DNA of 63,969 bases, counting the filler, from Planctomycetota bacterium (GTDB lineage: Bacteria > Planctomycetota > Planctomycetia > JALXBF01): NCBI GenBank assembly GCA_026991575.1. It is 3 parts of 3 records of this genome, joined end to end, with 100 filler letters (N's around TTAATTAATTAA, not from the genome) between each part and the next. Parts side by side here need not be neighbours in the genome. Positions count along the whole stretch, not along the records: positions 21,851 to 43,266 come from JALXBF010000063.1; 2 more parts are not named here. The stretch is one strand, 5' to 3'. Positions 1 through 63,969 of this stretch are shown here, in pieces. The notes beneath the pieces were generated by a model. The model had not been told where the DNA came from. It saw only the letters and a program-made list of their open reading frames with translations, and did not search any database. Within the stretch, counting starts at the first letter, position 1. The number at the start of each line of letters is the position of its first letter. The position numbers were made by a program, and so were the translations under genes.

Positions 1-153
1 CCATTGAAGCTCGCCCTCGCGGACGACTTGGGCCTGGATGTCGAGGTTTCCGTGGCCCCCCCGCCACGGCCCCATTGAAGCCTAGACGGAGTTTGGCACA
101 GAATTTTCGTGCATGCGGTTTCCGTGGCCCCCCCGCCACGGCCCCATTGAAGC
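1..153 (+). CRISPR. End of a CRISPR array with type I-G-like 36-nt repeat GTTTCCGTGGCCCCCCCGCCACGGCCCCATTGAAGC; continues beyond window start
   Basis: Partial repeat 1-10, full identical repeats 46-81 and 118-153, spacers of 35 and 36 nt. Internal stem CCGTGGC/GCCACGG. 3' ATTGAAGC end sets orientation. Adjacent to I-G cas genes. Confidence 0.95.
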
Positions 154-478
154 GCGTTCGGGTCCAGATCAACACCGCCCAGAAGAAGAGACACGCCGCC
201 GGCAGAGTACCAGCCAGGAGGTAGACAGTGCCCCCAAGGCGCTGAGCCAAACAGCTATCCCGGGCAGAACCAGCAAGAAGGGCAGACATCGACGTGCCGA
301 ACACGAGTCGACGGGCCTATGCGGATCGGCTCCGTTCGCTCCCGCGTCGCAACCATACGAGACCTAATCCCCCGATGCAGGCGATCGCCCACCACAGCAA
401 ATGGCACCCACCTCGATGAACTGGCCAAGGGTCCTCACGCATCCGGTAGGCCGGCAGCTAGCGCCGCCCGGCCAGCAA

Positions 479-1486
479 TCAAGGGGCAAACTCAGCAGCC
501 TCCGTTGACGCAAAGTAGTAATACCCCTTTCCCACCACCTGCCGACGCGCCACGAGAACCTGCACCACGTCCGCCGCTGCCGCCACGCCGCCGGCGTGAG
601 AGGGTTGCCACAGGAGCGTACGCACACCGTCCAGATCCAGAGCCCGCCGCCAGAGCGGGAACACCAGGGCACCGATTCCCCAGTTGTCTCCCGCCCGGTA
701 ACCCGGAACACGCACCCCCGCCGTAGCTAAGGCGACCGGGTACAACGGCAACGCGACCGACGCAAGCACGTTGGCCGCCAACTCACTGCCGCGGATCAAC
801 GTCCCGACTGCCGAACGCGACTCCCCGGCGTAGGCAACGCGATGGAACAGATCATCCCGGGGATGCCACCGCAGCGCACTGCTGCCACCGCCAGGAACGG
901 ATTGGTCGAAGCGCCATCGACTGAATAGCGCGCGCCTTACCTCGGCTTTCGGGTCCGACTGCGAAATGTGGCGTGTCAACTCCAACAAGGTCAGGTAGAA
1001 CGACTGCCGACCCGCGCCCGCGAACGCCGAAAGGGGCGTCACGGCCACCTTATCCTCGTCGTTCTCATCGACACGCTCACCCGTGGTCCATGCGGCCAGC
1101 TGAGCCCACGCCTCAGCCGCTGCCGCAGTCCCCAGCTGGTTGCTCGCGGAGCCAAGCTGTTGGAACAACCGCCCGATCCGTTCACGGTCGAACATGTTCT
1201 GAATGTCGGGCGTATCGCTCGTGGAACCGCCCTGGCCGAGCCACTGCACCGCAGGTGTAAAGACATTCGCCAGCCACCGCGCTATCACCTCACAGAAGTC
1301 GTCCTCCGTGTATCCCCGAGGACAGTACCAGACCGGCCGCCAGCCAACACCCAGCCGCCACGCAAGCCCAAACGTCTCCTCAGGCCGGGCCAGCGTCACC
1401 GCGCGCAACGTCCCCAACGCGCACAGGTACCCCAACAACGAGCCTGCATCCGGACCAACGCCCGGTAACTCAACCCAGCCGCTCAC
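479..1486 (-). CDS. csb3: Type I-G short large subunit (Csb3/Cas8g2-like), ~335 aa
   Basis: GTG at 1486 overlaps the cas3 stop (GTGA). N-terminal LPG...LLGYLCALGTLR resembles Cas8g N-termini. Position after cas3. Confidence 0.7.
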   Translation of the reverse strand: MSGWVELPGVGPDAGSLLGYLCALGTLRAVTLARPEETFGLAWRLGVGWRPVWYCPRGYTEDDFCEVIARWLANVFTPAVQWLGQGGSTSDTPDIQNMFDRERIGRLFQQLGSASNQLGTAAAAEAWAQLAAWTTGERVDENDEDKVAVTPLSAFAGAGRQSFYLTLLELTRHISQSDPKAEVRRALFSRWRFDQSVPGGGSSALRWHPRDDLFHRVAYAGESRSAVGTLIRGSELAANVLASVALPLYPVALATAGVRVPGYRAGDNWGIGALVFPLWRRALDLDGVRTLLWQPSHAGGVAAAADVVQVLVARRQVVGKGYYYFASTEAAEFAP

Positions 1487-4434
1487 AGCACTCCTCCCCG
1501 CGCACTGACCCAATGATCCGCTAGCCTCAGAATCGCCTCCAACCACGCCAGCCCATGCCAACCCAACCGCCGCTGCCAAGCCCAGAACCGCTGCTCCACA
1601 CCTTCCCCCAACTTACTCAGCAGATGTGGACGACGCACATCAGCCAGCCCTGGTAAGTCATCCGAAAGCATCAGCTCACCTTCTTCCACGTCCGGCACGA
1701 AGGCACCGTGGGGCCGAGCGTATCCGTGATGCGATTCGATCAGGTGCAGCACGAGCGTCCACCGCTCGCCATGATCATCATCCCGAACCAGCTGCTGAGC
1801 AAGCCACGACGACAACAGCTCGTGCCGCCAACCACGCGGCAGCCCCGCCTCGCGTCGACGCCGCTCCGCTGCCGCGCGCGTCCGCAGCGCGGGCCCCGGC
1901 GGCGACTTGGCCAGCGGACTGCCCGTCACGCTCCACCACGGTCGGCCCTGCAGCAAAGCCTGGAAGCGCCGTTCCGCCTTGCCCAAATCATGCCACCGCG
2001 CCGCCGCACGCAGCGCTTCAGCAATCTCCTCGCACAGCCCAAGCCGATCGGCGACCCCGGCAACCACCTGCTCAACCGCTCGCAAATGTTCCGCTAGCGG
2101 CACCGGCTCACGCGCATGGCCTGCCGCCAGATCGTCCTCTGTGGACGCTACCCCGCGCTCCGCCGGCGCCACCACCGCAAAACCTCCGCCCAGCAACGGC
2201 ACCAAGCGGAGTGAACGGCGGCCAGAGGCGGTCCTGAGCCGCCTGACGAGGTGCTGCGCCACTTCGTGGGCCCAGCCCGGAACACCGTCGCTCGCCACCA
2301 CTTTCTCCAACCACTGCAAGCATGCTTCGAAAACCTCCTCCGGCCCCTCTTCTTCACTGTCTGCATCGAATGCGGGTAAGGCTGCCCGCAATTCTGCCGG
2401 TGCCCACCAGGCGACCGTGCGTGGGTCGAGCCGCAGCACGGGGCGCCGTCGGCCCAGCCAGTTGGCCTCATCGCCCAGGTCGGGGACCGGATCTGCTGCC
2501 TCCGGATCCCAGTTGCCGTCGCGCAGACCACCGTAACTGGCCGGGACAACGATTGTGTCGTTGGGACGAAGCTCCCAGTCGCGAACCACACGCGGTGATT
2601 CGTCCGCACCCTGCCACCGCAACGCAAGCCGTCCGGCCGCAGCGCGGGACCGATCTTCCAGGGCCGCTTCTCGAGCATTGCCCTCCACATCGCTGACGTC
2701 GGCCGCCCCCGTCGGCTCGGCTTCTCTGCGCAGCCAGGCCCTGACCGTCGGCAAAGGCAGAGCGAGCGACTCCAGTGTGGACGGTGGCACTGCCGAGAGC
2801 TGTTCGTGGATCCGGTGAAGCGTGTCAGCGTCGCCCAGAGCCGCTCTCAGCATGTCCTCCTCAAGATCTGCCCGCCACACGACCTGAACCTCCGGCACGC
2901 CGCGCTCCCTGCCGTGCAACCAGGCCGCGACGTCGGGATCGGCAGAGGGGGGCGGGGAGGTACAGGACCAGAGATCGAGCGTTGCGGGAAACAGTACGGG
3001 CGGTTCTGGCGTTGGCGCCCAGTAGGCAGAGTCGCTCGGTGGGATCAGCGCCAATACGGAAAGGTCGGTAACGGAACGACGCTTGCTTCGGCTCAGCAGC
3101 TCAAACGTCGGGCGCATGCTGTTGCCGTAGACCGGGTCGGTGTAGCGGGCGGCGAGTTGGTCGGCGTGCGCGAGAACCACCACCGGGGCCGGTTTCTCGT
3201 AGTGGCCAAAGCGGTTCACCCGACCGGCCCGTTGCAGCAGTGCATCAAGACTGGCGCATTCGGTAACGAGCGCGTCGAAATCGAAGTCAGCTCCCACTTC
3301 GATACACTGCGTCGCCACCACGACCGCTTTCCATCCGGGGGGGCGATCATCGCGCCGTTGCAGGTGGCTGCGCCAACCGCTATCCAGCAGATGATCGCGG
3401 TCCAGCGGCCTCATGCGGCCGGTCAGAAGCAGGACTTCTAGATCGAGCGAATCGCGCAGCAGATCCGCCACCCGCCTTGCCGTGGCGACGCGATTCACGA
3501 CGACAGCAACCAGGTTGTGCTCTTCCAGTAGCTGCCGCGCGTGTCTTGCCGCGGCTCTTGCCACGTCTTCGCGGACCACCGCGGCCTGCACGGCGTCGTC
3601 GTCGGCCTTCTGCGACCGCGGCAGCTTCTCGGTCCGGACCGGTCGAGCCGCTCGGAGCCGCGGGGCCAGGGCCGGGTCTTGCGTCTCTTCGTCAGTGAGT
3701 TCAAAAAGGCGCTCTGCGTTCAGCCGACCGGGCGTGGCCGTCATGCGCACGATCACGAAGCGGTGTGGCAGATCCCCACGCACGGGTTCCAGCGACTGTA
3801 GCGCCGAAAGCGTTTCCTCGAAGGGACGCGACAGGTGCACTTCGTCGAGCAGAAACAGCACATCGTTTCCCAATAACCCGGCGTGAACCGGTCGCATCGA
3901 GTTGCTAACGCCGTAGCCGCGAAACAGCAGACGCGAACCTGCCTGATCAACCGTCGTCAGCAGAACGACCGGTTCGTCTGCTCGATTGACCCACGTCTCT
4001 TCGCGCGGCATCCCGCCGCGAAGCCGCGCAACATGCAGGGGGCTCTCCATCGGTTGCTCTCCGCTCAGTGCCGCTAACCGGCGGGCGACCTCGCCGACCA
4101 CCGACTCCGGCGCTGCTTCAGACAGTGCCTGCTGGATGCGGCGGGCACGTTCGTATGCCTGGTCAACGACCACACGACGGTCGATGACGTACACGATGCG
4201 CAGCGGGTGGGTGCGCGTGCGAAAGCGATCCGGACTTGCTGGATCGAGCTGTAGGGCGAGCGCGAAGAGGGCCACGTCGATTGCGGCGGTCTTGCCAGCG
4301 CCGGTTGGCACGACCAGCGCGTCGGGCCAACCACGGCAGACCACCTCGTTGAGCAATCGTTGTTGCCAGGCGAATGGGCGATAACCGTGGATTGCCTCCA
4401 TCCAGCTGGTGAAATCATCGACGGCAAGCTTCAT
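1483..4434 (-). CDS. cas3: Type I-G Cas3 helicase-nuclease with C-terminal HD domain
   Basis: PFAWQ, PTGAGKT, DRRVVVDQ, LLDEVH, ATQCIEVGADFD, QRAGRVNR helicase motifs. C-terminal WHDLGK...RHE...HHG...LRLAD. ATG at 4434 overlaps the csb2 stop (ATGA). Confidence 0.95.
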   Translation of the reverse strand: MKLAVDDFTSWMEAIHGYRPFAWQQRLLNEVVCRGWPDALVVPTGAGKTAAIDVALFALALQLDPASPDRFRTRTHPLRIVYVIDRRVVVDQAYERARRIQQALSEAAPESVVGEVARRLAALSGEQPMESPLHVARLRGGMPREETWVNRADEPVVLLTTVDQAGSRLLFRGYGVSNSMRPVHAGLLGNDVLFLLDEVHLSRPFEETLSALQSLEPVRGDLPHRFVIVRMTATPGRLNAERLFELTDEETQDPALAPRLRAARPVRTEKLPRSQKADDDAVQAAVVREDVARAAARHARQLLEEHNLVAVVVNRVATARRVADLLRDSLDLEVLLLTGRMRPLDRDHLLDSGWRSHLQRRDDRPPGWKAVVVATQCIEVGADFDFDALVTECASLDALLQRAGRVNRFGHYEKPAPVVVLAHADQLAARYTDPVYGNSMRPTFELLSRSKRRSVTDLSVLALIPPSDSAYWAPTPEPPVLFPATLDLWSCTSPPPSADPDVAAWLHGRERGVPEVQVVWRADLEEDMLRAALGDADTLHRIHEQLSAVPPSTLESLALPLPTVRAWLRREAEPTGAADVSDVEGNAREAALEDRSRAAAGRLALRWQGADESPRVVRDWELRPNDTIVVPASYGGLRDGNWDPEAADPVPDLGDEANWLGRRRPVLRLDPRTVAWWAPAELRAALPAFDADSEEEGPEEVFEACLQWLEKVVASDGVPGWAHEVAQHLVRRLRTASGRRSLRLVPLLGGGFAVVAPAERGVASTEDDLAAGHAREPVPLAEHLRAVEQVVAGVADRLGLCEEIAEALRAAARWHDLGKAERRFQALLQGRPWWSVTGSPLAKSPPGPALRTRAAAERRRREAGLPRGWRHELLSSWLAQQLVRDDDHGERWTLVLHLIESHHGYARPHGAFVPDVEEGELMLSDDLPGLADVRRPHLLSKLGEGVEQRFWAWQRRLGWHGLAWLEAILRLADHWVSARGGVL

Positions 4435-6128
4435 GAATGCCGCTCCCCCTCGGGCATACACAGACCCAGGCCCTGGTAACGCCCGGCACCCAGCACGACG
4501 GGGCCCTCCACGGGACAAGGAAAGATCAGCCGGGCATGGAGTAACACGCGACGGAAGCGGCCTGGGCCGTTCCGCCGCGGGAATGGTGCGAAGTCACGGG
4601 CAGGGCGCACGGCGGGCACGAAGCCGAAGCTGTCCAGCGTGACGTCCGCCGGTTCTGGCAGCCCGATGCGCTGGCAGGCTGCGCGCACGGTTGCCTCTGC
4701 CTCCTGCCAGGCTCGTTCGCGCTGCGCCGTTACGGGACTGAAGAGCTTACCCGGGTTGCGGTCCAGGGCGATCGGGGTCACCGTGACCCAGCGGCGCGCC
4801 GGACGGACCCAGGTCCAGGGATCCAGCGTTTGGAGCGTGGTCCACGCTGGACTGCGCTCCAGCAGCCAGACACCGAGCCGGCCCATGCGCAGTGGTGCAG
4901 CACCGTTGCCCCGATCGAGCCATCGCTGCAGAGCGGTCTCCAGTGCTGGTACGGCATGCTGGGCCTGCTGCGGCAAAACCAGAGCCACGCCCCGTAGCGC
5001 GCCATCCGCGTGACGGTGACCGACCCAGGGCAGCGGAAGCACAGCCAGGTGCGGCTGATCAAGCGGGCTGCCGTCAGGGCGGTGTCCGCTGAGGACGGAT
5101 GGGATCGGTTCGGGGGCATGAGCTAAGAGTGCGCGGCGCACGGCCTCGGCAACTTCCGGCGCACAGCAGGCAGGCAACCAGGGGCCGTCGACGCGGCAAA
5201 GGGAAATCCAGTAGCCGCTCAGCACGCTACGGACCGGCTCTCGTTCCCCCTCAGCCACGGCGACCTCCTGTCGGTACGGGTGCATGCCTGTGGGCAGGAT
5301 TCTGCCTTCCATGGCACGTTCTGTGTCGGTGAGGGCGGTCAGTTCTTGGAGCAGGCCCTGCGTGGGGACTCTCAACCAGACCTGCGTGCGCTGCTCCGTT
5401 GTTGGTTGCCAGCACCTGAACTGGGGATCGTCTCGGTACTGTGCAACCTTCTCTTCGTCCACCACGCGACATGCCACCATGCTGCTGGAGTGGCCCAGAC
5501 GGACAACGCGGGCGCATAGCGCAGCAAGTGTCGCGCGCAGCTCATCGTCTGGCTGCCACTCAGGCCAGAGATACAACACAGTTGGTTGAGACGGCACGAC
5601 CACCGGGAAAGAGCGAAGTTTACGTTCCTTGTGAGTGAGCAGGTCCGGGGCTTTCTGGCGAGTCGTGCGTTGCAGATAGTTGTCGAGTGCCTCGAGTGTT
5701 TCGAGCAACCGCTTGTGGGCTCGCTCAGCCGCCTTCGCTGCCTTCTGCCGCTCGCTGTCGTTGTGGGCCTCCTGCAAGCGGCGTTGAGCTTGCTCGACTT
5801 TGGTGATCGCCACCCTAACGGCTTGGACTTTCTTAGACACCCGGTGAACGTCGTGGGCGGCGACGTCGTTGGTTGGGACATACACCTCTGGCGCGACCCG
5901 GCGATGAGCGTCGGTGGCGGCAAACACATGGGGCGGCGGCTGCCGCTCTAGGGCGAGCAGCGCGCGGCGCTCGGACTGAGTGGACGAGCCGTCCGGTGTG
6001 CTGTACAGCGCATCGACCAATGCGTAGAACAGCCGCACCGGATGAGGGGGCCACTCGACGTCGCGGACCCGGCCGGGAGGCGACAGCTGCGCACGACCGA
6101 GCAGAAATTCGACCTCGATCGCCAGCAT
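4431..6128 (-). CDS. csb2: Type I-G Csb2 (Cas5/Cas6 fusion)
   Basis: EWPPHPVRLFYALV, LGHSSS, WVTVTP and C-terminal GPVVLGAGRYQGLGLC glycine-rich loop. Confidence 0.92.
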   Translation of the reverse strand: MLAIEVEFLLGRAQLSPPGRVRDVEWPPHPVRLFYALVDALYSTPDGSSTQSERRALLALERQPPPHVFAATDAHRRVAPEVYVPTNDVAAHDVHRVSKKVQAVRVAITKVEQAQRRLQEAHNDSERQKAAKAAERAHKRLLETLEALDNYLQRTTRQKAPDLLTHKERKLRSFPVVVPSQPTVLYLWPEWQPDDELRATLAALCARVVRLGHSSSMVACRVVDEEKVAQYRDDPQFRCWQPTTEQRTQVWLRVPTQGLLQELTALTDTERAMEGRILPTGMHPYRQEVAVAEGEREPVRSVLSGYWISLCRVDGPWLPACCAPEVAEAVRRALLAHAPEPIPSVLSGHRPDGSPLDQPHLAVLPLPWVGHRHADGALRGVALVLPQQAQHAVPALETALQRWLDRGNGAAPLRMGRLGVWLLERSPAWTTLQTLDPWTWVRPARRWVTVTPIALDRNPGKLFSPVTAQRERAWQEAEATVRAACQRIGLPEPADVTLDSFGFVPAVRPARDFAPFPRRNGPGRFRRVLLHARLIFPCPVEGPVVLGAGRYQGLGLCMPEGERHS

Positions 6129-6131
6129 CGC

Positions 6132-7472
6132 TTACCCCTCGAACCCTTCCTGGCGGATCTTCACGAGATTCTGGCTTAGCAGGTCGCGAAATGCGGGGGT
6201 CAGTTCAAGAGCTATCTCCAGAGGCGCGTCGTCGGGACGGTTCCTTTCCCAGTTCATCCCCACGCCGGCTGCCTCTTCCAGGGCCTGATCCAACAGCCCG
6301 TGCGCAGACTCAGTCGACAGCGTGTACGGGCCTTCGACCTGGCCGTCCGACGTGCGCAACAGCTCCAACTGCAGTTCATCCGTGGGGCAGAGCAGGCAGC
6401 GGCTGCGCAGCGCGTAGCCCGATTCACGCATGCGACATAGGGCCACCAGTGCCAGCGCAGCCAGCGCGGTGCGCGCCGCCAGTTCGGCCCGGGCGCGATC
6501 CGTGTGCGGTCGCCCGTCCAGCCGCTGCGGGAAGAACAGGCGGCGCAGGCCTGCCAGACTGAGCACCCAGGTGTGCAGGGCGTACTCGAGCGTCACACCC
6601 CCTGCTTCTTCATCAATCTGAGGGGCGACGTTGCCGTGGTTGATGACCGCGGGGGTCCCCTTTTCCCGCTTCCCCTTCCGCTGGTACTTGACCGGCTCAC
6701 CCTTTTCTTTCTTTGCTTCTTCCGGTTTGACCGTCCACGGAGTCCCGATCCGCTGCTGATGTGCCTCATCAGCCAGGTAGATATCTACCTTCTCGATGCG
6801 GAGCGGGTCGATTCGGCTAGCCACCTTGGCACCAAGCTGGGCTCCCACGCCCACAATCTCTGAGACTACGGAACGGGCAAACTTTGCGCCGAGTCCGCCC
6901 ATCTCGCCGGTGGAATCCCACACCCCGAAGATCAACGCCGTTGGACACCACAGATACAGCCCCGTTGCGTCCTGCGGGGACGACCGGGCAAAGGCCTTGC
7001 CCGGCGGCGAGTCGCGAAACGGCTGACCGTTCAAGAGACAATCGCGGAAGATCGCATCGGCGATCCGGTGCGGCGCATCCAGGACGGTGACGCGACCGTA
7101 GCTAAACAAGTCCCGGTCATTGCGCAGGTCAAGGTAGATCATTGGAATGCGCAGGCCGTCCTGCTGCCAGGCAGTGCGCAGCGCCTCCTCCATCCGATTC
7201 GCCTGCGATTGCACACTGTCCAGCAGGACGCACGGCTTCAGCTCGCCGTTAACCACCCGGTACTCGATGGCATACCGAGTGCGCACGTCCGCGGACGCCC
7301 GATTCCCGTCGGGCCAACGGAACGTCGCGGGCACGCGGATCGCATCGGAGAACGTTGGCGGAAACACCTTTGCTCCTGGTCCTTCCGCCGGCTGCAGCAC
7401 GAATCGGCCGCGAATCGCAACGTGCTTGCCCGCTACCGCATCCCTCAGCACACCGTAATCGAGCGACCTCAT
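6132..7472 (-). CDS. csb1: Type I-G Cas7 (Csb1)
   Basis: KVFPPTF, LLDSVQSQANRME, APHRIADA, PTALIFGVWDS, LRSRCLL motifs. Start reassigned to ATG 7472 after a GGGGGA RBS. Confidence 0.93.
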   Translation of the reverse strand: MRSLDYGVLRDAVAGKHVAIRGRFVLQPAEGPGAKVFPPTFSDAIRVPATFRWPDGNRASADVRTRYAIEYRVVNGELKPCVLLDSVQSQANRMEEALRTAWQQDGLRIPMIYLDLRNDRDLFSYGRVTVLDAPHRIADAIFRDCLLNGQPFRDSPPGKAFARSSPQDATGLYLWCPTALIFGVWDSTGEMGGLGAKFARSVVSEIVGVGAQLGAKVASRIDPLRIEKVDIYLADEAHQQRIGTPWTVKPEEAKKEKGEPVKYQRKGKREKGTPAVINHGNVAPQIDEEAGGVTLEYALHTWVLSLAGLRRLFFPQRLDGRPHTDRARAELAARTALAALALVALCRMRESGYALRSRCLLCPTDELQLELLRTSDGQVEGPYTLSTESAHGLLDQALEEAAGVGMNWERNRPDDAPLEIALELTPAFRDLLSQNLVKIRQEGFEG

Positions 7473-7697
7473 CGGCAATTCCCCCTGAAGCGTTTCCCAT
7501 GCTTGCAGTGGACCTGCAGCAGAGCGGTCCCCAAGCCGTGTGGCGGCACCCAGTGGCTGATAGCCTACTACATTGCCCGTCTGGTTGCAATCGCCTGCCC
7601 ACGTCCGCACCGATCTCGCCTTCCCTGCAGCGGCGTGAGCCGCTACAGTGGCCTGCCAAACAGGGGCACGTCTCCGTCGATGGGGAGCATCCGGACG

Positions 7698-8846
7698 ATG
7701 AACATCGCTCTCGTACACGACTGGCTGTTTCACATGCGCGGCGGTGAGCGGGTGCTGGAGCAGTTCTGCACCATGTTCCCCACCGCGCCGATCTACACCC
7801 TCTTCTACCGCCCCGAGAAGCTCAGCAACGTCATCCGCGAGCACCCCGTTCATGCCTCGCTGCTCAACATGCTCCCGGCCGTCCAACACTACTACCGCTA
7901 CCTGCTGCCCCTGTTCCCGGCAGCGGTGCAAACGGTTCGCATCCCGGAAGGCACGGAGGTGGTTCTTAGTGGCAGCCACTGCGCGGCAAAAGCCGTGCCA
8001 GTACCCCCCGGCGCCCGGCACATCTGCTACTGCCACAGTCCGATGCGATACCTGTGGCACCAGTTCGAGCTGTACTTTCCCCGCCGCCTGCGGGAATCGC
8101 CTGCCTGGGAGGTGCTCGGTCGTGTGATCGAGTGGCTGCGGGACTGGGACGTTGCCACGGCTGCCAATGTCGACACGTTCGTCGCTAACAGCTACACGGT
8201 ACGTGATCGGATCCGAGCCTGCTATGGCCGCGACGCACTGGTGATCTATCCACCGGTCGACACGGAGCGGTTCCGATCCCGGAACATGCCCAGGGAAGAT
8301 TTCTACCTGTGCGTCAGTGCCCTGGTGCCGTACAAGCGTGTGGACCTGGCGATTGCCGCCTGTCGGTTGTTGAAGCGCCGTCTGATCGTCGTGGGCGATG
8401 GCCCGCTTGCCCAGAAACTGCGCCGGCAGGCGGATGATGCTGGCGATCGGATTCGATTTCTGGGGTGGGTCGGTCAGGATGAGCTGATTGCGCTGTACAA
8501 CCGCTGCCGAGCAGTGCTGTTCCCGCCATTGGAGGACTTTGGGCTCGTGCCCGTGGAGGCCCAGGCGTGCGGCGCGCCGGTGATCTGCTTCGGCAAGGGA
8601 GGGGCGACCGAGACGGTGATTCCTCCGGAAAGCGGCGTGCGTCCGACGGGGATATGGTTCGAGACGCAGACGGTTGAGGCGCTGGCCGACGCGATCGTCC
8701 GCTTCGAACAGCTGCGGCGCTGGTTTGACCCGGCCGCTCTCCGCGCCAATGCCGAACGCTTCAACCTGGCCCGCTTCCGGGCGGCGTTCTACGATCTGGT
8801 ATACGGCGCCGCGTCGGAGCAACCAGCTCGAAGGCTCGCAGCATAA
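7698..8846 (+). CDS. GT4 family glycosyltransferase
   Basis: MNIALVHDWLFHMRGGERVL, YCHSPMRY, LVPYKRVD, EDFGLVPVEAQACG. Confidence 0.92.
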   Translation: MNIALVHDWLFHMRGGERVLEQFCTMFPTAPIYTLFYRPEKLSNVIREHPVHASLLNMLPAVQHYYRYLLPLFPAAVQTVRIPEGTEVVLSGSHCAAKAVPVPPGARHICYCHSPMRYLWHQFELYFPRRLRESPAWEVLGRVIEWLRDWDVATAANVDTFVANSYTVRDRIRACYGRDALVIYPPVDTERFRSRNMPREDFYLCVSALVPYKRVDLAIAACRLLKRRLIVVGDGPLAQKLRRQADDAGDRIRFLGWVGQDELIALYNRCRAVLFPPLEDFGLVPVEAQACGAPVICFGKGGATETVIPPESGVRPTGIWFETQTVEALADAIVRFEQLRRWFDPAALRANAERFNLARFRAAFYDLVYGAASEQPARRLAA

Positions 8847-8903
8847 CCGATCGCGGTGCGGGCAGCAGCCGGCGTCCCGGATGCGATCAACCTACCGGGC
8901 GAA

Positions 8904-11219
8904 TCATGGCTCGGCCGCTGCCTCTTGCTGCTGCATCGCCCGCCACTCTTCCAGCGTGATCAGTACTTCCCGTGCCTGACTGCCGTTGTACTCGCCCACG
9001 ATGCCGTCCTCGGCCATGTGGTCGATAAGCCGGGCGGCGCGGCCGTAGCCGATGCCCAGAGCACGCTGCAGCAATGACGTGGATCCGCGCCGTTCCCGCA
9101 GCACGATTTCCACGGCCTCGTCGTAGAGTTCGTCCCGTTCCTTGGCTAGCTGGGCACGGCGCCCGCCGTTCTTCGTCTTGCGGGCAAGCCCCATCAATTC
9201 CTTGCTGTACTGCGGTTCATAGCGGCTCTCGAAGAACTCCACCACCCGTTCGATCTCGTGGTCCGCGACGTAGGTGCCCTGGGCCCGAACGGTCTGGCTG
9301 GTGCCCGGGATCAAGAACAGCATGTCACCGTTGCCCAGAAGCTTTTCGGCGCCCATCTCATCGAGCACGACACGACTGTCGGAGCGGCTGGAGACCTGGA
9401 AGCAAATGCGCGCGGGCAAGTTCGACTTGATCAACCCGGTGATCACGTCGACGGTTGGCTTTTGGGTCGCGAACACCAGGTGGATGCCGACCGCCCGAGA
9501 CTTCTGTGCCAGTCGGATGATGTGCCCTTCGATTTCTTTCGGGGCGGTCATCATCAGGTCGGCCATCTCGTCCGCAAAGATCAGAATGTATGGCATGCGC
9601 ACCGGCACCTGAGCGCGTGCTTCGTCGTCTTCAACCTGCAACCGCCGATAGAGTTCCTCGGCGCCAAGCTTGTTGTACGCCTTCAGATGCCGGACGCCGG
9701 CGCGCGCGAGCAGGTCGTAGCGTTCCTCCATCTTGTCGACTGCCCAGGCCAGCAGGGCCTCCGCCTTCTTCATGTCGGTCACGACCGGGTGCATCAGATG
9801 GGGAATTCTCCGATAGGGGGACAATTCGACCATCTTCGGATCGATCATCAATAGCTTGACCTGGTCGGGGGTTCGCGTAAACAGCACCGACAGGATCAAC
9901 GCGTTCAAGCAGACCGACTTGCCCGTGCCGGTGCGGCCGGCGATCAGCAGGTGAGGCATCTGGGCAAGGTCGTAGACCAACGGATTCCCGCGTACATCCT
10001 TGCCCAGAAACAGCGGAATTTCCATTTTCCGCACGCAATCGGCCGCTGCGCGGATGACTTCTTTGAGCCGCACGTACTGGCGGTGCCGGTTGGGTACCTC
10101 AATGCCGACGGTGTCCTTGCCAGGAATCGGTGCCACGACCCGGACGCTGGCGGCCTTCAGCGCGATGGCCAGGTCGTCGGCGACGCTGTGGATCTTGCCC
10201 ACCCGCAGACCGGATTCCAGCGCCACCTCATACTGGGTGATCACTGGGCCGGTGTGGATGTCCCGCAGCTCGACGTGATAACCAAACTCCGCCAGAGCCT
10301 GCTTCAGTCGCCGTCCGCGCGCGACGACTTCCTCGCGGTACTTCTCATACGGGAACGGTTCCGGGTCATCCAGCAGATCCAACGGCGGCAGGCTGAAGCC
10401 GCTCTCACTGGCGGGGGTCGGCAGGCTCCGCACGGCTCGATCCGGCGCGCTTGGCGGCAGCTTCGGCACCGGCAGCTCGCTGTCAGCGGACGCCGCTGCA
10501 GGCTCTGCCCTGGTCGACTCCGCTGCGGCCGTCTGTCGCGTTTCCTGGCGGTCCGGACCGGAGAGCTTGGCATCGGCACGGTCCCGGTTTGCAGGCGGGG
10601 CCGGGAGCGCCGGCAGCTCCGATCGTAGCCGTCCGAGGCGAGCCGTGGCGGAGCGGACAGCTCGGGGAAGGTGACCGGCCAGTAGGCTCAGTACCCTCAG
10701 GGTCCAGACGACCGGCTTCACGAGCAGCGCTTCGCAGACCAGCAGCAGACCGGTGGTTAGCGCGGCCGACAGTAGCAGGTACATGCCCACGCTGGAGAAG
10801 TAGTTCACCAGCAGCCGGTGCAGGGTAACCCCGACCGTACCGCCAGGCAGCGGCAGCGGAAACGTGGGGACACGGCCAAAGGCAATGTCGGCCAGCGTCG
10901 CCGTGGTGGCCAGCAGCAAGAGCCAGCCTGCCATGCAGGTCAGAGGTTGACGGGGGCGGCGGCGTGCGAAGAGCAAGACGACTGCTACGGCGGCAGCAAC
11001 CAGCAGCAGCCAGGCCGCAGCGCCGATGGTGTCGTACAGCCCAGCTGCAAGCCAGGCACCGACACGGCCACAGAGGTTGACAGGGGGGTTGTTGAGCGGC
11101 CAGACCAGCGATGATGGTGGGTCGGCTGGGCTATAGCTGGCCAGGCTCACCGCAGTGAACACGGTGGCAATGAACGCCAGAAACGCAACGAGGTCGAGCT
11201 GGTACCTGGTGTTGCCCAT
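8904..11219 (-). CDS. ftsK: DNA translocase FtsK (start approximate)
   Basis: N-terminal TM segments, PHLLIAGRTGTGKS Walker A, IDPKMVEL, RLAQKSRAVGIH, gamma domain SLLQRALGIGYGRAARLID. Confidence 0.95.
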   Translation of the reverse strand: MGNTRYQLDLVAFLAFIATVFTAVSLASYSPADPPSSLVWPLNNPPVNLCGRVGAWLAAGLYDTIGAAAWLLLVAAAVAVVLLFARRRPRQPLTCMAGWLLLLATTATLADIAFGRVPTFPLPLPGGTVGVTLHRLLVNYFSSVGMYLLLSAALTTGLLLVCEALLVKPVVWTLRVLSLLAGHLPRAVRSATARLGRLRSELPALPAPPANRDRADAKLSGPDRQETRQTAAAESTRAEPAAASADSELPVPKLPPSAPDRAVRSLPTPASESGFSLPPLDLLDDPEPFPYEKYREEVVARGRRLKQALAEFGYHVELRDIHTGPVITQYEVALESGLRVGKIHSVADDLAIALKAASVRVVAPIPGKDTVGIEVPNRHRQYVRLKEVIRAAADCVRKMEIPLFLGKDVRGNPLVYDLAQMPHLLIAGRTGTGKSVCLNALILSVLFTRTPDQVKLLMIDPKMVELSPYRRIPHLMHPVVTDMKKAEALLAWAVDKMEERYDLLARAGVRHLKAYNKLGAEELYRRLQVEDDEARAQVPVRMPYILIFADEMADLMMTAPKEIEGHIIRLAQKSRAVGIHLVFATQKPTVDVITGLIKSNLPARICFQVSSRSDSRVVLDEMGAEKLLGNGDMLFLIPGTSQTVRAQGTYVADHEIERVVEFFESRYEPQYSKELMGLARKTKNGGRRAQLAKERDELYDEAVEIVLRERRGSTSLLQRALGIGYGRAARLIDHMAEDGIVGEYNGSQAREVLITLEEWRAMQQQEAAAEP

Positions 11220-11754
11220 GGTTGTAGCTTGCCGATCGGCGCGCACGTCATGCCACTGCCTCCTTATCGCCTCTGCGCGGTTGTCCACTGAAGCGTTGCC
11301 TCGCGCCTCAGGTGCCGGTAGGACGTCGTGGTCGGGCCGGTATGGTTGGGAGACGCGCGCAAACGAGGCAGGATAGGAAAATGAGCCGCGATGGCTGAGA
11401 TCCTGATTGTGCAGACAGTTGCGGTCGCGGTACGCTGCGCGTTGGCTGCCGTGGCTGGATTCGGTTGGCTGTTTGGATGAGGTGGCGAAGCAGGCGGACG
11501 GGGCGGCTCGTTTGACGTGCCCCACGGGCGGTTTTAGAATGCGTGGGAAGTGGGGCAGGCCAGGAAGTTGCCATGATGGGCCTTTCCTTTGAGTGGATTG
11601 CCGGGTTCGTGCGGGCTGAGCCCCGGCAGCAGGCGCCGGAGATCAGGCCGGTCGCTTCGGATCAGTTATCCTCTTCAGGTGGCAGGTGCTGCCTGTGGTC
11701 TGCGCAGTTCGGCTGACTGATGGCTACAGCCGACGGCTCGGGACGGGTTAAACG

Positions 11755-13404
11755 ATGAGCAAACACATTTTCATCACCGGTGGTGTGGTCAGCTCGTTGG
11801 GCAAGGGATTGACAGCGGCATCGCTTGGGATGCTGCTGGAGCGCATGGGGTTGCGCATCCGGCTTCAGAAGTTCGACCCGTACATCAACGTTGATCCGGG
11901 CACGATGAGCCCGTACCAGCACGGGGAGGTGTACGTGCTGGACGACGGCAGCGAGACCGATCTTGACCTCGGACACTACGAACGCTTCACCGACGCCCCG
12001 GTAACCAGCTCGTGCAACTACACGACCGGCCAGATCTACCTGACGGTGATCAATCGGGAGCGTGAAGGGGGGTACTTGGGGCACACCGTCCAAGTGATTC
12101 CGCACGTCACCGACGAGATCAAGCGGGCCATCCTGGAGCTGGCCACACCCGAGGTGGACGTGGTGATCACGGAGATCGGGGGCACGGTTGGCGATATCGA
12201 AGGGTTGCCGTTCTTGGAGGCGATTCGGCAGTTGGGGCTGGAGGTAGGCCGGGAGAACTGTCTGTACATTCATCTGACGCTCGTGCCGTTTCTGAAGGCT
12301 GCAGGAGAGGCCAAGACCAAGCCGACACAGCATTCGGTTCAGAAGTTGCGTGAGATCGGGATCCAGCCCGACATACTGATCTGCCGCACGGAGGTGCCGC
12401 TGAGAGAGGAGGAGCGGCGCAAGATTGCGTTGTTCTGCAACGTGGAGCTGGATGCGGTGATTGAGGAGCGGGACAAGGAGTACACGATCTACGAGGTGCC
12501 ACTCAGTCTGGCACGCAACGGCCTGCCGCAGCTTGTTGCCCGCAAGCTGCGGTTGGAGACCGGCCCGTTGGACCTGTCGGATTGGGAGGAACTTGTACGG
12601 CGGGCGATTCATCCGGAGCGTACGGTGACGATTGCGGTGGTGGGCAAGTACGTCCGTCACCAGGATGCGTACAAGTCGTTGTATGAAGCTCTGGATCATG
12701 CCGGGCTGGCGCACGAGACGCGTGTGATCGTGCGACGGGTCGAAGCGGAGGAGATCGAGGAGCGGGGGCCGGAGCCGCTCTTGAGTGCTGTGGACGGGAT
12801 TCTGGTACCGGGCGGCTTCGGTACGCGGGGCACGGAGGGAAAGATGCAGGCAATTCAGTACGCCCGGGAGCAGAAGATACCGTTCTTTGGCATCTGTCTC
12901 GGGATGCAGTGTGCGGTGATCGAGTTTGCGCGCAACGTGATCGGGCTGGCGGGGGCCAACAGCACGGAGTTTGATCCGGAGACGCGCTCCCCGGTGATTT
13001 GTCTAATGGAAGAGCAGAAGGCCGTGACCAATCTGGGCGGCACGATGCGGCTGGGGGCTTATCCGTGTGAGCTGCTGGCGGGGAGCCGGGCTCATCAGTG
13101 TTACGGCCGCGATCTGGTTCACGAGCGGCACCGCCACCGCTATGAGTTCAACATCGCGTATCGGGAGCTGTTCGAGAAGCACGGCATGGTGGTGACGGGG
13201 CTGAGCCCGGACGGCAAGCTGGTGGAGATTGTCGAGATTCCCGCGCATCCCTGGTACGTCGCGGTGCAGTTTCATCCGGAGTTCAAGTCCAAGCCGACGC
13301 GGCCGCATCCGTTGTTTGTCGGCTTTGTGGCGGCGGCGTTGGCCTATCGGGATCGTCAGGAGCCGACGGAGGCTTCGGCGGTGGCCGGCGGCAGCGAGGC
13401 GTAA
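11755..13404 (+). CDS. pyrG: CTP synthase
   Basis: [56 protein letters not shown]. Confidence 0.99.
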
Positions 13405-13454
13405 CGGTGCTAACTCGTGGTGCTACGGCATCTTATCGAGGCTGTGCCGTCGGG

Positions 13455-13482
13455 TTGCACCGGAGGAGGGGGCCGGTATACT
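13455..13482 (+). promoter_or_regulatory. Sigma70-type promoter of tRNA-Ser
   Basis: TTGCAC-16 nt-TATACT, 15 nt upstream of the tRNA. Confidence 0.65.
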
Positions 13483-13497
13483 ATGAAGGTGACGTTC

Positions 13498-13589
13498 GGA
13501 GAGGTGGCTGAGTGGCCGAAAGCGGCGGCTTGCTAAGCCGTTGAGGGGGTGATAAACTCCCTCCGCGGGTTCGAATCCCGCCCTCTCCG
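13498..13589 (+). tRNA. tRNA-Ser (anticodon GCT); CCA not encoded
   Basis: Acceptor GGAGAGG/CCTCTCC-G, D arm TGGCTGAGTGGCCGAAAGC, anticodon loop TTGCTAA, long variable arm, T loop GGTTCGAATCC. Confidence 0.97.
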
Positions 13590-13593
13590 CCTT

Positions 13594-13629
13594 GGCGGCG
13601 TGACCGACACGAGGCACGCCGCCTGTTTT
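13594..13629 (+). terminator. Probable intrinsic terminator after tRNA
   Basis: GGCGGCGTG/CACGCCGCC stem followed by TGTTTT. Confidence 0.55.
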
Positions 13630-13778
13630 CTGCGCGGCGTTGGCCGGCTAAAGGCAGGTACGCTGCCTGCCGATAGAAGCGATGCAGTAAACTGGCCTTG
13701 ACGCTGTTCGCCGAGCGCGGTACCTGCGGGGCGAACATATCCAGAGGAGACAGACCGAGGTTGGTCAGGGAGGATGTC

Positions 13779-15113
13779 GTGACGCGGCCGACGTTTGCTT
13801 TCGTTCTCTGTGCGGCAACGCTTGCCGTGGGCAGCCGCCTACCGGCTCAGGAGGCGGGCCGAGCCAAGGCGGTGAGCCTCTACGAGGCCTCGGAGGCCGT
13901 GGCCAGTGCGGAGCATGGCTCGATCCGCCAGGCCGTGCTTAGTTGGCTGCCCACCGATCTGACCGACGTGGCGCTGCCCAGCATGCCGTCGCTGACCGCT
14001 CCTGGAGGCGTGCGGATCGGCGGCTGGCTGCAACAGGGCTTCACCTGGAATCCGGACTCACCGGACAATCGCCTCAACGGCCCGAACCTCCTGAACTACC
14101 GCTCCAACGAGTACCTCTTGAACCAGCTCTACCTCTATATCGAGCGGCCGGTGAACAAGGAGGGCGGCATCTGGGACATCGGTGGCCGTGTCGGGCTGCT
14201 TTACGGTACCGACTACGCGTTCGTCGCCGTACCTGGGCTGGAGCTGGAACAGGACGGTACCCATCGATGGAACAGCGACAGCCATACCACGTACGGGCTC
14301 GCCATGCCGGAGCTGTATGTGGAGACGTTCGTGCCAATCGGCGGCGGCCTGACGGTCAAAGCCGGGCACTTCTTCACAATCACCGGCTACGAAGTGATCG
14401 CTGCTCCAGGCAACTTCTTCTACTCCCATACGTACACCTTCTCGTACGGCGAGCCGTTCACGCACACCGGCGCGCTGGCTAGCTATCAGCTCACGCCGGA
14501 CATCGTCATCCACAGTGGCCTGACGCTCGGAGCGGACAACTTTGACAACCCCAACGACAACTTGGGCTACCTCGGCGGGATCGAATGGAACCTGAGCCCG
14601 TCGACGAGTGTGGCGTTTGTGGTCCACTGGGCGGAACAGTCCTTCGGTGGGCGTCGTTTCGAGAACTCGGCGGAGTACATCCAAACCTTCGTGCTCAAGC
14701 ACGAAATCGCTCCCGGACTCCGTTACGTGTTCCAGAGCGACTTCGGCTACGGCGAAGACCAGGCGATGGTGAGCTGGGGACAGCTCGGGCACGCCGAGTG
14801 GTATGGTATGGTCCACTACCTCTTCTACGACATCAGCCCGTGCGTGACGCTCGGCGCCCGCTTCGAGTGGTTCCGGGACGAAGACAACGCGCGCATTGCC
14901 GGGTTGGACTTTCTGCTGGATGGCGACGAGTACTTCAACTTCACCGTCGGCTTGAACTGGAAACCAGTCGACTGGATCATCGTCCGTCCCGAACTGCGGT
15001 GGGATTGGTCCGATGTGGACAGCCCATACATCAGCGGTTTTCGCGGGATGTACGACGACCTGAGCGACAAGAACCAGTTCACGGGGGCCGTGGACGTGGT
15101 CATCACGTACTGA
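13779..15113 (+). CDS. Outer-membrane beta-barrel protein (planctomycete BBP2/OmpL-like porin)
   Basis: Signal peptide; GGWLQQGFTWNPDSP, NQLYLYIER, GHFFTITGYEVI, YGEPFTHTG, RPELRWDW; terminal aromatic Y. GGAGG RBS before GTG 13779. Confidence 0.85.
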   Translation: MTRPTFAFVLCAATLAVGSRLPAQEAGRAKAVSLYEASEAVASAEHGSIRQAVLSWLPTDLTDVALPSMPSLTAPGGVRIGGWLQQGFTWNPDSPDNRLNGPNLLNYRSNEYLLNQLYLYIERPVNKEGGIWDIGGRVGLLYGTDYAFVAVPGLELEQDGTHRWNSDSHTTYGLAMPELYVETFVPIGGGLTVKAGHFFTITGYEVIAAPGNFFYSHTYTFSYGEPFTHTGALASYQLTPDIVIHSGLTLGADNFDNPNDNLGYLGGIEWNLSPSTSVAFVVHWAEQSFGGRRFENSAEYIQTFVLKHEIAPGLRYVFQSDFGYGEDQAMVSWGQLGHAEWYGMVHYLFYDISPCVTLGARFEWFRDEDNARIAGLDFLLDGDEYFNFTVGLNWKPVDWIIVRPELRWDWSDVDSPYISGFRGMYDDLSDKNQFTGAVDVVITY

Positions 15114-15150
15114 GGCCCGGTTCGCTTAGAATGGGACGGTGGAACACGTG

Positions 15151-15192
15151 GCAGGGAGCGCAGAGCAGCCGCCTCTGTGCTCCTTGTCTTTT
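15151..15192 (+). terminator. Probable intrinsic terminator after porin
   Basis: GCAGGGAGCGCAGAG/CTCTGTGCTCCTTGT stem followed by CTTTT. Confidence 0.55.
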
Positions 15193-15220
15193 CGGCCCAG
15201 GGCCACACGAGGCGGAATCG

Positions 15221-15559
15221 ATGAGCGAAGCGAAGGAACGGATCACGATCGACGAGTTCAAGCGGTTGGACCTGCGGATTGCCCGCGTCGTTGAGGCGCG
15301 GCCGCATCCGAACGCGGACAGGCTGATCCTGCTACGCGTCGACGTGGGCGATGAAGTGAAGCAGATCGTGGCCGGCTTGCGGCAGTGGTATGAGCCGGAG
15401 CAGCTTGTCGGCAAACTGATCGTCGTCCTCAACAACCTGCAGCCGGCAAAGCTCCGCGGTGAGGTGTCCGACGGCATGCTCCTGGCGGCCACCTCAGGCG
15501 ATCAGGTCGTGATCCTGACGACGGAGCGACCGGTTGAGCCCGGCGCACCGGTGAGCTGA
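15221..15559 (+). CDS. Stand-alone tRNA-binding OB-fold protein (MetG C-terminal/Trbp111/CsaA-like)
   Basis: ITIDEFKRLDLRIARV, HPNADRL, QIVAGL, NLQPAKLRGEVSDGMLLAA. Confidence 0.9.
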   Translation: MSEAKERITIDEFKRLDLRIARVVEARPHPNADRLILLRVDVGDEVKQIVAGLRQWYEPEQLVGKLIVVLNNLQPAKLRGEVSDGMLLAATSGDQVVILTTERPVEPGAPVS

Positions 15560-15640
15560 GTTCCGTCGGTACCGTGCGCGCGGCGGAGGCTGGCGCGCGT
15601 GGCCGTTGACGCTGGGCACGATGTGGTGTGAACCTAAAGT

Positions 15641-15813
15641 GGCCGGGATGTGCGGTCGAAACTGAGCTAAGGCCGCGAAAAAGTCCTGCAGGAGCCCCCC
15701 CGGCTCGGTTGTGTGGGCCGTCGCTGCTGGGGGAAACGACGACCGAACGCGCTAGCGGGGGGGTCCTGCACGGACGTAGCGCTGGGAAAAAGACTTACCT
15801 CCGTGTCCTGGCT
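15641..15813 (+). ncRNA. ssrS: Candidate 6S RNA
   Basis: ~173-nt intergenic rod. Closing stem GGCCGGGAT/GTCCTGGCT, inner stem GTCCTGCAGGAGCCCCCC/GGGGGGGTCCTGCACGGAC, A-rich central bubble. Upstream TTGACG (15606) and TGnGAACCT. Confidence 0.55.
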
Positions 15814-15821
15814 GACCGTAC

Positions 15822-16292
15822 TCATTGCGTTAACGTTTCGAACAGGTCGCCAAACTCGGCCAGCGCCCGCTTCAGGTAGCTCCGCCAAGCCTTCGGGTGC
15901 CAAAGCTCCAGGCACACAGCCGCGCCCACGACCACCACGTCGTTTCCCGGCTCTAGCGCCAGGAATTCGCGAAAGCCTTCCGGAATCAGCAGTCTGCCGT
16001 TGCTGGCGATCTTCACCTCCCGGTACTTCGTGCTCAACAACCGGCCAAAGGTCTGCAGCTGATCGACCCGGTTCTTCATCCAGTTGGACCGGATCTTCTG
16101 CTCGACCAGCTGGATACCCGCCTCAATCCGTTGCTGCCACAGTCCCTTGGGCCATAAGCTCAGGGCGCCGTAACGTTCCTTGCCCAGGATGCAGTCCCGA
16201 GAGCCGTCGGGGCACAGGGCCTCGACGAGCTCCGCCGGCAGGGTCACCCGCCAGCGGTCGTCGATTGTCCGCACGTACTCGCCTTGGATCAT
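15822..16292 (-). CDS. mraZ: MraZ-family transcriptional regulator
   Basis: GEYVRTIDDRWRVTLP and second AbrB-like repeat NGRLLIPEGFREF...VVVVGAAVCLELWHP. Confidence 0.85.
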   Translation of the reverse strand: MIQGEYVRTIDDRWRVTLPAELVEALCPDGSRDCILGKERYGALSLWPKGLWQQRIEAGIQLVEQKIRSNWMKNRVDQLQTFGRLLSTKYREVKIASNGRLLIPEGFREFLALEPGNDVVVVGAAVCLELWHPKAWRSYLKRALAEFGDLFETLTQ

Positions 16293-16312
16293 CGCCCTCG
16301 GGACCGGCCACT

Positions 16313-16374
16313 CTGGGAAAGCTTCCCACAACCGACGCCGATTATACCGCCAATCTGGGAAGCTTTTCCACAAC
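16313..16374 (-). promoter_or_regulatory. Paired palindromic operators flanking a TATAAT -10 upstream of mraZ
   Basis: Two 20-nt repeats (16313-16332, 16355-16374) containing TGGGAA-N3-TT(C/T)CCA, 42 bp apart. TATAAT on the minus strand at 16341-16346. Confidence 0.6.
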
Positions 16375-16744
16375 ACGAAGGATACCGCGCGCCGGCACCA
16401 TCCGCAAGACCATCTGTGTCCGCGACCAGGGAACGCCGCCAGAGCACGATGACACCAAGCGGTCAGGTCCGCTGCGCCGGGGCATTCTGGCCGCGATGCC
16501 GCCCGATCTAGCACGGGCCGGCCACCGCGGCGGACGGTCCGAAGGCGGCCGTCTGAGCATCCGCTCAAGAGATGTGTCCGGAGGCTGACCTGGCACCGCG
16601 ATTCACTCATCGTGGCGCGAGCGTGCGCTGCGGTGTGCGTGTACGACCGACAGCCCCCGGCTTGACCCAGCCCCGCCACAACCTATGTTCGCATAGGGGA
16701 AAGCAGTGTCCGGCTAACGCATCTCAGTTTCTGGGGGTAGGACC

Positions 16745-18205
16745 ATGTCGGTTCCACGTCACAGGCCACCGTCTCGTCGGTCAATCGCCACAACGCGCAC
16801 CGGTGGCATCCTGCTGTTCGGCACCGTGCTGCTGGTAGCGCTCCTTGGCTTCGTAGCGCTGGCCATCGACGTCGGCTACATCTATGTTGCACGGCATCAG
16901 CTCCGTACCGCTGCGGACGCAGCGGCCCTGGCAGCTGCCGGGGCGCTGGGTGACGGCGGTGACATCGAAGCGGCCAAGCTGGCGGCCGTGTCCATCGCGT
17001 CCCAGAACGAAGTCGACGGCAGCCCGGTGACGATCGACCCGAACCAGGACGTAATCCCCGGCCGGTACGAGTACAGTGCGGAGACGGGCCAGTGGACCTT
17101 TGTGCCGTGGGCCGAGCCATACGACGCTGTGAAAGTGGTTGCCCGACGCACTGGCAGCGGCAGCAGCTTTGGTGCTTCGGCCGACGGCCCGATCGGACTG
17201 CTCTTCGCTCGCCTGCTCGGCTTCGACACGGTCGACGTTGCCGCGTCGGCGATCGCCAAGTTTCAGGCACGCGACATCGCATTGGTCATCGACCTGTCCG
17301 GGTCGATGACCTACGACAGCGCCCTAATCCACGAGAACAAGCTAGACATCAACATCGAGGACATCTGGACTGCCCTGGGCAAGCCGACGTTCGGCAACAT
17401 GACCAAGTTCAACAAGCTCTACTACTACTCGCCCTACTACTCGACGTCCAAGATCAAGAGCTTCCTTGGCCTCAAGGGGGTGCCATACCCGTATCCGAAA
17501 GGATCGTGGGACGAGTATATCTGGTACGTGCGCAACGCCTGGCACCTGGGCAAGGCGGGGTACCGGCACAAGTACGGCCTGAAGACCTTCATCGACTACT
17601 TGCTGATGTACCGCCGAAGCCACGCCAGCACGCCTCAGCTCGCAGACACCCCTGAGCAGCCGATTACGGCGGTAAAGCAGGCCGTGGAGATCATGGTGGA
17701 ATACCTCAAGACGCTCGACACCCCCGAATGGGCAGCCTTTGCCACGTTCGATACGTACGCCCGCATCGAGCTTCAACTGACCCCCGATCTGGACCAGATC
17801 ACGGCCGCCATGTGGGACCGTCAAGCTGGTCACTACTACAACTTCACGAACATCGGTGCCGGCATCAAGAACGGTCACGAGGCGCTGACGAACGAGTACG
17901 CACGGCCGCAGGCGTTCAAGGTCATGGTGGTTTTCACCGACGGCCGAGCCAATCGTCCCGGAGGGTGGACGACCGGGAAGCAGTATGCCATCGAGCGGGC
18001 TCAGGCCGCGGCGGCCGCTGGCATCGTGATCCACACGATCACGTTCGGGTCGGCCGCAGACAAGCAGCTCATGGCCCAGATCGCGGAGATCGGTTCCGGT
18101 ACGCATTACCACGTCGAAGGCTTCAACGTGCAGCAATACACCCAGGAGCTGCAGGAGGTGCTCCTGGAGATCGCTGCGAACCGCCCGGTTGTCCTCGTCC
18201 AGTAG
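16745..18205 (+). CDS. TadG-like pilus-associated protein with vWA domain
   Basis: N-terminal GG+hydrophobic LLGFVALAIDVGY...QLRTAADAAALAAA; vWA MIDAS DLSGSM, TNIGAG, VVFTDG. Confidence 0.88.
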   Translation: MSVPRHRPPSRRSIATTRTGGILLFGTVLLVALLGFVALAIDVGYIYVARHQLRTAADAAALAAAGALGDGGDIEAAKLAAVSIASQNEVDGSPVTIDPNQDVIPGRYEYSAETGQWTFVPWAEPYDAVKVVARRTGSGSSFGASADGPIGLLFARLLGFDTVDVAASAIAKFQARDIALVIDLSGSMTYDSALIHENKLDINIEDIWTALGKPTFGNMTKFNKLYYYSPYYSTSKIKSFLGLKGVPYPYPKGSWDEYIWYVRNAWHLGKAGYRHKYGLKTFIDYLLMYRRSHASTPQLADTPEQPITAVKQAVEIMVEYLKTLDTPEWAAFATFDTYARIELQLTPDLDQITAAMWDRQAGHYYNFTNIGAGIKNGHEALTNEYARPQAFKVMVVFTDGRANRPGGWTTGKQYAIERAQAAAAAGIVIHTITFGSAADKQLMAQIAEIGSGTHYHVEGFNVQQYTQELQEVLLEIAANRPVVLVQ

Positions 18206-18243
18206 GCTCGTAGGTCCGAGGGGATTGTGGGGAGGTGAGCGTC

Positions 18244-19194
18244 ATGTCGAATCGGAAGCAGAGGCCACAGAGACAGCTGCGGCTGCGCCGGCTTGCCGGC
18301 GCGACCGTCGAGTTTGCGATCGTGTTTCCCGCGTTCCTGGTGTTCATCTGGGGCATCATCGAGTTTGGCCGCATGCTGATGGTTGAGCAGGCGCTGCAAC
18401 GCGCTGCGACCGAGGCGGCGAGGGCTGCGGTGACGCCCGAAGGTACCGCGAGCGATGCCATCGCGGCCGCGCAACAGGTCCTTGCCGCGAACGGCATCTC
18501 CGGCGCCCAGATCACGATCACCCCCGCCGACCTGGCAAACATGGAGCCTGGCGAGGAGATCAAGGTCGAAGTGACGGTGGCGTCCAGCCAGGTCCGCTGG
18601 CTGCCCTTCTCCATCCTGGGAACCGACGCGCCGTTGGTTGGCAGGGCAAACATGCTGAAGGAGGGAAACATCGTCTTCTACGAGCCTCCGCAGGAGGCCC
18701 TGAACGCGGTCCAGCCTGAAGACGATCCGGACAGCGGCGGCGGCGGACCGGGCGGAGGCTCCGGCGGAAAGGACAAGGACGACGACAAGGACAAGGGGGA
18801 CAAGGATAAAGACAAAGACGGCAAGAAGGGAAAGAAGGACAAGAAAAAGGGGGACGATAAGAAAGACGACGATGACAAGGACGGCGACAAAGACAAGGAT
18901 AAGGACAAGGACAAAAAGAAGAAAAAGAAGAAGGGGAAGCACGGAAAGGACAAGAAAAAGAAGTGGCACAAGAAGAAGATCAAAGACCTGCTGTCCAAGC
19001 TGAAGGACAACCTGAAGAAACCGGCAAAGAGCACGAAGGGCGGCAACGGCGACAGCTGGAACAGCAGCAAGTGGAAGGATGCTGTGAACAAGGCCAAGAA
19101 TACGCTCGAGAAGAAGAAAGCGGGCAAAGGTAAGCAGCCTAAGAAGGGGTCCTCCGGAGGAACGGGCGGCGTAAATGTGGGCGACGGCACGTGA
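18244..19194 (+). CDS. TadE-like pseudopilin with Lys/Asp-rich low-complexity C-terminal tail
   Basis: RRLAGATVEFAIVFP...GIIEFGR...AATEAARAA; C-terminal GGKDKDDDKDK...KKKKKKK. Confidence 0.82.
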   Translation: MSNRKQRPQRQLRLRRLAGATVEFAIVFPAFLVFIWGIIEFGRMLMVEQALQRAATEAARAAVTPEGTASDAIAAAQQVLAANGISGAQITITPADLANMEPGEEIKVEVTVASSQVRWLPFSILGTDAPLVGRANMLKEGNIVFYEPPQEALNAVQPEDDPDSGGGGPGGGSGGKDKDDDKDKGDKDKDKDGKKGKKDKKKGDDKKDDDDKDGDKDKDKDKDKKKKKKKGKHGKDKKKKWHKKKIKDLLSKLKDNLKKPAKSTKGGNGDSWNSSKWKDAVNKAKNTLEKKKAGKGKQPKKGSSGGTGGVNVGDGT

Positions 19195-19288
19195 GGGGTG
19201 TGCCGCTGTGGAAGAGCGTGGCGGCACGGGCGAGGCTCGAGCGGCGCCCCGCCCGTGCCGCGCCTCCAATGCCGAGCGACCTTGGTGG

Positions 19289-19861
19289 TCAGCACGAGTC
19301 GCCTCGGCCGAGCGCGGCAAGAAAGGCTCGCATGAACGGCGCGTTATCGTGCCAGGTGCGGGCCGTTATGAGGTTATCGGACACGACCACCGGCTCATCC
19401 ACGTACTCGGCCCCACAGACCTCCGCATCGAACCGGCACTTCGCGACAGTGGTCACTTTCCGGCCACGGATGATACCCGCCGCTGCAACGATCTCGATTC
19501 CGTGGCAGATGGCTGCGATCGGCTTGCCAGCGGCGAACAGTGCCCGGACCGCCTCGAGGAGCTCCGGATAGTAGCGCAGGTACTCCGGTGCACGCCCACC
19601 GGTGATGACCATGCCAGCATACTCCTCAGGCACGATGTCTCGGAACGCGATCTCAGCCTGAATGTGGTAGCCCGGTCGCTCTTCGGTGATGTCCCAATCC
19701 GGTGGCCGTTCGTGGATGACCATGTGGTACTGCCGACCCTCCGGTCCTGCAACCACGACCTCGAAACCGGCTTCCTGCAGCCGGAAGTACGGGTACATGG
19801 TGTCGAGCACTTCGGCCCCATCACCGACGATCAACAGCACCTTCTGGGCCATGGGAACCAC
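19289..19861 (-). CDS. DJ-1/PfpI family protein
   Basis: GGRAPEYLR, AAICHG, VVSDNLITARTWHD. Confidence 0.92.
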   Translation of the reverse strand: MVPMAQKVLLIVGDGAEVLDTMYPYFRLQEAGFEVVVAGPEGRQYHMVIHERPPDWDITEERPGYHIQAEIAFRDIVPEEYAGMVITGGRAPEYLRYYPELLEAVRALFAAGKPIAAICHGIEIVAAAGIIRGRKVTTVAKCRFDAEVCGAEYVDEPVVVSDNLITARTWHDNAPFMRAFLAALGRGDSC

Positions 19862-19873
19862 CTCCGGAGATCA

Positions 19874-20725
19874 TCAGCCCACTGAACCGGGCGCCTCATC
19901 TGGACAGTAGACCGAGCGACCACCATCGACCGGTACAACCGCCCCGGTAACGAACGGATGCTCGTAGAAGTACACGACCAGGTCAGCCACATCGGCCGGC
20001 GATCCGATCGCCTTCACCAGCGTGCTCCGCCGCACCGTCTCGGCCTCTGCTTGGCCGGTTGCTTCAGGCAGAAGCACGGGGCCGGGCAAGATCGCGTTGA
20101 CCCGGACCTTCGGATTACGCGCGGCCAACTCCACTGCCAGCACCCGCGTGAGCGTGGGAATGGCACCTTTGGCCACGAGGTAGGGGGCATAATCGCGGTA
20201 GGGGCGAGCAATTGCCCAATCGCCGATCAGAACGATGCAGCCGCCTTCGTCCTGGCTCACCATGCGGAGTCCGCAAGCGCGCGCCGGCACATAGCTTGCC
20301 AGCACATTCGTCCGCCAGGCTCGCTCCAACGCCGCACCGTCGGCCCGTTCCAGCGGGACGCTTTCCCACTGGCTTGCGCAAGTGACCACCAGGTCGACCC
20401 GGCCAAACCGTTCACCCACGCGTGCCACCAACTCCTCGCCCGCCTCGGCCACGGTTAGATCCGCTCCGATCGGAGCCACCTCCACGCCGTACCGGCTCCG
20501 CAGCTGTTCTGCTAGCTCGCCAGCCGCCTGCCGCGACCGGAAGTAGTGCAGAGCTATTGTGAAACCGCGGGCTGCCAGGCACTCCGCCACAGCTCGGCCC
20601 ACGCGACGAGCCGCGCCGGTTACGAGAGCTACGGGTCGCACGATCGATCGGTCCGCTGCGTCCACCGCTACTGCCCCACGCTTCGACCAGGACGGTGCGT
20701 CCTGCTCGTTCTCACCGTGACGCAC
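19874..20725 (-). CDS. SDR oxidoreductase, pteridine reductase/FolM-like
   Basis: ALVTGAARRVG, LHYFRS, IGDWA...YLVAKG, VNAILPG, VDGG. Confidence 0.85.
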   Translation of the reverse strand: MRHGENEQDAPSWSKRGAVAVDAADRSIVRPVALVTGAARRVGRAVAECLAARGFTIALHYFRSRQAAGELAEQLRSRYGVEVAPIGADLTVAEAGEELVARVGERFGRVDLVVTCASQWESVPLERADGAALERAWRTNVLASYVPARACGLRMVSQDEGGCIVLIGDWAIARPYRDYAPYLVAKGAIPTLTRVLAVELAARNPKVRVNAILPGPVLLPEATGQAEAETVRRSTLVKAIGSPADVADLVVYFYEHPFVTGAVVPVDGGRSVYCPDEAPGSVG

Positions 20726-20731
20726 CGCTGC

Positions 20732-21742
20732 TTAATGAGTTCGGAACGAGTGCCAGCAAACGTCAGGATATACCTGGCCGAAGGTAAACATTCGGCCACT
20801 GCGGTTGTAAAACGTAACTTGGGCGGGACTGAAGATCATCGGATCGATGTCGTAGAAGTTGCCGCCAGCCTTGTCAAAGAGCTCTCGGAACAGGAGTCCG
20901 AAATCGCTCGATGAACACGACGGCACGTCCGGGCCCCGTTCCTCAAGAAGGTCGTCCGGATAGTCGGTCCAGAGCGTAACCTGAGCACCGTAAAGGATCG
21001 CATCGTTGGTGCGGCCAATGGCTTCCAGGTCATCGGCGCCCGGCGGCGGAATCGGCGCCACACCGCTCGCGCTACGCACCCCGTGCAAATCGAACCCCAG
21101 TTCGTACATCTTGTGCAAACAGGTCTCAACCGATCGAGCCACGACCTGGACCGTACCTGCCATGCTTGCCGTCCGGGCAACCAGCAGGACCAGTTGCCGC
21201 GGAGGCACGCCTGATTCGTCGGCGATGTATCGGATGACTTGCTCGGGGGGGAGCTTTCCGGCCTCCAAGACGCCCACGGCCCGTTCTGCCCGGTCACGCA
21301 GCGTCAACTTCGCAAGGAGCTCCTCCTTTTGAGCCAACAGCCGCATCGGGCCTGATCCCATTGCGAAGTAGTCGTCACGTTCAATTTGCCAGCCCGCGTA
21401 CTGGCAGCCCATACAGGCCAGCACCGGCCAATCGCTGTCTACCTGCACGTGCGGGACGGAGGCGTCGCCCAGGGGCAGACGCACCAGCCTGACAGTGGCC
21501 AGGTCTCCGAGGCAGACGCGGGCAAGCAGCAGCCCGGCCTCGAGTCCCCCGTGAGCTTGCACGCCACAGTCCACGACAATCGTGCCATCGGCACCGCTCT
21601 GCTCGGCCACGCGCAACTGAGCTGCTCGTGCCAGCATCCGCTGCACCAGCTGGTAGGCACGCTCATTCGGTGAGCCGACTGCCGCGGCGTTCGATTCTGC
21701 CTGGTTCACGGAATCCACCACCTCGCTATGTTCACCGTTCAC
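20732..21742 (-). CDS. mch: Methenyltetrahydromethanopterin cyclohydrolase
   Basis: GGLEAG, CQYAGW, FAMGSGPMR, AGTVQVVARSVETCLHK, GRTNDAILYG, FYDIDPMIFSPA. Confidence 0.95.
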   Translation of the reverse strand: MNGEHSEVVDSVNQAESNAAAVGSPNERAYQLVQRMLARAAQLRVAEQSGADGTIVVDCGVQAHGGLEAGLLLARVCLGDLATVRLVRLPLGDASVPHVQVDSDWPVLACMGCQYAGWQIERDDYFAMGSGPMRLLAQKEELLAKLTLRDRAERAVGVLEAGKLPPEQVIRYIADESGVPPRQLVLLVARTASMAGTVQVVARSVETCLHKMYELGFDLHGVRSASGVAPIPPPGADDLEAIGRTNDAILYGAQVTLWTDYPDDLLEERGPDVPSCSSSDFGLLFRELFDKAGGNFYDIDPMIFSPAQVTFYNRSGRMFTFGQVYPDVCWHSFRTH

Positions 21743-21750
21743 GGAGCCAG

Positions 21751-21850
21751 NNNNNNNNNNNNNNNNNNNNNNNNNNNNNNNNNNNNNNNNNNNNTTAATT
21801 AATTAANNNNNNNNNNNNNNNNNNNNNNNNNNNNNNNNNNNNNNNNNNNN
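21751..21850. other. Artificial contig linker/assembly gap
   Basis: N44-TTAATTAATTAA-N44 (stops in all six frames). Confidence 0.98.
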
Positions 21851-22769
21851 GGCGCGCTGCGAGCAGGACGGTGAGAAGTCCGAGGGCGGACAGGGCTGCC
21901 CATAGCCACAGGTGGCTTCCGCCCGACGGACGGGGTGCGGGAATGCCGAACGCCTCTGGTCGAAACAAATCCATGGGCGGCGGGGTCGGATCGAAGGAGA
22001 TTAGCCGAGCCTCAAGTCCGACGATGTCGTAGTGGGGCAGATACACCTTTGCCCATTCGACGATCGGGACTCCGTCAACCTCGCGGCCGTAGCGCAGGTC
22101 GCAGGCCCTGGCCTCCTTGCGGTACTCGCCGATCCACCAGGTCCACCCCTGAAGCGTCCAGTGACGCTCAGGATCGAACCGGAGCACCAGGTGCATCGGG
22201 TCATCCGTGCGAGGGACGGAGCGTGTGAGATGTACGAGGTATACCGAACCGCTCTCGTCCTGGCGGTGCCGCTCAGATTCCAGTTTCCACTGCTCCGAGG
22301 AAAGGATCTGCACGAGCGGCTGCCCTTGGAAGCTCAGTGCCATAAACGGAAGCAGGCCCCCGTCTTCCGCGACGAAGCCATAAGGTGAGCTGTTGTACCA
22401 GGCCCACACGTCGGACCACTCCCCTCTGCTCGACGTCCACCAACGGAGATAGTACGCCGCACCCTGCTCGACTCGCTTTATGCGGAACATGCCCGCAGGA
22501 GTGTAAATGAAGGCGCCCGTAACTCGTACCGTCGAGCTGTCTTCTTCGAGGCCATCAAGCCGAACCGCCGGCCAGCGGATGTAGAGACGCCTCCTTCCTG
22601 TTCTGCCCTCTCGGTCAGTCACGGAGTAGATCCACGTGCCACTGCCGTAGGCCTGCACGAGCCCGCGCCACGCCGAAGGGTACGTGTCCCTAATTGAGGC
22701 CATCTCGTGGATTGGGGCCTGTGCGCAGGCCGCCGTAAGAGAGGCGAGTGTCACGAGAAACGTGCCCAT
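21851..22769 (-). CDS. Family-A partner protein (signal peptide, C-terminal TM anchor), 3'-truncated by gap
   Basis: Paralog of 23238 and 24681 ORFs; G.GTW, RWPAVR.D, PPPMDLFRPEAFGIP, LWLWAALSALGLLTVLLAAR. Confidence 0.85.
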
Positions 22770-22816
22770 GGTCTTGTTACCCCCGTGCTAGCGACCGTCT
22801 AGGAGCCGAGTAGATC

Positions 22817-23101
22817 CTAAGGCATTGACATATCTATCTTGCAGACGCAGTCTGTTGTGCCGGGCGAAGAAGTGAAGTCGTGGCATCTGCATTCGGGATC
22901 GTTCCGGTCACACTGGTGTTTCCACACCCTTGGATCGCACTGGTTCGGCGAGATCGTGAAGCAGCGCAGGGCAGTAGGCCTGCACTGGTTCGGGGGCGGG
23001 GGCGACGGCTTGGCCTGAACGAGTCCTGTTACGACCGATGCAGCCAACTGCCCGACGAACAACCCCGAAGCGGCTGCGAGGACATGGCGTCTCGAGAGCA
23101 T
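22817..23101 (-). CDS. Exported 8-Cys peptide A3 with twin-arginine-like signal, 94 aa
   Basis: MLSRRHVL...VQA then KPSPPPPNQC-x6-C-x7-C-x8-C-x6-CxC-x11-CxC; GAGGAGG RBS; three paralogs. Confidence 0.85.
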   Translation of the reverse strand: MLSRRHVLAAASGLFVGQLAASVVTGLVQAKPSPPPPNQCRPTALRCFTISPNQCDPRVWKHQCDRNDPECRCHDFTSSPGTTDCVCKIDMSMP

Positions 23102-23237
23102 CGCAGCAACCTCCTCTCGCATTGCCGTCGGATAACACGTTGCCGCTAAAGGCGCGGCAAGGTCGTCACAAGGTGCTCAGCTCGATAGCCCATTGCCGTG
23201 TCCGCCGCGCCCGTAATGGCCCGCGTTGTAACTCAGC

Positions 23238-24224
23238 TCACCCTGGCGGTGAGCTCACGTCCCGTTCCGCCGCAGCGTGGCCTCTTTGCCTGCCGGCGAG
23301 CAGGCGCGCTGCGAGCAGGACGGTCAGAAGTCCGAGGGCGGACAGTGCTGCCCATAGCCACAGGTGGCTTCCGCCCGAGGGACTGGGTGTGGGAATGCCA
23401 AATGCCTCTGGTCGAAACAAATCCATGGGCGGCGGGGTCGGATCGAAGGAGATTAGCCGAGCCTCAAGTCCGACGATGTCGTAGTGGGGCAGATACACCT
23501 TTGCCCATTCGACGATCGGGACGCCGTCAACCTCGCGGCCGTAGCGCAGGTCGCAGGCTCTGGCCTCCTTGCGGTACTCACCGATCCACCAGATCCACCC
23601 CTGAAGCGTCCAGTGACGCTCGGGATCGAACCGTAACAGGAGGTGGAACGGCTCGCTAATGCCTGGCACCTGGTGCTCTAGTCGTACGGTGTATTCCGTC
23701 CTGTCGTCGTTCTGCTGGTACTTCTCCGCTCTAATGTGCCAGTCTTCCGATGAGAGGATATGAACGAGCGGTCGGCCGTCGAAACTCAGCGCCATAAAGG
23801 GGAGTGATCCGGTGTTCTCGGCGATGAAGGGACAGCGCCGAGAACTGTTGTACCGCGTCCACGGATCCGCGTTGTCCTCTTTGTCGTTCGTCCACCACGC
23901 CAGATAGTACGTGCCCGCGCGCTTGACACGTTCCAGGACGAACCTCCCGGAAGGCGTATAAATCCTCGAGCGTTCGGCAACTGCAGTACCGTCGCTGGCC
24001 GAGAGCCAGTCGATACGAACGGCCGGCCATCGTGTGTAGAGGCGCACGGCTTCCGTTCTGCCACCCCGGTGCGTGACGGAAATTACCCAGGTGCCGTGGC
24101 CGTAGACACGCATCAAGTCCTTCCATACTGTTGGGTATATATCTCTTATCGTGCCTCGATCGCCGTCTGAGTCAGGAAGGTGCGACATGAGTAGGACACA
24201 TAAGACCAAAGGACGCAATTCCAT
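23238..24224 (-). CDS. Family-A partner protein, 328 aa
   Basis: Hydrophobic N-terminus, same motifs, C-terminal TM plus basic tail. Confidence 0.88.
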   Translation of the reverse strand: MELRPLVLCVLLMSHLPDSDGDRGTIRDIYPTVWKDLMRVYGHGTWVISVTHRGGRTEAVRLYTRWPAVRIDWLSASDGTAVAERSRIYTPSGRFVLERVKRAGTYYLAWWTNDKEDNADPWTRYNSSRRCPFIAENTGSLPFMALSFDGRPLVHILSSEDWHIRAEKYQQNDDRTEYTVRLEHQVPGISEPFHLLLRFDPERHWTLQGWIWWIGEYRKEARACDLRYGREVDGVPIVEWAKVYLPHYDIVGLEARLISFDPTPPPMDLFRPEAFGIPTPSPSGGSHLWLWAALSALGLLTVLLAARLLAGRQRGHAAAERDVSSPPG

Positions 24225-24271
24225 GGTCTTTCATCCCCCGTTGGGCTCCATGCGGTGTTATTGTGACCTGA

Positions 24272-24544
24272 TTATGGGATCTCACACACGCAGCCGACAG
24301 TGCCCGGTGAGGATGTCATGTCGTGGCATCCGCATTGGGAGTTGTTCCGGTCGCACTGGTGTTTCCACACCCTTGGATCGCACTGGTTTGGTGAGATGGT
24401 GAAGCACTGGAGGGCGGTGGGCCTGCACTGGTTCGGGGGCGGGGGCGACGGCTTGGCCTGAACGAGTCCTGTTACGACCGATGCAGCCAACTGCCCGATG
24501 AAGAGCCCCGACGCTGCTGCGAGGACATGGCGTCTCGAGAGCAT
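24272..24544 (-). CDS. Exported 8-Cys peptide A2, 90 aa
   Basis: Same signal and Cys spacing; ends CGCHDMTSSPGTVGCVCEIP. Confidence 0.85.
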   Translation of the reverse strand: MLSRRHVLAAASGLFIGQLAASVVTGLVQAKPSPPPPNQCRPTALQCFTISPNQCDPRVWKHQCDRNNSQCGCHDMTSSPGTVGCVCEIP

Positions 24545-24680
24545 CGCAGCAACCTCCTCTCGCATTGCCGTCGGATAACGCGTTGCCGCTAGACATGCGG
24601 CAAGGTCTTCACGAGATTCTCAGCCCAATAGCCCGTTGCCGTGTCTGCCACGCCCGTAATGGCCCGCATTGTAACTCAGC

Positions 24681-25667
24681 TTACCCTGGTGGTGAGGCGA
24701 CGTCTCGCTTCGCCGCAGCGCGGCCTCTTTGCCTGCCGGCGAGCAGGCGCGCTGCGAGCAGGACGGTGAGAAGTCCGAGGGCGGACAGGGCTGCCCATAG
24801 CCACAGGTGGCTTCCGCCCGACGGACGGGGTGCGGGAATGCCGAACGCCTCTGGTCGAAACAAATCCATGGGTGGCGGAGTCGGGTCAAACGAGATTAGC
24901 CTGGCCTCAAGTCCGACGATGTCGTAGTGCGGCAGATACACCTTTGCCCATTCGACGATGGGGACGCCGTCAACCTCGCGGCCGTAGCGCAGGTCGCAGG
25001 CCCTGGCCTCCTTGCGGTACTCACCGATCCACCAGGTCCACCCCTGAAGCGTCCAGTGACGCTCGGGATCGAACCGGAGCACCAGGTGCATCGGGTCATC
25101 CGTGCGAGGGACGGAGCGTGTGAGATGTACGAGGTATACCGAACCGCTCTCGTCCTGGCGGGGCCGCTCAGATTCCAGTTTCCACTGCTCAGAGGAAAGG
25201 AGCTGCACGAGCGGCTGCCCCTGAAAGCTCAGTGCCATAAACGGAAGCAGGCCCCCGTCTTCCGCGACGAAGCCATAAGGTGAGCCGTTGTACCAGGCCC
25301 ACACGTCAGACCTCTCGCCTCCGCTCGACGTCCACCAGCGGAGATAGTACGTATCGCGCCTGCCGACATGCCTTACGTCGTAAATTGCCGCAGGCGTGTA
25401 GATCAATGCGCCTGACACGGTTTCGCTCGCTCCCTCGGATGTGAGTCCGTCAATTCGAACTGCCGGCCAGCGCGCATAGATCCGCGACTTGTCCGTTCTC
25501 CCCTCTCGGTCGGTCACTGAGAATACCCAGGTGCCGTTGCCGTACACGCGCAACAGATCGCCCCACACCGAGGTATAGATCCCCCTTATTGAGCTGCTCG
25601 ACTCGGCCGGGGTGGGGTCGGTGGTGAGCACTGCAGGTAAGATGCACAGAACCTCAAAGCTCGGCAT
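24681..25667 (-). CDS. Family-A partner protein, 328 aa
   Basis: Start reassigned to MPSFEVLC (ATG 25667, GAGG RBS); C-terminal ~200 aa nearly identical to the 21851-22769 copy. Confidence 0.88.
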   Translation of the reverse strand: MPSFEVLCILPAVLTTDPTPAESSSSIRGIYTSVWGDLLRVYGNGTWVFSVTDREGRTDKSRIYARWPAVRIDGLTSEGASETVSGALIYTPAAIYDVRHVGRRDTYYLRWWTSSGGERSDVWAWYNGSPYGFVAEDGGLLPFMALSFQGQPLVQLLSSEQWKLESERPRQDESGSVYLVHLTRSVPRTDDPMHLVLRFDPERHWTLQGWTWWIGEYRKEARACDLRYGREVDGVPIVEWAKVYLPHYDIVGLEARLISFDPTPPPMDLFRPEAFGIPAPRPSGGSHLWLWAALSALGLLTVLLAARLLAGRQRGRAAAKRDVASPPG

Positions 25668-25714
25668 TGTGACCTCGCCCTCCGCGATGTTCGGGGAGCG
25701 CCCGCTGCGGCCGC

Positions 25715-26002
25715 CTATGGCCGTGGCCTGGGCCCGTGTTTGCAAACACACCCTGTGGTCCCCGGTGACGACGTGAAGTCGTGGCAAGCACACTGGGGAT
25801 CGTTCCGGTCGCACTGGTGTTTCCACACCCTTGGATCGCACTGGTTTGGTGAGATGGTGAAGCACTGGAGGGCAGTGGGCCTGCATTGGTTCGGGGGCGG
25901 AGGCGACGGCTTGGCCTGGACCAGGCCATTCGTGACCGTCGCAGCCAACTGCCCGATGAAGAGCCCCGATGCTGCTGCGAGGACATGGCGTCTCTGGAGC
26001 AT
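25715..26002 (-). CDS. Exported 8-Cys peptide A1, 95 aa
   Basis: MLQRRHVL signal; same Cys spacing; ends CVCKHGPRPRP. Confidence 0.85.
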   Translation of the reverse strand: MLQRRHVLAAASGLFIGQLAATVTNGLVQAKPSPPPPNQCRPTALQCFTISPNQCDPRVWKHQCDRNDPQCACHDFTSSPGTTGCVCKHGPRPRP

Positions 26003-26424
26003 CGCAGCAACCTCCTCTCACAGCGCTACCGGACAACGCGCTCCCGCTCGGCGCGTCTTCGGATCGTGAGAAGTTTTTCAGTTCCAATGGGCCGTTTGGA
26101 CCATCTTTCCACGCGCGGCGAGCGCCGCCGGACGCCTTGCCACAATGCCTCGGGCCGGGGCCAGGCGCGGCAGGGGCGCAACCGCTGATCCATGCCTGCC
26201 GCACCACGGGACCAGTGCCGGTCGGCTTCCCCATAGACCAGTTCCCAGCGGGTGGCCGCAACGTGCTGCCGGGCGGCTTACTGGAGCCGGTGGCGCGCCA
26301 CGCAAGGCGGCGATCCGTCCGTAACCTACCACCATCGACAGGGGCCTGCGCCGCCCTGGATAGCCGCGACCAAGCACCGGGTCCGAAGCTCTCATCTGCT
26401 CCTCCTGCTGTCTTTGGTCCCTCG

Positions 26425-27372
26425 CTAGCTCGGGCCGTCAACGTCCGGGCCCACGCTGCCACGCAAGAGCATTCGCGCTAGCAGCAGGACGGTCAGGAGG
26501 CCCAGTGCGCACAGGACCGCCCAGAGCCACAGGCGCGTGGCCGGCGCTGACTGGCGAGGAGGAGGGATCCCGAACACCTCGGGTCGGAAAACATCTAAGG
26601 ATGGCTGACGCGCATCGTATGAGACCAATTCAGATGTCCATACGACCGAGCCGTCGCGGGCGCGCCGCCACTCGGCCCGCTCTACCAGTGGAACCCCTTT
26701 TGCAGGCGTACGGTACCAGAGTTCTATTACATCCCCCGACGAGGGGACGGAAACCAGGGAGGCGACATGCATCCGTCGCAAGACCCAGCACGGGCCCCTT
26801 TCGAACCAGAATCTGTTGCGGAGCACCCTGCTCCTACTCTTTTGCTCCTGTTCCAGGAGCAGCAATCGGCTTTCTTCCGACGAAACCCACTGCTCACGGA
26901 CGATTCGGACGTCGGAACGCTGACAGAGTTGCTCAGTCAAGGGGGTTCCGAACCAGCCGAGGGGGACGAAGGGCAGCCATCCGCGGTTGACCGCCGACAT
27001 CCAGAAGCGATCTCTATCGGGCAGTGTACCCGCGCGGTAGTACTCCAGGAGATATTGACCGGAGCCTTCGAGCCGCTTAACCCGGAAACTGGCCGTGCGC
27101 GAGAAAACGTACGCGGCCTCGACTTCGTCGTGCCGGCCAAGGAAGTCGACCCGTACGTCAGGCCAACGGGCCAGAACACGGATTCGCCTGCGTGTGGGCG
27201 TGCTTTCCGATGAGCCCTCGTGGTATGCATTGGAGAATACCCACGTGCCCTGACCGTAGACCCGGATCAGGGTACTCCACGAATACTGGTATTCGCGGCA
27301 GAAGCCGGCCTTCGGTGCTACGACCTCCTCTACCGGCGAGCACGCGATGAGCAGGAGGATGGCGATCACCAT
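26425..27372 (-). CDS. Divergent family-A partner protein, 315 aa; possible lipobox
   Basis: YGQGTWVFS, ARWPDVRVD, PSLDVFRPEVFGIP, RLWLWAVLCALGLLTVLLLAR; N-terminus MVIAILLLIAC. Confidence 0.85.
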   Translation of the reverse strand: MVIAILLLIACSPVEEVVAPKAGFCREYQYSWSTLIRVYGQGTWVFSNAYHEGSSESTPTRRRIRVLARWPDVRVDFLGRHDEVEAAYVFSRTASFRVKRLEGSGQYLLEYYRAGTLPDRDRFWMSAVNRGWLPFVPLGWFGTPLTEQLCQRSDVRIVREQWVSSEESRLLLLEQEQKSRSRVLRNRFWFERGPCWVLRRMHVASLVSVPSSGDVIELWYRTPAKGVPLVERAEWRRARDGSVVWTSELVSYDARQPSLDVFRPEVFGIPPPRQSAPATRLWLWAVLCALGLLTVLLLARMLLRGSVGPDVDGPS

Positions 27373-27431
27373 GACGGAGACTGTCCATCAGCGGCTCGGT
27401 TCATCAGCTCAGGCCCACACAGTCGGCATCA

Positions 27432-27580
27432 TCATGGGATGACGCACACGCATTCAAGGTCATGGTTACACTCGCAAACACAGCAGGGAGCTTGTCGTAC
27501 TCGCGGCCGGTTTTACAGGAGCCTTCGCTGCTGATGCACGGGTAACTCTCGACAAACACCCGACCGTAGCCTCGTCCTCG
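27432..27580 (-). pseudogene. Frameshifted remnant of a Cys-rich peptide gene (5' limit approximate)
   Basis: One frame reads YPCISSEGSCKTGREYDK, the next reads PCCVCECNHDLECVCVIP-stop, matching the CxC...CVCEIP end of peptide A2. It lies in the expected peptide slot. Confidence 0.5.
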
Positions 27581-27815
27581 TCAAATCCCTCTTGGCTGGC
27601 CCGCAGGCCACGTGGGCGAACACAGGCGGCTGTGCCCTGGCGTCCGCTTTGCGACCATGGCCTAGTGCGGTCGGTGCGTGTCGGGGCCGTCCCTTCTGCC
27701 CCTTGCTCCCGTTGGGGCATGCCGGCCGGGGGGCTCTGGAGACCCATCCATGCCCCGATACATCCTGCCTGTGTTTCCCGTCTCCCACACCTCCGCTGGG
27801 AGCCGTGCTACGGTG

Positions 27816-28787
27816 TTAGCCACGCCCCGGGCTGCTTGCATCGTTGGCGTCTCGGGGTGTGTCAACATTCTTGCCGGGTTCGGCACCTCCGAGGAAGCGG
27901 AACAGGAGGAGGACGGTTAACAGGCCCAGCGTGCCCAGGACAGCCCACAACCAGAACCGCGTGAGGGCGACACGCGCGGGCGTTTGGATTCCGAAAGCCT
28001 CGGGCCGGAACGCTTCCTCGGGCGGCGGCCTCAGCTGCACCTCAAGCACGTGAGCTTCCCACAGGGTGGGGCCACCCGGAACTGCGAACCTGCCGCGCTC
28101 TACTAGGGGTACGCCGACCGGCCCATCACGATATTCCAGCTCGCATACGCCGATGGGCCGGTCATCCGACTCCATGTACAGTCCCCATCGACGCACGATC
28201 CATGCCTTGTCGGGTGTAAACCAGAGCCGCAGGCGTGCTTGCTCCCGCCGGTACGTCGGCACACGAAGTTCAACCACCAGTTGGCGCTCGTCTCCCGCAC
28301 GGACCCACTTCTCGCCGAGCAGCGCGATACCGCCCGGCAGTTTGATCAGATCCACAAAAGCGCCGCCAAACCAACTGAGTGTGGCAAGGGGAAGCCATCC
28401 GCGGTTGCTCGGGATATACCAGAACTCGGAGGGGACGGCGGCCTTTGGCGACCACGATGTCAGGACAAAGATTCCCAGCTCACCCACGCGCCGGACGCGG
28501 AAACGGTGGCGGGGAGACCAGACTGATGCAAAAACTGTTGTTGCGCCGTCGCCGACCTCGTCGATCCTCACCGCAGGCCAGCGGGCCAGCAGGCGTATGG
28601 TCTCCTCCTCGCCAGACCGGCGCCGCACACGAATCGTCCAGATGGCGTTTCCGTACACGTCGACCAATCGCCTCCATGCGAACGAATATTCCTTGCGCCA
28701 GAGAGACTCTTCTCCGCCCGGAGCCTGGGCCCAGCCCAGACCCAGGAGCATCGGAAGGACCGTGAGCTTAGCGGCCTGCTCCGGCAT
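27816..28787 (-). CDS. Divergent family-A partner protein, 323 aa
   Basis: YGNAIW, ARWPAVRID, NRGWLP, PPPEEAFRPEAFGI, FWLWAVLGTLGLLTVLLL. Confidence 0.85.
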   Translation of the reverse strand: MPEQAAKLTVLPMLLGLGWAQAPGGEESLWRKEYSFAWRRLVDVYGNAIWTIRVRRRSGEEETIRLLARWPAVRIDEVGDGATTVFASVWSPRHRFRVRRVGELGIFVLTSWSPKAAVPSEFWYIPSNRGWLPLATLSWFGGAFVDLIKLPGGIALLGEKWVRAGDERQLVVELRVPTYRREQARLRLWFTPDKAWIVRRWGLYMESDDRPIGVCELEYRDGPVGVPLVERGRFAVPGGPTLWEAHVLEVQLRPPPEEAFRPEAFGIQTPARVALTRFWLWAVLGTLGLLTVLLLFRFLGGAEPGKNVDTPRDANDASSPGRG

Positions 28788-28808
28788 GCGGCCAAACTCC
28801 GTGCGATG

Positions 28809-29228
28809 CTATTCGCTACGCGCAGGCCCGACCGGGGGCCTGTGACGATTAATTTTTCGGATGGATGCAGCCACAGCCGAACCCCTTTGCTGATCAAAAG
28901 ACCTGCTTAGCGCCAGAAGTGCGAGAAGTCCATACAGACACGCGAACACTCGCAGCACGCGCCGCCGCCCCGCATGGGCCAGCCAGAGACCGGCCACAAC
29001 TTCAACCACTGCGATTGACGTCGCCAGCGGTGCACTTACGATCCCCACCACCGGCAGCCTCACGAAGCCGTGCTGGCCGATTGCCAGCAGCTTCGCCACA
29101 CCGGCAAACACCAGAAGGGCTGCTCCTGCGGGCTGAGCCACGCGGGCAAGGGCAGCAAACCCAGCACGCCAAACCGCCGCTGACGTGTCCCTGAACACGT
29201 CTGCAACCGCAGACAGCAACGCTGCCAT
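28809..29228 (-). pseudogene. MauE/DoxX-like membrane protein, frameshifted before its CGC motif
   Basis: LLVFAGVAKL...VVEVVAGLWL...LYGLLALLAL in frame. FGCGCIHPKN-stop appears only in a shifted frame near 28850-28885. Confidence 0.6.
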
Positions 29229-29295
29229 TCTGTCCTCTCCGTGCTCGGAGAGCTCGTTCCCTCCACAGCCCGGGTCCGGTGTCCAGACTTGCCCC

Positions 29296-29321
29296 ATTAT
29301 CCTCCTCCTCCTCCTTGTCAA
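29296..29321 (-). promoter_or_regulatory. Microsatellite-spaced promoter TTGACA-(AGG)5-ATAAT (14-bp spacer)
   Basis: Plus strand ATTAT-(CCT)5-TGTCAA; lies upstream of the family-A gene run. Confidence 0.7.
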
Positions 29322-30129
29322 GTCCCCGGATCCAGCGGTCTAGCGGGCGAAGCAGGGGCTCGCGGGCGGTGTTTGCCATGCGGATGGGGTGGCAGATTCA
29401 TCCCTCGGGAGCGCACGGCGGTGGCATGCCGACAGACCGTCGTTGGGTCGGCGCCGTGGCCGCGTGCACTTGCCTGCGTGAGGAGTGCGAATCCACCTGC
29501 GAGATGGCGAGCGGGCCGGCTCCCAGCCGAAGCCCTGCCGATGGGAATGAGGTGGTCAACCCGCCAGCTTGCTTCGGTGAGCGGGAGGGGGCTTCATGCC
29601 CCCCTCCCGCAAGGTTGATGGATAGCGCCGGCGCATCGCCGAGAAGATTTCTTCTCTGCCGAGCCGCGGGTGGGTCGATCCCGCCCGCGGCTCGGGCGGT
29701 GGGGTTTCCCTGGGCCGTCGGCGTGGGCGAGCAGATTTCGTTGTGCTTCGGGCGGGAGCGCGACCCCGCCGCGCCGACGCCGCGGGCGCCGGCCGCGGCG
29801 GCGGGGGGTTTTCCAATCGGCCGAAGAAAACACAACACGGGGCACCTCGGCGGCAGCCAACCGACCAGTCGGGACGGGACAGAAAGCCCCCGACATGACT
29901 ATCCGAGCAGGCGGACCGGTCTGTTAGCTTTCGAGTTCGCAAGACACCCCGCGGACAGGGCGAGCATCTCCATCATCGTCTGAGCGGCACAGACAGCGGG
30001 CCACTTGCCGGCAGCGCGATCGTGCAGCCGAAACCCACCCGTTGCGTGGTCCATCCGATCGTCCCTATCGGCTTCCATGGCATTGTCGGTTGAGTGCTCT
30101 ATGTCTTGCGAAGGCCGAACCAGGTTCCC

Positions 30130-31779
30130 CTACCGGCCGCTATCAGGCGGACCGCTGGCGGCGGCGCCGCATCCACAGCGTTGACGTTGGACTCTCATGC
30201 CCCCCTGCGGCACGGTAGTCGCCGTCGTTGAGTCCGATGCTCCTTCGGCCGTGGCGCGGTCCTGAAGTGTGAGGATGATGTGCCGCGTGTCTGCGCAACC
30301 GGAATCGTAGTAGACGGTTGCCCACGCGATGCCGTAGCCAGGTAGCTCTTTGACCAGCCATGCGTTCTGGTGAGAGCAGGCCAGCCACACACGCTCCCCC
30401 TTGACGTCGGTCAGGTGGGAGACGTGTTGCTCGCGCACGAGCGCCGGAGCGTACACGATGAGACGCCTGTCACGATCAGCCAGTTCCGGTGCGTAGACGA
30501 CCAGTTGCAGCGGCACCGGTGGATGTGTCAGGTAGTACTTCAGACGCAAGAAGCACTCGGCGTCGCCAACGAACACATCGCCGGGCTGGCTGTACTTTCG
30601 TACTTCCAGCGCTGCAAGCCGAGCAGCCTCGCGCGCGGGCACGCGATGCCATAGCGCGGCGATGGCCGAGAAGCTGACCGCGATCATGAACAGCGACAAC
30701 GCGACGCCGCGCCAGAATGTGCTCTCCAGCACGAACGCCTTACTGGCCAGCGTGATCATGGCAAGCGGGACGAGATGCACGAGGTAGCGTGCCTCGAAGA
30801 CACTCTGTTTCAGGATGACTGTGCCGAGCACGATTCCCAGCGCGTGAGTCAACGCGATGGCCAGGAACAACCACTCGAATGCAGCTCCGAACCAGGGCAC
30901 GATCAGCAGCAAGCCGAAGGCGGCAGCCAGCACGACGAGCCAGCCACTGGGAGGGGAACCCCACGTTATCGCGCTGATCGGCTCGCTGAACAGCTGTGCC
31001 CACGGACCGGCCAGAGCGTGCCAGCTGAGTGGCGGGATCCAGAACCCACCGCTGACGCGCTGAGCCTGGCCGACAAGCACGGGGACCCAAGGACCATAGG
31101 CTAGCGCCAGAAGGGCGACACTGACCACGCCGCGGCGTAGCAGCAAGTTTCGGACCGGCCGCTCAGCCGCCAGAGTCGCGCCCACGAGCCACAAGAGCTC
31201 TCCTGCAACGACGAACAACCCGTAGTTGTGGGAGTACACCGCGATCACACTCCCGGCCCACCATGCCAGCCAGGGGCCGAGCCGGTGCGGTGTACGGGCC
31301 ACGGCCAGGCAGCCGGCGACGCTCAACATCGTCCCGAACATAAGCATGGCATACATCCGTGCCATGTACGCCGTGCTCGCACACGCGGGATTGGCTGCAG
31401 TCAGCAGGAACGACACCAACGCGAGTTCCTCAGCCCGCTTGACCCGGGCGCTGAAGCCATACCATCCGGCCCAGAACACACACGCGACCGCAGCTACCGA
31501 AAGAATGCCCGACAGAAGGCGCATGCTGAAGATGCTGTCCCCGAGAAGCTCAATCCAGAAATGCAGCAGCAGGTAGTGGCCCGGGGGATGGGTATCCCCA
31601 GCGACCATGCGCAGCAGCTCGGGGACGGGTTGCGTCGCCACGGCCCAGCTGAACGCTTCGTCGTTCCAGAAGCAGACCTTGTCGGTCCAGAGGTTGATCC
31701 GCGCCAGCGTGGCCAGCAGTATGCCTGCCAGCAGGATCCGCCACGGCCGGCTTGTCTCTTGCCGGGCGCCCTGGGTCAC
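30130..31779 (-). CDS. GT-C superfamily integral-membrane glycosyltransferase (PMT/ArnT-like)
   Basis: FWNDEAFS, DTHPPGHYLLL, RLLS, ARMYAM, YSHNYG, PWVP, RYL; many TM helices. Confidence 0.88.
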   Translation of the reverse strand: MTQGARQETSRPWRILLAGILLATLARINLWTDKVCFWNDEAFSWAVATQPVPELLRMVAGDTHPPGHYLLLHFWIELLGDSIFSMRLLSGILSVAAVACVFWAGWYGFSARVKRAEELALVSFLLTAANPACASTAYMARMYAMLMFGTMLSVAGCLAVARTPHRLGPWLAWWAGSVIAVYSHNYGLFVVAGELLWLVGATLAAERPVRNLLLRRGVVSVALLALAYGPWVPVLVGQAQRVSGGFWIPPLSWHALAGPWAQLFSEPISAITWGSPPSGWLVVLAAAFGLLLIVPWFGAAFEWLFLAIALTHALGIVLGTVILKQSVFEARYLVHLVPLAMITLASKAFVLESTFWRGVALSLFMIAVSFSAIAALWHRVPAREAARLAALEVRKYSQPGDVFVGDAECFLRLKYYLTHPPVPLQLVVYAPELADRDRRLIVYAPALVREQHVSHLTDVKGERVWLACSHQNAWLVKELPGYGIAWATVYYDSGCADTRHIILTLQDRATAEGASDSTTATTVPQGGMRVQRQRCGCGAAASGPPDSGR

Positions 31780-33389
31780 GTGTCCCTCCCGTCGATGGAC
31801 TGCTCTGCGGTGCCACGTCGCTCGGCGGTCCGCTTGGCCTCGTGCCGCGACGCGCGCGAGCGAAAACCGCTAGCAGGCTCGATTCCGTCCCGTTTCCGAG
31901 CCGCCCAGGCGCGAACCGGTACCAGACAGCGGACGTCTACCCACTGTTCCAGGTGTAAACCGACAGTGCTTAGCAACTCGGCCAGTTCGTCCGACTTGGC
32001 GAAGTACACGGTACGCTCCAGCAGGCGAACGATACCGCCGTGGATGAGGCGACCGGTGAATGTGTCGACGTTCCCGTCGGCGAGGATCACGAGGCCTCCG
32101 GGTCGGACGACCCGGCTGATCTCGGCGACGGCCTGACCCAGCGACCGGAAATGGTGAGCGGCGTGCAAGCAGACAACGACGTCAAACACGCCACTCCTGA
32201 AGGGCAGGTGCTCGGCTTCGGACCGCACGACGGGCTGCCCGTGCACATTTCTAGGAAGTGGGTCCACGCCAACGTACCGTAGCCTCTGGTGTAAGCTGTC
32301 GGGCCACGCGTTGGCAAAGCCGCACGTGCCGCTGCCAACGTCCAGTACCCTTCCGGCACGCGGGCAGGGGATCAGTTCCAGGGCTGCGCAGTAGGTGGGT
32401 TGGAAAAACCACCGGTGCAGGAAGGCTCCGTCGTATAGCGGAGCGTAGCGGGCAAACAGGATCACATTGGAACGTCTTACCCGCCGGGCGGAATCTGGAT
32501 TCGGGCCGGCTGCAGTTGGTCGTCCCGGCCGGGAAGGCTGCGCCGCATGGGGCTGGAGAGCCTCGGCCATCCCACGGCCACGCAGCTGGGCCAACCGGAT
32601 CAGCATCCGCAAACCGTCACGCACAAAGCTAAGACGTGAGCCGGGACATTCCGTCCAGCGCACGGGCACGGCCCGGATCTGCTTGCCTGTCTTCCAGGCT
32701 AGTGTCAGCAGTTCCAGATCGAAGAGGTAGCCGGTCTCTGTTGTCCGTTCGACCAGCGGTCGCATGCGGTTACGGTCGAGCGCTTTGAAGCCGATTTGGG
32801 GATCGACGACGGGACAACCGGTTAGCCAACGGGCAGCGACGGCGAACAGACGGCTGCCCAGTCGCCGATACCAGAGCCGCTTGACCTTGCCTGCGGCGGC
32901 GCCGCGGACGCGGCAGCCGACCGCGAAATCGGCCCCCAGGGAGATGGCCTGGGCGAGTCGGAGTAGGTCTTCCGGTGGGGTTGCTCCATCGGCATCAGCG
33001 AACAGAACGCACTGCCCACGGGCGGCGAGGAACCCGGTCCGTAACGCCGCCCCCTTGCCCCGGTTCCGCTCGTGCCGGATCACACGCAGCGAGCCTGTTT
33101 GAGGCAGGACCTCCAGCAGTGCCTGCACAGGCTGGATGCTGCCGTCATCGACGATGATGACCTCGTGCCGATCCCCGAAAGCTTGCTCCAGAGCTGGCAA
33201 CAGACGCCGCAGGTGTGTCACCAGCCGCTCGTCCTCGTTGTAAGCCGGAATAACCACGGACACGGCGCATCCGGCGACGGTGTGCCGAGCGGAACGGGAA
33301 GCGGACCCGGCCAGACCTGGCCGGTCGTGCTTCTCGGCTTGACGTCCGGCGCAAGAAACCGCTGGCCTAATCCTGGTCCTACTCGCCAT
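31776..33389 (-). CDS. GT2 polyprenol-phosphate glycosyltransferase fused to class I SAM methyltransferase
   Basis: VVIPAYNE, IVDDGS, NRGKGAA, FADADG, DPQIGFK, YLFDLE; then VLDVGSGT, AEHLPF, FDVV, RVVRPGG. Confidence 0.85.
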   Translation of the reverse strand: MASRTRIRPAVSCAGRQAEKHDRPGLAGSASRSARHTVAGCAVSVVIPAYNEDERLVTHLRRLLPALEQAFGDRHEVIIVDDGSIQPVQALLEVLPQTGSLRVIRHERNRGKGAALRTGFLAARGQCVLFADADGATPPEDLLRLAQAISLGADFAVGCRVRGAAAGKVKRLWYRRLGSRLFAVAARWLTGCPVVDPQIGFKALDRNRMRPLVERTTETGYLFDLELLTLAWKTGKQIRAVPVRWTECPGSRLSFVRDGLRMLIRLAQLRGRGMAEALQPHAAQPSRPGRPTAAGPNPDSARRVRRSNVILFARYAPLYDGAFLHRWFFQPTYCAALELIPCPRAGRVLDVGSGTCGFANAWPDSLHQRLRYVGVDPLPRNVHGQPVVRSEAEHLPFRSGVFDVVVCLHAAHHFRSLGQAVAEISRVVRPGGLVILADGNVDTFTGRLIHGGIVRLLERTVYFAKSDELAELLSTVGLHLEQWVDVRCLVPVRAWAARKRDGIEPASGFRSRASRHEAKRTAERRGTAEQSIDGRDT

Positions 33390-35040
33390 TAGCTGTCCGG
33401 TCCTCTGCACGAGCCAGTGGGCGCAACTCGCGCAGCTCCGCGTAGCTCAGCTGCACCGTGCTCACCCCATCTCGGCCCACGTAGATCCAGCCCGGCCCGG
33501 CAGGCAGCTGGGCAACGATCTGGCCAGACGGGTCGACGACCGCAGATCCTCGATAGGCCTGTGCGGACAATTGCCAGCGCCGTGCCTGAATCCCCCGGCT
33601 CCGCAGTGCCCATCGATGTTCGACGAGTAGGCCCGGCGATGCGGCGAACCGTGATTCATCGCCTATGTGGATCACCGCGGCAATGTTGCTGCCCGGTGTG
33701 GCGTGCGCTCCCCAGTAGACGTACTTTTCCAGGCAGATCGCGACGCGAAACCGCATCTTGCGGCCATCGATGGAACAAATCATGGCTGGGCGCGGGGATC
33801 CGGGCATGAGCACAGGGGGTGGGGTGTGCCACAGCCCCAGAAGACGGCCTAGCTCCAGAAGCTCCGCCGGCGCTGTTTCCAAGAACCAGACTAGGGTCCG
33901 TTTCTCATACCACTGAAAGCTGCCGTCCGGGCCGACGCAGACAGCGCCATTAGTGCGGCGTCCGTTGGGGTAATGCAGTAGCAGGCCGATGATGAAATAG
34001 GTGTCCCAGCGTCTGGCAATGGGCAGGACGGTGTTTTCAAGATCCAAATTGCCCGGCATCTCCAGCAGACGCAGACTACCGTCCGAGGTTTCCTTGACGT
34101 ACGCTGTGCCCAACGTTGTCTCAGGCCACACCACGATGTTCGGACGATGCTCCTGCAGAGCAGCCAGTGTCAGTGCGGCCGCTGTCTCGTCGCGGCCTAG
34201 TGCGGGCACGCCTGCAATGGGCACAGCCGGCACGCCCGGTTGGACCAGAAGGACACCGGACACTGCGGGGGCAGAGCGGGAGCCGGAATGCTGCCAGGCC
34301 AGCCCAAGGAGGTTCGAGGCCACAAGCAGACTAACCCAGGCGGCGATGTACGCTCGCCGGGACGCACGTCTGGTCAGCCACAGGCTCAGTGCGGTCTGCT
34401 GGAACACATTCAGCCATGCCAGTCCCAGCGGCCCGAGGATGGACAGGAGTTGTCCCATTGGCAACGCGGACAGCGGGCTGTGGGACGCCAGTGTGGGCCA
34501 GGCAAACACCCACGCGCGTCCGTGCTCCAGGGATACGACGACCAACGGCCCAACGCACAGGAGGACGGCCGGCCAACGCGAAAGCAGGCTGTACACTTCG
34601 GCCACGATACCCAGCTGGATTCCGAAGAGAAGGCATGCCCCGAAAGCGGCACAGTAGCCGGCGGTTGAATCGGCTACCGAGCAGAGGTAGGGCGCGGCGA
34701 GCATTGCCGTGGTAGCTCCGACCACGGTACCCCAACCGAGGCCCCAGCGACCCAGCAGCGCGAAGCCGAAGAGCGGTACCCAGCAGAAGAGGGCGCCCAC
34801 AGTGATTCCAAACCGGTAGGTAACTACCCACGCACCTACCGTCACGGATACCAGTGCGGCGTTGAGAAGCAGACGGTACAGGGCGATCCGGAACCGTGAG
34901 AACCTTCGCGAGCCCGTGCTGCTGGACGATCCGTCGACGCTGACGGATGGCGTGAAGCGGCGCAGCGCGAGTGCGGAAAGTGACTCCAACCGGGTCCCTA
35001 GCAGTCTCAGCATTGGTCCGCCCGGTGCAGGACCGCGCAT
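33379..35040 (-). CDS. Apolipoprotein N-acyltransferase (Lnt)-like membrane nitrilase-fold enzyme
   Basis: N-terminal TM bundle, VQPG, VVWPET (E), YEKRTLV (K), AICLE (C), GSAVVDPSG. Confidence 0.78.
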   Translation of the reverse strand: MRGPAPGGPMLRLLGTRLESLSALALRRFTPSVSVDGSSSSTGSRRFSRFRIALYRLLLNAALVSVTVGAWVVTYRFGITVGALFCWVPLFGFALLGRWGLGWGTVVGATTAMLAAPYLCSVADSTAGYCAAFGACLLFGIQLGIVAEVYSLLSRWPAVLLCVGPLVVVSLEHGRAWVFAWPTLASHSPLSALPMGQLLSILGPLGLAWLNVFQQTALSLWLTRRASRRAYIAAWVSLLVASNLLGLAWQHSGSRSAPAVSGVLLVQPGVPAVPIAGVPALGRDETAAALTLAALQEHRPNIVVWPETTLGTAYVKETSDGSLRLLEMPGNLDLENTVLPIARRWDTYFIIGLLLHYPNGRRTNGAVCVGPDGSFQWYEKRTLVWFLETAPAELLELGRLLGLWHTPPPVLMPGSPRPAMICSIDGRKMRFRVAICLEKYVYWGAHATPGSNIAAVIHIGDESRFAASPGLLVEHRWALRSRGIQARRWQLSAQAYRGSAVVDPSGQIVAQLPAGPGWIYVGRDGVSTVQLSYAELRELRPLARAEDRTANGE

Positions 35041-35603
35041 TAGCTTCCCCCCTTTTCACGTTCGCCCGGGTCCGCGCGGCTGCTCGTTGCGCTTGCAGAA
35101 TGACCGGCGGAGCTAGCGACGGCGTGGGTCGGCAGCCTGACCGGTATGGTACCCACGTCGGGTCCTACGTAGAGCACAACCCACTCGTCGTTGGAAGCCT
35201 CACCGGTCGAGGGCCTGGCGTCCGGATCCGTGCGTACGCGAAAGACCAGGGTGATCGTCTGCCCGGGGGGGATGGACCGCGGCAGTTGGTCCGTGAGCAC
35301 GCAGTTGCAACTCGCCTGAGCGCCGTAGATAGTCAACGTGCGGCTGGTGAGGTTCTTGAGTCCCACGGGAACGCGGATCACTCCGTTGGACGTTGTCGTT
35401 GGCGCAAGGACGCTCACGGCGAGCTTTTCACCGCCCAGCCACGCGAGGAAATCGTGGAGCGATCCCTTCCAGAGCACACCTGCGCCGATCACGCCGAGGG
35501 CCAACAGCAGTCCCAGCGTGCTGCCCATGATCAAGGATCTAAACTGTGGCCGATCAAACGCCGCTCTAACCATGCCTGAGCGCGCTTCAGTCACCGCGTG
35601 CAT
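35040..35603 (-). CDS. DUF1573-like Ig-fold membrane-anchored protein (start uncertain)
   Basis: TM helix, then LKNLTSRTLTIYGAQASCNC...IPPGQ. Stop overlaps next start (TAATG). Confidence 0.72.
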   Translation of the reverse strand: MHAVTEARSGMVRAAFDRPQFRSLIMGSTLGLLLALGVIGAGVLWKGSLHDFLAWLGGEKLAVSVLAPTTTSNGVIRVPVGLKNLTSRTLTIYGAQASCNCVLTDQLPRSIPPGQTITLVFRVRTDPDARPSTGEASNDEWVVLYVGPDVGTIPVRLPTHAVASSAGHSASATSSRADPGEREKGGS

Positions 35604-36816
35604 CCCCTACGTCGAATTGACGCGATCGGCCCCAACTCCCCGCGGTGGGCTGTCGGGAGCCGACAGCCAGACCGGTCACAGAGGCCCGATCGACGACCGA
35701 CGGGGCCACTACTAGTGCCCGGGGCCGCCTGCCTTGCGCGGTGCGACCTGCACTGGACGTAGTCTTTTGTTTCGCTGCGGTGCGGTGCTGTGGGAGGGTG
35801 CCGTTCCGCACACCGGCACCATAGCCGCGCTTGCCGACGGCTGTGCTGTCTGGACGGGGAGAAAGGTGTCGCACTTCGACAACGATATCCTTGTGTACGC
35901 GGATGAGTAGAGGGGTCTGCCGGACCGATTTCGCCGGGGTCGGTAGCGCGACCACTTGCCAGCCGCTGGCCTGCAGCAAGGACTGCAAATCCTGGTCGGC
36001 GGACAGTAGGACGACCGTTGGCGGATTATCTTCGCCTGGCGGTGCGAAGAGCAGCGGACGCAGATGCTTCACTGAGCGTCGGCACTCAGAGCAAGTGGGA
36101 TCCAGTAGTAGCATGGAGTTCTTGCGGTGCTGGTTTTCCGTAACAGCGTGCAGCATACGAGGCACTGGTTGCCCAAGCCATTGATAGGGATCTACGAGGA
36201 CGCTGCCGCTTCTTGTGACAAGTACTCCCGAGTAGACCTCATGCACTGACCGAGCTGCGAGGGCGACAGAGACGGCGCTGACCGTTGCCAAGCAGGTAGC
36301 GATTCCGGTGCCCAGGGTGACGGACGTGGTGGTGGTGGCGTCAGACCCCGATCTGGTGGCTCGAACGAAGAGTAGTGTTCCAACAGTGAAGTCGAACATG
36401 CTGACCAGTAGGGGATGGATCTGGACGAACGGACCAAAGCAACCGCACGTATCGCGGCCGAGTCCCGCCATCGTTAGAGCGGCGGCTCCCAGAAGCCACC
36501 ACCACAGGGCTGCGAGTCGCTGCAGGGTTCGCCACTGAGGGGTGATGATCAGGACGGTGCCGAGCCAGAGCTCAACGGGAACGGCAGCGTAGCTGACGGT
36601 GGCGAGCCAGCCATCTGCGGCTACGACCCAGCCGAATCGCCACAGTGCTGCCAGCTTGAAGACACTCGCCGCGACAAGAGTGAGTCCAAGTACGACAGGC
36701 AGAGCAGCGCCGGACAAGCTAGCGACCAGAAGGTTCTTGACCGGGCTTTGGCCGCCTTTCGGAGCGCGTGCCGCGGTGTGTTCGGCTACGTTCGTCGTCT
36801 GGCGACTCGTTCTCAT
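35587..36816 (-). CDS. MauE/DoxX-family membrane protein with C-terminal thioredoxin-like CxxC domain
   Basis: LVAASVFKL, VELWLG, TCGCFG, then DPYQWLGQ...LLDPTCSECRR. Confidence 0.8.
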   Translation of the reverse strand: MRTSRQTTNVAEHTAARAPKGGQSPVKNLLVASLSGAALPVVLGLTLVAASVFKLAALWRFGWVVAADGWLATVSYAAVPVELWLGTVLIITPQWRTLQRLAALWWWLLGAAALTMAGLGRDTCGCFGPFVQIHPLLVSMFDFTVGTLLFVRATRSGSDATTTTSVTLGTGIATCLATVSAVSVALAARSVHEVYSGVLVTRSGSVLVDPYQWLGQPVPRMLHAVTENQHRKNSMLLLDPTCSECRRSVKHLRPLLFAPPGEDNPPTVVLLSADQDLQSLLQASGWQVVALPTPAKSVRQTPLLIRVHKDIVVEVRHLSPRPDSTAVGKRGYGAGVRNGTLPQHRTAAKQKTTSSAGRTAQGRRPRALVVAPSVVDRASVTGLAVGSRQPTAGSWGRSRQFDVGDARGD

Positions 36817-37213
36817 GGGTGGCTTCCCCTCAGGGACGGACTTTTTCGCCCGTAAGGCACCTAGTGCACTGCTTCAGTGCGTTCGGGGGTGCCGAACGCG
36901 CGCCGTTCCATCCGGCGCCTTGTCCGTGGTCGTGCGTCGGATCCGTGGTCGCGGAACCGCACCAGCGGCACGGCGACGCAGCCCCAAGGGAGGGTACCAG
37001 AGCCAAAGCCCCAATTGCCACGAGTTTCGCTGCGGGATCCCGGATGCGTGTCCCGCATGACACTTTCGCGTTTGGGTACTAATGGCACGTGGCCCTGGTA
37101 CCCTCGTCTAGCTCCTTGTGACGCCGAACCCCCCTGCCGTGCAGGGCTGCCACCGAGGGACCCACTGCCCGACGGAAACCCCAACGCGCTGGCTCGTGCC
37201 AGCGCGTCAGCCT

Positions 37214-38290
37214 CTAACCGCCGCTAGCCCTTTCCGTGGCACGTGCCCGGCGCAGTGCGAGCAGCGCAAGCAGCGCCAGGACGAGTGCGGTGACGGATCC
37301 TGCCGCCAGGACGAGCGCCCGACTACTGGAAGTCTGCTCAATCGCCGACTCGTCGATCCCGTAGTACGGCAAGTAAAACGCCTCAGCGGGATGGCGGCAT
37401 GCAGTACTGCCAAGGATGGTGTATTCCAACAAGTCGCGTTGGAGGATGGCAGGAGTTCCGTTCATGGTTTCTGCGAGGACCTGTTCAACGACGTACCTGC
37501 TGGGCTCAAGGGATGAACCGTCGGCGTAGAAGACTCTTGTCGTGGTCACGCACTGAACGGTGGGATGAGTAGAAACGACCCTAGCCGAGACGCATGCATA
37601 CTGCCTGGCTGGATCGAAAGAGATGTGCCACTGTCGGTTCGGTCGCGCGAACCAGCAGCGATGCGCGACCGTGGTGGAGACGACGGCCTTCACGCTACCG
37701 CCGGGCGTCCGGACACAGCGGGACGAGAAGCCTCGGGTGCCGGCAAGGGCCACCGTGGCTGGCAGCCCGCAGGCGACTATCGGTGACAATACGGCCATGA
37801 CGGCATCTGACAGCCGGGAACCGTGCTTCCCAACCGCATGGAAGTCCGGATATCGAGCGTACCAGCGGGGGTTTGCCAGGCCACGCCGCAGCGTGTAGTA
37901 GCCTTCTCCTATGCGTAGTACGCTAGCGGAGTACCGTTCGTTGAGCAGAACGACGTGTTCGTTGCCGTTAGAGAGTCGCCTGCGAATACGCAACCTTCGG
38001 TCGCGCAGTCGGAAGCACACCCAAAATTCGTTCGATATGCTGCCAGGAGGTTCTTCGGATGCGGATGCCTGAGGTACCTTCCACACGCGGCTCAAATGGA
38101 ACTCTCGGCCGTCGACGGCGTTCAAGTATTTCGCTTCCAAGGCCCGTACATGTGGCAACAACTGGCCGCACGAGCCGGCATTGTCTTTCTGGCTAGCCTG
38201 CTCGCGCGCATCCACAGCGCTGATCGCGCCCAAGGCCAGGGAGCACAAAGCCCCTATTGTGAGGTGGCTTAGTTGTCTATGCACTAACAT
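37214..38290 (-). CDS. Family-B partner protein B4
   Basis: Signal peptide; LEAKYL..DGREF, FWVCFR, WY..YPDF, CRHPAEAFYLPYYGIDES, TM plus RR. Confidence 0.85.
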   Translation of the reverse strand: MLVHRQLSHLTIGALCSLALGAISAVDAREQASQKDNAGSCGQLLPHVRALEAKYLNAVDGREFHLSRVWKVPQASASEEPPGSISNEFWVCFRLRDRRLRIRRRLSNGNEHVVLLNERYSASVLRIGEGYYTLRRGLANPRWYARYPDFHAVGKHGSRLSDAVMAVLSPIVACGLPATVALAGTRGFSSRCVRTPGGSVKAVVSTTVAHRCWFARPNRQWHISFDPARQYACVSARVVSTHPTVQCVTTTRVFYADGSSLEPSRYVVEQVLAETMNGTPAILQRDLLEYTILGSTACRHPAEAFYLPYYGIDESAIEQTSSSRALVLAAGSVTALVLALLALLALRRARATERASGG

Positions 38291-38511
38291 TCCTCTTCCT
38301 GGTCGTTCCACCTGCACTGCAGCGCGCCCTGTCGTTGGCAGTCGTTATTGCGGTAGGCGCACCTGGTCTTCTTGCTAGGAGTCCATCCGTCGCAGTGGAC
38401 GTCTAGGCTAGCCAGTGCAGGGCGTTCCACGGACCGAGCGGTTGCGAAAGCTAAGAGGAGGGACAGCATGCCGAGCGAGGAGGCAACGGCGACGAGCAGG
38501 GTCTGCTTCAT
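38284..38511 (-). CDS. Exported Cys-rich peptide B4, ending at an amber codon inside the terminal CxC
   Basis: MKQTLL signal; CDGWTPSKKTRCAYRNNDCQRQGALQCRWNDQEEEC-TAG-CIDN-TAA. Confidence 0.8.
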   Translation of the reverse strand: MKQTLLVAVASSLGMLSLLLAFATARSVERPALASLDVHCDGWTPSKKTRCAYRNNDCQRQGALQCRWNDQEEEC

Positions 38512-38686
38512 GGCCTGGCTCCGTCGTGATTGACCCGTCGCAGTTAGGGCTATCGGCACCGACTCTCCTTCTCCGCCGCCCCGTCGAGAGGCTGAGGCGT
38601 CAAAACTAATGTTTCCGGGCCGCGGCCCTGGCCGGGCCGCGCCATTTGGCCTTGGCCGTTGTCTTCGCACGGGCACCAAGTCCGGA

Positions 38687-39739
38687 TCAAGTGGCGGAGT
38701 TCGGACGGTTCCATGCTCGCCGCAATGCCAACAGGGCGAGCAAGGCCAGAAGCGCGGCAGCGGCCGATGCTGCCGCCAGCACGGCCACGCGCAGCGTTCC
38801 CAATGGCCTGATCACCGACTCGTCAATGCCGTAGTACGGCAGGTAGAAGGCTTCCGGGGGATGTCGACATAGCGTACTGCTAGCGATCGTGGATTCTGTT
38901 ACCAATTGTTGCACAACGTGGGTAGAGCTCTCGGACGATTCCCTAAGGACTTGTTCAACTACATAGCGACTCGGCTGGACCGGCGTGTGCCCAGAATAGG
39001 TGACAGTGGCGGTCACCTCGCTCGTGAACGAGTCGTGCGTGGACGTTACTCTAGACGCGATACACGCGAACCGCTGGCTGGGGTCGAGTGTCACCTCCCA
39101 TTGCTGACCTGTGCGCACCAACCACGATTGATGTTCGTGGATCGGGGTGGAGCGGATGCGCAGCAAACCCTCCTGGGTATACGCGCATCGGGAAGAGAAT
39201 ACCCTGTCATGACCGGCCAGCAGGGCAGTGACCGGTGGACCGCCGGCAACCACAGGAGCCAGGATGGCCAACGTAGCCTCCGCTGCCTGTGACCCGTGCG
39301 CCCCGATGGAGTAGAGATCGGGGTACCAGCCCTGCCATTGCGAGACGGCGGTATGCCGCTCGAGAAAGTATCCTCCAGCGGCGAGCCGCACGACGCGCGC
39401 GGAGTAGTACTCGTTCACGAGAATAATGCGTTCCTTGGCGTCCGGACGGCGCGGCCGCCAACGAACGAGTAGCTTCCTTTCCCGCGGCCGGAAGCAGATC
39501 CAGAAGTCATTCGGCGGTGACTGGACCGAGTCCTGACCGTCTTGGTTATCAACCGGTGCGACCAGCTTCCAACGCTGCACGACGTGGAATTCTCGGCCAT
39601 CAAGTTCGTCCAAGTAGCGGGCCTCAAGCTCCCGCACCTGCGGTAGCACCTCGGAGCACGCGGTACCGTCGGGATGTTGCTGAACCGGTGCTGGAGCCGT
39701 CGCCGCTGGTACCATGGCCAACAGCACTACCACCCACAT
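38687..39739 (-). CDS. Family-B partner protein B3, 350 aa
   Basis: MWVVVLLAMVPAATA signal; paralog motifs; C-terminal TM plus RRAWNRP. Confidence 0.88.
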   Translation of the reverse strand: MWVVVLLAMVPAATAPAPVQQHPDGTACSEVLPQVRELEARYLDELDGREFHVVQRWKLVAPVDNQDGQDSVQSPPNDFWICFRPRERKLLVRWRPRRPDAKERIILVNEYYSARVVRLAAGGYFLERHTAVSQWQGWYPDLYSIGAHGSQAAEATLAILAPVVAGGPPVTALLAGHDRVFSSRCAYTQEGLLRIRSTPIHEHQSWLVRTGQQWEVTLDPSQRFACIASRVTSTHDSFTSEVTATVTYSGHTPVQPSRYVVEQVLRESSESSTHVVQQLVTESTIASSTLCRHPPEAFYLPYYGIDESVIRPLGTLRVAVLAAASAAAALLALLALLALRRAWNRPNSAT

Positions 39740-39759
39740 GCGAACGTCTCCGCTGCGCG

Positions 39760-40011
39760 CTAGCCCCTGCACTCGCACTGGTTCATCTGATTAATCCACA
39801 TGCAGCGAAGTAGCCCCTGTTCCTGGCAACGATTGTTCCGAAGTGCACACCAGTTCGGATTGCTGGGCTGCCAGCCGTCGCACTGAGGGGGAGGGCCACC
39901 TTCTGCCCCCGGAACCGGTCGGTGCGCCGCTGCCAGCAAGGCCGCAACTGCCAACAGCACCGCTAGCACACTGGACGACGAGAACAGCGCCGCCAGGAGC
40001 GTTCGTTTCAT
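39760..40011 (-). CDS. Exported 6-Cys peptide B3, 83 aa
   Basis: MKRTLL plus hydrophobic signal; C-x10-C-x6-C-x7-C-x8-CxC; GGAGG RBS. Confidence 0.87.
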   Translation of the reverse strand: MKRTLLAALFSSSSVLAVLLAVAALLAAAHRPVPGAEGGPPPQCDGWQPSNPNWCALRNNRCQEQGLLRCMWINQMNQCECRG

Positions 40012-40072
40012 GGTCACGCCTCCGCTGAACGCTCGAACGGTGGCGTTGGTCATACAGCCCGATACCACCCCA

Positions 40073-40095
40073 ATTATCCTCCTCCTCCTTGTCAA
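40073..40095 (-). promoter_or_regulatory. Microsatellite-spaced promoter TTGACA-(AGG)4-ATAAT (11-bp spacer)
   Basis: Plus strand ATTAT-(CCT)4-TGTCAA, ~60 nt upstream of peptide B3. Confidence 0.7.
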
Positions 40096-40191
40096 GACCT
40101 CAGGCACGAAGGTCTCGGCCTCCTGGCCGCGGCCCTGGCCAGGCAGGGGCGGTGAGCCGGCTGACGTGTTGCCGCCAGCACAAGTGGTGGC

Positions 40192-41241
40192 TCACACGCT
40201 GGAATTCGGACGATTCCATGCTCGCCGCAATGCCAACAGGGCGAGCAAGGCCAGAAGCGCGGCAGCGGCCGATGCTGCCGCCAGCACGGCCACGCGCAGC
40301 GTTCCCGATGGCCTGATCACCGACTCGTCAATGCCGTAGTACGGCAGGTAGAACGCCTCGGGAGGATGCTGGCACGGTGTGGGCGGCCCAATGGTGTACT
40401 CGATCAGCAGGTGATGCACCACGCTTGGTGACTTGCCAGCCACAGACCTGACTAGCTCCTCCACAACATATTTGGCGGGAAGCAGGGACGTCGGAGCTCG
40501 CTCAATCACTTCTCTTCTCACTTCGCCGTGGAACGATCTCCACGTGTCGGTTGCCTTCGACCTGACGCACGCAAAGTGTCGGCTGGGATCAAGGACGACT
40601 TCCCATTGGCGGTCCGAGCGCGCGTACCAGGGCTGATGTTCCGCGCTGCTAGAGACCTGCAAATGTACAAGGCCTTCAGAGGTTAGGACGCAGCGACATG
40701 AGAATCCGTGTTCTCCTTTAAGCATAGCGGCGACTGGTGGCCCCCCTGCAATTATCGGCGAGAGGATTGCCAGAACGGGATCGGCTGCGCGAGAGCCATG
40801 GATGCCAATCGAGTAGAAATCGGGGTACCACCCTTCCCATTGCGGGGTGGCTGTGTGTCGTTCGAGGAGGTACCCGCCCTCGGCGAGGCGCAAAACGCGG
40901 GCGGAGTAGAGGTCGTTTACGAGGATGACACGCTGGTTGCCTTTCAGGCGGCTCGGCCGCTCGCGAATCAGGATCTTCTTGTCTCGCAGCCGGAAGCAGA
41001 CCCAGTAGTCGGTCGTTCGTGGTTGGGCCGACGCCACTTGATCGGGTGCATCAGCGGGTGTGTCCAGCTTCCAGCGCCGGGCCACGTGGAACTCCCGACC
41101 GTCGATCTCATCCAAGTATTGGGCTTCGAGCGCTCGGACCTTGCTTAAGACGTCTGAGCACGGAAGTCCAGCCGGCTGTTGGTAAAGGAACAGGGAGCCG
41201 CTAATCACAAAGGCTATCGGTAACAGGTTCGCCGGCCACAC
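40192..41241 (-). CDS. Family-B partner protein B2, 349 aa
   Basis: GGAGG RBS plus GTG; paralog motifs; C-terminal TM. Confidence 0.88.
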   Translation of the reverse strand: MWPANLLPIAFVISGSLFLYQQPAGLPCSDVLSKVRALEAQYLDEIDGREFHVARRWKLDTPADAPDQVASAQPRTTDYWVCFRLRDKKILIRERPSRLKGNQRVILVNDLYSARVLRLAEGGYLLERHTATPQWEGWYPDFYSIGIHGSRAADPVLAILSPIIAGGPPVAAMLKGEHGFSCRCVLTSEGLVHLQVSSSAEHQPWYARSDRQWEVVLDPSRHFACVRSKATDTWRSFHGEVRREVIERAPTSLLPAKYVVEELVRSVAGKSPSVVHHLLIEYTIGPPTPCQHPPEAFYLPYYGIDESVIRPSGTLRVAVLAAASAAAALLALLALLALRRAWNRPNSSV

Positions 41242-41262
41242 GTGGTCCTCCTCCGGAACACG

Positions 41263-41514
41263 CTATCGGTGGCATTCGCAGTGGCCCATGTCCATATTCC
41301 ACTTGCACTGCAGTTGTCCCTGCCGCTGACAGCTGTTGTTGCGGAACGCACAGCGCTTCGGATCGCTGGGCTGCCATCCGTCGCACTGAGGGAGACCGCC
41401 ACCTTTGGCTCCCAGAACCGGTCGGTGCACCGCTGCCAGCAAGGCCGCAACTGCCAACAGCACAGCGAGCAGACCGGATGATGAGAACAGCGCTGCCAGG
41501 AGCGTCCGTTTCAT
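41263..41514 (-). CDS. Exported 6-Cys peptide B2, 83 aa
   Basis: Same signal and Cys spacing; ends CKWNMDMGHCECHR. Confidence 0.87.
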   Translation of the reverse strand: MKRTLLAALFSSSGLLAVLLAVAALLAAVHRPVLGAKGGGLPQCDGWQPSDPKRCAFRNNSCQRQGQLQCKWNMDMGHCECHR

Positions 41515-41575
41515 GGTCACGCCTCCGCTGAACGCTCGAACGGTGGCGTTGGCCATACAGCCCGATACCACCCCA

Positions 41576-41598
41576 ATTATCCTCCTCCTCCTTGTCAA
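41576..41598 (-). promoter_or_regulatory. Microsatellite-spaced promoter TTGACA-(AGG)4-ATAAT (11-bp spacer)
   Basis: Plus strand ATTAT-(CCT)4-TGTCAA upstream of peptide B2. Confidence 0.7.
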
Positions 41599-41694
41599 GG
41601 CCTCAGGCACGAAGGCCTTGGCCTCCTGGCCACGGCCCTGGCCAGGCAGCGGCGGTGAGCCGGCTGACGCGTTTCCGCCGGCACAAGTGGTGGC

Positions 41695-42744
41695 TCACAC
41701 GCTGGAATTCGGACGGTTCCATGCTCGCCGCAATGCCAACAGGGCGAGCAAGGCCAGAAGCGCGGCAGCGGCCGATGCTGCCGCCAGAACGGCCACGCGC
41801 AGCGTTCCCGATGGCGTGATCACCGACTCGTCAATGCCATAGTACGGCAGGTAGAACGCCTCGGGAGGATGCTGGCACGGTGTGGGAGGCCCAATGGTGT
41901 ACTCGATCAGTAGGTGATGCACCACGCTTGGTGATTTGCCAGCCACAGACCTGGCTAGCTCCTCCACGACGTATTGACTCGGCAGTAGAGAGGGGGTGTT
42001 AGTGTAGGTGGTTTGGGCCGTTACTTCTCCTGCGAAGGAATCCCAGCGTGAGGTCACCCTTGACTTGGTGCAAGCAAACTGCTGGTTGGGATCCAAGGTA
42101 ACTTCCCATTGCCGGTCCGTGCGCACGAGCCATGGCTGGTACTGGGTGGTGGAAGAGGCACGGAGCCGGAGCAATCCTTTGGAAGTGAGGCCGCAGCGAG
42201 AAGTGAACCCATGCTCGCCCGCAAGCAAGGCAGCAATCGGCGGACCAAGGGCCACTACGGGCGACAACAGCGCTAACACCGGGTCGGCTGCCCGCAACCC
42301 ATGGATCCCTATCGAGTGGAAATCAGGGCACCACCTTTCCCAGGAGGGTGGGCCTGCGTGGCGCTCCAGGTAATAGCCACCCCCGGCCAGTCTCAGGACG
42401 CGGGCTGAGTAGGATTCGTTGACCAGGATGATTCGTTCTTGACCGTCTGGGCGCCCCGAATGCCAACGGATCAGCAGCCGCTTCTGACGCAGCCGAAGGC
42501 AAATCTGGAAATCGTTCGTTGGCGGTTGTGCCGACGCCACTTCATCACGGTTGTCCGTCGGCGACGCCAGCTTCCAGATCTGCCTAACCCGGAACTCCTG
42601 CTCGTCGATTGTGTTCAGGTACCGTGCCTCGAGCGTTCGAATGTGCGGCAACACCTGCGAGCATCCAGCACTGTTCGCCTGTTGGTGGGCAAGGTGGAAG
42701 TTGGCCAGAGCAGAGAGTGTGGCGAGGACCACCACCAGGCACAT
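41695..42744 (-). CDS. Family-B partner protein B1, 349 aa
   Basis: AGGAGG RBS, MCLVVVLATLSALA signal; paralog motifs; C-terminal TM. Confidence 0.88.
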   Translation of the reverse strand: MCLVVVLATLSALANFHLAHQQANSAGCSQVLPHIRTLEARYLNTIDEQEFRVRQIWKLASPTDNRDEVASAQPPTNDFQICLRLRQKRLLIRWHSGRPDGQERIILVNESYSARVLRLAGGGYYLERHAGPPSWERWCPDFHSIGIHGLRAADPVLALLSPVVALGPPIAALLAGEHGFTSRCGLTSKGLLRLRASSTTQYQPWLVRTDRQWEVTLDPNQQFACTKSRVTSRWDSFAGEVTAQTTYTNTPSLLPSQYVVEELARSVAGKSPSVVHHLLIEYTIGPPTPCQHPPEAFYLPYYGIDESVITPSGTLRVAVLAAASAAAALLALLALLALRRAWNRPNSSV

Positions 42745-42764
42745 GAACGCCCTCCTGCTGCATG

Positions 42765-43016
42765 CTAGGGAGTGCACTCGCAATGGTTCATCATCATATT
42801 CCACTTGCACTGCAGTTGTCCCTGGCGCTGACAGCTGTTGTTGCGGAACGCACAGCGCTTCGGATCGCTGGGCTGCCATCCGTCGCACTGAGGGAGACCG
42901 CCACCTTTGGCTCCCAGAACCGGTCGGTGCGCCGCTGCCAGCAAGGCCGCAACTGCCAACAGCACAGCGAGCAGACTGGATGATGAGAACAGCGCCGCCA
43001 GGAGCGTCCGTTTCAT
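42765..43016 (-). CDS. Exported 6-Cys peptide B1, 83 aa
   Basis: Same signal and Cys spacing; ends CKWNMMMNHCECTP. Confidence 0.87.
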   Translation of the reverse strand: MKRTLLAALFSSSSLLAVLLAVAALLAAAHRPVLGAKGGGLPQCDGWQPSDPKRCAFRNNSCQRQGQLQCKWNMMMNHCECTP

Positions 43017-43077
43017 GGTCACGCCTCCGCTGGACGCCCGAACGGTGGCGTTGGTCATACAGCCCGATACCACCCCA

Positions 43078-43124
43078 ATTATCCTCCTCCTCCTCCTCCT
43101 CCTCCTCCTCCTCCTCCTTGTCAA
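43078..43124 (-). promoter_or_regulatory. Microsatellite-spaced promoter TTGACA-(AGG)12-ATAAT (35-bp spacer)
   Basis: Plus strand ATTAT-(CCT)12-TGTCAA; flanks nearly identical to the n=4 copies. Confidence 0.7.
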
Positions 43125-43220
43125 GGCCTCAGGCACGAAGGCCTTGGCCTCCTGGCCACGGCCTTGGCCAGGCAGCGGCGGTGAGCCGGCTGACGCGTTT
43201 CCGCCGGCACAAGTGGTGGC

Positions 43221-43257
43221 TCAGACGCTAGAGTTCGGACGGTTCCATGCTCGCCGC
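43221..43257 (-). CDS. 3' end of a further family-B partner gene, cut by gap
   Basis: Encodes ...RRAWNRPNSSV-stop, identical to the B1/B2 ends. Confidence 0.7.
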
Positions 43258-43266
43258 AGATACAAC

Positions 43267-43366
43267 NNNNNNNNNNNNNNNNNNNNNNNNNNNNNNNNNN
43301 NNNNNNNNNNTTAATTAATTAANNNNNNNNNNNNNNNNNNNNNNNNNNNNNNNNNNNNNNNNNNNN
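43267..43366. other. Artificial contig linker/assembly gap
   Basis: N44-TTAATTAATTAA-N44. Confidence 0.98.
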
Positions 43367-44080
43367 ATTGAAGCAAGCTGCTGGGGCAATTCGCCCATCC
43401 CCTCGGCAGGGGTGCTGCACTCCATGCCCCCTCGCGAGAACGTAGGCTACCTTCGGCTAACAGGGTCCAGGCCAAACCGTGGTGACGACTTCCACCTCGC
43501 TGATCCAACGCGCTCCGACGCGCACCGGGCGGGGGGGCATAAAGCCCCCCGGCCCGCCGATTGGAGCAGGCTGCGCGGGGTGATTCGCCCATCCCTTCGG
43601 CGGGGGGCTGCTCTTACACGGCCCCTGACGAGAACGTGGGGAGCAACCGGAGGCGAACGAGTAGTCCGGACGAGAGGAACCCGATTCGGCCTGACGTCGT
43701 GGCGAGCGTGCTGAGGAGTGGCGAAGCGCAAGATGCCTTCTCGGAAGGCAAGGTCAGCATCCGGGGGGAGAGCAGGCCAATCCGGATGGCGACGTGGGGT
43801 GGTTGGGGCGGAACGCTTGGGAAGGTCCGACGACGTGAACGACGGAGGCCTGATGGGCACAGGACGCGAAGAACCTGCGGTACATCAGGGTATGCGGTGG
43901 GCCCTGAAAGATGTCCCCCGGCGGTCCGCTTGGTGCTCGGCGGACCGAAGCGAACCAGAGCACTGAACGACAGGAAAAGCGGCCCTTCATGAGTCAGGGG
44001 GGCCGCAAGCGTGCGAGTTTGCGGCACAGGGCGGCGGACGGACGGGCGCAGGAAGGGCGCGGCCCAATCGGTCGAACCAA
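43367..44080. mobile_element. Rearranged, ORF-less group II intron-like remnant (domain I pieces on opposite strands)
   Basis: Minus strand from 43525: GTGCGCGTCGGAGCGCGTTGGATCAGCGAGGTGGAAGTC...TAGCCGAAGG. Plus strand from ~43636: GTGGGGAGCAACCGGAGGCGAAC...GATTCGGCC...GGCGAGC...GCGAAGC. Resemblance is recalled, not searched; no domain V or RT seen. Confidence 0.5.
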
Positions 44081-44335
44081 AGCTTTGTGGCTTTCTCGAC
44101 ACGAGGGGCATTCCGAGAAGGGGGCCAGGGACCGACACGGTGTTCCCGAAGCACTCGATGCAAATCCCACGTGCCCTCCGTGACCGGTCACTTGCCGCGT
44201 CGAGCGGTTGCCGTCGGCGCCACCTGGATTGCCTGCTTCGCTACCGCCGGCTAACCAGGTAACATACACCCTGCGACTGGTCATGGCCCGCGAACGCGGG
44301 ACGAAGCCCTGTGAGCCCGGACGAAGAGCACGACC

Positions 44336-45451
44336 ATGCGAGACGCGCGGATCGACCGACTGGCCCAACTGTTGGTTTCCCACTCCACCAGGCTGCAAGC
44401 TGGCGAGAAGGTGCTCATCGAATGCTTCGACCTGCCCGGCCCCGAACTGCCGGCGGCGCTGGTGCGGGCCGCGGCCGAGCGGGGGGCTGTGCCGATTGTG
44501 GTCACCAAGCAGAATGCGGTGCTTCGCGCGATGTGGCTGCATGCTACCGAGGAAATGGTGCGCACGATCGGTGCGGTCGAGCGGCAGCTGATGGAAGAGG
44601 TGCAGGCGTACGTGGGTATTCGAGGTGCAGCCAACGTCAGTGAGCTGGCGGATGTGCCGCCGGAGAAGATGGACCTGTACCGCACGTACATCTGGCAGCC
44701 CGTGCACATCGGTATCCGGATCCGCCGCACGAAATGGGTCGTGCTGCGCTACCCGACGCCGTCGATGGCCCAGTTGGCGGGAATGAGCACGGAGGCATTT
44801 GAAGATTTCTACTTTGACGTGTGTACCGTCGACTATCCGGCCATGGCTCGGGCGCTTGAGCCGCTGGCGGAGTTGATGCGCCGTACGGACCAGGTTCGGC
44901 TGGTCGGGCCGGATACGGACCTGACTTTCTCGATCAAGGGCATTGGCGTCGTCCCGTGCGCCGGGGAACACAACATCCCGGACGGCGAGGTGTTTACGGC
45001 ACCGGTGCGGGACTCGGTAAACGGCTACATCACGTTCAACACGCCCACGATCTACGAAGGGGTCACGTTCGAAAGGGTGCGCCTGGAGTTCCAGGAGGGC
45101 AAGATCGTGCGGGCCACGGCCTCTAGCAACGAGCGGCGACTGAACGAGATCCTGGATGCCGATGAAGGGGCCAGGTACATCGGTGAGTTTGCCATCGGGT
45201 GCAACCCGAAGATTCGCGAGCCCATGAAGGACATCCTGTTCGACGAGAAAATCGCCGGCTCTATCCATCTGACCCCCGGCAACGCCTACGAGGAGGCAGA
45301 CAACGGGAACCGTTCCAAGGTGCACTGGGACATGGTCCTGATCCAGCGGCCGGAGTACGGCGGGGGAGAGATGTATTTTGACGGCCGGCTCGTGCGCAAG
45401 GACGGTGAGTTTGTCCTGCCGGAACTGCAACGCCTGAACGAAGGCTTCTAG
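44336..45451 (+). CDS. M29 family aminopeptidase (AmpS/AmpT-like)
   Basis: NIPDGEVFTAP, YIGEFAIG, ILFDEKIAGSIHLTPG, SKVHWDMV. Confidence 0.93.
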   Translation: MRDARIDRLAQLLVSHSTRLQAGEKVLIECFDLPGPELPAALVRAAAERGAVPIVVTKQNAVLRAMWLHATEEMVRTIGAVERQLMEEVQAYVGIRGAANVSELADVPPEKMDLYRTYIWQPVHIGIRIRRTKWVVLRYPTPSMAQLAGMSTEAFEDFYFDVCTVDYPAMARALEPLAELMRRTDQVRLVGPDTDLTFSIKGIGVVPCAGEHNIPDGEVFTAPVRDSVNGYITFNTPTIYEGVTFERVRLEFQEGKIVRATASSNERRLNEILDADEGARYIGEFAIGCNPKIREPMKDILFDEKIAGSIHLTPGNAYEEADNGNRSKVHWDMVLIQRPEYGGGEMYFDGRLVRKDGEFVLPELQRLNEGF

Positions 45452-45489
45452 CCGGGTCCCATGGCCACGCGCACAGAAGAGGCAGTGCT

Positions 45490-46728
45490 ATGGCAGTCGT
45501 GCTCATTGCCACGTTGGATACCAAGGGGGCCGAAGCGGCGTTTGTACGGGATGTGCTCACGGCGGCCGGACTGGAGGTGCTGGTCGTTGACGCCGGCGTT
45601 CTTGCCGATCCGCCGTTTCAGCCTGACGTCGGTCGGAGGCAGGTCTTTGAAGCGGCGGGGACGAGCTGGGAGCGGCTGCGTGAGGAGGCGGATCGAGGCA
45701 AGGCCATCGAAGCGGCAGCACGCGGCGTGAAGAGCCTGGTCAAGCAGCTCTATGAGGAAGGCAAAGTCGAAGGAGTGTTCGGACTGGGTGGTTCGGCCGG
45801 TACGACCATTGCAACCGCGGCCATGCGTGAGCTGCCGGTGGGGGTGCCGAAGGTGATGGTGAGCACGCTGGCCAGCGGCCAGACGCGTCCCTATGTCGGC
45901 GTCCGCGACATCATGATGGTCTACTCGGTCGTTGACCTCGCGGGCATCAACCGGGTCAGCCGCCGCGTGCTGGGCAACGCAGCCCGCGCATTGGTGGGCA
46001 TGATCAAGTACGGTGGCGATGTCGATGCGGCTGCCGACAAGCCCGTCATCACAGCGACCATGTTTGGCGTGACCACGCCGTGTGTGGAAGCTGCGCGTCG
46101 CCGGCTGGAGGCAGCCGGCTACGAAGTGCTCGTGTTCCACGCGACCGGCACCGGAGGCCAGGCCATGGAGTCTCTGGTACGCGACGGCCTGGTGGATGGC
46201 GTGCTGGACATTACGACGACCGAGTTGGCCGACGAGCTCGTCGGAGGGATCTTGTCTGCCGGTCCGGATCGTCTGACCGCTGCCGGCCAGTGCGGAGTGC
46301 CGCAGGTGATTTCGGTCGGTGCGCTGGACATGGTCAACTTTGGGCCGCCGGACACGGTACCTGAGAAATTCAAGGGGCGCCGCTTCTACCAGCACAATCC
46401 GACCGTGACACTAATGCGGACAACGCCCGAGGAAAACGATCAGCTCGGGTGGGAGATTGCTACCAAGGCTAGCGCGGCGAAGGGGCCGACGGCAATCATC
46501 CTGCCACTCGGCGGCGTCTCGGCAATTGATGCCCCGGGCAAACCGTTCTGGTGGCCAGAAGCGGACGAAGCCCTGTTTACGCGGATCAGCAACGAGGTCT
46601 CCAGCCGGGTAGAACTCATCAAGATGGACAACCACATTAACGATCAGCAATTCGCCGTGGCGGCGGCCGAGAAGCTGCTGGCGCTGATTGAGGCGAAGAA
46701 GTCGGGAGCGTATACGAGTCCGTCGTAA
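45490..46728 (+). CDS. Tm-1-like ATP-binding domain protein (UPF0261)
   Basis: [52 protein letters not shown]. Confidence 0.92.
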
Positions 46729-46748
46729 GCACAAGGAGAGCGGGATCG

Positions 46749-47588
46749 ATGGTCTGCGAACTGACCCGTGAGCAAATTCTCCGGAACCTGCGCTCCGAAG
46801 TAGCCGCCGGACGACCGATCATTGGGGGAGGTGCCGGCACCGGGATCTCGGCAAAGTGTGCGGAGGCCGGCGGCATTGATCTAATCATCATTTATAACTC
46901 CGGACGATATCGCATGGCTGGCCGTGGCTCGCTCGCCGGCCTCATGCCTTACGGCGATGCGAACCAGATCGTCGTGGAGATGGCCCGCGAGGTGCTGCCG
47001 GTCGTCAGACGGACGCCCGTGCTGGCCGGCGTCTGCGGCACTGATCCGTTCCGGATTATGAAGCTGTTCCTGCAAGAGCTGAAGGCGATGGGCTTCAGCG
47101 GCGTCCAGAACTTTCCCACCGTTGGCCTCATCGACGGCACCTTCCGGGTCGGGCTGGAGGAGACGGGCATGGGCTACGGCCTGGAAGTCGACATGATCCG
47201 CCTGGCCCGCGAGCTGGATCTCCTGACGTGCCCGTACGTGTTCAATGAAGAAGAGGCTAGGCAGATGACTGAGGCCGGGGCGGATGTGATCATTGCGCAC
47301 ATGGGACTGACAACCAAGGGAACGATCGGAGCGAAGACAGCTCTGTCGTTGGAAGAGGCAGCTGCTCGGGTACAGGCCATCCACGATGCGGCTAAGAGCG
47401 TCCGTGACGATGTGCTTGTGCTTTGCCATGGCGGCCCGATCGCGGAACCGGAAGATGCTGCCTACATCTTCCAGCACACGAAGGGCGTAGTGGGATTCTT
47501 CGGGGCCAGTTCCATTGAGCGGCTGCCGACCGAGGTGGCGATCACGGGGCAGGTGAGGAAATTCAAGAGCTTGAAGATCGGCCAGTGA
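46749..47588 (+). CDS. TIM-barrel signal transduction / PEP-hydrolase-like protein
   Basis: [51 protein letters not shown]. Confidence 0.92.
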
Positions 47589-48502
47589 GCACCAAGAGGA
47601 GCTTGCAGTCCGGCGGCCGCCGTGCTGCCGCGGAGGCGTTTGAGCCCGAGCGGATCAAGGTCGTAGTGTTCGACGCCGACGGGGTGCTAGTGCATGGCAG
47701 CACGCTGTATCCGGCAGGCTTGCCGGCATGGCAGTGGGTGCAGCGTTCCGGACGGCGCACCTACCTGCTGACAAACAATTCGATGCGTTCCCGGTCCGCT
47801 TATGCCCGCCGCTGGCAGCGGATGGGCTTCCCGCTGCGGCGGTCGGAGATCGTGACCAGCGGTTATCTGGCAGCGCTCTACTTGCGGCGCGAACTGGCCG
47901 GCGGTCGGATTCGCCCGCATATCTTTGTCGTCGGTGGGCCCGGGATTCCGGCCGAGCTGAAGGCCGTAGGAGTGCCAGGTAGCTGGACACGTGACCCGGC
48001 AGATGAACGGCCCGCCCACTATGTGCTCGTCGGGTTGGACAAGCAGGTGAACTATCGCAAGCTGTCGCGGGCGCTGCGTGCGATCCTGTACGACGGTGCG
48101 GTCTTCTTGGCAACGAATCGAGATGCGACGTACCCGACCGAAAGGGGGCTTTTCCCGGGAGCGGGTTCGATTGTGGCTGCGTTGGCAGCAAGTGCCGGGC
48201 GGGAGCCGGCCGCGGTGATGGGCAAGCCGGAACCGAGGGCGTTGGAGTTGATTGCGCGGGAGGTGGGATGTTCGTTAGAGGAGCTGCTGGTGGTGGGGGA
48301 CCGGCTGGAGACGGACATCCTCTGCGCCCGGCGGGCCGGCGCGTGGAGCGCTCTGGTGCTTAGCGGTGTGACGGATCGCAAACGGCTGCGCTCAGTGACT
48401 GATCCCGACGAGTTGCCCCACTTCGTGCTCCGCGACGTCGGCCAGCTCCCCGATCTCTTCGCCCACCCCGCTCGCTACCGCTGGGCTACGCCTGGCCCCT
48501 AG
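47585..48502 (+). CDS. HAD-IIA family hydrolase (NagD-like)
   Basis: [31 protein letters not shown]. Confidence 0.9.
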
Positions 48503-48651
48503 ATCGCTGCGGTCTGCGGTACCGCGTACGCGTGACTGGTCCCGATCACGCGAATCGGTCGATTGAGGCGATCGGTCCAGCGCGGTCTTCGCCTGCTGCG
48601 GACAATCCGCTGCACGGGCTGATCGAGGGGGGCGGCGTAGTGGGGGTGAAA

Positions 48652-49833
48652 TTAACGGAGACTCGCACCTGGCTCCGCCAGAACCTCGCGGATCTCCACA
48701 TCGTCCCATTCCACCGTGCCCGGGGGCCAGTACGCGTACAGCATAACCCGTGCCCACCGCGGCCGAAACTTGCTGTGCTTCGGCGTGAACTCCTCGACGT
48801 GCACATGCCACCGATTCGGCTCGCCCTTCAAGTTCGCCTGCAACCGATACACCTCACGGAGCTCCTCGTCCGAAGCGTTCACGCCAACTGGGTCAGGACG
48901 CCGCCGTTCACGGAACCGAGTCTTCAACGTGTCGTAGCACTTCACGAACACCTTCGCAGCCGTTCCCGTCGAACGCCAGCGCACCCGTAACAGGTACTTC
49001 TTGCCGGGCTCCACCCTGAAGTACGCGCTGTAGTAGAGCACTCCCATGGTTGCGGCTACTGGCTTCGGAATGTCAAAGCGGATGATCCGGTTGCGGCGAC
49101 TGCCCTCTTCCCAGGTCCAACTCACATGAGCCGGCAACGGGTCCCACCCGGACGGATGCTTCCTGCCACTCTCAAAATCGCCGCGCACCAGGTTCGGCCC
49201 CAGTTGCTTCGAACTGTACTGTGGCACTGGCCGCGGTCGGTCCGGCCGCGGTGTGCTTGTGCCGTACAGGGCATCCAGTGCTTCCCGCACGTAGACATGC
49301 GGGATCTCGCTGACTGAGCGTGTGCGCGCCTTCTTGTGATACACCACCCGCGGGGGGTCGTGGCGAAAGTCGACGATAAAGATTTCCAGGTCGTAGATGT
49401 CGTACCGTGCTCCCGGCGCGCGTTCGATCTGCCCCCAGATTGCGATGTGAGCAGCGAAGTCGCGTTGCACGATGACGCGCACCTTTTCCAGAGGTGTGTC
49501 GACCGTGACCGCAATGCCGTTCGACCGGCAGAAGTCGCGCACGTCCTGCACTGTCTCTGGCACGATGAACCGGCCCCGCCGGCTCAGCTTCTGCCAGAAC
49601 ATCTCCGCTAACTTCCGCCCCATCTTCCCGTCATCGAATGTGGATACGAAATCAAACGGGATGACCACCGCCTCGGTGTCGCTAACCTGGGCGACCGCAG
49701 GGGGGCCAATTGCCCCTGTGGCCACGAGTGCGCAGGCGAACAGTGCCGGCACCATCCTGCGTGGGACCGACCACTTGGCATCATCGACGCTATTTGACCC
49801 ACTGCTTTGTCCGTTTGTGGGCTTAGACGTCAT
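48652..49833 (-). CDS. Hypothetical exported protein with C-terminal carbohydrate-binding-like beta-sandwich
   Basis: Signal-like segment; NLVRGDFE...GW...VEWDDVEIRE pattern typical of CBM-like modules. Confidence 0.65.
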   Translation of the reverse strand: MTSKPTNGQSSGSNSVDDAKWSVPRRMVPALFACALVATGAIGPPAVAQVSDTEAVVIPFDFVSTFDDGKMGRKLAEMFWQKLSRRGRFIVPETVQDVRDFCRSNGIAVTVDTPLEKVRVIVQRDFAAHIAIWGQIERAPGARYDIYDLEIFIVDFRHDPPRVVYHKKARTRSVSEIPHVYVREALDALYGTSTPRPDRPRPVPQYSSKQLGPNLVRGDFESGRKHPSGWDPLPAHVSWTWEEGSRRNRIIRFDIPKPVAATMGVLYYSAYFRVEPGKKYLLRVRWRSTGTAAKVFVKCYDTLKTRFRERRRPDPVGVNASDEELREVYRLQANLKGEPNRWHVHVEEFTPKHSKFRPRWARVMLYAYWPPGTVEWDDVEIREVLAEPGASLR

Positions 49834-49838
49834 GATGA

Positions 49839-52800
49839 TTACTGGGCACTCCTGGTCAACTTGTCGAAGTAACGGCTGGTCAGGTCCTCCCAGCCCGGGG
49901 GCGCCGCCTTACGGAACGCGTTGACCATTTCCTTTCTCACCTCCGCGGGCGCGGCACCCGAGCGGTCACTCTTCACGCGCAGCTGGCCACCGGCGTACGC
50001 CTTCAGCTCACTCAGCCCCTTCAGCACCACCTCCCTGCGTCGCAGCGCCGCATGGACCCTGCCGGCCCGCAGATCGGCCTCAACCTGGGCCATCAGTTCG
50101 ATGAGTTGTTCCAGGTCAGTGCGGTGGAACTGCGTGACCTGGAATTGCAAACAGATTACTTCGGCCTTGTTCCGCAGCGCTGCCTGCTTTTCGGCCAACC
50201 GTTGCAGGACTTCTGGCGGCCGAGCCGGTGCCGGTCCCTCCAGCCCCTCGCCCCCCACGCCACTCTGTTTTCCTCCGCCTGTGGCCCCGCCGACCGGATC
50301 CTTGCTCTTGTCCTCCACCTGGCCCTCCACGTACGGATCGGGCGTTAGCCGTGTGGGCGTCTTCCGCCCGCCCTTGCCCACGGCTTCCTTCGAGACGAAT
50401 TCGCCATGCGACTTGCCGGACCGGCCTTCGCCGCTGCGGCCGCCGATTTCGTTGCTATTCGGCAGTCGATTGCCTGTGACGCCCCGGGCGCTCATATTCG
50501 AGATCGGGCCATCCATCGTGTCCCACCCGGCCCCTTTGTCCAGCGAATCGGCCCAGCTGCTGGAAACGTCTTCCATCTCCTCAAAAAGGTCTTCTTCCTC
50601 CTCCATGAGCTCGCCGACCAGGTCGTCTAGCTCGCCCGGCAGTTCTGCCATCGGAGCGGACTTGAACATCTCGTCGATCGGCTCCTCCTGCATCCACCGT
50701 TCGCGGTCCGGCGTATCCGGCAGCCATTTCTCGATGTTCGTGGTCATCTCCTCGGCCCGTTCCGCCCCGAGTTGCTCCAGCGGCACGGCCAGCTCCACGG
50801 CCTTCTTGGTCAGCGCGTCGGCGGCCATCTTCAGTTCGGTTTCGATCTCAACCAGCTCTTCAAGCAGCGATGGGTTCGCGAAGTCCTGCTCTGGCAGTCG
50901 GCTCAGATCGCTGTGCGTTTCCCCCATGAACCGCGCCCAGTCCTCCTCGACGGCGGCCAGCTCCTTGAGGAGCTTCTTGTCCTCCTCGGTGAAGTCCTCA
51001 ACTGGCTTCTTCGCGAGATTCTCGCTTGCCTCGATGACTTTCTTCTGCTGGCGCAAGAACTCGTTCAGCTTGTCGCGCAGCTCGCGCAGCTTGTCCTCGA
51101 GCGGATCCGTGGGTAAATCCCCCCCTTGTTTCCGCTCCGCTTCCGCCAGCAGTTGCCGCTCGGCCCGCCGGGCCAGCTGCAGGAGTTCTCTGAGCACGGC
51201 GATAATCCGGTCCTGGATTGCCATCAGCTCGCCAGTTGCCGTCTGCCTGGCCTGTGGCGTGCGCACAGTGCGAGCGCCGTGTGCAACTCGGACGGCCCGT
51301 GCCATCGGCCCGGCGTGCAGCGTGTGCAGCGATCGCTGCAGCGGCGCCAGCTCGGCGAGCCTTTCCTGCTTCTCCAGGTAGTCAAGGATCGTCTTCGTGT
51401 CCACACGCACCGAGTGCTGCAGCTGTGCGGTTGTCGTAGCGACGGACTCGTAGTCGGCCGAGCCGGCCAGCTCCCGGGCTCTTGCGGCCGAAGCTCTGGC
51501 TTTCAGCTGAGTCTGCAACACGGCAAACAGACGCGCCTTCAGGTCCGGTACAACACGGGCGAGCTGCTCGGACCGCTCCTGGCGGCTGACCACCCGGACG
51601 CGGATCCAGGCAGTGGCCGACCGCTGCGGCTTAACCTCCTTGCCCGGCAGCTTCACGCGGCGGTTGTCCTCAGTAACCGCTCGTACCAGAAGCTCGCTCC
51701 CCGAGGTGTACCGATCTGGCAGCCGCCAACGCAGGGTCTTGGTCACCTTCTGCTGAGCGTCAAAATGCCACCGTCCAAGCGTGACGATCGCCGACTCGGT
51801 CCGGGGGGGATCATCGGCTGCCGAGCCGGCCACCGGGGCCCGTTTCAGCTCGCACCACAGCTTCGTCACGCCGTAATCGTCACGGGCACGGACAACGAGC
51901 TCCAGCTCGCCCCCTTCGGGAAGCTCCAGCCCGTCCACTGGTCGGACAAGTCGGACCGCTGGCGGGCGATCCTCGATGACATCGATCCGGTGTAGCCGGG
52001 GCGACGGGTTCGCCAGATCGGCCTGGTTAGTCACGTGCACGGAGTAGGTCGCGTCGTGCACCAGCCACAGGCGTGCCTCGAGCGCGCGACGCGCGTCGCC
52101 GACAACGGCTCCCGGAACTCGGTTCCCGTTGAGCGCCAGGTAGCCGTGGCGCAGCGGAACCGTGGTGTGGAAACGAACGAGAGCTTCAGTGTACTGGGGG
52201 GCACGCAGGTCACCGTGACTCTGGCGCACGCGCTCGGGGGGCCTACCCAGATACGCCGGGTAGCGGTACTCGATTTCGACTCCGGTGATTTCTGGCGGCT
52301 CAGTGACCCGGATCCGGAAACGAGGTGACTGGGTGGTATGCACCTGAACGTAGTAGCGCGCATCTTGTTGCAGCGACGGAACCGTGCCGAGGAGCTCAGG
52401 GCTCTGGCCACCAACGGCCAGCAGAGCGTACTGCTGCTTTGTGCCGTCGGCCAGCTGGAGAAACAGGGTGCCGTCCGGGAGTGCAGTGCGTTCCACCGGG
52501 GCCAACCGCACTCGGACCTGGAACGGCTTGCCCTTCAGGTGGACCGTGTCCCCGGGAACGACTTCGACAATCTTCACCGTGCCTTCGTGCGGTACAAACC
52601 GCCAGGGTACCATGATGCGTGTCAGGGACGAGGACCAGCCGGGCGAGGCCGAACAGAGCACAGCAAGCAGGAGCAGGCAAACGCTGGCCGCCAGCCAACT
52701 GAAGGCCGCATCACGAGCGGTGGCCAGACCGAAGCGGATTCGATCACGCCAGGGAATCTGGCCAGTAACCTGCTGCAGTGGCTGGTCCGCCACGTGGCGG

Positions 52801-53174
52801 TACAGCGCGCGGACGGCCGTTAGCGAGAACGCGTCGTCGGCACGTGCCAGTTGGAGCAAGCCGACGAGCTCGCCGTCGATTTCCGGAAAAGTCGCTTCCA
52901 CCCGGCGCGCTGCCGCTTCCAGCGAACGCCGCTCACACAGCGAACGATAGAGCGCGACGGCCAACGGGCCGGTTGCCAACACGAGCCACGCGACAAACAG
53001 AAGCCAAAGAACAGCGGGTCCGTAAGGCAGAACCTGATCCACCGCCAGCACGATCAGCAACAGTAGCGTGCCGGCAGCAACCGCCAGGCCTGTCCGAGTC
53101 AGCAGGCTCCACAACCACCAGCGCTGGCGGAGCTCATCGAGCCACCGGGCGATTCTGAGTGCTTCGTCGGTCAT
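49839..53174 (-). CDS. Large membrane protein with Ig-like and coiled-coil regions (DUF4175-like)
   Basis: N-terminal TMs, YRYPAYLG, EDRPPAV, ARDDYGV, long acidic coiled coil; typical of MoxR-vWA loci. Confidence 0.7.
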   Translation of the reverse strand: MTDEALRIARWLDELRQRWWLWSLLTRTGLAVAAGTLLLLIVLAVDQVLPYGPAVLWLLFVAWLVLATGPLAVALYRSLCERRSLEAAARRVEATFPEIDGELVGLLQLARADDAFSLTAVRALYRHVADQPLQQVTGQIPWRDRIRFGLATARDAAFSWLAASVCLLLLAVLCSASPGWSSSLTRIMVPWRFVPHEGTVKIVEVVPGDTVHLKGKPFQVRVRLAPVERTALPDGTLFLQLADGTKQQYALLAVGGQSPELLGTVPSLQQDARYYVQVHTTQSPRFRIRVTEPPEITGVEIEYRYPAYLGRPPERVRQSHGDLRAPQYTEALVRFHTTVPLRHGYLALNGNRVPGAVVGDARRALEARLWLVHDATYSVHVTNQADLANPSPRLHRIDVIEDRPPAVRLVRPVDGLELPEGGELELVVRARDDYGVTKLWCELKRAPVAGSAADDPPRTESAIVTLGRWHFDAQQKVTKTLRWRLPDRYTSGSELLVRAVTEDNRRVKLPGKEVKPQRSATAWIRVRVVSRQERSEQLARVVPDLKARLFAVLQTQLKARASAARARELAGSADYESVATTTAQLQHSVRVDTKTILDYLEKQERLAELAPLQRSLHTLHAGPMARAVRVAHGARTVRTPQARQTATGELMAIQDRIIAVLRELLQLARRAERQLLAEAERKQGGDLPTDPLEDKLRELRDKLNEFLRQQKKVIEASENLAKKPVEDFTEEDKKLLKELAAVEEDWARFMGETHSDLSRLPEQDFANPSLLEELVEIETELKMAADALTKKAVELAVPLEQLGAERAEEMTTNIEKWLPDTPDRERWMQEEPIDEMFKSAPMAELPGELDDLVGELMEEEEDLFEEMEDVSSSWADSLDKGAGWDTMDGPISNMSARGVTGNRLPNSNEIGGRSGEGRSGKSHGEFVSKEAVGKGGRKTPTRLTPDPYVEGQVEDKSKDPVGGATGGGKQSGVGGEGLEGPAPARPPEVLQRLAEKQAALRNKAEVICLQFQVTQFHRTDLEQLIELMAQVEADLRAGRVHAALRRREVVLKGLSELKAYAGGQLRVKSDRSGAAPAEVRKEMVNAFRKAAPPGWEDLTSRYFDKLTRSAQ

Positions 53175-53207
53175 GACGTATCCCTTTATCCCGTTGGATG
53201 GCCCGTT

Positions 53208-54776
53208 TCAGTGCGTCACGGCGTACGCCAGCACGTTCGTACCGATCTGCAGCGCGTCCTCGTCCAGGTAGCCGTAGCTGTACGGGTGCGGGAACTGCTC
53301 CCAGCCGTTACCCAGGTCGAAGCGGCTGTAGACGACCGCCAGACGGCCGCCGATCGAGAGACCTTCCAGCGTCGGCGTCGTCAGATCGCCGAAGTCCTCC
53401 AGCGTCCGCGGCGTGTAGCGGACCGACTGGACGTCGAACATCATGTGGTAGATCGGATGGTCCAGGGGAACCGGTTCCAGTTTCGCGTCCGGGAACACCT
53501 TCTGCATCTCACGACGAAATGCTCGATCGAATCCCAACCGGCCGCAGCAGGCGTCGGCAAGCAACATGCCTCCGGCCTGCAGGTAAGCACGCAGCCGCCC
53601 AGCCTCTTCAGCGGACCAGACGAACTCGTCATGGCCGGTCATGTACAGCAGGGGGTGCCGGGCGAAGCGAGGATCGGTCAGCGGCAGGGTGACCTTCTTG
53701 AACTTGACCTCCAGCGTGGAGTTGTCCCGGGCGTACTTCAGCAGGTTGTAGACGGCCGACGGGTCGGGGTCCCAGTCGCCGGAGTGCTGGAGTTGGACCA
53801 GGACGAAGTCGTCCCGGGTCGGCGCCGTCGCTTCGTGATAGATCTTCGTCGTGCTCAGGAACCTAGCGAGCTGATAGGAAGCAATCAGGTAGGTCACGTA
53901 GTTAGCACCGATCTGGCGCGCCTGAGCGATAGCAATCCGCAAACCGCGCGGGTGCGTGTGCCCGTCCCAGCCGCAGGTCAAGTCGACCGGCGAGTAGACG
54001 ACGGCGAGCCGACAGCCGATCGTCACGCCCCACAGCTCCGGCTCGTCTCGATAGGTGCTCCCGTCTGCTTTCACATACTCCACCTGGCCGAGCTTATAGA
54101 ACGAGGCAAAGAGCGGTTCGTCCGGCGGCAGCCGCTTCAGCCGCGCGTCCGGAAGAATGCCTTCCACGGCGGCGCGGAACGCTTCATCGAAATCCTGCCA
54201 GCCACAGCAGGCGTCGCCGATGATCATGCCGCCGTCGAGCACATAGCGGCGCAGCTGAGCGTGCAGCGCGTCCCCAAGGGCGAACGTGTTGTGACCGGCA
54301 AATAACAGCGCCGGCAACTCGCGCGGATCAAAATCAAAATGCGCGAAGTCTGTTTCCACCGCCCGGTAACGGATGCCCAACTGGCGGTTGGTCCAGTCCA
54401 GCAAGGTCTGAACGTCGGACGGGTCGGTCATCCAGTCACGGTATGCGAGGCGCTTGCCGTTGCGCGTCATCCAGCGGACCGGGCCCAGCGCTGCTTTGCC
54501 GATCAGCGCGGGCGGGGCAGGTGGCCGCTTCCGCTCGCTGCGGCGTAGAGGTGTGACGGGCAGCGGCAACGGCGGAAACGCTTCGCCGCCCGTGCGACTG
54601 TGCGGTTTTGCCCGCGGCGGTGGCCCACAAGTGACCGGTCCTTGGGGCTGGAGCAACGCGGCCAGCCATGGCGTTTCGGCCAGCAGTCCCGGGCTCAGGC
54701 CCGCCAGCCAGTACGCGCCGAGCCGCTCGAGGAAGTCCCGCCGGGTTGTCCGATCGCCCGCCCGTTCGCGTCTCAT
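53208..54776 (-). CDS. Tat-signal protein with tandem DUF4159-like domains
   Basis: TRRDFL signal; two repeats of L..Y...GG...DACCG...FD.AF; GDWDPDPSA. Confidence 0.75.
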   Translation of the reverse strand: MRRERAGDRTTRRDFLERLGAYWLAGLSPGLLAETPWLAALLQPQGPVTCGPPPRAKPHSRTGGEAFPPLPLPVTPLRRSERKRPPAPPALIGKAALGPVRWMTRNGKRLAYRDWMTDPSDVQTLLDWTNRQLGIRYRAVETDFAHFDFDPRELPALLFAGHNTFALGDALHAQLRRYVLDGGMIIGDACCGWQDFDEAFRAAVEGILPDARLKRLPPDEPLFASFYKLGQVEYVKADGSTYRDEPELWGVTIGCRLAVVYSPVDLTCGWDGHTHPRGLRIAIAQARQIGANYVTYLIASYQLARFLSTTKIYHEATAPTRDDFVLVQLQHSGDWDPDPSAVYNLLKYARDNSTLEVKFKKVTLPLTDPRFARHPLLYMTGHDEFVWSAEEAGRLRAYLQAGGMLLADACCGRLGFDRAFRREMQKVFPDAKLEPVPLDHPIYHMMFDVQSVRYTPRTLEDFGDLTTPTLEGLSIGGRLAVVYSRFDLGNGWEQFPHPYSYGYLDEDALQIGTNVLAYAVTH

Positions 54777-54907
54777 CTGCTACCGCTCCCGGCCGTCTCG
54801 GCCTCAATGCACAGCGTCACAGTTTCGAGTGTGGCCGAACTGTTTATAGTCTACAAGAATAGTTGTGATTACGTCCATTTCGTGCCAGCCCAAACGTGCC
54901 GTGCCTC

Positions 54908-54928
54908 CGGCATGCAGCTTGCATGCCA
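54908..54928. promoter_or_regulatory. Overlapping divergent sigma54-type -24/-12 motifs
   Basis: Plus CGGCATGCAGCTTGCA and minus TGGCATGCAAGCTGCA, both GG-N10-GC, between divergent operons. Confidence 0.5.
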
Positions 54929-54967
54929 GGCACAGTGGCCACGCGGTGATCCCACGGAGGTGCCACG

Positions 54968-55615
54968 ATGCGACGCGTCCGGCTTAGCACGGCGATACCG
55001 TTGCTGGTGGCGGCCGTGGCCGTCGTTGCTGGCGGCAGGCGGGCTGCGGCGCAAGAACCGCAGCCCATCCATCCGTTCGGACCCAGACGCAGTGTGCCGA
55101 CGGAGGCACGTCCCGGTGTGGTTCGGCTCTCAGATGGCAACGCCCTCTACGGCCAGCTGTACCTGACGCCCGGCAAACGGTGGCGTTTCTACGACGAGAA
55201 GCTGAAGCGGTACATCGAGCTACCGCTGAGGGTGATTGAGCGGGTTGAGGTTACGGTGGCCAGGGAGTGGCTCGAGAAAGAATGGCGGTTTCGTGAAGCC
55301 GCCAGCAACGAGAAAGTGTACACGGGACGGAAGTATCCGGCCCGCGTGCTCCACTACAAGATCACGCTCATCAATGGCCGGCAGCTCGAGGGCAGAGGCT
55401 CAACCGTTCTGTACGCAAAAGTACCCGGCGCACGCCGTGCCCGGAAACTCATCCTGCGCGAACGCCAGAAGGGCAAACCGGGTCAGACCCTCAAGCAGCT
55501 TGTGTACGTGCGCGAAATCGACTTCCGCGCGGAGGCGGTGGAACGCTTCCGGCAACAACAGCAGCAGCGTCAACGGGCTACCCAATCAGACCATGACGTT
55601 AACCCACGAAAGTAG
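54968..55615 (+). CDS. Hypothetical exported protein
   Basis: GGAGG RBS, signal peptide, 215 aa, overlaps next gene start. Confidence 0.7.
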   Translation: MRRVRLSTAIPLLVAAVAVVAGGRRAAAQEPQPIHPFGPRRSVPTEARPGVVRLSDGNALYGQLYLTPGKRWRFYDEKLKRYIELPLRVIERVEVTVAREWLEKEWRFREAASNEKVYTGRKYPARVLHYKITLINGRQLEGRGSTVLYAKVPGARRARKLILRERQKGKPGQTLKQLVYVREIDFRAEAVERFRQQQQQRQRATQSDHDVNPRK

Positions 55616-57833
55616 CGTCAGCCCTTGGGCCGCGCTGCTGTTTGCGGCCGGTGCCGCAGCGCTATCCGGCTACACCTACTACCGGCTGCGCGGCCTGCTG
55701 GCCAGCCACCATTGGAGCCTGTTGGTCACGCTGCGCCTGACCGCGCTCATGGCTCTGCTGCTTCTGCTGGTCCGGCCGGTCGCGACAGTCTACACAGCAC
55801 CGGACTCGGCCCCTCAGCTGCTTCTGCTCCTGGACCGGTCCGCGTCGATGCAGGTGAGCGACGTGGCTGGGAACGAGGACCGGTGGCACGCCGTGCTTGC
55901 GCGGCTTCCGGGGTGGCTGGCAGCCGTGCGCAGTAGCTTCGCAACGCGTCTGGTCGTCTTCGATGCACAGACCAGGCCAGTGCGTGACCTGGCTGAGCTG
56001 CGGAGCGTTGAGCCCGACGGGCAGGCGACGTCGCTGGCTGCTGCAATCCGAGCGGTTGCTGAGGGTCGTCCCCAACTTGCCGTGCTTGTCAGCGACGGGA
56101 TCCATAACACGGCAGGCGACCCCCGGCGGCTGGCCGCGGAGCTAGGCGTGCCCATCTACACGGTGGGCGTGGGCAGTTCGCTGGAGGATCGAGCTGGCCT
56201 GCGCGACATCCAGGTTGTTGATATCGTGTTGCCCGCCGAACTGCCACTGCGGAACCGGGTGCAGGCTAAGGCGATGGTGGAGGCCGTCGGCTGTGAAGGG
56301 ACGGTCGTGGAGGTGAGGCTAACCGAAGACGAGACGGTCGTGGCGACAGCCACGCTGGAGCTCGATGCGCTGAAAGGTACCCATGAGGTGTTGCTGGAGT
56401 TCGTGCCCGAGCGGGAAGGGCTGCATACGTACACGGTGAGCATTCCGCCGGCTCCGTTTGAGTCGATTCCCCAGAACAACACCAAGACAGCCATGGCTCG
56501 GGTTTCCGCCCGGCGCATCCGCGTCTTTTACGTGGAGGGCACGTTGCGCGCCGAATACGGCGCGCTGGTTCAGCACTTTCTGGCACGCGATCCTGACATT
56601 GCCTTCCTGGCTATGGTCCAAATCCGTCCGAACCTGTTCATGAAGCGGACCACGATCCCGGAACTGCAAGCGGTCAGCACGCTGCCAGAGGGGGCCGATT
56701 TCTGGAGGAACTTCGACGTCGTCATCCTCGGTGACCTGGATGTCACGTACTGGCGAGGCGAAGCGCTGCGGGGATTGGTGCGGTGGCTTAGGGACGGGGG
56801 CGGGCTGTTGGCTCTGGGCGGTTACCACGCACTTGGCCCGGGGGGCTACGCCGACAGTCCGCTGGCCGCCGTGCTGCCTGTTGCGTTGTTGGACCGCAAC
56901 GCAGGTCAAGTAGAAGAGCCGTTCGTGCCGCAGCTGACGCCTGCTGGAGCGGCTCACCCGATCTTTGCCGGGATTACGGACTACTTCCCCACGGAGGCAG
57001 AGCCTGCGCGCGTGTCGTTACCCCCCCTGCTCGGCGCTACGCGCGTCGGTCCTGCTCGACCTGCTGCCACCGTGCTGCTGGTCTGTCCGGCTGCAAAGGC
57101 GGCCGGCGGCGACAGGCCGATGCCACTGCTGGCGGTCCAGCCGGTGGGTAAGGGGCGCAGTGCGGTGTTCGCGGCCGATACAACGCGCGTTTGGTATCAA
57201 GCAATGAAGACCATAGGGCGCGACTCGCCGTTCGTGCGGTTCTGGGGCCAGCTTCTCCGATGGCTGGCCAATCGGGACGTCAGTGGCCTGGGACTGAGCC
57301 TGACGGCGCGCACCACGAAGGCCTGGTACCGGCAGGGCGAACAGGTGGTGGTTGAGGCAGAAGTGCGCGATCAGGAGGGAGCGGGCACGGACGAGGCGGA
57401 CCTGACCGTGACACTGAGTGGCCCGACTGGTTCGCTGAAGGCTAAGTTGACGCCGGTGGGCGATCTGCCCGGGCGATATCAGAAGAGCTTCACGGGGCTC
57501 GAGCCGGGCCGCTATCGGGTGGTGGTGGCCGGCACGCTGGGGGGCGAGACGCTGGAGTCGGCCGAGCTTGAGTTTGAAGTAGGCCGCAAGAATCTCGAAT
57601 TCGACCAGCTTGCCCTGAACGAACCACTGCTCATAGAAATCGCCACCGCAAGCGGTGGTCAGTACGTCCATCTGACACTGGCCGATCGGCTGTTCCGCGA
57701 ACTACAGGCGAGAGAGCAGGGGGGGCGCATCGCGCGCCAGATCCAGCTGGCCTGGCCTCCGCTCATCTGGGCGCTCTTTGCAGCGGTGCTCTGCACGGAG
57801 TGGTACCTGAGGCGAAGGTGGCGGCTGCGGTAG
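55593..57833 (+). CDS. Membrane protein with vWA and glutamine-amidotransferase-like domains
   Basis: LLLDRSASM, VSDGIHN, FDVVILGD, GGGLLALGG, GKGRSAV, FWGQLLRWL, C-terminal EWYLRRR. Confidence 0.82.
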   Translation: MTLTHESSVSPWAALLFAAGAAALSGYTYYRLRGLLASHHWSLLVTLRLTALMALLLLLVRPVATVYTAPDSAPQLLLLLDRSASMQVSDVAGNEDRWHAVLARLPGWLAAVRSSFATRLVVFDAQTRPVRDLAELRSVEPDGQATSLAAAIRAVAEGRPQLAVLVSDGIHNTAGDPRRLAAELGVPIYTVGVGSSLEDRAGLRDIQVVDIVLPAELPLRNRVQAKAMVEAVGCEGTVVEVRLTEDETVVATATLELDALKGTHEVLLEFVPEREGLHTYTVSIPPAPFESIPQNNTKTAMARVSARRIRVFYVEGTLRAEYGALVQHFLARDPDIAFLAMVQIRPNLFMKRTTIPELQAVSTLPEGADFWRNFDVVILGDLDVTYWRGEALRGLVRWLRDGGGLLALGGYHALGPGGYADSPLAAVLPVALLDRNAGQVEEPFVPQLTPAGAAHPIFAGITDYFPTEAEPARVSLPPLLGATRVGPARPAATVLLVCPAAKAAGGDRPMPLLAVQPVGKGRSAVFAADTTRVWYQAMKTIGRDSPFVRFWGQLLRWLANRDVSGLGLSLTARTTKAWYRQGEQVVVEAEVRDQEGAGTDEADLTVTLSGPTGSLKAKLTPVGDLPGRYQKSFTGLEPGRYRVVVAGTLGGETLESAELEFEVGRKNLEFDQLALNEPLLIEIATASGGQYVHLTLADRLFRELQAREQGGRIARQIQLAWPPLIWALFAAVLCTEWYLRRRWRLR

Positions 57834-57855
57834 CGTGCGTGGCCGAGCGCGGACG

Positions 57856-58815
57856 ATGAGTGACCGAACCGGATACCGCTTCCTGGAACCGACGGCGGTT
57901 GCGCGCGTGCGCAACCTGTCACTGGCTGCGCGCAAAGTGGTGCAAGGCTTCATTGCCGGGCTCCATCGCAGCCCGTACCGCGGGTTCAGCGTCGAGTTTG
58001 CCGAGCACCGCGAGTACTGCCCGGGCGACAACCTCCGCTATCTGGACTGGAAAGTCCTCGGGCGCACCGATCGGTTGTACATCAAGCTGTTCGAAGAGGA
58101 GACGAACATGCGGGTCCAGCTGCTGCTGGACGCCAGCGGCTCGATGGACTTTTCCTCCGCGGGCAGACTGCCGAAGGTCGAGTACGCGGCTTACCTCTGC
58201 GGCATGCTTGCCTACCTGGCCTCACGCCAGCAGGACGCGGTGGGAATGACGATCTTCGATGAGCGCGTGCGGCTGAACATGCCGGCTCGGTCAGGGCCGA
58301 GACACATCGGCGAACTGCTCAGACAGCTGGAACGGTGGTGTGCCCGTGATCAGATCCTGCCTGAGCACCGGCCACGTCGCACGCAGATCGCCGAGACACT
58401 CCATCGCATCGCGTTCCAGTTGCGACGACGCTGTCTGGTGGTCCTCGTCAGCGACCTACTGGATGAAGCCGGCGACGAAGCCATAGCGCGCGCCCTGTAC
58501 CACTTCAAGCACCGCCAGCACGAAATGCTCCTGTTCCACGTGCTCGACCCCGCGGAGATTGAGTTCCCGTTCCGGGAGACGGCTCTGTTCGTCGATCTCG
58601 AAACCCAGGAGCGATTGCAGGTCGATCCGACCTACGTTCGCGACGAGTATCGTCGGGCAGTAGAGGAGTTCTTGGCGTTTCACCGGCGAAAGGCGCGCGA
58701 GCTAGCGGCAGACTACGTGCTGGCTCGGACCGATATCCCCTACGACGTGATGCTGGCTCGCTATCTGCGGGCGCGGCGCGATGCGCTGGTCCGAGGGCGA
58801 GCGGCCGTGCGTTAG
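57856..58815 (+). CDS. DUF58 (MoxR-associated vWA) protein
   Basis: GLHRSPYRGFSVEFAEHREYCPGD, DWKV, LDASGSM, VSDLLD. Confidence 0.93.
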   Translation: MSDRTGYRFLEPTAVARVRNLSLAARKVVQGFIAGLHRSPYRGFSVEFAEHREYCPGDNLRYLDWKVLGRTDRLYIKLFEEETNMRVQLLLDASGSMDFSSAGRLPKVEYAAYLCGMLAYLASRQQDAVGMTIFDERVRLNMPARSGPRHIGELLRQLERWCARDQILPEHRPRRTQIAETLHRIAFQLRRRCLVVLVSDLLDEAGDEAIARALYHFKHRQHEMLLFHVLDPAEIEFPFRETALFVDLETQERLQVDPTYVRDEYRRAVEEFLAFHRRKARELAADYVLARTDIPYDVMLARYLRARRDALVRGRAAVR

Positions 58816-58844
58816 CAGCAGGGTATGGAGGTGGTGGCGAGGCG

Positions 58845-61061
58845 ATGAGCTTCTTGGAGCCTTGGTTCCTGCTGGGAACGCTTGTGGCCCTGGTGCCCCT
58901 GATCCTGCACCTGATGCACCGGCAACGGGCACCGCGCCTGCCGTTTAGCACGCTCCGCTTCGTGCGCGCGTCGGTCCAGCGCACGCGGCGGCGGAAGATC
59001 GTGCAGGATGCCCTACTGCTGGCTGCGCGCATGGCGATCCTGTTCTTCCTGGCGGCGGGCCTGGCGCGGCCCGCCGTGCGCGCCCTGCACGGCCTGCTGC
59101 CAGGCCGCGGTGCCCTGGCAGTGGCCATCGTGCTGGACAACTCAGGAAGCATGGCCGCGCAAGATGCAACGGAAACGCGCTTCGAACGCGCTCAGATAGC
59201 CGCCCGACAGATCCTCGCATCCCTCAGTCCTGGCGACCAGGTCGCGCTCCTGACAACCGCTCCGGTGCGCCTACCGGCGCTCAACCAGCTGCTGACCAAT
59301 CACGAACTCATCTACCAGGCCGTGCAGCAATGCCCCGTTGTGCCAGGAACAGGCGATCTGGCACAGGCGATCGCTCGGGCGAGCCGGCTGCTGGCCACGT
59401 CGAAGAATCCCGTGCGGGAGCTGTACGTGATCACCGACTGTCAGCTACAAGACTGGCAGGACGTGGCAGAGCGGCTCGGATATGCGCTGACTGCGCCGCT
59501 TGTGGTCGTCGATGTGTACCGTTCGGTACCGCCGAACGTGACGCTCGCCGACGTTCAGTTCCTCAGCCCCGGGCCACTGGTCGGGTTGCCGGTAATGGCC
59601 ACGGTCGAGCTGCGCAATGGGGGCGCAACGGAGGAGACTCGCCGCGTGGAGGTGCTGGTGGCTGGTCGACGGGTCGCATCCAGCGACCCGGTCACCGTCG
59701 CCGCGGGCGGGCGACGCACGACGCATGTCAGATTCCGATTGGACCGGGCCGGCCACCGGCCGGTGCAGGTGCGACTTACCGGAGACGATGCCCTGCTGCT
59801 GGACGACGCGCGCTACGCGGCGCAGCCGGTGCACGAACAGCTGCGTGTCGCCCTGGTGACCGCTCCCGGTGAGGACCTCTCCGATCCATCAAGTGACGCC
59901 TACTACGTAGCCCAAGTGCTGCAACTGGATGAACCGGGCCGCTGGCCAATTCGTCTTAGCCGGTTCACGTGGCGTGAGCTGGCGGCCGAGCCGCTCCAGG
60001 AGTACGCGGCTGTGTTCCTCTGTGGCCTGCCGTCGGAAGATGAGCAAACGGTGAAGCGGACGCTGATGCGGTACGTCGGCCAGGGGGGACGTATGATCTG
60101 GCTCCCCACGAACACGGAAGGACCGGGCCAGTGGCAGCAGTGGTGTGCGGCTGCAGAGCAGTTGGTTCCGGGGACGGTTGCTGCCATGATGGCTGCCGTG
60201 GACGAGGGGGTCGGTGCTGGCTGGCGGATCGGTTGGCTCGATCTCGAGCGGCCTCTGCTGCGGCCGATCCGGATCGAACCGGCCGCGTACACAGAGATCC
60301 GCGTGTTTCGCTACTTGAAGTGGCGGCCAGCAGAGGATGCGATCGTCGTGGGACGATTGGAGACGGGAGATCCGCTGCTGTTGACCCGTGCGGTCGACAG
60401 GGGAACGACGTGGGCGCTGGCCACCGTACCCCACGTGGATTGGACGACGCTGCCCGTGGATCCACTGTTCGTGCCACTAATGACCCGCCTGGTGTTGGCT
60501 GCCGCTGAGCAAGAGGGGGGAGATTCGCTCAGCGTACTCTGTGGCCAGGCCTTTCGCTACCCGGTGGATGAGCTGGGGGGAACGGTCAAAGGATTGGTCG
60601 TGGTACGACCGGACGGTGAGTTGGTACGGCCGGCGATGGTGAACGATGAGGGGGGGCAGTTCGTCGAAGTGGTGGCGGATCGACCGGGGATTTACACGAT
60701 CCGTCGGCTGGATACGCGCGAAGCCGTGGTGCGATTTGCGGCCAATGCGGCGGCGGACGAGTTTGATCTGCGGCATGCGCCGGTGCGCAGGTTGCGGGAG
60801 CAACTTGACCGCCTGGGGGGTAGATACGTTGCCTCCGGCAGCGACCTTGGCGAGCAGATCGCGCGGCTGCGGCGCGGCACGGAACTGATGGAGCCGCTGC
60901 TGTGGTCAGTGCTGGTGCTGTTGGCTCTGGAAGCATTGGTTGCGAATCGTGTACCGGGCGGCCTGCCGCTGCCGGAGCCGCAGCAGAGCCGGGGGCGGAG
61001 CAGGATCCCGCGTGAGCTGTTGGCGGAGATGGACCGGATGCTGGCCGGCCATCGCCACTAG
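58845..61061 (+). CDS. BatA/aerotolerance N-terminal domain plus vWA membrane protein
   Basis: MSFLEPWFL...PLILHL...FSTLRF, LARP, VLDNSGSM, ITDCQ. Confidence 0.87.
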   Translation: MSFLEPWFLLGTLVALVPLILHLMHRQRAPRLPFSTLRFVRASVQRTRRRKIVQDALLLAARMAILFFLAAGLARPAVRALHGLLPGRGALAVAIVLDNSGSMAAQDATETRFERAQIAARQILASLSPGDQVALLTTAPVRLPALNQLLTNHELIYQAVQQCPVVPGTGDLAQAIARASRLLATSKNPVRELYVITDCQLQDWQDVAERLGYALTAPLVVVDVYRSVPPNVTLADVQFLSPGPLVGLPVMATVELRNGGATEETRRVEVLVAGRRVASSDPVTVAAGGRRTTHVRFRLDRAGHRPVQVRLTGDDALLLDDARYAAQPVHEQLRVALVTAPGEDLSDPSSDAYYVAQVLQLDEPGRWPIRLSRFTWRELAAEPLQEYAAVFLCGLPSEDEQTVKRTLMRYVGQGGRMIWLPTNTEGPGQWQQWCAAAEQLVPGTVAAMMAAVDEGVGAGWRIGWLDLERPLLRPIRIEPAAYTEIRVFRYLKWRPAEDAIVVGRLETGDPLLLTRAVDRGTTWALATVPHVDWTTLPVDPLFVPLMTRLVLAAAEQEGGDSLSVLCGQAFRYPVDELGGTVKGLVVVRPDGELVRPAMVNDEGGQFVEVVADRPGIYTIRRLDTREAVVRFAANAAADEFDLRHAPVRRLREQLDRLGGRYVASGSDLGEQIARLRRGTELMEPLLWSVLVLLALEALVANRVPGGLPLPEPQQSRGRSRIPRELLAEMDRMLAGHRH

Positions 61062-61246
61062 AGAAGCGGCTTGGCCCTTGCTGCCCGCTGGGCGCAAGGC
61101 CGCCGGGCCAGGGCTCCGGCGGGGGCCGGTGCCGATAGTTGCCTCGATAACCAAGAGCCGGCACGCATCGATCAACTCGGTATGTCCGAGCAGGCGGGGC
61201 ACGTGATCCGGCTGATGGCGGTGTCCCGGACACGCAGGGGGTTGGC

Positions 61247-63328
61247 TCAAGGGGCGGTGTTCAGCAGCTCGCGGGCACGGGGAACCAGAGGGCTGCCCGG
61301 GTAGTCTTGCACCAGGGTGCGGGCCGCCTGTGTGGCACGACGGCGATCGCCCAGCTTCAGCGCCGCCTGGACTTCCAGCCAAACCAACTGATCCGCGTAG
61401 CTTGAGTCGGGCGCGACGGCTAGCGAGTCAGCGACAACTCGCAGCACCTGGCGGTACTGCCCCCGGGCCAGCGCCACACGTGCGGCAGCCAGGTGCCAGG
61501 AGCCGTCCAGCTTCGATTCGGGAAACTCATCCGCCCACTGCGACAACGCCTCATACGCTGCGCGCAGCTGCCCTTCTTTCAGCAGCCCGGCCACTGTTCG
61601 TTCATATCCCCCCCGCCGTGCCACGGTCTCCGCCAGGGGTCGTTCGCGCAGGGCCGCAGCCTGCGCGTACAGCTCCCGTGCCCTATCGCCCTGGCCCATG
61701 CGCGCCGCCAAGTCCGCTTGCACCCGCAGCCAGAGCCGTCGCTCGTAAACGTGATCCGTTTTCTCTTTGGCCGCCATCCGCAGCACCTCGGCCGCCTGGT
61801 CCGATCGACCCACCTCCAGCAGCAGCTCGGCCAGGCGCACGCTCAGCCGGAACCGTTGCCGTCTCTCGCTACTGTGTCGCGCTGCGAGCCGCAACAGCTG
61901 TATCGCACGCTGGAGTTCGTCCAGATGAAAACGGGTCGCGTTCAGACCGAGCTGCACGAGCTCGTCCAGCTGTTCAGGACGAAGCTGTGGCTCAGCCCGC
62001 AAGCCGGCCAGCACCGTCTGAGCCAGCTGCTGCCAGTCTTCGCGGTAGCGCCACACTCGTGCCAGTGCCACGAGTCCTTCCGCGTCCAGTTTGGCCGGGT
62101 CATACTCGGCCAGGTACGGCACGTAGGCCGTCAGCGTGTCCTGTTCACTGGGTGGCGCGACACGAGCCGGCAACGGCCAGATCCGTACGCGGCTCGCTAC
62201 GGTCAGCTTGCCACGTCCCACACGGTGCCAGGACAGCTTCACGGTGTATTCCCCCGGATGCAGGTACACATGCACGGGCTCGGCCTGCTCCGCAACGCTC
62301 TGGCCATCCCCGAACTCCCACCGCACTCTCCCCTGCCGGGGCAGCGCCGGGCTGGCCTGCCACCGGAACACAACGCGCACCAGCGTGACCGGCGGATCGG
62401 GCAATTGGACCACGCCGAGTTGCTCGGGGAAGAAGTCCGGCAGGTCGCGACCACTTCGCTCTTCCAGCTGGCTGGCACGCACGGTAGCCATGCGGTCTGC
62501 ATGGAACGCCTGCGGCGGTACCACGGCCGGTCTGTCGGCCCCTGGCGGCTGCCAGGCGGCGACCATGATGGCCTGCGTCCCGGCCGCCGCATGCCAGTAC
62601 TCGAAGCGATGGGGACCGCGTCCCAGCTCCACGGTTCCGCCGAAGCGTGCGCGGGGCACGGCGCGGTGCCTCCCCGGGGCGGCCGCGACGACTCGGCCGT
62701 CAATCACCAGAAAACTGCAATCCTGGCTGGTCGTGAAGAATCGGTACCGGCCGGGGCGATCGATGTACAACGTGCCCACGTAGCGGCTCAGGAACGGGAT
62801 CGGTTCCGGAGCGCAGGGATTAGAGGCGTGGAAGACGCGATCGACCAAGGTGGCGCCCAGCGGTTCGGATCGCTCAAACGCCTCCTGTAGCGCCGCGAAG
62901 CTGTTCAGATCGAACCCGCGGAACCGGCGCGTTTCCAGGAGCAGGCCGGCCGATGGCCGGTCAAGTCGCCACCCGTGCTCGCTTGGCTTGCTGCTGTCGT
63001 TGGCATTGCTATCCTCCGACGCCACGGTGCCGAAATACACCCAGTACCGCCTCTGGCCGGCGATGGGGCGGAAGGCGAAACGGACCAGGTCATCCGGTCC
63101 GTGCTGCAGCAGGACGAAAGGCACGCGGCCGCGCCGGCCGTAGAGGAGAAGGGTTCCAGGCGAGCGGCCGTGCAGGAGCATTTCCACCTGGATGAGCTCC
63201 GCGGTGTCGTTGACAAGGACCGTGCGCCTGAGCGATCGGTCACGCGCATGCCACGGCGCCGACTGTGACCAACAGGTGTTGGCGACAAAGAAGACAATGC
63301 TAACTGGCAATAGTGACCTTCGTGGCAC
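61247..63328 (-). CDS. Exported PA14/PKD/TPR-like protein (start approximate)
   Basis: Signal peptide; [19 protein letters not shown] (PA14-like), WEFGDG...[13 protein letters not shown] (PKD), helical C-terminus ending DYPGSP. Confidence 0.72.
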
Positions 63329-63338
63329 GGTCTTTGCT
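63323..63338 (+). promoter_or_regulatory. Sigma54 promoter upstream of moxR
   Basis: TGGCACGGTCTTTGCT matches the TGGCACG-N4-TTGCW consensus. Confidence 0.7.
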
Positions 63339-63400
63339 CCTGTGCTGGTCTGAGCCGGTGGGCATGGCCGAGCTTGCCAGGTCGAAGGAGTGCAACCCTG

Positions 63401-63969
63401 ATGCCAGAACGAGCCGAGGGTGCCAAGTCGTCGCGCGTTGCGGAGGTCAGTCCCGAAGAGATTCTCGGCCGGGTCGCGCGGGCACGCAAGGCGGTGTTGC
63501 ATGAGCTGCACAAGGTGATCGTCGGGCAGGACGAGATGATCGAGCATATGCTGATCTGTCTGTTCGCCCGCGGGCACTGCCTGACGATCGGCGTCCCGGG
63601 CCTGGCCAAGACGTTGACCGTCGCTACTCTGGCCAGAGCGCTGCATTTGAAATTCAGCCGCATCCAGTTCACGCCGGACCTGATGCCCAGCGACATCACG
63701 GGCACGGAGATCATCGAGCAGGATCCGGAAACCGGCCGCCGCCGGTTCCGCTTCGTGCACGGTCCCGTGTTCGCCAATCTGGTGCTGGCCGACGAGATTA
63801 ACCGGGCACCGCCAAAGACCCAGTCCGCTCTGCTTCAGGCCATGCAGGAGTATCAGGTGACGGTCTCGGGCCAGACTTTCGAGCTGGACCAGCCGTTCCT
63901 GGTAATGGCCACCCAGAACCCGATCGAGCAGGAAGGGACCTATCCGCTGCCCGAAGCGCAGCTGGACCG
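63401..63969 (+). CDS. moxR: MoxR-family AAA+ ATPase (runs off window end)
   Basis: [74 protein letters not shown]. Confidence 0.95.

Follow-up and report, generated by a model that had tools for sequence, protein, structure and literature searches.

Arrays of Cys-rich mini-protein and predicted LolA-fold partner genes around a putative oxidative-folding, glycosylation and acylation operon in a planctomycete

The analysed window, a stretch of 63,969 nucleotides, contains N runs at 21751-21794, 21807-21850, 43267-43310 and 43323-43366 that border TTAATTAATTAA linkers, and therefore consists of three artificially joined contigs (C60, C63 and C70). The cassette locus at 21851-43266 coincides exactly with contig C63 (21,416 b) of the draft Planctomycetota genome G000, and all of its cassette and tailoring genes sit on the minus strand (Table 1). 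Three family-A and four family-B peptide ORFs are intact and one further peptide ORF is a frameshifted remnant; they are accompanied by five A partners, the first truncated by the contig end, four B partners and a C-terminal B-partner fragment at the opposite end. Between the A and B arrays lie five genes with overlapping starts and stops together with a MauE-like remnant, and the cassette unit has a period of 1443-1503 nt. The inventory given in the initial annotation (seven peptides plus a remnant, nine partners plus a fragment and five coupled genes on one strand) was thus recovered in full on C63. The contig overlaps end to end with C129 over 112 nt at 100% identity, which suggests that the two form a duplicated locus of ~36 kb with C63 as its larger half; C63 carries the biggest cluster of the module in this genome, and both the paralogous locus C129 and a sister-genus MAG (G001) keep the same gene order. 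The continuation into another contig, the predicted LolA fold of the partners and the wide occurrence of the core module in the class had gone unnoticed at first.

Table 1. Positions of genes and elements of the cassette locus, counted along the window.
Feature	Position	Strand	Remarks
Partner A1, predicted LolA-fold	21852..22769	-	C-terminus truncated by contig end; likely continues on C129
Peptide A1	22820..23101	-	signal peptide with S-R-R motif; mature ~64 aa, 8 Cys, terminal CxC
Partner A2, 328 aa	23238..24224	-	signal peptide, predicted LolA/LolB-type half-barrel, C-terminal TM helix, basic tail
Peptide A2	24275..24544	-	
Partner A3	24684..25667	-	
Peptide A3, intact	25718..26002	-	
Partner A4	26425..27372	-	divergent subfamily, 31% identity to A2
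A-type peptide remnant	27435..27491	-	Cys-rich tail only; frame broken upstream
Partner A5	27816..28787	-	no peptide gene ahead
MauE-like remnant	28809..29231	-	PF07291 16.2 bits, E 0.014
TTGACA-(AGG)n-GATAAT element	29296..29321	-	spacer 14 nt
Non-coding stretch with dispersed genomic repeat	29322..30129	.	61 blastn rows including self match, many contigs; summed depth 3-4x in run X1
GT-C glycosyltransferase, PMT-like	30130..31779	-	assigned via C129 paralog and G001 ortholog
GT2 (polyprenol-phosphate sugar synthase type) fused to SAM methyltransferase	31776..33410	-	PF00535 93.5 bits, PF08241 62.9 bits
Lnt-like acyltransferase, dedicated paralog	33379..35040	-	TIGR00546 full length, 82.9 bits (cut-off 132.9)
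DUF1573-type Ig-like protein	35040..35603	-	N-terminal TM helix, CxC (Cys form); PF07610 21.6 bits (cut-off 26.1)
MauE-type membrane protein	35587..36816	-	CGCFG and C-terminal CxxC-motif domain; BLASTP to G001 MauE ortholog around motif, E 3e-5
Partner B1	37217..38290	-	
Peptide B1	38287..38511	-	5 Cys
Partner B2	38690..39739	-	
Peptide B2	39763..40011	-	6 Cys, terminal CxC
Promoter-like element	40073..40095	-	spacer 11 nt
Partner B3, 349 aa	40192..41241	-	
Peptide B3	41266..41514	-	
Promoter-like element	41576..41598	-	spacer 11 nt
Partner B4	41698..42744	-	
Peptide B4	42768..43016	-	
Promoter-like element	43078..43124	-	36-nt perfect (TCC/GGA) tract, spacer 35 nt
Further B partner, 3' end only	43224..43265	-	truncated by contig end

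The peptide ORFs are real, coding and conserved genes: Mature A peptides show a pN of 0.07-0.10 against a pS of 0.47-0.58, dN/dS amounts to 0.10-0.15 in family A and 0.31-0.38 in family B, and seven Cys columns are invariant in an alignment of seven A peptides from two genera. Shine-Dalgarno sites are found throughout, with GGAGG standing 7-9 nt upstream of the ATG in 10 of 11 peptide genes and GGAG in the remaining one. Together with the gene order kept in C129 and G001, the low pN/pS and these sites bear out the earlier claim that the peptide/partner cassettes are genuine. The mini-proteins contain no lipobox.

In each partner family, a half-barrel of the LolA/LolB type is predicted together with a membrane helix at the C-terminus. 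The AF2 model of partner A2 (pLDDT 79.9, pTM 0.72), a protein with no Pfam or NCBIfam match, has LolA3 (9tp6, E 3e-7) as its best Foldseek match, and the best matches of the A-family model are LolA3, LolB, 3bk5, DUF1329 and NE2245 with VIA Z scores of 12.4-13.7 over 203-210 residues. LppX and LprG, the latter bound to PIM or triacylglyceride, share a LolA-like fold and also appear in the structural hit lists of the partner models. The model of partner B3 is weak (pLDDT 56.3) and its top Foldseek matches are LolA proteins (E 1.4e-5); a word search with B3 returned relatives from its own genome only, plus one fragment, and a broad A-type profile gives five B partners 15.7-33.9 bits.

The DUF1573, MauE and GT-C proteins of C63 score below Pfam cut-offs or have no match, and their assignment relies on orthologs and motifs. 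The G001 ortholog of MauE matches PF07291 at 36.7 bits; the CxxC domain of the MauE-type protein, which may have a thioredoxin fold, has no Pfam or PDB match, and in the MauE-like remnant, unlike its C129 and G001 counterparts, neither the CxC motif nor a CxxC domain at the C-terminus is present. In DUF1573 paralogs a TGA (Sec) occupies the first Cys position of the CxC. The C129 paralog and G001 ortholog of the GT-C match PMT_2/PMT at E 3-5e-4, below the cut-offs, and orthologs scoring 978-1053 bits are confined to G000 and G001, the next match reaching 145 bits; the NCBIfam matches of the GT2-methyltransferase (ArnC, AglJ and dolichyl-P hexose transferase types) are all below cut-offs. The Lnt-like protein retains the E/K/C triad when aligned to P. 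aeruginosa Lnt (5n6m). A canonical lnt (256 bits) lies elsewhere in the genome on C50 and such a gene is present in 21/21 genomes, of which only G000 (two copies) and G001 (one copy) hold the paralog type; G014 has a second lnt paralog with a higher score, 1.2 kb away from a partner gene. Most loci of the class have no Lnt-like gene, which places acylation outside the core module. As initially stated, the 18 C63 proteins scanned include neither a RiPP enzyme nor a peptidase-transporter, and the gene set (MauE with CGCFG, DUF1573 with CxC, Lnt-like triad, GT2-methyltransferase and PMT-like GT-C) fits the maturation outside the cytoplasm that had been proposed.

Beyond this locus, the peptide-partner pair is common in this planctomycete class. 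The partner profile matches 136/400 other genomes of the class and only 2/400 when genomes are drawn evenly from the whole phylum. In the best-scoring 28 loci of other genomes, a same-strand, signal-bearing ORF with at least six Cys precedes 18 of 30 partner ORFs, compared with 0/30 on the opposite strand and 2/30 downstream, as judged by a crude detector of Cys count plus a hydrophobic stretch; the background of such ORFs is only 20 in 105.8 kb. In G000 itself, 16 of 22 partner-type genes have an upstream Cys-rich signal ORF. DUF1573-like ORFs adjoin the pair in 13/28 loci and MauE-like ORFs in 4/28, G771 encodes a MauE+DUF1573 fusion protein, and G389 encodes two partner+DUF1573 fusions. The order in G001 is MauE, three peptide-partner pairs, DUF1573(TGA), Lnt-like, GT2-MT and GT-C, and GT-C and/or GT2 genes are found no further than ~6 kb from partners in G000 (C63, C129, C28), G001, G573, G684, G525 and G771; the C28 GT-C clears the PMT_2 cut-off (31.8 vs 26.1 bits). 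Among 12 loci, which were hand-picked and are not a sample, four have 2-5 tandem partners and no detected peptide. The co-occurrence that the initial annotation proposed to test is seen in other genomes: The pair recurs, usually beside DUF1573 and/or MauE and repeatedly with GT2 and PMT-like GT-C. Its core module, which appears to be undescribed so far, comprises an exported Cys-rich mini-protein (signal peptide, 5-13 Cys, CxC near the C-terminus), a type-I membrane protein encoded directly downstream whose periplasmic part is modelled as a LolA/LolB half-barrel, and a putative redox helper, namely DUF1573 (CxC or selenocysteine) and/or MauE.

The element TTGACA-(AGG)n-GATAAT has seven copies in the genome, all heading such modules, with spacers of 11, 11, 14, 14, 19, 29 and 35 nt, none of them in the range of 16-18 nt. 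Perfect trinucleotide tracts of at least 30 nt occur only twice in 4.96 Mb, both times inside this element, whose GATAAT end also stands before the G001 MauE gene at a contig end; a consensus promoter scan returned no promoter at the element. The idea that microsatellite promoters precede the cassettes holds in part: On C63 a promoter-like element stands before B2, B3, B4 and the MauE remnant/A5 unit, but not before A1-A3 or B1.

We tentatively favour, at somewhat less than an even chance, the reading that the locus encodes enzymes dedicated to the oxidative folding, glycosylation and acylation of mini-proteins, which LolA-fold anchors would retain, possibly in a phase-variable manner. The mini-protein would be exported and subsequently cleaved by signal peptidase I. 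MauE, DsbB-like with a CxC active site, would form disulfides, which may be relayed to the mini-protein via the MauE-fused CxxC domain and/or the membrane-anchored DUF1573 domain: A preprint describes MauE as able to replace DsbB, gives its active site as CxC-FG and counts 8.2% of MauE entries as fused to thioredoxin-type domains (10.64898/2026.03.05.709764, preprint). Once folded, the mini-protein would stay on the outer side of the cytoplasmic membrane, retained there by the LolA-fold partner that its own cassette encodes. The GT2-methyltransferase would produce a polyprenol-phosphate (methyl)sugar, which the PMT-like GT-C could move onto a Pro/Ser/Thr-rich stretch, either the mini-protein N-terminus or the juxtamembrane linker of the partner, and the Lnt-like paralog may attach an acyl chain, with the half-barrel as a potential binding site for it. 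Slippage in the elements at which several cassettes or operons begin would toggle single cassettes on and off, resulting in cell-to-cell variation of the envelope repertoire; such switching is a possibility raised only by repeat-number differences between paralogous copies.

Several other readings have to be weighed. An assembly artefact, listed in the initial annotation among the possible refutations, or non-coding repeats might be invoked as repeats lie at both ends of C63 and the arrays are unspanned: The Logan contigs of run X1, perhaps the sample from which the genome derives, end at the C63 repeats and leave the 36-nt microsatellite uncrossed, and cassette order and tract length are therefore supported by the assembly alone. 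Every unique C63 segment was nevertheless matched by these contigs with 0 differences at ~43x and even depth, synonymous changes far exceed non-synonymous ones, and the architecture recurs in a second MAG as well as in complete genomes from the class, so that this explanation is already contradicted and scarcely credible. Rather unlikely is a role in envelope lipid or lipoprotein handling, in which the LolA-fold proteins would carry lipoproteins or a lipid/glycolipid originating from the Lnt-like, GT2 and GT-C enzymes, the mini-proteins would be small accessory or regulatory subunits instead of the cargo, and the arrays would reflect paralog expansion instead of switching. The best structural matches, LolA, LolB, LprG and LppX, are indeed lipoprotein or lipid carriers, about 18-22 partner-type genes reside in this genome, some in partner-only arrays, and one study places Corynebacterium lnt and ppm1 in one operon acting on the lipoprotein LppX (PMC3460810). 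However, the partners should be unable to shuttle because they are held by a C-terminal TM helix; moreover, the close ordering of peptide and partner genes points to a protein client, as do the redox helpers with their fusions, and no lipid-synthesis genes belong to the core module in the loci scanned.

A polymorphic toxin-immunity or bacteriocin system, in which secreted antimicrobial mini-proteins would each be countered by a partner shielding the producer from its own peptide, is improbable. It would agree with the placement of each small, exported, disulfide-rich peptide ahead of a membrane protein, with conserved array flanks around divergent cores, and with run X2, in which a related strain appears without two B cassettes (joint 37344 to 40320 in one contig, 58-nt side). 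Yet the A1-A3 peptides are ~90% identical and under purifying selection, while the partner cores of the A array have just 22-78% identity per 60-nt window, and therefore peptides and partners do not co-diversify. Partner dN/dS (0.2-0.58) gives no sign of diversifying selection, the 18 C63 proteins include no exporter, leader peptidase or toxin domain, and the module is spread vertically through a single class, where it sits with housekeeping-type redox helpers. The toxin-immunity or kin-recognition reading put forward at first is not supported, in view of this missing co-diversification, the partner-only arrays and the ~20 partner paralogs. Very improbable, finally, are MauA-like small redox subunits, that is, cofactor-bearing or electron-transfer mini-proteins matured like the methylamine dehydrogenase light chain, with the partner as large subunit or docking protein. 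MauE, the twin-arginine-like signal motifs of families A and C, and an ESM Atlas Me-amine-dh_L cluster (rank 20, score 0.86; a lead only) point in this direction; against it, no peptide matches PF02975 in Pfam at E up to 0.01, the G001 peptides are without the RR motif, no MauG-, MauB- or MauD-type gene occurs in the Pfam-scanned loci, and the LolA fold is no dehydrogenase fold.

Several known systems resemble parts of the locus. Phase-variable promoters with a repeat tract between -35 and -10 drive Neisseria porA/opc, Haemophilus hif and Bordetella fim, and the promoter-like element described here likewise has a perfect repeat tract as spacer between consensus-like hexamers, with a copy number that varies between paralogous copies; it differs in repeating a trinucleotide and in that none of its copies has a spacer of permissive length. 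To our knowledge no such phase-variable promoter has been described in Planctomycetota, and a literature search combining these terms found none. With LolA/LolB and larger LolA-like proteins (P. gingivalis LolA3 and LolB, V. parahaemolyticus 3bk5, DUF1329, NE2245) the modelled partners share the half-barrel with a helical plug, whereas they are without sequence-family membership, are membrane-anchored by a C-terminal helix, are encoded behind a Cys-rich mini-protein gene and number ~20 paralogs per genome. In the mau cluster, MauE (DsbB-like) and MauD (thioredoxin-like) mature MauA, the small six-disulfide subunit of methylamine dehydrogenase. The resemblance lies in a set devoted to the oxidative folding of one small client, in which a CxC-FG MauE-type protein stands beside a CxxC domain and an exported Cys-rich protein of small size that in some cases has a twin-arginine-like signal; the peptides, however, are not MauA, amine-oxidation genes are absent from the scanned loci along with MauB and MauG, DUF1573 often replaces the helper, and mau clusters have no counterpart of the anchored LolA-fold partner, the cassette arrays or the glycosylation/acylation genes. 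The actinobacterial ppm operon contains Lnt/Ppm2 followed by Ppm1, a polyprenol-phosphate-mannose synthase, and with Pmt serves to N-acylate and O-mannosylate lipoproteins such as LppX (PMC3460810). Both systems encode LolA-fold proteins alongside and couple acylation and glycosylation outside the cytoplasm, and in both an Lnt-type gene overlaps that of a GT2 sugar-phosphate-lipid synthase and a PMT-like GT-C follows; in the planctomycete locus, by contrast, a divergent paralog additional to the canonical lnt serves as the Lnt-type gene, the GT2 is fused to a methyltransferase domain, and the predicted LolA-fold proteins are held by a C-terminal helix instead of a lipobox.

The locus proposed in the initial annotation coincides exactly with one contig, C63 (21,416 b), of the draft genome G000 (4.96 Mb in 191 contigs, 97.8% complete). 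The analyzed stretch consists of three contigs of this genome (C60, C63 and C70) that were artificially joined by linkers of the form N44-TTAATTAATTAA-N44 (21751-21850 and 43267-43366), and apparent ORFs entering these, for example 21795-22769 and 43311-43592, are join artefacts. Spurious ORFs are moreover plentiful because of the G+C content of 59-68%. Every real gene of C63 lies on the minus strand, and our re-reading arrived at the same count as before: seven peptide genes and one remnant as well as nine partners and one fragment, which follow a cassette period of 1443-1503 nt and flank five tailoring genes (Table). Rfam yielded zero families on C63. The non-coding stretch behind the GT-C gene contains a dispersed repeat of ~300-400 nt that occurs on many contigs (61 blastn rows including the self match, 70-92% identity) and has a summed depth of 3-4x in the public DNA sequencing run X1; the repeat could represent a miniature mobile element.

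Table. Features of contig C63, listed in gene order along the minus strand (43266 down to 21851), and of related loci of the same and other genomes
Feature	Locus or place in gene order	Position	Strand	Remark
B-type partner, last 14 codons	C63, first, at contig end		minus	truncated by contig end
Four B cassettes: peptide of 75-83 aa and partner of 349-358 aa	C63, second		minus	
Tailoring genes: MauE-type with CxxC tail (409 aa), DUF1573 (187 aa), Lnt-like (553 aa), GT2-methyltransferase (544 aa), GT-C (549 aa)	C63, after B cassettes		minus	overlapping starts and stops
Non-coding DNA, 0.8 kb, with dispersed repeat	C63, after GT-C	29322-30129		
MauE-like remnant	C63, after non-coding DNA		minus	
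Partner A5	C63, after MauE-like remnant		minus	without peptide gene
Frameshifted peptide remnant and partner A4	C63, after A5		minus	
Three A cassettes: peptide of 90-95 aa and partner of 328 aa	C63, end of order		minus	last one truncated by contig end
MauE-like (24.8 bits), small Cys-rich ORF, partner, PMT_2-type GT-C (31.8 bits vs cut-off 26.1)	L103 (G000:C28)	1024-5386		
Two units with a third peptide family (6 Cys, S-R-R signal)	L102 (G000:C74)	9838-14041		partners ~430-480 aa; microsatellite element present
DUF1573-peptide-partner unit	L101 (G000:C39)	15463-18407		with microsatellite element
In-frame TGA in two DUF1573 genes	L039 (G000:C129)	670-672; 10778-10780		
In-frame TGA in a DUF1573 gene	L026 (G001:C343)	near 5846		
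MauE+DUF1573 fusion	L092 (G771:C4)	12431-13369		
Two tandem partner+DUF1573 fusions	L037 (G389:C1)	10566-11852; 11982-13274		
DUF1559 pilin-like	L090	13121-14290		
DUF1559 pilin-like	L091	9861-10940		
DUF1559 pilin-like	L093	10087-11307		
DUF1559 pilin-like	L094	12085-13242		
DUF1559 pilin-like	L058	8855-10069		recognized by eye only

In every peptide, a hydrophobic signal segment precedes an Ala-x-Ala-type site (read by eye), none contains a lipobox, and 10 of the 11 peptide genes from the window, the paralogous contig C129 and the sister-genus genome G001 are preceded by GGAGG 7-9 nt 5' of the ATG. An S/T-R-R motif, which might direct the peptides to Tat export, is found in peptide families A and C and is missing from the G001 peptides. 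Comparison of the three mature A peptides gave pN values of 0.07-0.10 versus pS values of 0.47-0.58 (dN/dS 0.10-0.15), the B2-B4 peptides have dN/dS values of 0.31-0.38, and an alignment of seven A-type peptides retains seven invariant Cys columns. With dN/dS below 1 among copies and these columns kept across two genera, the concern that the peptide ORFs might not be conserved is dispelled, and judging from their sequences they are genes. The mini-protein belongs to no family in Pfam or NCBIfam. ESM Atlas connects a peptide to a MauA-type cluster (score 0.86), a lead only: None of the six peptide ORFs scanned matched the methylamine dehydrogenase light chain MauA (PF02975, E up to 0.01), and this identity was rejected.

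The downstream partners are equally without a family: Pfam (E up to 0.01) recognized none of eight window partners and none of the 30 relatives checked, NCBIfam (E up to 0.1) none of the partners, and PDB sequence searches returned nothing meaningful for them. In the ESM Atlas, the partner falls among unnamed Planctomycetota clusters, the nearest named one being LolA-like (0.81). An AlphaFold2 model of partner A2, built on an alignment of seven own-genome paralogs (pLDDT 79.9, pTM 0.72), has a helix at the N-terminus, 12 strands with short helices interposed, and a long helix at the C-terminus. Foldseek places P. gingivalis LolA3, 3bk5, DUF1329, LprG, NE2245, LolB and LolA at the top (E from 3e-7), and a second, independent structure search assigned these larger LolA-like proteins Z-scores of 13.7, 13.6, 13.4, 13.4 and 12.4 (9tp6: Z 13.7, rmsd 3.9, 207 residues aligned) versus values below 8 for unrelated barrels. 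The B partner model is poor (pLDDT 56.3); its element order is as in A and LolA proteins again head its structural list. The modeled fold thus corresponds to the unclosed antiparallel β-barrel with a helical plug that characterizes the LolA/LolB superfamily. On the sequence level, the five B partners reach 15.7-33.9 bits with a broad A-type profile, and in a profile-profile comparison of A and B partners only the C-terminal 56 columns align (probability 8%). All partners have in common a conserved aromatic-Gly-Ile/Leu motif, a short linker rich in Pro/Ser/Thr, a hydrophobic helix and a tail of basic residues, a layout predictive of a type-I membrane protein whose barrel lies outside.

The cassettes are mosaics. 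Identity between units is 83-100% in the 5' leader and signal peptide, in B2-B4 also through most of the peptide; it is 92-100% over the final 120-400 nt of the partner genes and 22-78% per 60-nt window in the partner cores in between. Partner dN/dS values of 0.2-0.58 indicate purifying or relaxed selection, without sign of positive selection at this resolution. Population data were drawn from assembled contigs of three DNA runs, which stop at the long microsatellite and do not span the arrays: Those of run X1, possibly the source sample, cover all unique parts of C63 at ~43x with 0 differences. Run X2 from the same study contains a relative with scattered substitutions, and one of its contigs joins 37344 to 40320 with a 58-nt side. 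Both positions belong to conserved 3' ends of partner genes (B1 and B3), so that the join corresponds to two B cassettes fewer; resting on one contig and its 58-nt side, it hints at cassette copy-number differences between strains.

The initial annotation had assigned the maturation of the peptides to the space outside the cytoplasm, and the content of the tailoring operon supports this. Its 409-aa MauE-type protein is a membrane protein with a CGCFG motif, and would thereby possess the active site of MauE, described as a periplasmic CxC followed by F-G in a 2026 preprint (10.64898/2026.03.05.709764), according to which MauE also replaces DsbB in E. coli and 8.2% of MauE entries carry a fused thioredoxin-type domain. 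The protein aligns with its G001 ortholog over the motif stretch only; against PF07291 it has no match at E up to 5, the remnant reaches 16.2 bits and the G001 ortholog 36.7 bits versus a cut-off of 27. We infer a thioredoxin-like nature for its CxxC tail; the tail has no Pfam match, and a PDB sequence search with the MauE-CxxC proteins gave nothing meaningful. The window DUF1573 protein contains CxC and scores 21.6 bits against PF07610 (cut-off 26.1), a threshold that copies of the module elsewhere exceed (30.9, 35.7 and 38.2 bits). In three DUF1573 genes, two on C129 and one in G001, an in-frame TGA occupies the first Cys of the window CxC, and a conserved short hairpin follows ~16 nt 3' of each; the conserved stem appears in two of three minimum-energy folds, with z-scores that are not distinctive (-0.18 to -1.15). 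G000 encodes both tRNA-Sec and SelB.

The match of the Lnt-like protein to TIGR00546 is full-length, spanning positions 2-395 of the 395 in the model, and the Glu-Lys-Cys triad of P. aeruginosa Lnt (5n6m) is retained in the aligned columns. Proteins of this type are not the housekeeping Lnt: They score 82.9-96.2 bits, below the curated equivalog cut-off of 132.9, and the canonical lnt of G000 resides on contig C50 (256 bits). The canonical gene was present in 21/21 genomes searched, the low-scoring full-length paralog type only in G000 (two copies) and G001 (one copy). The GT2 protein is recognized by PF00535 (93.5 bits). For the GT-C protein, PMT/PMT_2 models give no match to the window copy and 20.3-21.6 bits, under the cut-offs, for the C129 and G001 copies, and a PDB sequence search gave nothing meaningful. 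Orthologs above 978 bits were confined to G000 and G001 among 401 genomes, with the next best at 145 bits, and a pattern scan derived from the GT-C alignment had the G001 contig as its sole match in 185,579 species genomes.

Upstream of several cassettes and of the MauE remnant lies a promoter-like element, TTGACA-(AGG)n-GATAAT, in which the repeat tract is located between the -35-like and -10-like hexamers in all seven copies of G000. Four are on C63, where they precede peptides B2, B3 and B4 and the MauE remnant by 60-105 nt, counted to the start, with spacers of 11, 11, 35 and 14 nt, respectively; the other three precede the two C74 cassettes (29 and 14 nt) and the C39 unit (19 nt, interrupted tract). 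The only two perfect trinucleotide tracts of at least 30 nt in G000 are both inside this element. In G001, the GATAAT end and AGG units stand ahead of the MauE gene, where the contig ends, and the tract on C129 is degenerate. Scanning for consensus promoters with a spacing of 16-18 nt gave no site at the element, and no copy (0/7) has a spacer of this length; switching by slippage in 3-nt steps (11, 14, 17...) would be a reasonable inference from these lengths. Microsatellite promoters had been placed before the cassettes in general. This holds for B2, B3, B4 and the MauE remnant and not for A1-A3, which lack the element and may be read through from upstream.

Within G000, C129 carries a paralogous set of ~50% protein identity to C63, comprising DUF1573, Lnt-like, GT2-MT, GT-C, a B peptide and partner, a MauE-like protein with CxxC, an A peptide and partner, and a second DUF1573. 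Because the first 112 nt of C63 and C129 are reverse complements (100% identity) and a protein database places all five B partners on one 35,776-b contig, both contigs very probably form one ~36-kb locus with two tailoring sets, the overlap itself lying in a repeat. A six-frame scan of G000 identified 18 partner-family ORFs among 11,062 (E up to 1e-3); B3, B4 and two architecture-only candidates on C74 (~430-480 aa, not recognized by the A-type profile) raise the number of partner-type genes to 22. A signal-bearing ORF with at least five Cys precedes 16 of these 22, the one before A5 being doubtful. The compact four-gene row on C28 may be the smallest version of the system and the one best suited to genetics. 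In G001, contig JALSID010000343.1 encodes MauE-CxxC, three A-type cassettes, DUF1573, Lnt-like, GT2-MT and GT-C, in the order seen on C63.

Beyond these two genomes, a partner profile built from 42 sequences matched 136 of 400 other genomes of the class (E up to 1e-4, five candidates scored per genome), that is, 137/401 genomes and 83/202 genera with G000 included, versus 2/400 in an even draw over the phylum. An exhaustive HMMER search retrieved 228 representatives (E up to 1e-3), a word-based protein search with partner B3 own-genome copies plus one fragment and nothing else, and the B profile had no match among 5,051 ORFs of other genomes. Co-occurrence of peptide and partner was examined in the best-scoring 28 loci of other genomes from the class search (30 partner ORFs, 105.8 kb), counting same-strand ORFs of at most 260 codons that end 700-1700 nt before the partner end and contain a hydrophobic stretch and at least six Cys in the last 80 residues. 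Such an ORF preceded 18 of the 30 partners, versus 0/30 in the same interval of the opposite strand and 2/30 downstream, with 20 qualifying ORFs in the whole 105.8 kb; the pairing postulated in the initial annotation therefore extends beyond G000. The paired peptides are very diverse, and nearly all end in CxC a few residues from the C-terminus, like the A and B peptides. DUF1573-like ORFs are present in 13 and MauE-like ORFs in four of these 28 loci.

Twelve further loci were picked by hand for tandem partners or nearby GT-C/Lnt matches and are not a sample. They include up to fourfold repeats of a DUF1573-peptide-partner unit (G670), arrays consisting of 2-5 partners alone (G525, G513, G593, G528) and units followed by GT2 and GT-C (G573, G684, G525, G771). 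Pfam, run on 39 of the 59 ORFs of six hand-picked loci with partners, peptides and overlapped ORFs excluded, identified a MauE+DUF1573 fusion protein in G771, GT2, a separate methyltransferase and GT87 in G684, and in G014, at a distance of 1.2 kb from a partner, a paralog of Lnt that has LNT_N and CN_hydrolase domains. G389 has two tandem fusions of a LolA-fold partner with DUF1573 (38.2 and 35.7 bits), both without the C-terminal membrane helix. The fusions tie the module parts together. In five loci of other genomes, a DUF1559 pilin-like gene follows the partner, directly so in four; three of the four scanned with Pfam have the N-terminal methylation motif, and the family is so abundant in the phylum that the association may be due to chance. 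A literature search that covered sources other than subscription journals returned no description of this module.

What such a module might do was previously framed as toxin-immunity, kin recognition or surface variation by polymorphic peptides with cognate receptors. The A peptides are near-constant and their partners divergent, which argues against strict co-diversification of the pairs. We disfavor the toxin-immunity reading; kin recognition and cognate binding are hypothetical. A complex prediction for the mature A2 peptide and the A2 partner ectodomain scored 0.01 versus a mark of 0.32, which speaks neither for nor against binding. A class II bacteriocin or RiPP locus was likewise considered for the Cys-rich peptides and rejected: Among the 18 contig proteins scanned with Pfam there is no leader peptidase/ABC exporter and no RiPP tailoring enzyme, in line with the earlier observation that a classical RiPP enzyme or peptidase-transporter is absent. 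Most likely, the operon would work as a dedicated oxidative-folding, glycosylation and acylation line for mini-proteins, each step of which is deduced from domain identity, gene order and fusions.

A wider reading combines this line with the promoter-like element: a phase-variable combinatorial envelope system in this class, where the product of each cassette would be a mini-protein that is disulfide-knotted, glycosylated and, here, acylated, accompanied by a LolA-fold membrane receptor of its own, and slippage of the (AGG)n spacer would toggle single cassettes. We consider this full picture rather unlikely. We know of no phase variation described in Planctomycetota, and a literature search on phase variation in this setting found nothing; if true, the system would be the first reported in the phylum, and the LolA fold would have acquired a new use as dedicated holder of a protein client. 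The microsatellite element provides a direct and cheap handle on this question. Both core components are without a Pfam or NCBIfam family, yet the partner profile matches a third of the sampled class genomes and ~20 genes in G000, which brings into view a sizeable part of the planctomycete cell envelope that is unstudied. The MauE+DUF1573 and partner+DUF1573 fusions suggest a testable role for DUF1573 as periplasmic disulfide carrier, consistent with its selenocysteine forms, and the recurrence of PMT-like GT-C, GT2 and an Lnt paralog beside the module points to pathways of protein glycosylation and acylation which, to our knowledge, have so far been known mainly from Actinobacteria.

The individual parts resemble known systems and depart from each of them. 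DUF1573 selenoproteins are already catalogued with a UGC motif in the tables of two reviews; in the TGA-bearing genes described here, the second Cys is replaced. The motif-helix-basic tail layout of the partners is similar to PEP-CTERM-type sorting signals, but their motif sits ~10 residues before the helix, and no NCBIfam CTERM-domain model matched three window partners and three relatives (E up to 0.1). Unlike LolA, a soluble periplasmic carrier, and LolB, a lipoprotein receptor, the partners have a C-terminal hydrophobic helix with basic residues and no lipobox, and they are not members of the LolA-type Pfam or NCBIfam models by sequence. Finally, the succession of an Lnt-type gene overlapping GT2 and then a PMT-like GT-C mirrors the actinobacterial ppm operon, for which coupled N-acylation and O-glycosylation of the lipoprotein LppX are described (PMC3460810); LppX and LprG are both among the structural matches of the partners.

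Follow-up and report, generated by a model that had tools for sequence, protein, structure and literature searches.

Two cassette arrays and the genes around them

The stretch of DNA analysed here (the window, 63,969 nucleotides from a Planctomycetota bacterium) consists of three contigs, C60, C63 and C70, joined by linkers, such that position 21851 marks an artificial join and no biological boundary. Contig C63 carries two tandem arrays, A and B, of small peptide genes and larger 'partner' genes (Table 1). The tail absent from partner A1 is found on contig C129 (112-bp exact overlap), where array A goes on. For partner A3, a 593-aa open reading frame was rejected, the true start being MPSFEV, and gene callers place the start of peptide A1 at MLSRRHVL (23101). 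No intact peptide gene was found upstream of partners A4 and A5 or of a copy on contig C161, and thus partners may not need a peptide to function.

Table 1. Positions of the arrays, their recombination blocks and neighbouring genes in the window
Feature	Position	Strand	Remarks
Contig linker N44-TTAATTAATTAA-N44, artificial	21751-21850	.	parts C60 from C63; no biology
Partner A1	21851-22769	-	predicted LolA-like ectodomain; C-terminal membrane helix cut by contig end; P0003 as support
Variable block 1	22189-22899	-	peptide A1 tip, spacer, partner A1 head
Peptide A1	22817-23122	-	signal and 8-Cys mature part
Conserved block, junction A2->A1	22900-23640	-	A2 tail from RFDPERHW, stop, spacer, peptide A1 signal and core
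Partner A2	23238-24224	-	328 aa; signal, predicted LolA-superfamily domain, C-terminal membrane helix
Variable block 2	23641-24342	-	peptide A2 tip, spacer, partner A2 head; 56% identical to other variable blocks
Peptide A2	24272-24565	-	
Conserved block, junction A3->A2	24343-25083	-	
Partner A3	24681-25667	-	328 aa from MPSFEV
Peptide A3	25715-26002	-	
Partner A4	26425-27372	-	diverged paralog (~31% identity), lipobox-like LLIAC
Possible peptide-tip remnant CECNHDLECVCVIP, then stops	27435-27512	-	without signal or core; weak match, E 0.023 in tiny search
Partner A5	27816-28787	-	diverged paralog, directly downstream of MauE-like gene
MauE-like membrane protein	28809-29321	-	Pfam MauE 16.2 bits, under cut-off
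Polytopic membrane protein	30130-31779	-	PMT_2/GT39-like by Atlas features only
GT2 glycosyltransferase-methyltransferase fusion	31776-33410	-	GT2 domain like polyprenyl-phosphate sugar synthases
Lnt-like CN-hydrolase paralog	33379-35040	-	TIGR00546, 82.9 bits, under cut-off
DUF1573-like protein	35040-35603	-	21.6 bits, under cut-off
Membrane protein with C-terminal CxxC region	35587-36816	-	position of MauE/thioredoxin-like gene in G001 locus
Array B, four cassettes	37214-43136	-	same junction-centred mosaic
Partner of pepB4	37214-38317	-	
pepB4	38284-38511	-	
Partner of pepB3	38687-39778	-	
pepB3	39760-40011	-	
Partner of pepB2	40192-41241	-	
pepB2	41263-41514	-	
Partner of pepB1	41695-42741	-	
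pepB1	42765-43016	-	
Second contig linker N44-TTAATTAATTAA-N44	43267-43366		

As judged from their sequences, the peptides are small, secreted, cysteine-rich orphans, predicted to be disulfide-rich mini-proteins. The mature part holds eight cysteines in array A and, across both arrays, six to eight invariant cysteines in about 60 residues. The partners are structurally more familiar. A Foldseek search with the AF2 model of partner A2 (pLDDT 81.3, pTM 0.72) returned 69 PDB chains at E<=0.001 with LolA-superfamily entries at the top, the leading matches being 3bk5 (3.3e-7), LolA3, LolB, LprG and RseB, and the model of partner B2 (pLDDT 79.7) has its best match in 3buu at 5.3e-7. At the level of predicted structure, a LolA-like fold is established for the partner, and both partner families are modelled as a LolA-superfamily domain plus a C-terminal membrane helix. 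The likeness to LolA, LolB, LprG and RseB lies in a predicted N-terminal helix and open antiparallel sheet (E down to 3e-7, target-normalised TM-score up to 0.62); the partners have no sequence-level family match to these 'outer membrane lipoprotein-sorting protein' domains. Unlike those proteins, the partner domain is anchored by a C-terminal transmembrane helix and occurs as multiple tandem paralogs, each with a Cys-rich peptide gene.

The gene order MauE/thioredoxin-like, (peptide-partner)n, DUF1573-like, Lnt-like, GT2-methyltransferase and PMT_2-like recurs in three loci, on C63, on C129 and on contig C343 of genome G001. Only the G001 copy reaches the Pfam cut-off for MauE (36.8 bits), and the CxxC membrane protein at 35587-36816 has no significant family match of its own. 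MauE and MauD mature the disulfide-rich small subunit of methylamine dehydrogenase. The arrays resemble such loci in that a MauE-like CxxC membrane protein adjoins genes for small exported Cys-rich proteins, but the mau structural genes are absent here and the peptides are unrelated. Among the 341 genomes searched, the cassette family was seen in two, only within this bacterial family.

A mosaic centred on the gene junctions

Identities in array A were taken from a MAFFT alignment, as 60-bp sliding windows and block totals. The two conserved blocks (22900-23640 and 24343-25083) are 91.8% identical over 741 bp with zero gaps, and each begins at RFDPERHW in the last third of a partner gene, crosses the stop codon and spacer, and takes in the signal and core of the next peptide. 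The non-coding spacer within them is 87% identical (159/182 and 173/200). The variable blocks, comprising peptide tip, spacer and partner head, are 56-72% identical. The contrast holds for every pair: the peptide leader, signal and core are 92.3% (A3/A2), 87.3% (A3/A1) and 93.6% (A2/A1) identical, against 52.5%, 58.2% and 49.1% for the tip, spacer and partner head.

The original prediction described just such an arrangement, and its particulars hold. Partners A1 and A3, said to be near-identical towards their C-termini, have about their last 215 aa in common and reach about 96% identity from WWT onward (96.0% in the partner middle, WWT to RFDPERHW, and 95.9% in the tail), such that variable block 1 is about 96% identical to A3 from 22463 downstream. 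Partner A2, said to join this identity only at RFDPERHW, does so at a boundary sharp to a few bases, its middle being 58.5% and 60.7% identical to A3 and A1 and its tail 94.2% and 96.3%. The array A peptides are identical or near-identical up to CDRN and divergent beyond, which agrees with the claim that they differ mainly at their C-terminal ends. Array B repeats the pattern as claimed, with pepB1 and pepB2 cores identical up to CKWNM and the B1 and B2 partner tails identical bar one residue. The same junction-centred pattern appears in three cassettes of G001, which belongs to another genus of the same family.

Synonymous sites follow the same division. By NG86, array A has dS of 0.09-0.22 in the conserved block and of 0.87 to saturation in the variable block. 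The partner tail (dS 0.12-0.22, dN 0-0.024) and the peptide core (dS 0.22-0.46) stand against the partner head (dS 0.87-1.80, dN 0.35-0.45, dN/dS 0.22-0.41) and the peptide tip (dS saturated, dN ~0.2). In array B, dS is at least 1.3 in the head, 0.06-0.22 in the tails of B1-B3 and 0.036 in the pepB1/B2 core. Because dS is low in the conserved block and high in the variable block, the former is young, renewed by gene conversion or unequal crossing-over, and not just constrained. Across the variable block of array A, dN/dS is 0.2-0.4, with no sign of positive selection; every tip cysteine is retained and tip differences are mostly synonymous. The tips thus appear to be old and constrained rather than hypervariable.

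Heterogeneity along the units was examined with pairwise max-chi-square tests (2000 permutations, seven pairs). For the three array A pairs and the three pairs among B1-B3, the observed value was reached in 0/2000 permutations in every region; for B1/B4 it was reached in 0/2000 over the whole unit and in 50/2000 in the partner alone. Divergence along the cassettes is therefore far from uniform by sliding windows, dS and max-chi-square alike. That recombination acts in the conserved block, as originally proposed, is borne out by the roughly tenfold dS step at block boundaries in both arrays, by tract ends that vary with the pair, by sub-mosaics within the block (A2 matches A1 in the signal, A3 matches A2 in the core) and by a hybrid, P0001, from a relative. 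This protein joins an A2-type head (88-95% identical in 40-column windows past the signal peptide) to the terminal-type tail that belongs to A1 in this genome, which would be the expected product of unequal crossing-over in the conserved block.

Weighing other explanations

One could explain the mosaic without any recombination, by a single ancient duplication after which purifying selection weighed more heavily on the tail, transmembrane helix and signal than on either head or tip. Even between old, ~30%-identical paralogs, the C-terminal region (FRPEAFGIP..LWLW..LGLLTVLL) is indeed conserved better than the rest of the protein, and so purifying selection also sharpens the contrast in amino-acid sequence. 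However, conservation extends to synonymous sites and to the non-coding spacer, and the boundary is sharp and pair-dependent; the dS step already contradicts this account, to which we give almost no credence.

A second concern is an artefact of metagenome assembly, in which strain variants were collapsed or joined into chimeras and so gave rise to the near-identical blocks. C63 has both its ends inside or beside arrays, and one end coincides exactly with a 127-bp exact repeat. Unit order across the conserved blocks comes from short-read assemblies, and none of the eight X1 pieces listed, besides which there are 28 more, spans a whole conserved block; X1 contigs carry alternative letters at 22071, 24499-24515 and 25023. 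The same gene set is found in a second assembly, on a contig of 35,776 bp. Two assemblies differ by a handful of SNPs in the conserved blocks and at three residues, all in those blocks and all toward a paralog's state, and hence SNP phasing there is unsure. Against an artefact, all other exact repeats in the arrays are <=119 bp, and a k=127 graph, presumably the assembler's setting, should therefore be unambiguous in them. Inside the blocks the copies are 4-13% different, and hence not collapsed. X1 contigs match every variable block without difference at an even depth of 42-45, one (23604-24373) covering variable block 2 entirely and another (22361-22940) lying in the region of variable block 1. 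The mosaic also recurs in array B and in the independently assembled G001. We therefore regard an artefact as very improbable.

The original prediction likened the arrays to polymorphic toxin-immunity pairs, and the peptides could be bacteriocin-like or toxin-like, with cognate membrane immunity proteins whose tip and head units are swapped between units or strains by recombination in the conserved block. A small secreted peptide whose gene immediately precedes that of a membrane protein, repeated as tandem variants in which the export part is conserved and the end varies, would suit this reading, as would the coupling of an A2-type head to a terminal tail in P0001; the peptide-less A4, A5 and C161 copies, with the possible orphan tip, resemble orphan immunity genes. 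In polymorphic toxins such as CDI (cdiA-CT/cdiI) and Rhs, a conserved upstream part precedes a variable C-terminal tip co-inherited with the downstream gene, and modules are exchanged, and orphans left, through homologous recombination within that upstream part. The cassettes share this layout, but they lack a large delivery protein and a recognisable toxin domain, their dN/dS is below 1, and the conserved block also takes in the 3' third of the partner gene, such that the 'immunity' gene would itself be mosaic. In the predicted structure the recombination boundary passes through the middle of a single LolA-like fold, not between domains, and so the partner head is not a separable module.

Searches likewise speak against weaponry: PADLOC matched 0/11 cassette proteins, and no toxin, bacteriocin, immunity or defence family was found among the cassettes at curated Pfam and NCBIfam cut-offs. 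The peptides have no double-glycine leader and the three loci no dedicated exporter, the 260-aa LolA-fold ectodomain predicted for the partner is unlike known small immunity proteins, and few potential targets are known since the family was seen in just two of the 341 genomes searched. The pneumococcal blp region, as described in parts of PMC4517551, offers the closest bacteriocin parallel, with tandem small exported peptides that have conserved leaders and variable mature ends, neighbouring membrane proteins, hybrid genes and shared recombination blocks. Here, in contrast, the signal is of Sec/Tat type, and the locus has neither ABC/C39 exporter nor quorum-sensing genes. The mature peptide is not Gly/Ala-rich but an 8-Cys or 6-Cys knot, its partner has a large predicted LolA-fold ectodomain on a single transmembrane helix, and the cassettes are not known to kill or to confer immunity. 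Overall, we consider a toxin role unlikely. Of the original prediction, the mosaic and the recombination stand, as does the linkage of each tip to its own partner head, which are physically continuous in independent Logan contigs; the toxin-immunity likeness is not supported.

Somewhat less doubtful, although still tentative, is the idea that the peptides are substrates glycosylated and/or acylated by the operon enzymes, with the LolA-fold partner as a tethered carrier or receptor, and that the arrays supply a diversified repertoire of components for the cell surface or periplasm, not weapons. In actinobacteria, an Lnt/Ppm1-Pmt set serves protein O-mannosylation. All three loci likewise have a dedicated Lnt-like paralog beside the cassettes (87 and 96 bits, where the canonical Lnt on C50 scores 256), a methyltransferase-fused GT2 akin to polyprenyl-phosphate sugar synthases, and a GT-C protein of PMT_2-like type (Atlas score 0.99, 28/30 matches). 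The Lnt-like protein keeps WPE, YEK and AICLE, motifs that would correspond to the Lnt catalytic triad. Peptide A carries Pro/Ser/Thr-rich stretches (SPPPP, TSSPGTT), and the Foldseek matches include, by entry titles, LolA in complex with a lipoprotein and LprG bound to PIM glycolipid and triacylglyceride. However, no lipobox was found in the peptides, the substrate relation is argued from gene neighbourhood, which is no proof, and the PMT_2 label comes from language-model features, the 30130-31779 protein having no Pfam match even at E<=5 and no PDB sequence match. The set here departs from the actinobacterial one in its host, a planctomycete, in the methyltransferase fused to its GT2 and in the weakness of its PMT_2 assignment.

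How the cassettes would evolve and act

We favour, at roughly 70%, the explanation that these are two-gene tandem cassettes evolving by junction-centred recombination, each with a gene for an exported disulfide-rich mini-protein and, directly downstream, one for a type-I membrane protein with a periplasmic LolA/LolB/LprG/RseB fold. Mosaic, recombinational origin and operon context are established; that the two proteins of a cassette work together in the periplasm as a cognate pair is something we infer. The MauE/thioredoxin-like protein may make the disulfides of the peptides, and acyl or sugar groups would perhaps come from the Lnt-like, GT2-methyltransferase and PMT_2-like proteins. Gene conversion and unequal crossing-over would repeatedly homogenise the stretch from the 3' third of a partner through the spacer to the signal and core of the next peptide, while the stretch from tip to partner head would escape conversion and retain ancient divergence under purifying selection. 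Because it escapes, each tip would be inherited with its own downstream partner head as one haplotype within a shared scaffold, and that scaffold may double as a homology arm for the gain, loss and reordering of units.

The mosaic and its recombinational origin

The two tandem arrays of peptide-partner cassettes are mosaics of conserved and variable blocks. All genes lie on the minus strand, in the order pepA3-parA3-pepA2-parA2-pepA1-parA1 in array A, and a MAFFT alignment of the three array A units distinguishes the two kinds of block. The conserved block extends from the RFDPERHW codons of one partner gene through its stop codon and a 115-bp spacer to the signal and core of the next peptide, ending at about CDRN. 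Its two complete copies match at 680 of 741 positions (91.8% identity) with no gaps, and the variable blocks (peptide tip, spacer and partner head) are 55.7-72.0% identical. Between WWT and RFDPERHW, partners A1 and A3 are 96.0% identical and A2 is 58.5-60.7% identical to either, with a sharp A2 boundary that falls within a few bases. Array B comprises four units, and its three closest members (B1-B3) have the same layout, the B1/B2 tract beginning earlier in the partner than the tracts common with B3. The original prediction had described a conserved block from partner C-terminus to peptide core and a variable block of peptide tip and next partner N-terminus in both arrays, and this description is right in every particular. 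The differences are also clustered beyond chance. In max-chi-square tests, none of 2000 permutations reached the observed value for any of the three A pairs or the three B1-B3 pairs; B1/B4 likewise had none when the whole unit was tested, and 50 when the test was confined to the partner, such that six of the seven pairs stand at 0/2000 in every region.

Nei-Gojobori estimates were used to tell age from constraint in both arrays. Array A partner tails have a dS of 0.12-0.22 and a dN of 0-0.024, and the middle region shared by A1 and A3 has a dS of 0.087, whereas the heads reach a dS of 0.87-1.80 with a dN of 0.35-0.45 (dN/dS 0.22-0.41). Peptide cores in this array have a dS of 0.22-0.46, and the tips are saturated at synonymous sites, with a dN of about 0.2 and all cysteines kept. 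For array B, the heads have a dS of at least 1.3 and a dN of 0.35-0.40, the B1-B3 tails a dS of 0.06-0.22, and the pepB1/pepB2 core a dS of 0.036. Along the aligned paralogs of both arrays, dS is thus discontinuous, at 0.09-0.22 in the conserved block versus 0.87 to saturation in the variable block, and even the non-coding spacer in the conserved block is 87% identical (159/182 and 173/200). Given this roughly tenfold step in synonymous and non-coding divergence, protein-level constraint alone cannot explain the contrast. Purifying selection does add to it: no part of the family is better conserved than the juxtamembrane and TM motif, even when paralogs of about 30% identity are compared. Homogenisation of the conserved block is recent, whereas the variable block is old, and the selection acting on the variable block is purifying rather than diversifying. 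At the region level among three sequences, we saw neither diversifying selection nor hypervariability of the tip or of an immunity interface; region-wide dN/dS is 0.2-0.4 and the tip cysteines are invariant.

The homogenised tracts have unlike ends, beginning at WWT for A1/A3 and at RFDPERHW for A2, and shared differences switch inside the conserved block, where A2 agrees with A1 in the signal and A3 with A2 in the core. This switching indicates several rounds of conversion that did not share their end points. In addition, the converted part is closer within than between the two genomes that carry the family: partner tails and peptide signals are 93-100% identical within the source genome and likewise within G001, a genome of another genus in the same family, and the two genomes differ from each other. 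The dS discontinuity, the differing tract ends and this within-genome likeness are together what gene conversion between tandem paralogs produces, and the mosaic is real and recombinational. The mechanism originally proposed, in which recombination in the conserved block carries tip and head together, holds in outline, and we can add that tip, spacer and head form one variable block, each found on a single contig of sequencing run X1.

G001 has three peptide-partner units (G1-G3) in the same operon. Among them, identity is 93-100% across the partner tail, spacer and peptide signal, and 20-60% in the remainder for G1 versus G2 or G3. The homogenised tract in G001 is also centred on the gene junction but is shorter, and the entire mature peptide stays variable. 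Its third partner gene loses frame before the membrane helix and has its tail in another frame, which reflects either a pseudogene or a sequencing error.

Units also appear to turn over. P0001, a partner from another assembly, is 88-95% identical to A2 per 40-column window across the mature head, a level comparable to that of A5 and its counterpart P0004 (92-98%), yet its end is the terminal-type tail, which in the source genome belongs to A1. Judged from its sequence, this chimera is just what one would expect from unequal crossing-over, or from a replacement, inside the conserved block; a peptide search recovered no peptide from the P0001 contig. A second sequencing run, X2, contains 0.16 of the words. 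Its contigs are identical to the A1 head (two of 151 bp) and differ by 2-2.3% on the A2 head and on A5, and one loose end runs from a partner conserved block into a terminal-type tail. These few short contigs hint at uneven histories of units between strains. No X2 contigs fall on 24119-28150, and cover is patchy, so this gap is no sign that A3 or A4 is absent.

Assembly support for the arrays

A mosaic of near-identical blocks might also be a product of chimeric assembly. The genome is a draft of 191 contigs and 4.96 Mb. Because the window consists of contigs C60, C63 and C70 pasted together by artificial linkers, genes across a linker are not neighbours. The mosaic lies on C63, which starts inside an array A partner gene and ends just upstream of the first array B peptide. 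Bases 1-127 of C63 are an exact repeat found again within array A, and the remaining exact repeats within the arrays are all at most 119 bp. The break is as expected of de Bruijn assembly at k=127, a value that we infer. The start of contig C129 overlaps the reverse complement of the C63 start by 112 exact bases and supplies the missing tail of partner A1, and a second public assembly has the same genes on a single 35,776-bp contig, including A1 with its tail (P0003).

Logan contigs of X1, a run that contains 0.85 of the sampled words and may represent the source sample, reproduce each variable block with 0 differences and at similar depths, so that in each unit the tip is physically joined to its own partner head. 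None of the eight X1 pieces listed (28 further pieces exist) spans a whole conserved block, and the unit order therefore rests on two short-read assemblies. These disagree at three residues (pepA2 I/V in the signal, parA3 L156I and parA3 P169H), all within conserved blocks and each shifted toward the paralog state, and the X1 contigs have alternative letters at three places. X1 depth is 82 and 97 in shared stretches versus 42-45 in unique ones, which fits two copies, but contig depth is not copy number and we give this no weight. The mosaic itself is robust, but a few SNPs in the repeats are insecurely phased.

Coordinates of features in the window, or in the contig named
Feature	Coordinates	Strand	Remark
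Linker N44-TTAATTAATTAA-N44	21751-21850		artificial
Linker N44-TTAATTAATTAA-N44	43267-43366		artificial
Contig C63	21851-43266		21,416 bp
Conserved block, complete copy	22900-23640	minus	
Conserved block, complete copy	24343-25083	minus	
Repeat of C63 bases 1-127	24746-24872		exact
X1 contig	22361-22940		depth 42.3
X1 contig	23604-24373		depth 45.3
X1 contig	25256-25831		depth 45.5
X1 contig	25844-27235		depth 44.4
X1 contig	27715-29387		depth 42.1
Alternative letters in X1	22071; 24499-24515; 25023		
Cys-rich stretch CECNHDLECVCVIP, then two stops	27435-27512	minus	about 60 bp upstream of partner A4
MauE-like ORF	28809-29321		PF07291, 16.2 bits
Lnt-like paralog	33379-35040		window copy
ORF	35587-36816		no PF07291 match
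pepB4 TAG	38284-38286	minus	
Run of 12 Arg codons	43083-43118	minus	leader upstream of pepB1
Canonical Lnt	C50:14134-15375		source genome, 256 bits
Second operon copy	C129:358-10312		source genome; loci L010/L015 cover part
Lone A-type partner paralog	C161:4195-5199		source genome
Third G001 partner (locus L011)	G001:C343 6218-7226		tail in another frame, 6218-6394

Protein families and their operon

Pfam, NCBIfam and PADLOC gave no match at a meaningful level for any cassette protein, and the partners were approached through predicted structure. The AF2 model of partner A2, built from a 12-row alignment (pLDDT 81.3, pTM 0.72), has an N-terminal helix, a long antiparallel sheet and a C-terminal helix at residues 287-322. 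Foldseek matched it to 69 PDB chains at E<=0.001 with LolA-superfamily entries on top, among them 3bk5 (3.3e-7, TM 0.62 on the target), Porphyromonas LolA3 and LolB, DUF1329, LprG and RseB. The partner B2 model (pLDDT 79.7) recovers the same fold set, with a best match to 3buu at 5.3e-7. As modelled, the partners belong to the LolA superfamily at the fold level, sharing its N-terminal helix and open antiparallel beta-sheet. For sequence membership in LolA, LolB, MucB_RseB or TP_0789, there is no Pfam or NCBIfam match at E<=1, and Atlas similarity of the partners to named sorting-protein clusters is 0.80 at most. Partner families A and B are linked through their predicted fold only; an hhalign comparison gives a weak sequence-level link (probability 29%, E 5.8e-4, 206 collinear columns). 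At RFDPERHW (residue 199), recombination cuts into this single LolA-like fold ahead of its last five strands. A complex prediction from alignments for the partner A2 ectodomain (residues 23-286) and mature peptide A2 (38-97) gave no verdict (score 0.02, mark 0.32) and is informative neither way.

The peptides carry an N-terminal signal with a hydrophobic core and an Ala-x-Ala-type end. Family A has eight invariant cysteines (C..C..C..C..CxC..CxC in seven sequences from two genomes) and family B has six. A twin-arginine occurs in the signals of four of eight family A members, all of them copies from the source genome, and we do not claim Tat export. The peptide profile matched no PDB sequence at E<=10.

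Several irregular copies accompany the regular units. The pepB4 gene stops at a TAG in place of the Glu found in the final C-E-C motif of the other three B peptides, and the codons after it (C-I-D-N) carry the motif on; the TAG is either a read-through site or a nonsense mutation that costs the peptide its last Cys. The short Cys-rich stretch near partner A4 is tip-like and has neither signal nor core; it could represent an orphan tip or the remains of a peptide gene. The leader upstream of pepB1 has twelve Arg codons where those of pepB2 and pepB3 have four, a triplet-repeat expansion (CGN/AGG-type) adjoining the contig end. Away from the operon, the lone A-type partner paralog on C161 (about 37-41% identity) has no recognisable peptide gene upstream, where an ORF ends in PCVACP.

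The gene order recurs on C63, C129 and the G001 contig C343: a MauE/CxxC membrane protein, (peptide-partner)n, a DUF1573-like, an Lnt-like and a GT2-methyltransferase protein, and a PMT_2-like membrane protein. The G001 operon copy scores 36.8 bits against MauE PF07291 (cut-off 27). Both Lnt-like locus copies (87 and 96 bits) fall below the TIGR00546 cut-off of 132.9, and with a canonical Lnt on C50 they are best seen as diverged Lnt paralogs. The genome thus has one canonical Lnt and two diverged paralogs, the latter only in cassette operons, and these keep the WPE, YEK and AICLE motifs. The GT2 domain resembles polyprenyl-phosphate sugar synthases. The PMT_2 label comes from Atlas features only, as Pfam has no match, and a search of this 549-aa membrane protein against PDB sequences gave nothing meaningful. 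C129 holds a second, paralogous copy of the whole operon after array A (the DUF1573-like, Lnt-like, GT2-methyltransferase and PMT_2-like genes, one B-type cassette, a MauE/CxxC gene and one A-type cassette), so that C63 and C129 form a super-locus of about 36 kb composed of repeated modules. Rfam gave 0 matches on 21851-43266, and a promoter and terminator scan of 21851-29400 gave one promoter-like and two terminator-like sites, not above shuffled expectation.

Of 341 genomes searched, two carry partner A. These are the source genome and G001, found among 41 relatives; a profile search of 300 further genomes sampled across the phylum added none. Profile searches of 5.8 billion proteins returned six clusters each for partner A and peptide A, and partner B has five representatives among 1.84 billion. 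Language-model features lead to unnamed clusters, mostly from Planctomycetota. Single-protein scans found no relative of A5 in genome contigs and none of A2 in metagenome contigs. Full-text literature searches found no account of LolA-like partners paired with either Cys-rich peptides or immunity proteins (PMC12419801 is unrelated), but did bring up the pneumococcal blp bacteriocin/immunity region as an analogue.

Functional readings and significance

The original prediction likened the cassettes to polymorphic toxin-immunity pairs. They resemble such systems in that a variable tip follows a conserved N-terminal part and is inherited together with the gene downstream. However, they differ in having no recognisable toxin domain and no hypervariable tip or interface: no peptide scanned matched Pfam or NCBIfam at E<=1, or PADLOC at E<=0.01. 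The analogy gains support from no test made. A class II (blp-like) bacteriocin reading fares similarly, given that the peptide signals have no GG motif of a double-glycine leader and that no dedicated ABC/C39 exporter occurs among the ORFs of C63, C129 and the G001 contig. The gene context suggests that the peptides, once exported, undergo oxidative folding and perhaps glycosylation or acylation, and that they are handled by the LolA-fold partners. Our best guess is that these are cognate periplasmic pairs within a lineage-specific envelope operon, a function that we infer. A more elaborate reading, which we consider improbable, is that the arrays form a recognition system of the planctomycete envelope, specific to this lineage and made of ligands and receptors. 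The ligands would be the disulfide-knotted mini-proteins, perhaps with sugar or acyl groups added by the operon enzymes, and each would be read by its own tail-anchored LolA-fold receptor, with ancient tip/head haplotypes kept distinct while junction-centred conversion maintains a common export and anchoring scaffold. If true, this would be a bacterial counterpart of polymorphic self/non-self or kin-recognition loci, made from undescribed protein families.

Two orphan families are defined here, a Cys-rich mini-protein and a tail-anchored LolA-fold partner, found in one planctomycete family only among the genomes and proteins searched. Their arrays provide a clean natural case of junction-centred gene conversion, in which the homogenised tract crosses a gene boundary, running from the 3' end of one gene across the spacer into the 5' end of its neighbour. 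One protein fold is thereby split into a young half and an ancient half, which constrains how chimeric LolA-like domains stay functional. Should peptide and partner prove to bind as cognate pairs, each array with its three to four natural variants would offer a ready specificity panel. Furthermore, lipoprotein and glycoprotein handling in Planctomycetota are poorly known, and a conserved operon with disulfide, acyltransferase-like and glycosyltransferase genes offers a testable way into the envelope biology of this phylum.

Follow-up and report, generated by a model that had tools for sequence, protein, structure and literature searches.

Putative promoters with microsatellite spacers upstream of paralogous gene clusters in a vent planctomycete

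INTRODUCTION

Can a bacterial promoter whose whole spacer between the -35 and -10 hexamers is a trinucleotide microsatellite be switched by gain and loss of repeat units? Repeat-driven phase variation is textbook biology of host-adapted pathogens, and the promoter-spacer contingency loci of such bacteria include the (TA)n tract of Haemophilus influenzae hifA/hifB and, in Neisseria meningitidis, the poly-G tract of porA and the poly-C tract of opc. A literature search by title found no description of phase variation by repeats in Planctomycetes, and a literature search for trinucleotide repeats in a promoter spacer likewise found none. The question is raised here by four copies of one motif in a 63,969-nt stretch of planctomycete DNA (the window), which consists of three contigs joined by N.

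RESULTS

Four putative (AGG)n promoter cores in the window

An earlier note on this DNA had reported four copies of TTGACA-(AGG)n-ATAAT with n = 5, 4, 4 and 12. All four are present where it placed them, and we add the strand, which it had left out: every copy is on the minus strand, with TTGACA beginning at 29321, 40095, 41598 and 43124 and running to lower coordinates. The spacers below are counted to GATAAT, and recomputation gave the same values as before.

29296..29321, minus strand: putative promoter core TTGACA-(AGG)5-ATAAT, with GGGG after the -10; spacer 14 bp
40073..40095, minus strand: putative promoter core TTGACA-(AGG)4-ATAAT of cassette 3 (peptide plus partner); spacer 11 bp
41576..41598, minus strand: putative promoter core TTGACA-(AGG)4-ATAAT of cassette 2; spacer 11 bp
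43078..43124, minus strand: putative promoter core TTGACA-(AGG)12-ATAAT of cassette 1; spacer 35 bp

The 15-mer TTGACAAGGAGGAGG has four matches in the window against a mean of 0.01 over 100 shuffles, and 0/100 shuffles reached four. The flanks of the 29321 copy are indeed unrelated to those of the other three, the core being the sole part in common. The three cassette copies, by comparison, have flanks that are 92-95% identical when aligned (239/251, 228/248 and 241/253), and the one large difference is a 24-base gap in the tract, which bears out the earlier claim that n varies among near-identical copies. The n=12 tract comes within 142 nt of the end of contig C63, and its 36 bases were masked as a repeat in the contig comparison, so that the value of 12 is that of the deposited assembly alone.

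Probable promoter identity and spacer geometry

The four motifs are best read as sigma-70-type promoters in which the gap from -35 (TTGACA) to -10 (GATAAT) is wholly microsatellite. Three lines of evidence strengthened this reading, under which the motifs stand as putative promoters: the spacer distribution of the genome, the position of the motifs 5' of open reading frames (ORFs) on the same strand, and the promoter of a paralog that has no repeat. Among TTGACN/TANNNT pairs in the genome, spacers of 16, 17 and 18 bp occur 47, 72 and 52 times versus 14-34 times at other spacings, giving a peak at 17 bp, and a paralogous cluster without the repeat carries TTGACG-N17-TAAAGT. A simple promoter scan for a sigma-70-like site with a 16-18-bp spacer before the cassette genes found none. 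When positions 28500-43266 were searched with Rfam, no family reached its gathering score, and 29250-30000 gave only chance-level matches (E 0.3-0.6).

Genes downstream of the repeat promoters

The three cassettes each pair a small Cys-rich peptide with a larger 'partner' protein, and further cluster genes follow.

39760..40011, minus strand: small secreted Cys-rich peptide, 83 aa, with signal peptide; GGAGG 7 nt 5' of the ATG
41263-41514, 42765-43016 and 38284-38514: paralogs of the peptide
38687..39778, minus strand: partner protein, 363 aa, with C-terminal membrane anchor
40192-41241, 41695-42888 and 37214-38317: paralogs of the partner, 43-61% identity between paralogs
30130..36816, minus strand: rest of the cluster downstream of the cassettes, made up of the next five entries
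35587-36816, minus strand: MauE-like protein with CGCFG motif
35040-35603, minus strand: DUF1573 protein
33379-35040, minus strand: CN-hydrolase/Lnt-like protein
31776-33410, minus strand: GT2 and methyltransferase
30130-31779, minus strand: 549-aa membrane protein
28809..29228, minus strand: MauE-like membrane protein, first gene 3' of the n=5 promoter (PF07291, E 8.5e-4, below the curated cut-off)
27816-28787 and 26425-27372: partner-2 paralogs, next after the MauE-like gene

Neither the Cys-rich peptide nor the partner protein matched a Pfam family. The Protein Atlas neighbours of the partner are unnamed clusters, mostly planctomycete; a resemblance to LolA/TP_0789, at an Atlas score of only 0.80, is a lead rather than a finding, and the AlphaFold2 model (four paralogs) had a mean pLDDT of 48.8, too poor for a fold search. 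The paralogs of the MauE-like protein were located by the CGCFG motif and by HMMs built from paralogs. Searches with the C151 MauE-like protein against 40 relatives (E<=1e-5), and with jackhmmer and phmmer within the genome, returned only the query itself because the paralogs are too divergent.

In view of this gene content, the proposal that a switch would select which peptide-partner pair is expressed was too narrow: the 29321 copy heads the MauE-like gene and partner paralogs, with no peptide, and a fourth peptide-partner pair (37214-38514) is without a repeat promoter.

Fifteen putative repeat-spaced promoters in the genome

In the 4.96-Mb genome, all eight (AGG)n tracts with n of at least 4 are framed by TTGAC[A/T] and ATAA[T/C]. 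More generally, 15 of 138 microsatellites lie directly 3' of TTGAC, against about 1.5 expected from the 6914 TTGAC sites in 2 x 4.96 Mb. This set consists of eight AGG tracts, one AAG tract and six of the 11 dinucleotide repeats of the genome, so that seven repeat units (AGG, AAG, AG, TG, AC, GT and TC) occupy the same -35/-10 slot. That one slot holds seven different units across a single cluster family points to selection for repetitiveness, not for a particular sequence.

Each of the 15 stands 5' of a paralogous cluster in the same orientation; these clusters encode the Cys-rich secreted peptide, MauE-like and DUF1573 proteins, the membrane-anchored partner and a PMT_2-like glycosyltransferase (the census of this cluster family was seeded from ORF coordinates). 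The distance from motif copy to the same-strand ORF downstream is 36-210 nt, except at C104, where the likely start is farther. The products are predicted to belong to the surface or envelope, as judged by signal peptides, C-terminal membrane anchors, DUF1573 and PMT_2; the DUF1573 and PMT_2 Pfam matches exceed the cut-off.

Taking this genome together with G001, the genome of a sister genus, the spacers of the repeat promoters range from 11 to 35 bp and scatter around the optimum. Exactly 17 bp is found in two promoters (C104, and L178 in G001), nine others are one unit off the optimum (14, 14, 15, 15, 19, 19, 19, 20 and 20 bp), and n=6, which would give 17 bp with AGG, is found in 0/8 AGG promoters. 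At C129 an alternative -10, TAGAGT, lies at 16 bp.

Tract length in paralogous copies and assembled contigs

Near-identical copies differ most clearly in their tracts. Cassette copies with flanks 95% identical have n=4 versus n=12, and two C74 copies, identical at 199/204 positions from TTGACA onward, have n=5 versus n=10. These pairs demonstrate, as far as assembled copies can be compared, fast tract-length change between near-identical paralogs.

Contigs of run X1 cross two tracts without gaps, that at 29296 with n=5 and that at 41576 with n=4 (contig spanning 41430-41737). The contigs of runs X1-X4 contain no indels in the tracts; these are Logan assembled contigs, in which rare variants are lost, and the n=12 tract was masked. 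One X3 contig, belonging to a strain of about 91% similarity, stops at the tract edge, at 29300.

Distribution in other genomes and metagenomes

The family has one other genome, G001, and in it at least seven repeat-spaced promoters stand before homologous genes, with (GA)n in four, (CA)n in two and (AAG)8 in one in the same slot; its homolog of the C74 peptide has AAG in place of the AGG of this genome. No repeat-spaced TTGAC promoters were found in five genomes of neighbouring families (G002-G006), and neither 40 relatives nor 400 genomes of the phylum carry the AGG form. Across the genomes compared, the architecture is restricted to one gene-cluster family and one bacterial family.

The earlier note had proposed a scan for TTGACA(AGG)nATAAT. 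In public genomes 34 loci matched, of which 0/34 had ATAAT directly after the tract; the metagenome scan returned at least 114 loci and, among the matches listed, only L077 had the exact frame. L077 has an identical 31-nt core with n=5, and its flanks are saturated and cannot be aligned; its start codon lies at +92 (+93 for the 29321 copy), and its gene product is 49% identical over 72 aa to the MauE-like ORF at 28809..29228. That the n=5 core is kept despite saturated flanks points to stability, or else to some role of n=5 itself. Two further metagenome loci are of other kinds: L109 reads TTGACA(AGG)4GTAGG-GATAAT, with a 17-bp spacer in unrelated context, and L052 reads (AGG)5ATATTAAG.

DISCUSSION

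Slippage-variable spacers as the best reading

We judge it somewhat probable, and the best reading of these data, that the tracts are slippage-variable promoter spacers acting as contingency loci. Replication slippage would gain or lose repeat units and so shift the spacer by 3 bp (2 bp for dinucleotides), while RNA polymerase would initiate well only near 17 bp, that is, at n=6 for AGG. Spacer shifts combined with so narrow an optimum would have each cluster switched or tuned stochastically and heritably, and different cells of a population would express different subsets of clusters. The window copies, at 11, 11, 14 and 35 bp, would be weak or OFF in the assembled consensus. Phase variation is known to arise from simple sequence repeat (SSR) tracts placed between the core elements of a promoter (PMC2791445).

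The switch proposed in the earlier note is strengthened by the seven repeat units found in one slot and by the differences in n between near-identical paralogs; the n=5 kept in L077, the shortness of the tracts, the lack of n=6 in all eight AGG promoters (given the alternative -10 of C129) and the absence of tract indels from the assembled contigs weigh against it. Four or five trinucleotide units are short for high slippage rates, and n=10 and n=12 sit four and six steps away from n=6. Mismatch-repair loss was considered as a source of instability and ruled out: MutS and MutL are present in the genome, which indicates no general repair defect.

Should the tracts indeed switch, this free-living vent bacterium would be bet-hedging on about a dozen paralogous envelope-modifying clusters, which would point to strong fluctuating selection on its surface, with phages or grazers as examples of the agents. 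The switching would also identify these uncharacterised clusters as loci of surface variation, and the tracts with n=4, 5, 10 and 12, together with the AAG and dinucleotide versions, would form a clean natural series for the effects of spacer length and sequence on a planctomycete promoter.

Alternative explanations

The spacer might instead be a supercoiling- or temperature-sensitive switch of non-B DNA (H-DNA/triplex, G-quadruplex or Z-DNA) that alters the -35/-10 geometry, with repeat number setting a threshold rather than ON or OFF; we regard this as unlikely. The spacer repeats are all of two kinds, homopurine-homopyrimidine (AGG, AAG, AG, TC) and alternating purine-pyrimidine (TG, AC, GT), the classic formers of H-DNA and Z-DNA, but the same classes are also the commonest slippage-prone units. 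A two-tetrad quadruplex needs four GG runs, matching the minimum AGG count of 4, and the sequences of (AGG)n tracts with n of at least 4 and of the homopurine tracts would allow G-quadruplex or H-DNA; the TG, AC and GT spacers, on the other hand, cannot form G-quadruplexes. A conformational switch would accommodate the conserved n=5 of L077 and the lack of any n=6, yet spacers of 29-35 bp are hard to fit to any single-polymerase geometry, and it is slippage that directly accounts for the length differences between near-identical paralogs.

A combination of the two mechanisms is conceivable and, in our estimate, similarly improbable. The family would have evolved 15 or more promoters with H-DNA- or Z-DNA-capable spacers as joint mutational and physical switches, repeat number being the heritable state and superhelical stress or vent temperature flipping the conformation, so that cells would diversify among about a dozen clusters for envelope glycosylation and Cys-rich peptides, for example against phages or grazers.

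Neutral repeat drift, in which microsatellites grew in decaying or redundant promoters after selection relaxed and have no regulatory role, would explain why most spacers are non-canonical (11, 11, 11, 14, 14, 15, 15 and 19-35 bp). It is also in keeping with the many paralogous clusters, with 21 PMT_2-like matches in the genome, since individual copies may then be dispensable. We nevertheless give drift little credence: the -35 is a perfect TTGACA in 13/15 copies, the -10-like hexamers are intact, and so are the downstream ORFs. The architecture is moreover kept across two genera, the 31-nt core of L077 is perfect while its flanks are saturated, and non-coding microsatellites are otherwise rare, the whole genome having only 11 dinucleotide repeats.

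A role at the RNA level is very improbable. Upstream transcription or read-through would here make the AGG tract a multi-register Shine-Dalgarno or standby site for a leader ORF starting at ATAATG, or a GGA-rich binding site for a CsrA-type protein. The Shine-Dalgarno consensus is AGGAGG, tandem cassettes might be co-transcribed, and five of nine AGG-framed copies (the eight of the genome plus L077) read ATAATG, a start codon after the AGGAGG run; in L077 a 22-codon ORF from ATAATG ends in TGATG, overlapping the main start codon, and the window's own ATG at 29297 shares the frame of the MauE-like ORF. However, the three cassettes read ATAATT, C129 reads ATAATA and the n=10 copy of C74 reads ATAACG, while at C39 the ATG is followed directly by TAA, so that a conserved leader ORF with its start codon 5-10 nt after AGGAGG is not a feature of all copies. 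Each peptide gene has a GGAGG of its own, 7 nt 5' of the ATG, what is conserved in the flanks corresponds exactly to a -35 and a -10 hexamer, and the AAG, AG, TG, AC, GT and TC repeats in the same slot of paralogs are not Shine-Dalgarno sequences.

That the tract encodes poly-arginine in an N-terminal extension of the peptide (MPEALTRRRR...IIGVVSGCM...) has next to no probability: a frame is open from the GTG at 40107, 41610 or 43136 through the tract into the peptide ORF, but the C74 tract reads poly-Glu in another frame, whose ORF stops short of the gene, the C39 tract meets a stop at once, dinucleotide repeats in the same slot of paralogs would shift the frame, and the signal peptide has a good ribosome-binding site and ATG before it. 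Both the coding and the Shine-Dalgarno readings were rejected on the grounds given for each.

Comparison with known repeat promoters

The reading as slippage-variable spacers places these loci close to the hifA/hifB, porA and opc type. As there, an SSR lies between recognisable -35 and -10 hexamers (in the four window copies and in 15 promoters genome-wide), unit changes would alter the spacing seen by the sigma factor, several loci occur per genome, and the products controlled are of the surface or envelope (by prediction here). Unlike those loci, the present ones have a trinucleotide in nine promoters, and thus 3-bp steps; the repeat is the whole spacer; most AGG tracts have no more than 4-5 units, which is short; the planctomycete that carries them comes from vent metagenomes, is uncultured and presumably lives free; and a single paralogous cluster family holds all 15 loci.

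Repeats also act outside the core promoter, in distal or rheostat-type systems. The (TAAA)n tract of N. meningitidis nadA lies upstream of the core promoter (PMC2791445), and H. pylori sabA is reported to have a T-tract promoter (PMC4081817). In these systems, as is proposed here, repeat length tunes promoter output through geometry; their tracts are 5' of the -35 and reportedly act through repressor operators or bending, whereas the present tracts are inside the core promoter.

The vlhA (pMGA) genes of Mycoplasma gallisepticum have GAA repeats that precede the start site by about 40 nt and so fall outside the core promoter; their promoters lack a sigma-70 consensus, and an activator protein or alternative sigma factor is invoked (PMC6258824). 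In both systems the promoter regions of a multigene cassette family contain a repeated purine trinucleotide with conserved flanks, the repeat number varies between copies (and, for vlhA, strains), and one number is proposed to be permissive. They differ in that the repeat here is the -35/-10 spacer of a consensus-like promoter, not an element upstream of a non-sigma-70 core, and there is no sequence or gene homology between them. The vlhA-like arrangement of a purine trinucleotide with conserved flanks before many paralogs is found in eight AGG promoters and one AAG promoter of this genome and at (AAG)8 in G001.

Repeat-spaced promoters in the window and across the genome

The earlier note reported four TTGACA-(AGG)n-ATAAT copies and calculated that the spacer to GATAAT reaches the 17-bp optimum only at n=6, n being the number of AGG units between TTGACA and ATAAT; the copies are borne out by the window sequence and the arithmetic is correct on recomputation. 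The window consists of C60, C63 and C70, three draft-genome contigs linked through runs of N. All four copies lie on the minus strand within contig C63 (window 21851-43266), where the shared 15-mer TTGACAAGGAGGAGG has a shuffle expectation of 0.01 against the four copies present.

AGG-framed promoters in the window (TTGACA start, strand, spacer to GATAAT)
29321, minus: TTGACA-(AGG)5-ATAAT, 14 bp
40095, minus: TTGACA-(AGG)4-ATAAT, 11 bp
41598, minus: TTGACA-(AGG)4-ATAAT, 11 bp
43124, minus: TTGACA-(AGG)12-ATAAT, 35 bp

Near-identical copies with differing n had also been described, and the flanks of the three copies at cassettes (a small Cys-rich peptide gene plus a membrane-anchored 'partner' gene) are indeed 92-95% identical, with a 24-base tract gap as the one large difference; the copy at 29321, as noted, has only the core in common with the others. 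The contig ends 142 nt from the n=12 tract, whose length is taken from the deposited assembly.

The original observation is confirmed and considerably widened. In the 4.96-Mb assembly (191 contigs, 64% G+C, 97.8% complete), eight of the eight (AGG)n tracts with n of at least 4 sit between TTGAC[A/T] and ATAA[T/C], and a ninth promoter has another trinucleotide spacer. Counting every microsatellite with a unit of 1-6, 4 or more copies and a length of 12 nt or more gave 138 in all: 125 with trinucleotide units, 11 with dinucleotide units, and one each with a tetranucleotide and a pentanucleotide unit. Directly 3' of TTGAC lie 15 of the 138 (the nine trinucleotide and 6 of the 11 dinucleotide repeats); the 6914 TTGAC sites of the two strands together would give about 1.5 such adjacencies by chance. 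Behind each tract stands a -10-like hexamer (GATAAT, TAGCAT, TAGACT, GAGAAT, TAACAT or GATTAT/TACAAT).

Repeat-spaced promoters on other contigs of the genome
C74: two AGG-framed promoters, n=10 and n=5
C39: AGG-framed, n=4, interrupted by AG and continued for 2 further units
C129: AGG-framed, n=4 after TTGACT
C118: TTGACA-GAG(AAG)6-ATAAT, the ninth trinucleotide-spaced promoter
C6: dinucleotide spacer (AG)7
C28: dinucleotide spacer (TG)8
C33: dinucleotide spacers (AC)13 and (GT)10
C104: dinucleotide spacer (AG)7
C151: dinucleotide spacer (TC)6

Five dinucleotide microsatellites have no preceding TTGAC (C73:19726-19737, C127:14981-14998, C153:16411-16422, C54:1952-1963 and C109:36042-36055). 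The C73 tract is preceded by ATGACA and lies just past a terminator-like hairpin, the C54 tract is at a contig end, and the C153 tract is followed by ATGCATGC, a string also found 3' of ATAAT in C74 and C118.

Across the genome, TTGACN-Nk-TANNNT pairs are most frequent at k=16, 17 and 18 (47, 72 and 52, versus 14-34 at other k), which shows that canonical spacing is in use in this organism. The 15 repeat-spaced sites are all intergenic, and each has the first gene of a cluster downstream in the same orientation. A paralogous cluster on the minus strand of C118 that lacks a repeat carries TTGACG-N17-TAAAGT. By these features the repeat-spaced sites look like real sigma-70-type promoters.

Gene clusters downstream

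Every one of the 15 repeat promoters precedes a member of one cluster family. The DUF1573 hits, and the protein Atlas neighbours of the partner protein, mostly from Planctomycetota, fit the assignment of the genome to the planctomycetes.

Parts of the cluster family
Small Cys-rich protein, predicted to be secreted, 83-170 aa
MauE-like membrane protein, in many cases bearing a CGCFG motif and a thioredoxin-like part at the C terminus
DUF1573 protein
'Partner' of 320-500 aa with a predicted C-terminal membrane anchor
PMT_2-like GT-C glycosyltransferase, 600-700 aa

The proposal that the switch chooses which peptide-partner pair is expressed is too narrow. The three tandem cassettes in the window have one AGG promoter apiece, but the n=5 copy precedes a MauE-like gene and partner-2 paralogs. 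In window 37214-38679, a fourth peptide-partner pair (37214-38514) has no microsatellite promoter; all that lies upstream is a TTGACG lacking a -10 element at 17 bp, so transcription probably runs into this pair from cassette 3.

The PMT_2-like family has undergone strong expansion: hmmsearch gives 21 hits (E<=1e-5), the majority sitting in the same kind of cluster. Twelve of these genes had not yet been linked to a repeat promoter. Our promoter scan found one less than 6.5 kb upstream at two of them, the canonical promoter at one and neither type at six; the remaining three lie at contig edges. Some clusters of the family thus have no repeat promoter.

At the two C74 promoters (C74:11700-11895 and C74:13850-14041; loci L013 and L014), about 180 nt 3' of the promoters are 97% identical and the upstream DNA 68%. 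A 51-codon ORF from the second ATG runs into the peptide gene start, and this region may be a conserved leader or an upstream ORF.

Taxonomic range

The AGG form was found in none of 40 relatives and none of 400 genomes sampled across the phylum, and in none of 34 matches from species-representative genomes does ATAAT follow the tract at once. The family has one other genome, which belongs to a sister genus and carries at least seven promoters of the repeat-spaced kind (L172, L174, L177, L178, L181, L187 and L189), with (GA)n four times, (CA)n twice and (AAG)8 once. Their spacers are 17-23 bp, L178 having exactly 17 bp to GAGAAT, and they stand before homologs of the MauE-like, DUF1573 and Cys-rich peptide genes. 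The counterpart of the C74 peptide there has AAG repeats in the position that AGG occupies here. Five genomes from neighbouring families yielded nothing beyond chance matches, none of them repetitive.

Among the metagenome matches listed, one contig, L077, carries TTGACA(AGG)5ATAATGGGGG. A MauE-like ORF follows at a distance of 92 nt and shares 49% identity over 72 aa with the MauE-like gene of the window, which starts at +93. Four further listed matches are from unrelated organisms: L109 has TTGACA(AGG)4GTAGG-GATAAT with a 17-bp spacer, L052 has TTGACA(AGG)5ATATTAAG, and L050 and L055 (44% G+C) look like one locus with n=4 versus n=9.

Tract variability and possible switching

Seven different repeat units fill the same slot in paralogous promoters of two genera, which points to selection for repetitiveness (mutability or a physical property) instead of a sequence-specific role. 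This rules out Shine-Dalgarno, CsrA-site and poly-Arg roles as a general explanation, which are also disfavoured by inconsistent bases after ATAAT and by the peptides' own ribosome-binding sites. Since the varied repeats point to such selection, we somewhat favour contingency loci, in which slippage in the microsatellite would change the -35/-10 spacing.

Spacers in the two genomes (11, 11, 11, 14, 14, 15, 15, 17, 17, 19 four times, 20, 20, 21, 21, 23, 23, 27, 29 and 35 bp) scatter around the optimum, with two at 17 and about nine one unit off. Cassette copies with n=12 and n=4 have 95% identical flanks, and the C74 copies with n=10 and n=5 match at 199 of 204 positions from the -35 box onward; such recently duplicated copies differ only in tract length, which, like the scatter of spacers, counts for hypermutability. 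Against it count L077, which retains n=5 though its flanks have diverged beyond alignment, and the presence of MutS and MutL. Assembled contigs from public runs match n=5 and n=4 without tract indels (the n=12 tract was skipped), an agreement that is not independent support because the best-matching run is probably the source sample.

That the spacer is instead a physical non-B-DNA switch seems unlikely to us, even though every repeat class here is an H-DNA or Z-DNA former. Neutral drift in redundant promoters is similarly improbable; perfect hexamers, intact genes and an architecture conserved across genera speak against it. Phase variation by slippage is a plausible reading and better supported than before, with the switching itself putative.

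The layout is that of the spacer-type phase-variable promoters of pathogens, described in general terms in PMC2791445. Mycoplasma gallisepticum vlhA likewise places a purine trinucleotide repeat ahead of a multigene family organised in cassettes but differs in its defining features: according to PMC6258824, its repeats precede the start site by about 40 nt and its promoter is not of sigma-70 type. In the literature searched, we found no paper on phase-variable trinucleotide repeats in a promoter spacer and, among the papers listed, judging by titles and the beginnings of abstracts, no account of phase variation in Planctomycetes. New here are the repeat as the whole promoter spacer, trinucleotide spacers included, the genome-wide set tied to one envelope-cluster family, and a phylum and habitat without described phase variation in that literature.

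A dispersed repeat beside the n=5 promoter

Just upstream of the n=5 promoter lies a member of a dispersed repeat family (window 29330-29900, plus strand), with 47 blastn HSPs across the genome (E<=1e-10, 70-86% identity) and no match to an Rfam family. Two GC-rich hairpins are conserved within a core of some 175 nt that is common to 23 copies, and contig depth spikes at 29330-29900 in all four metagenome runs. Copies also lie near further repeat promoters (C118, C33, C127 and C153), and the L077 promoter is preceded by the repeat at a distance of about 270 nt. Possible identities for the family are a REP/MITE-like element or a small RNA that has no name as yet.
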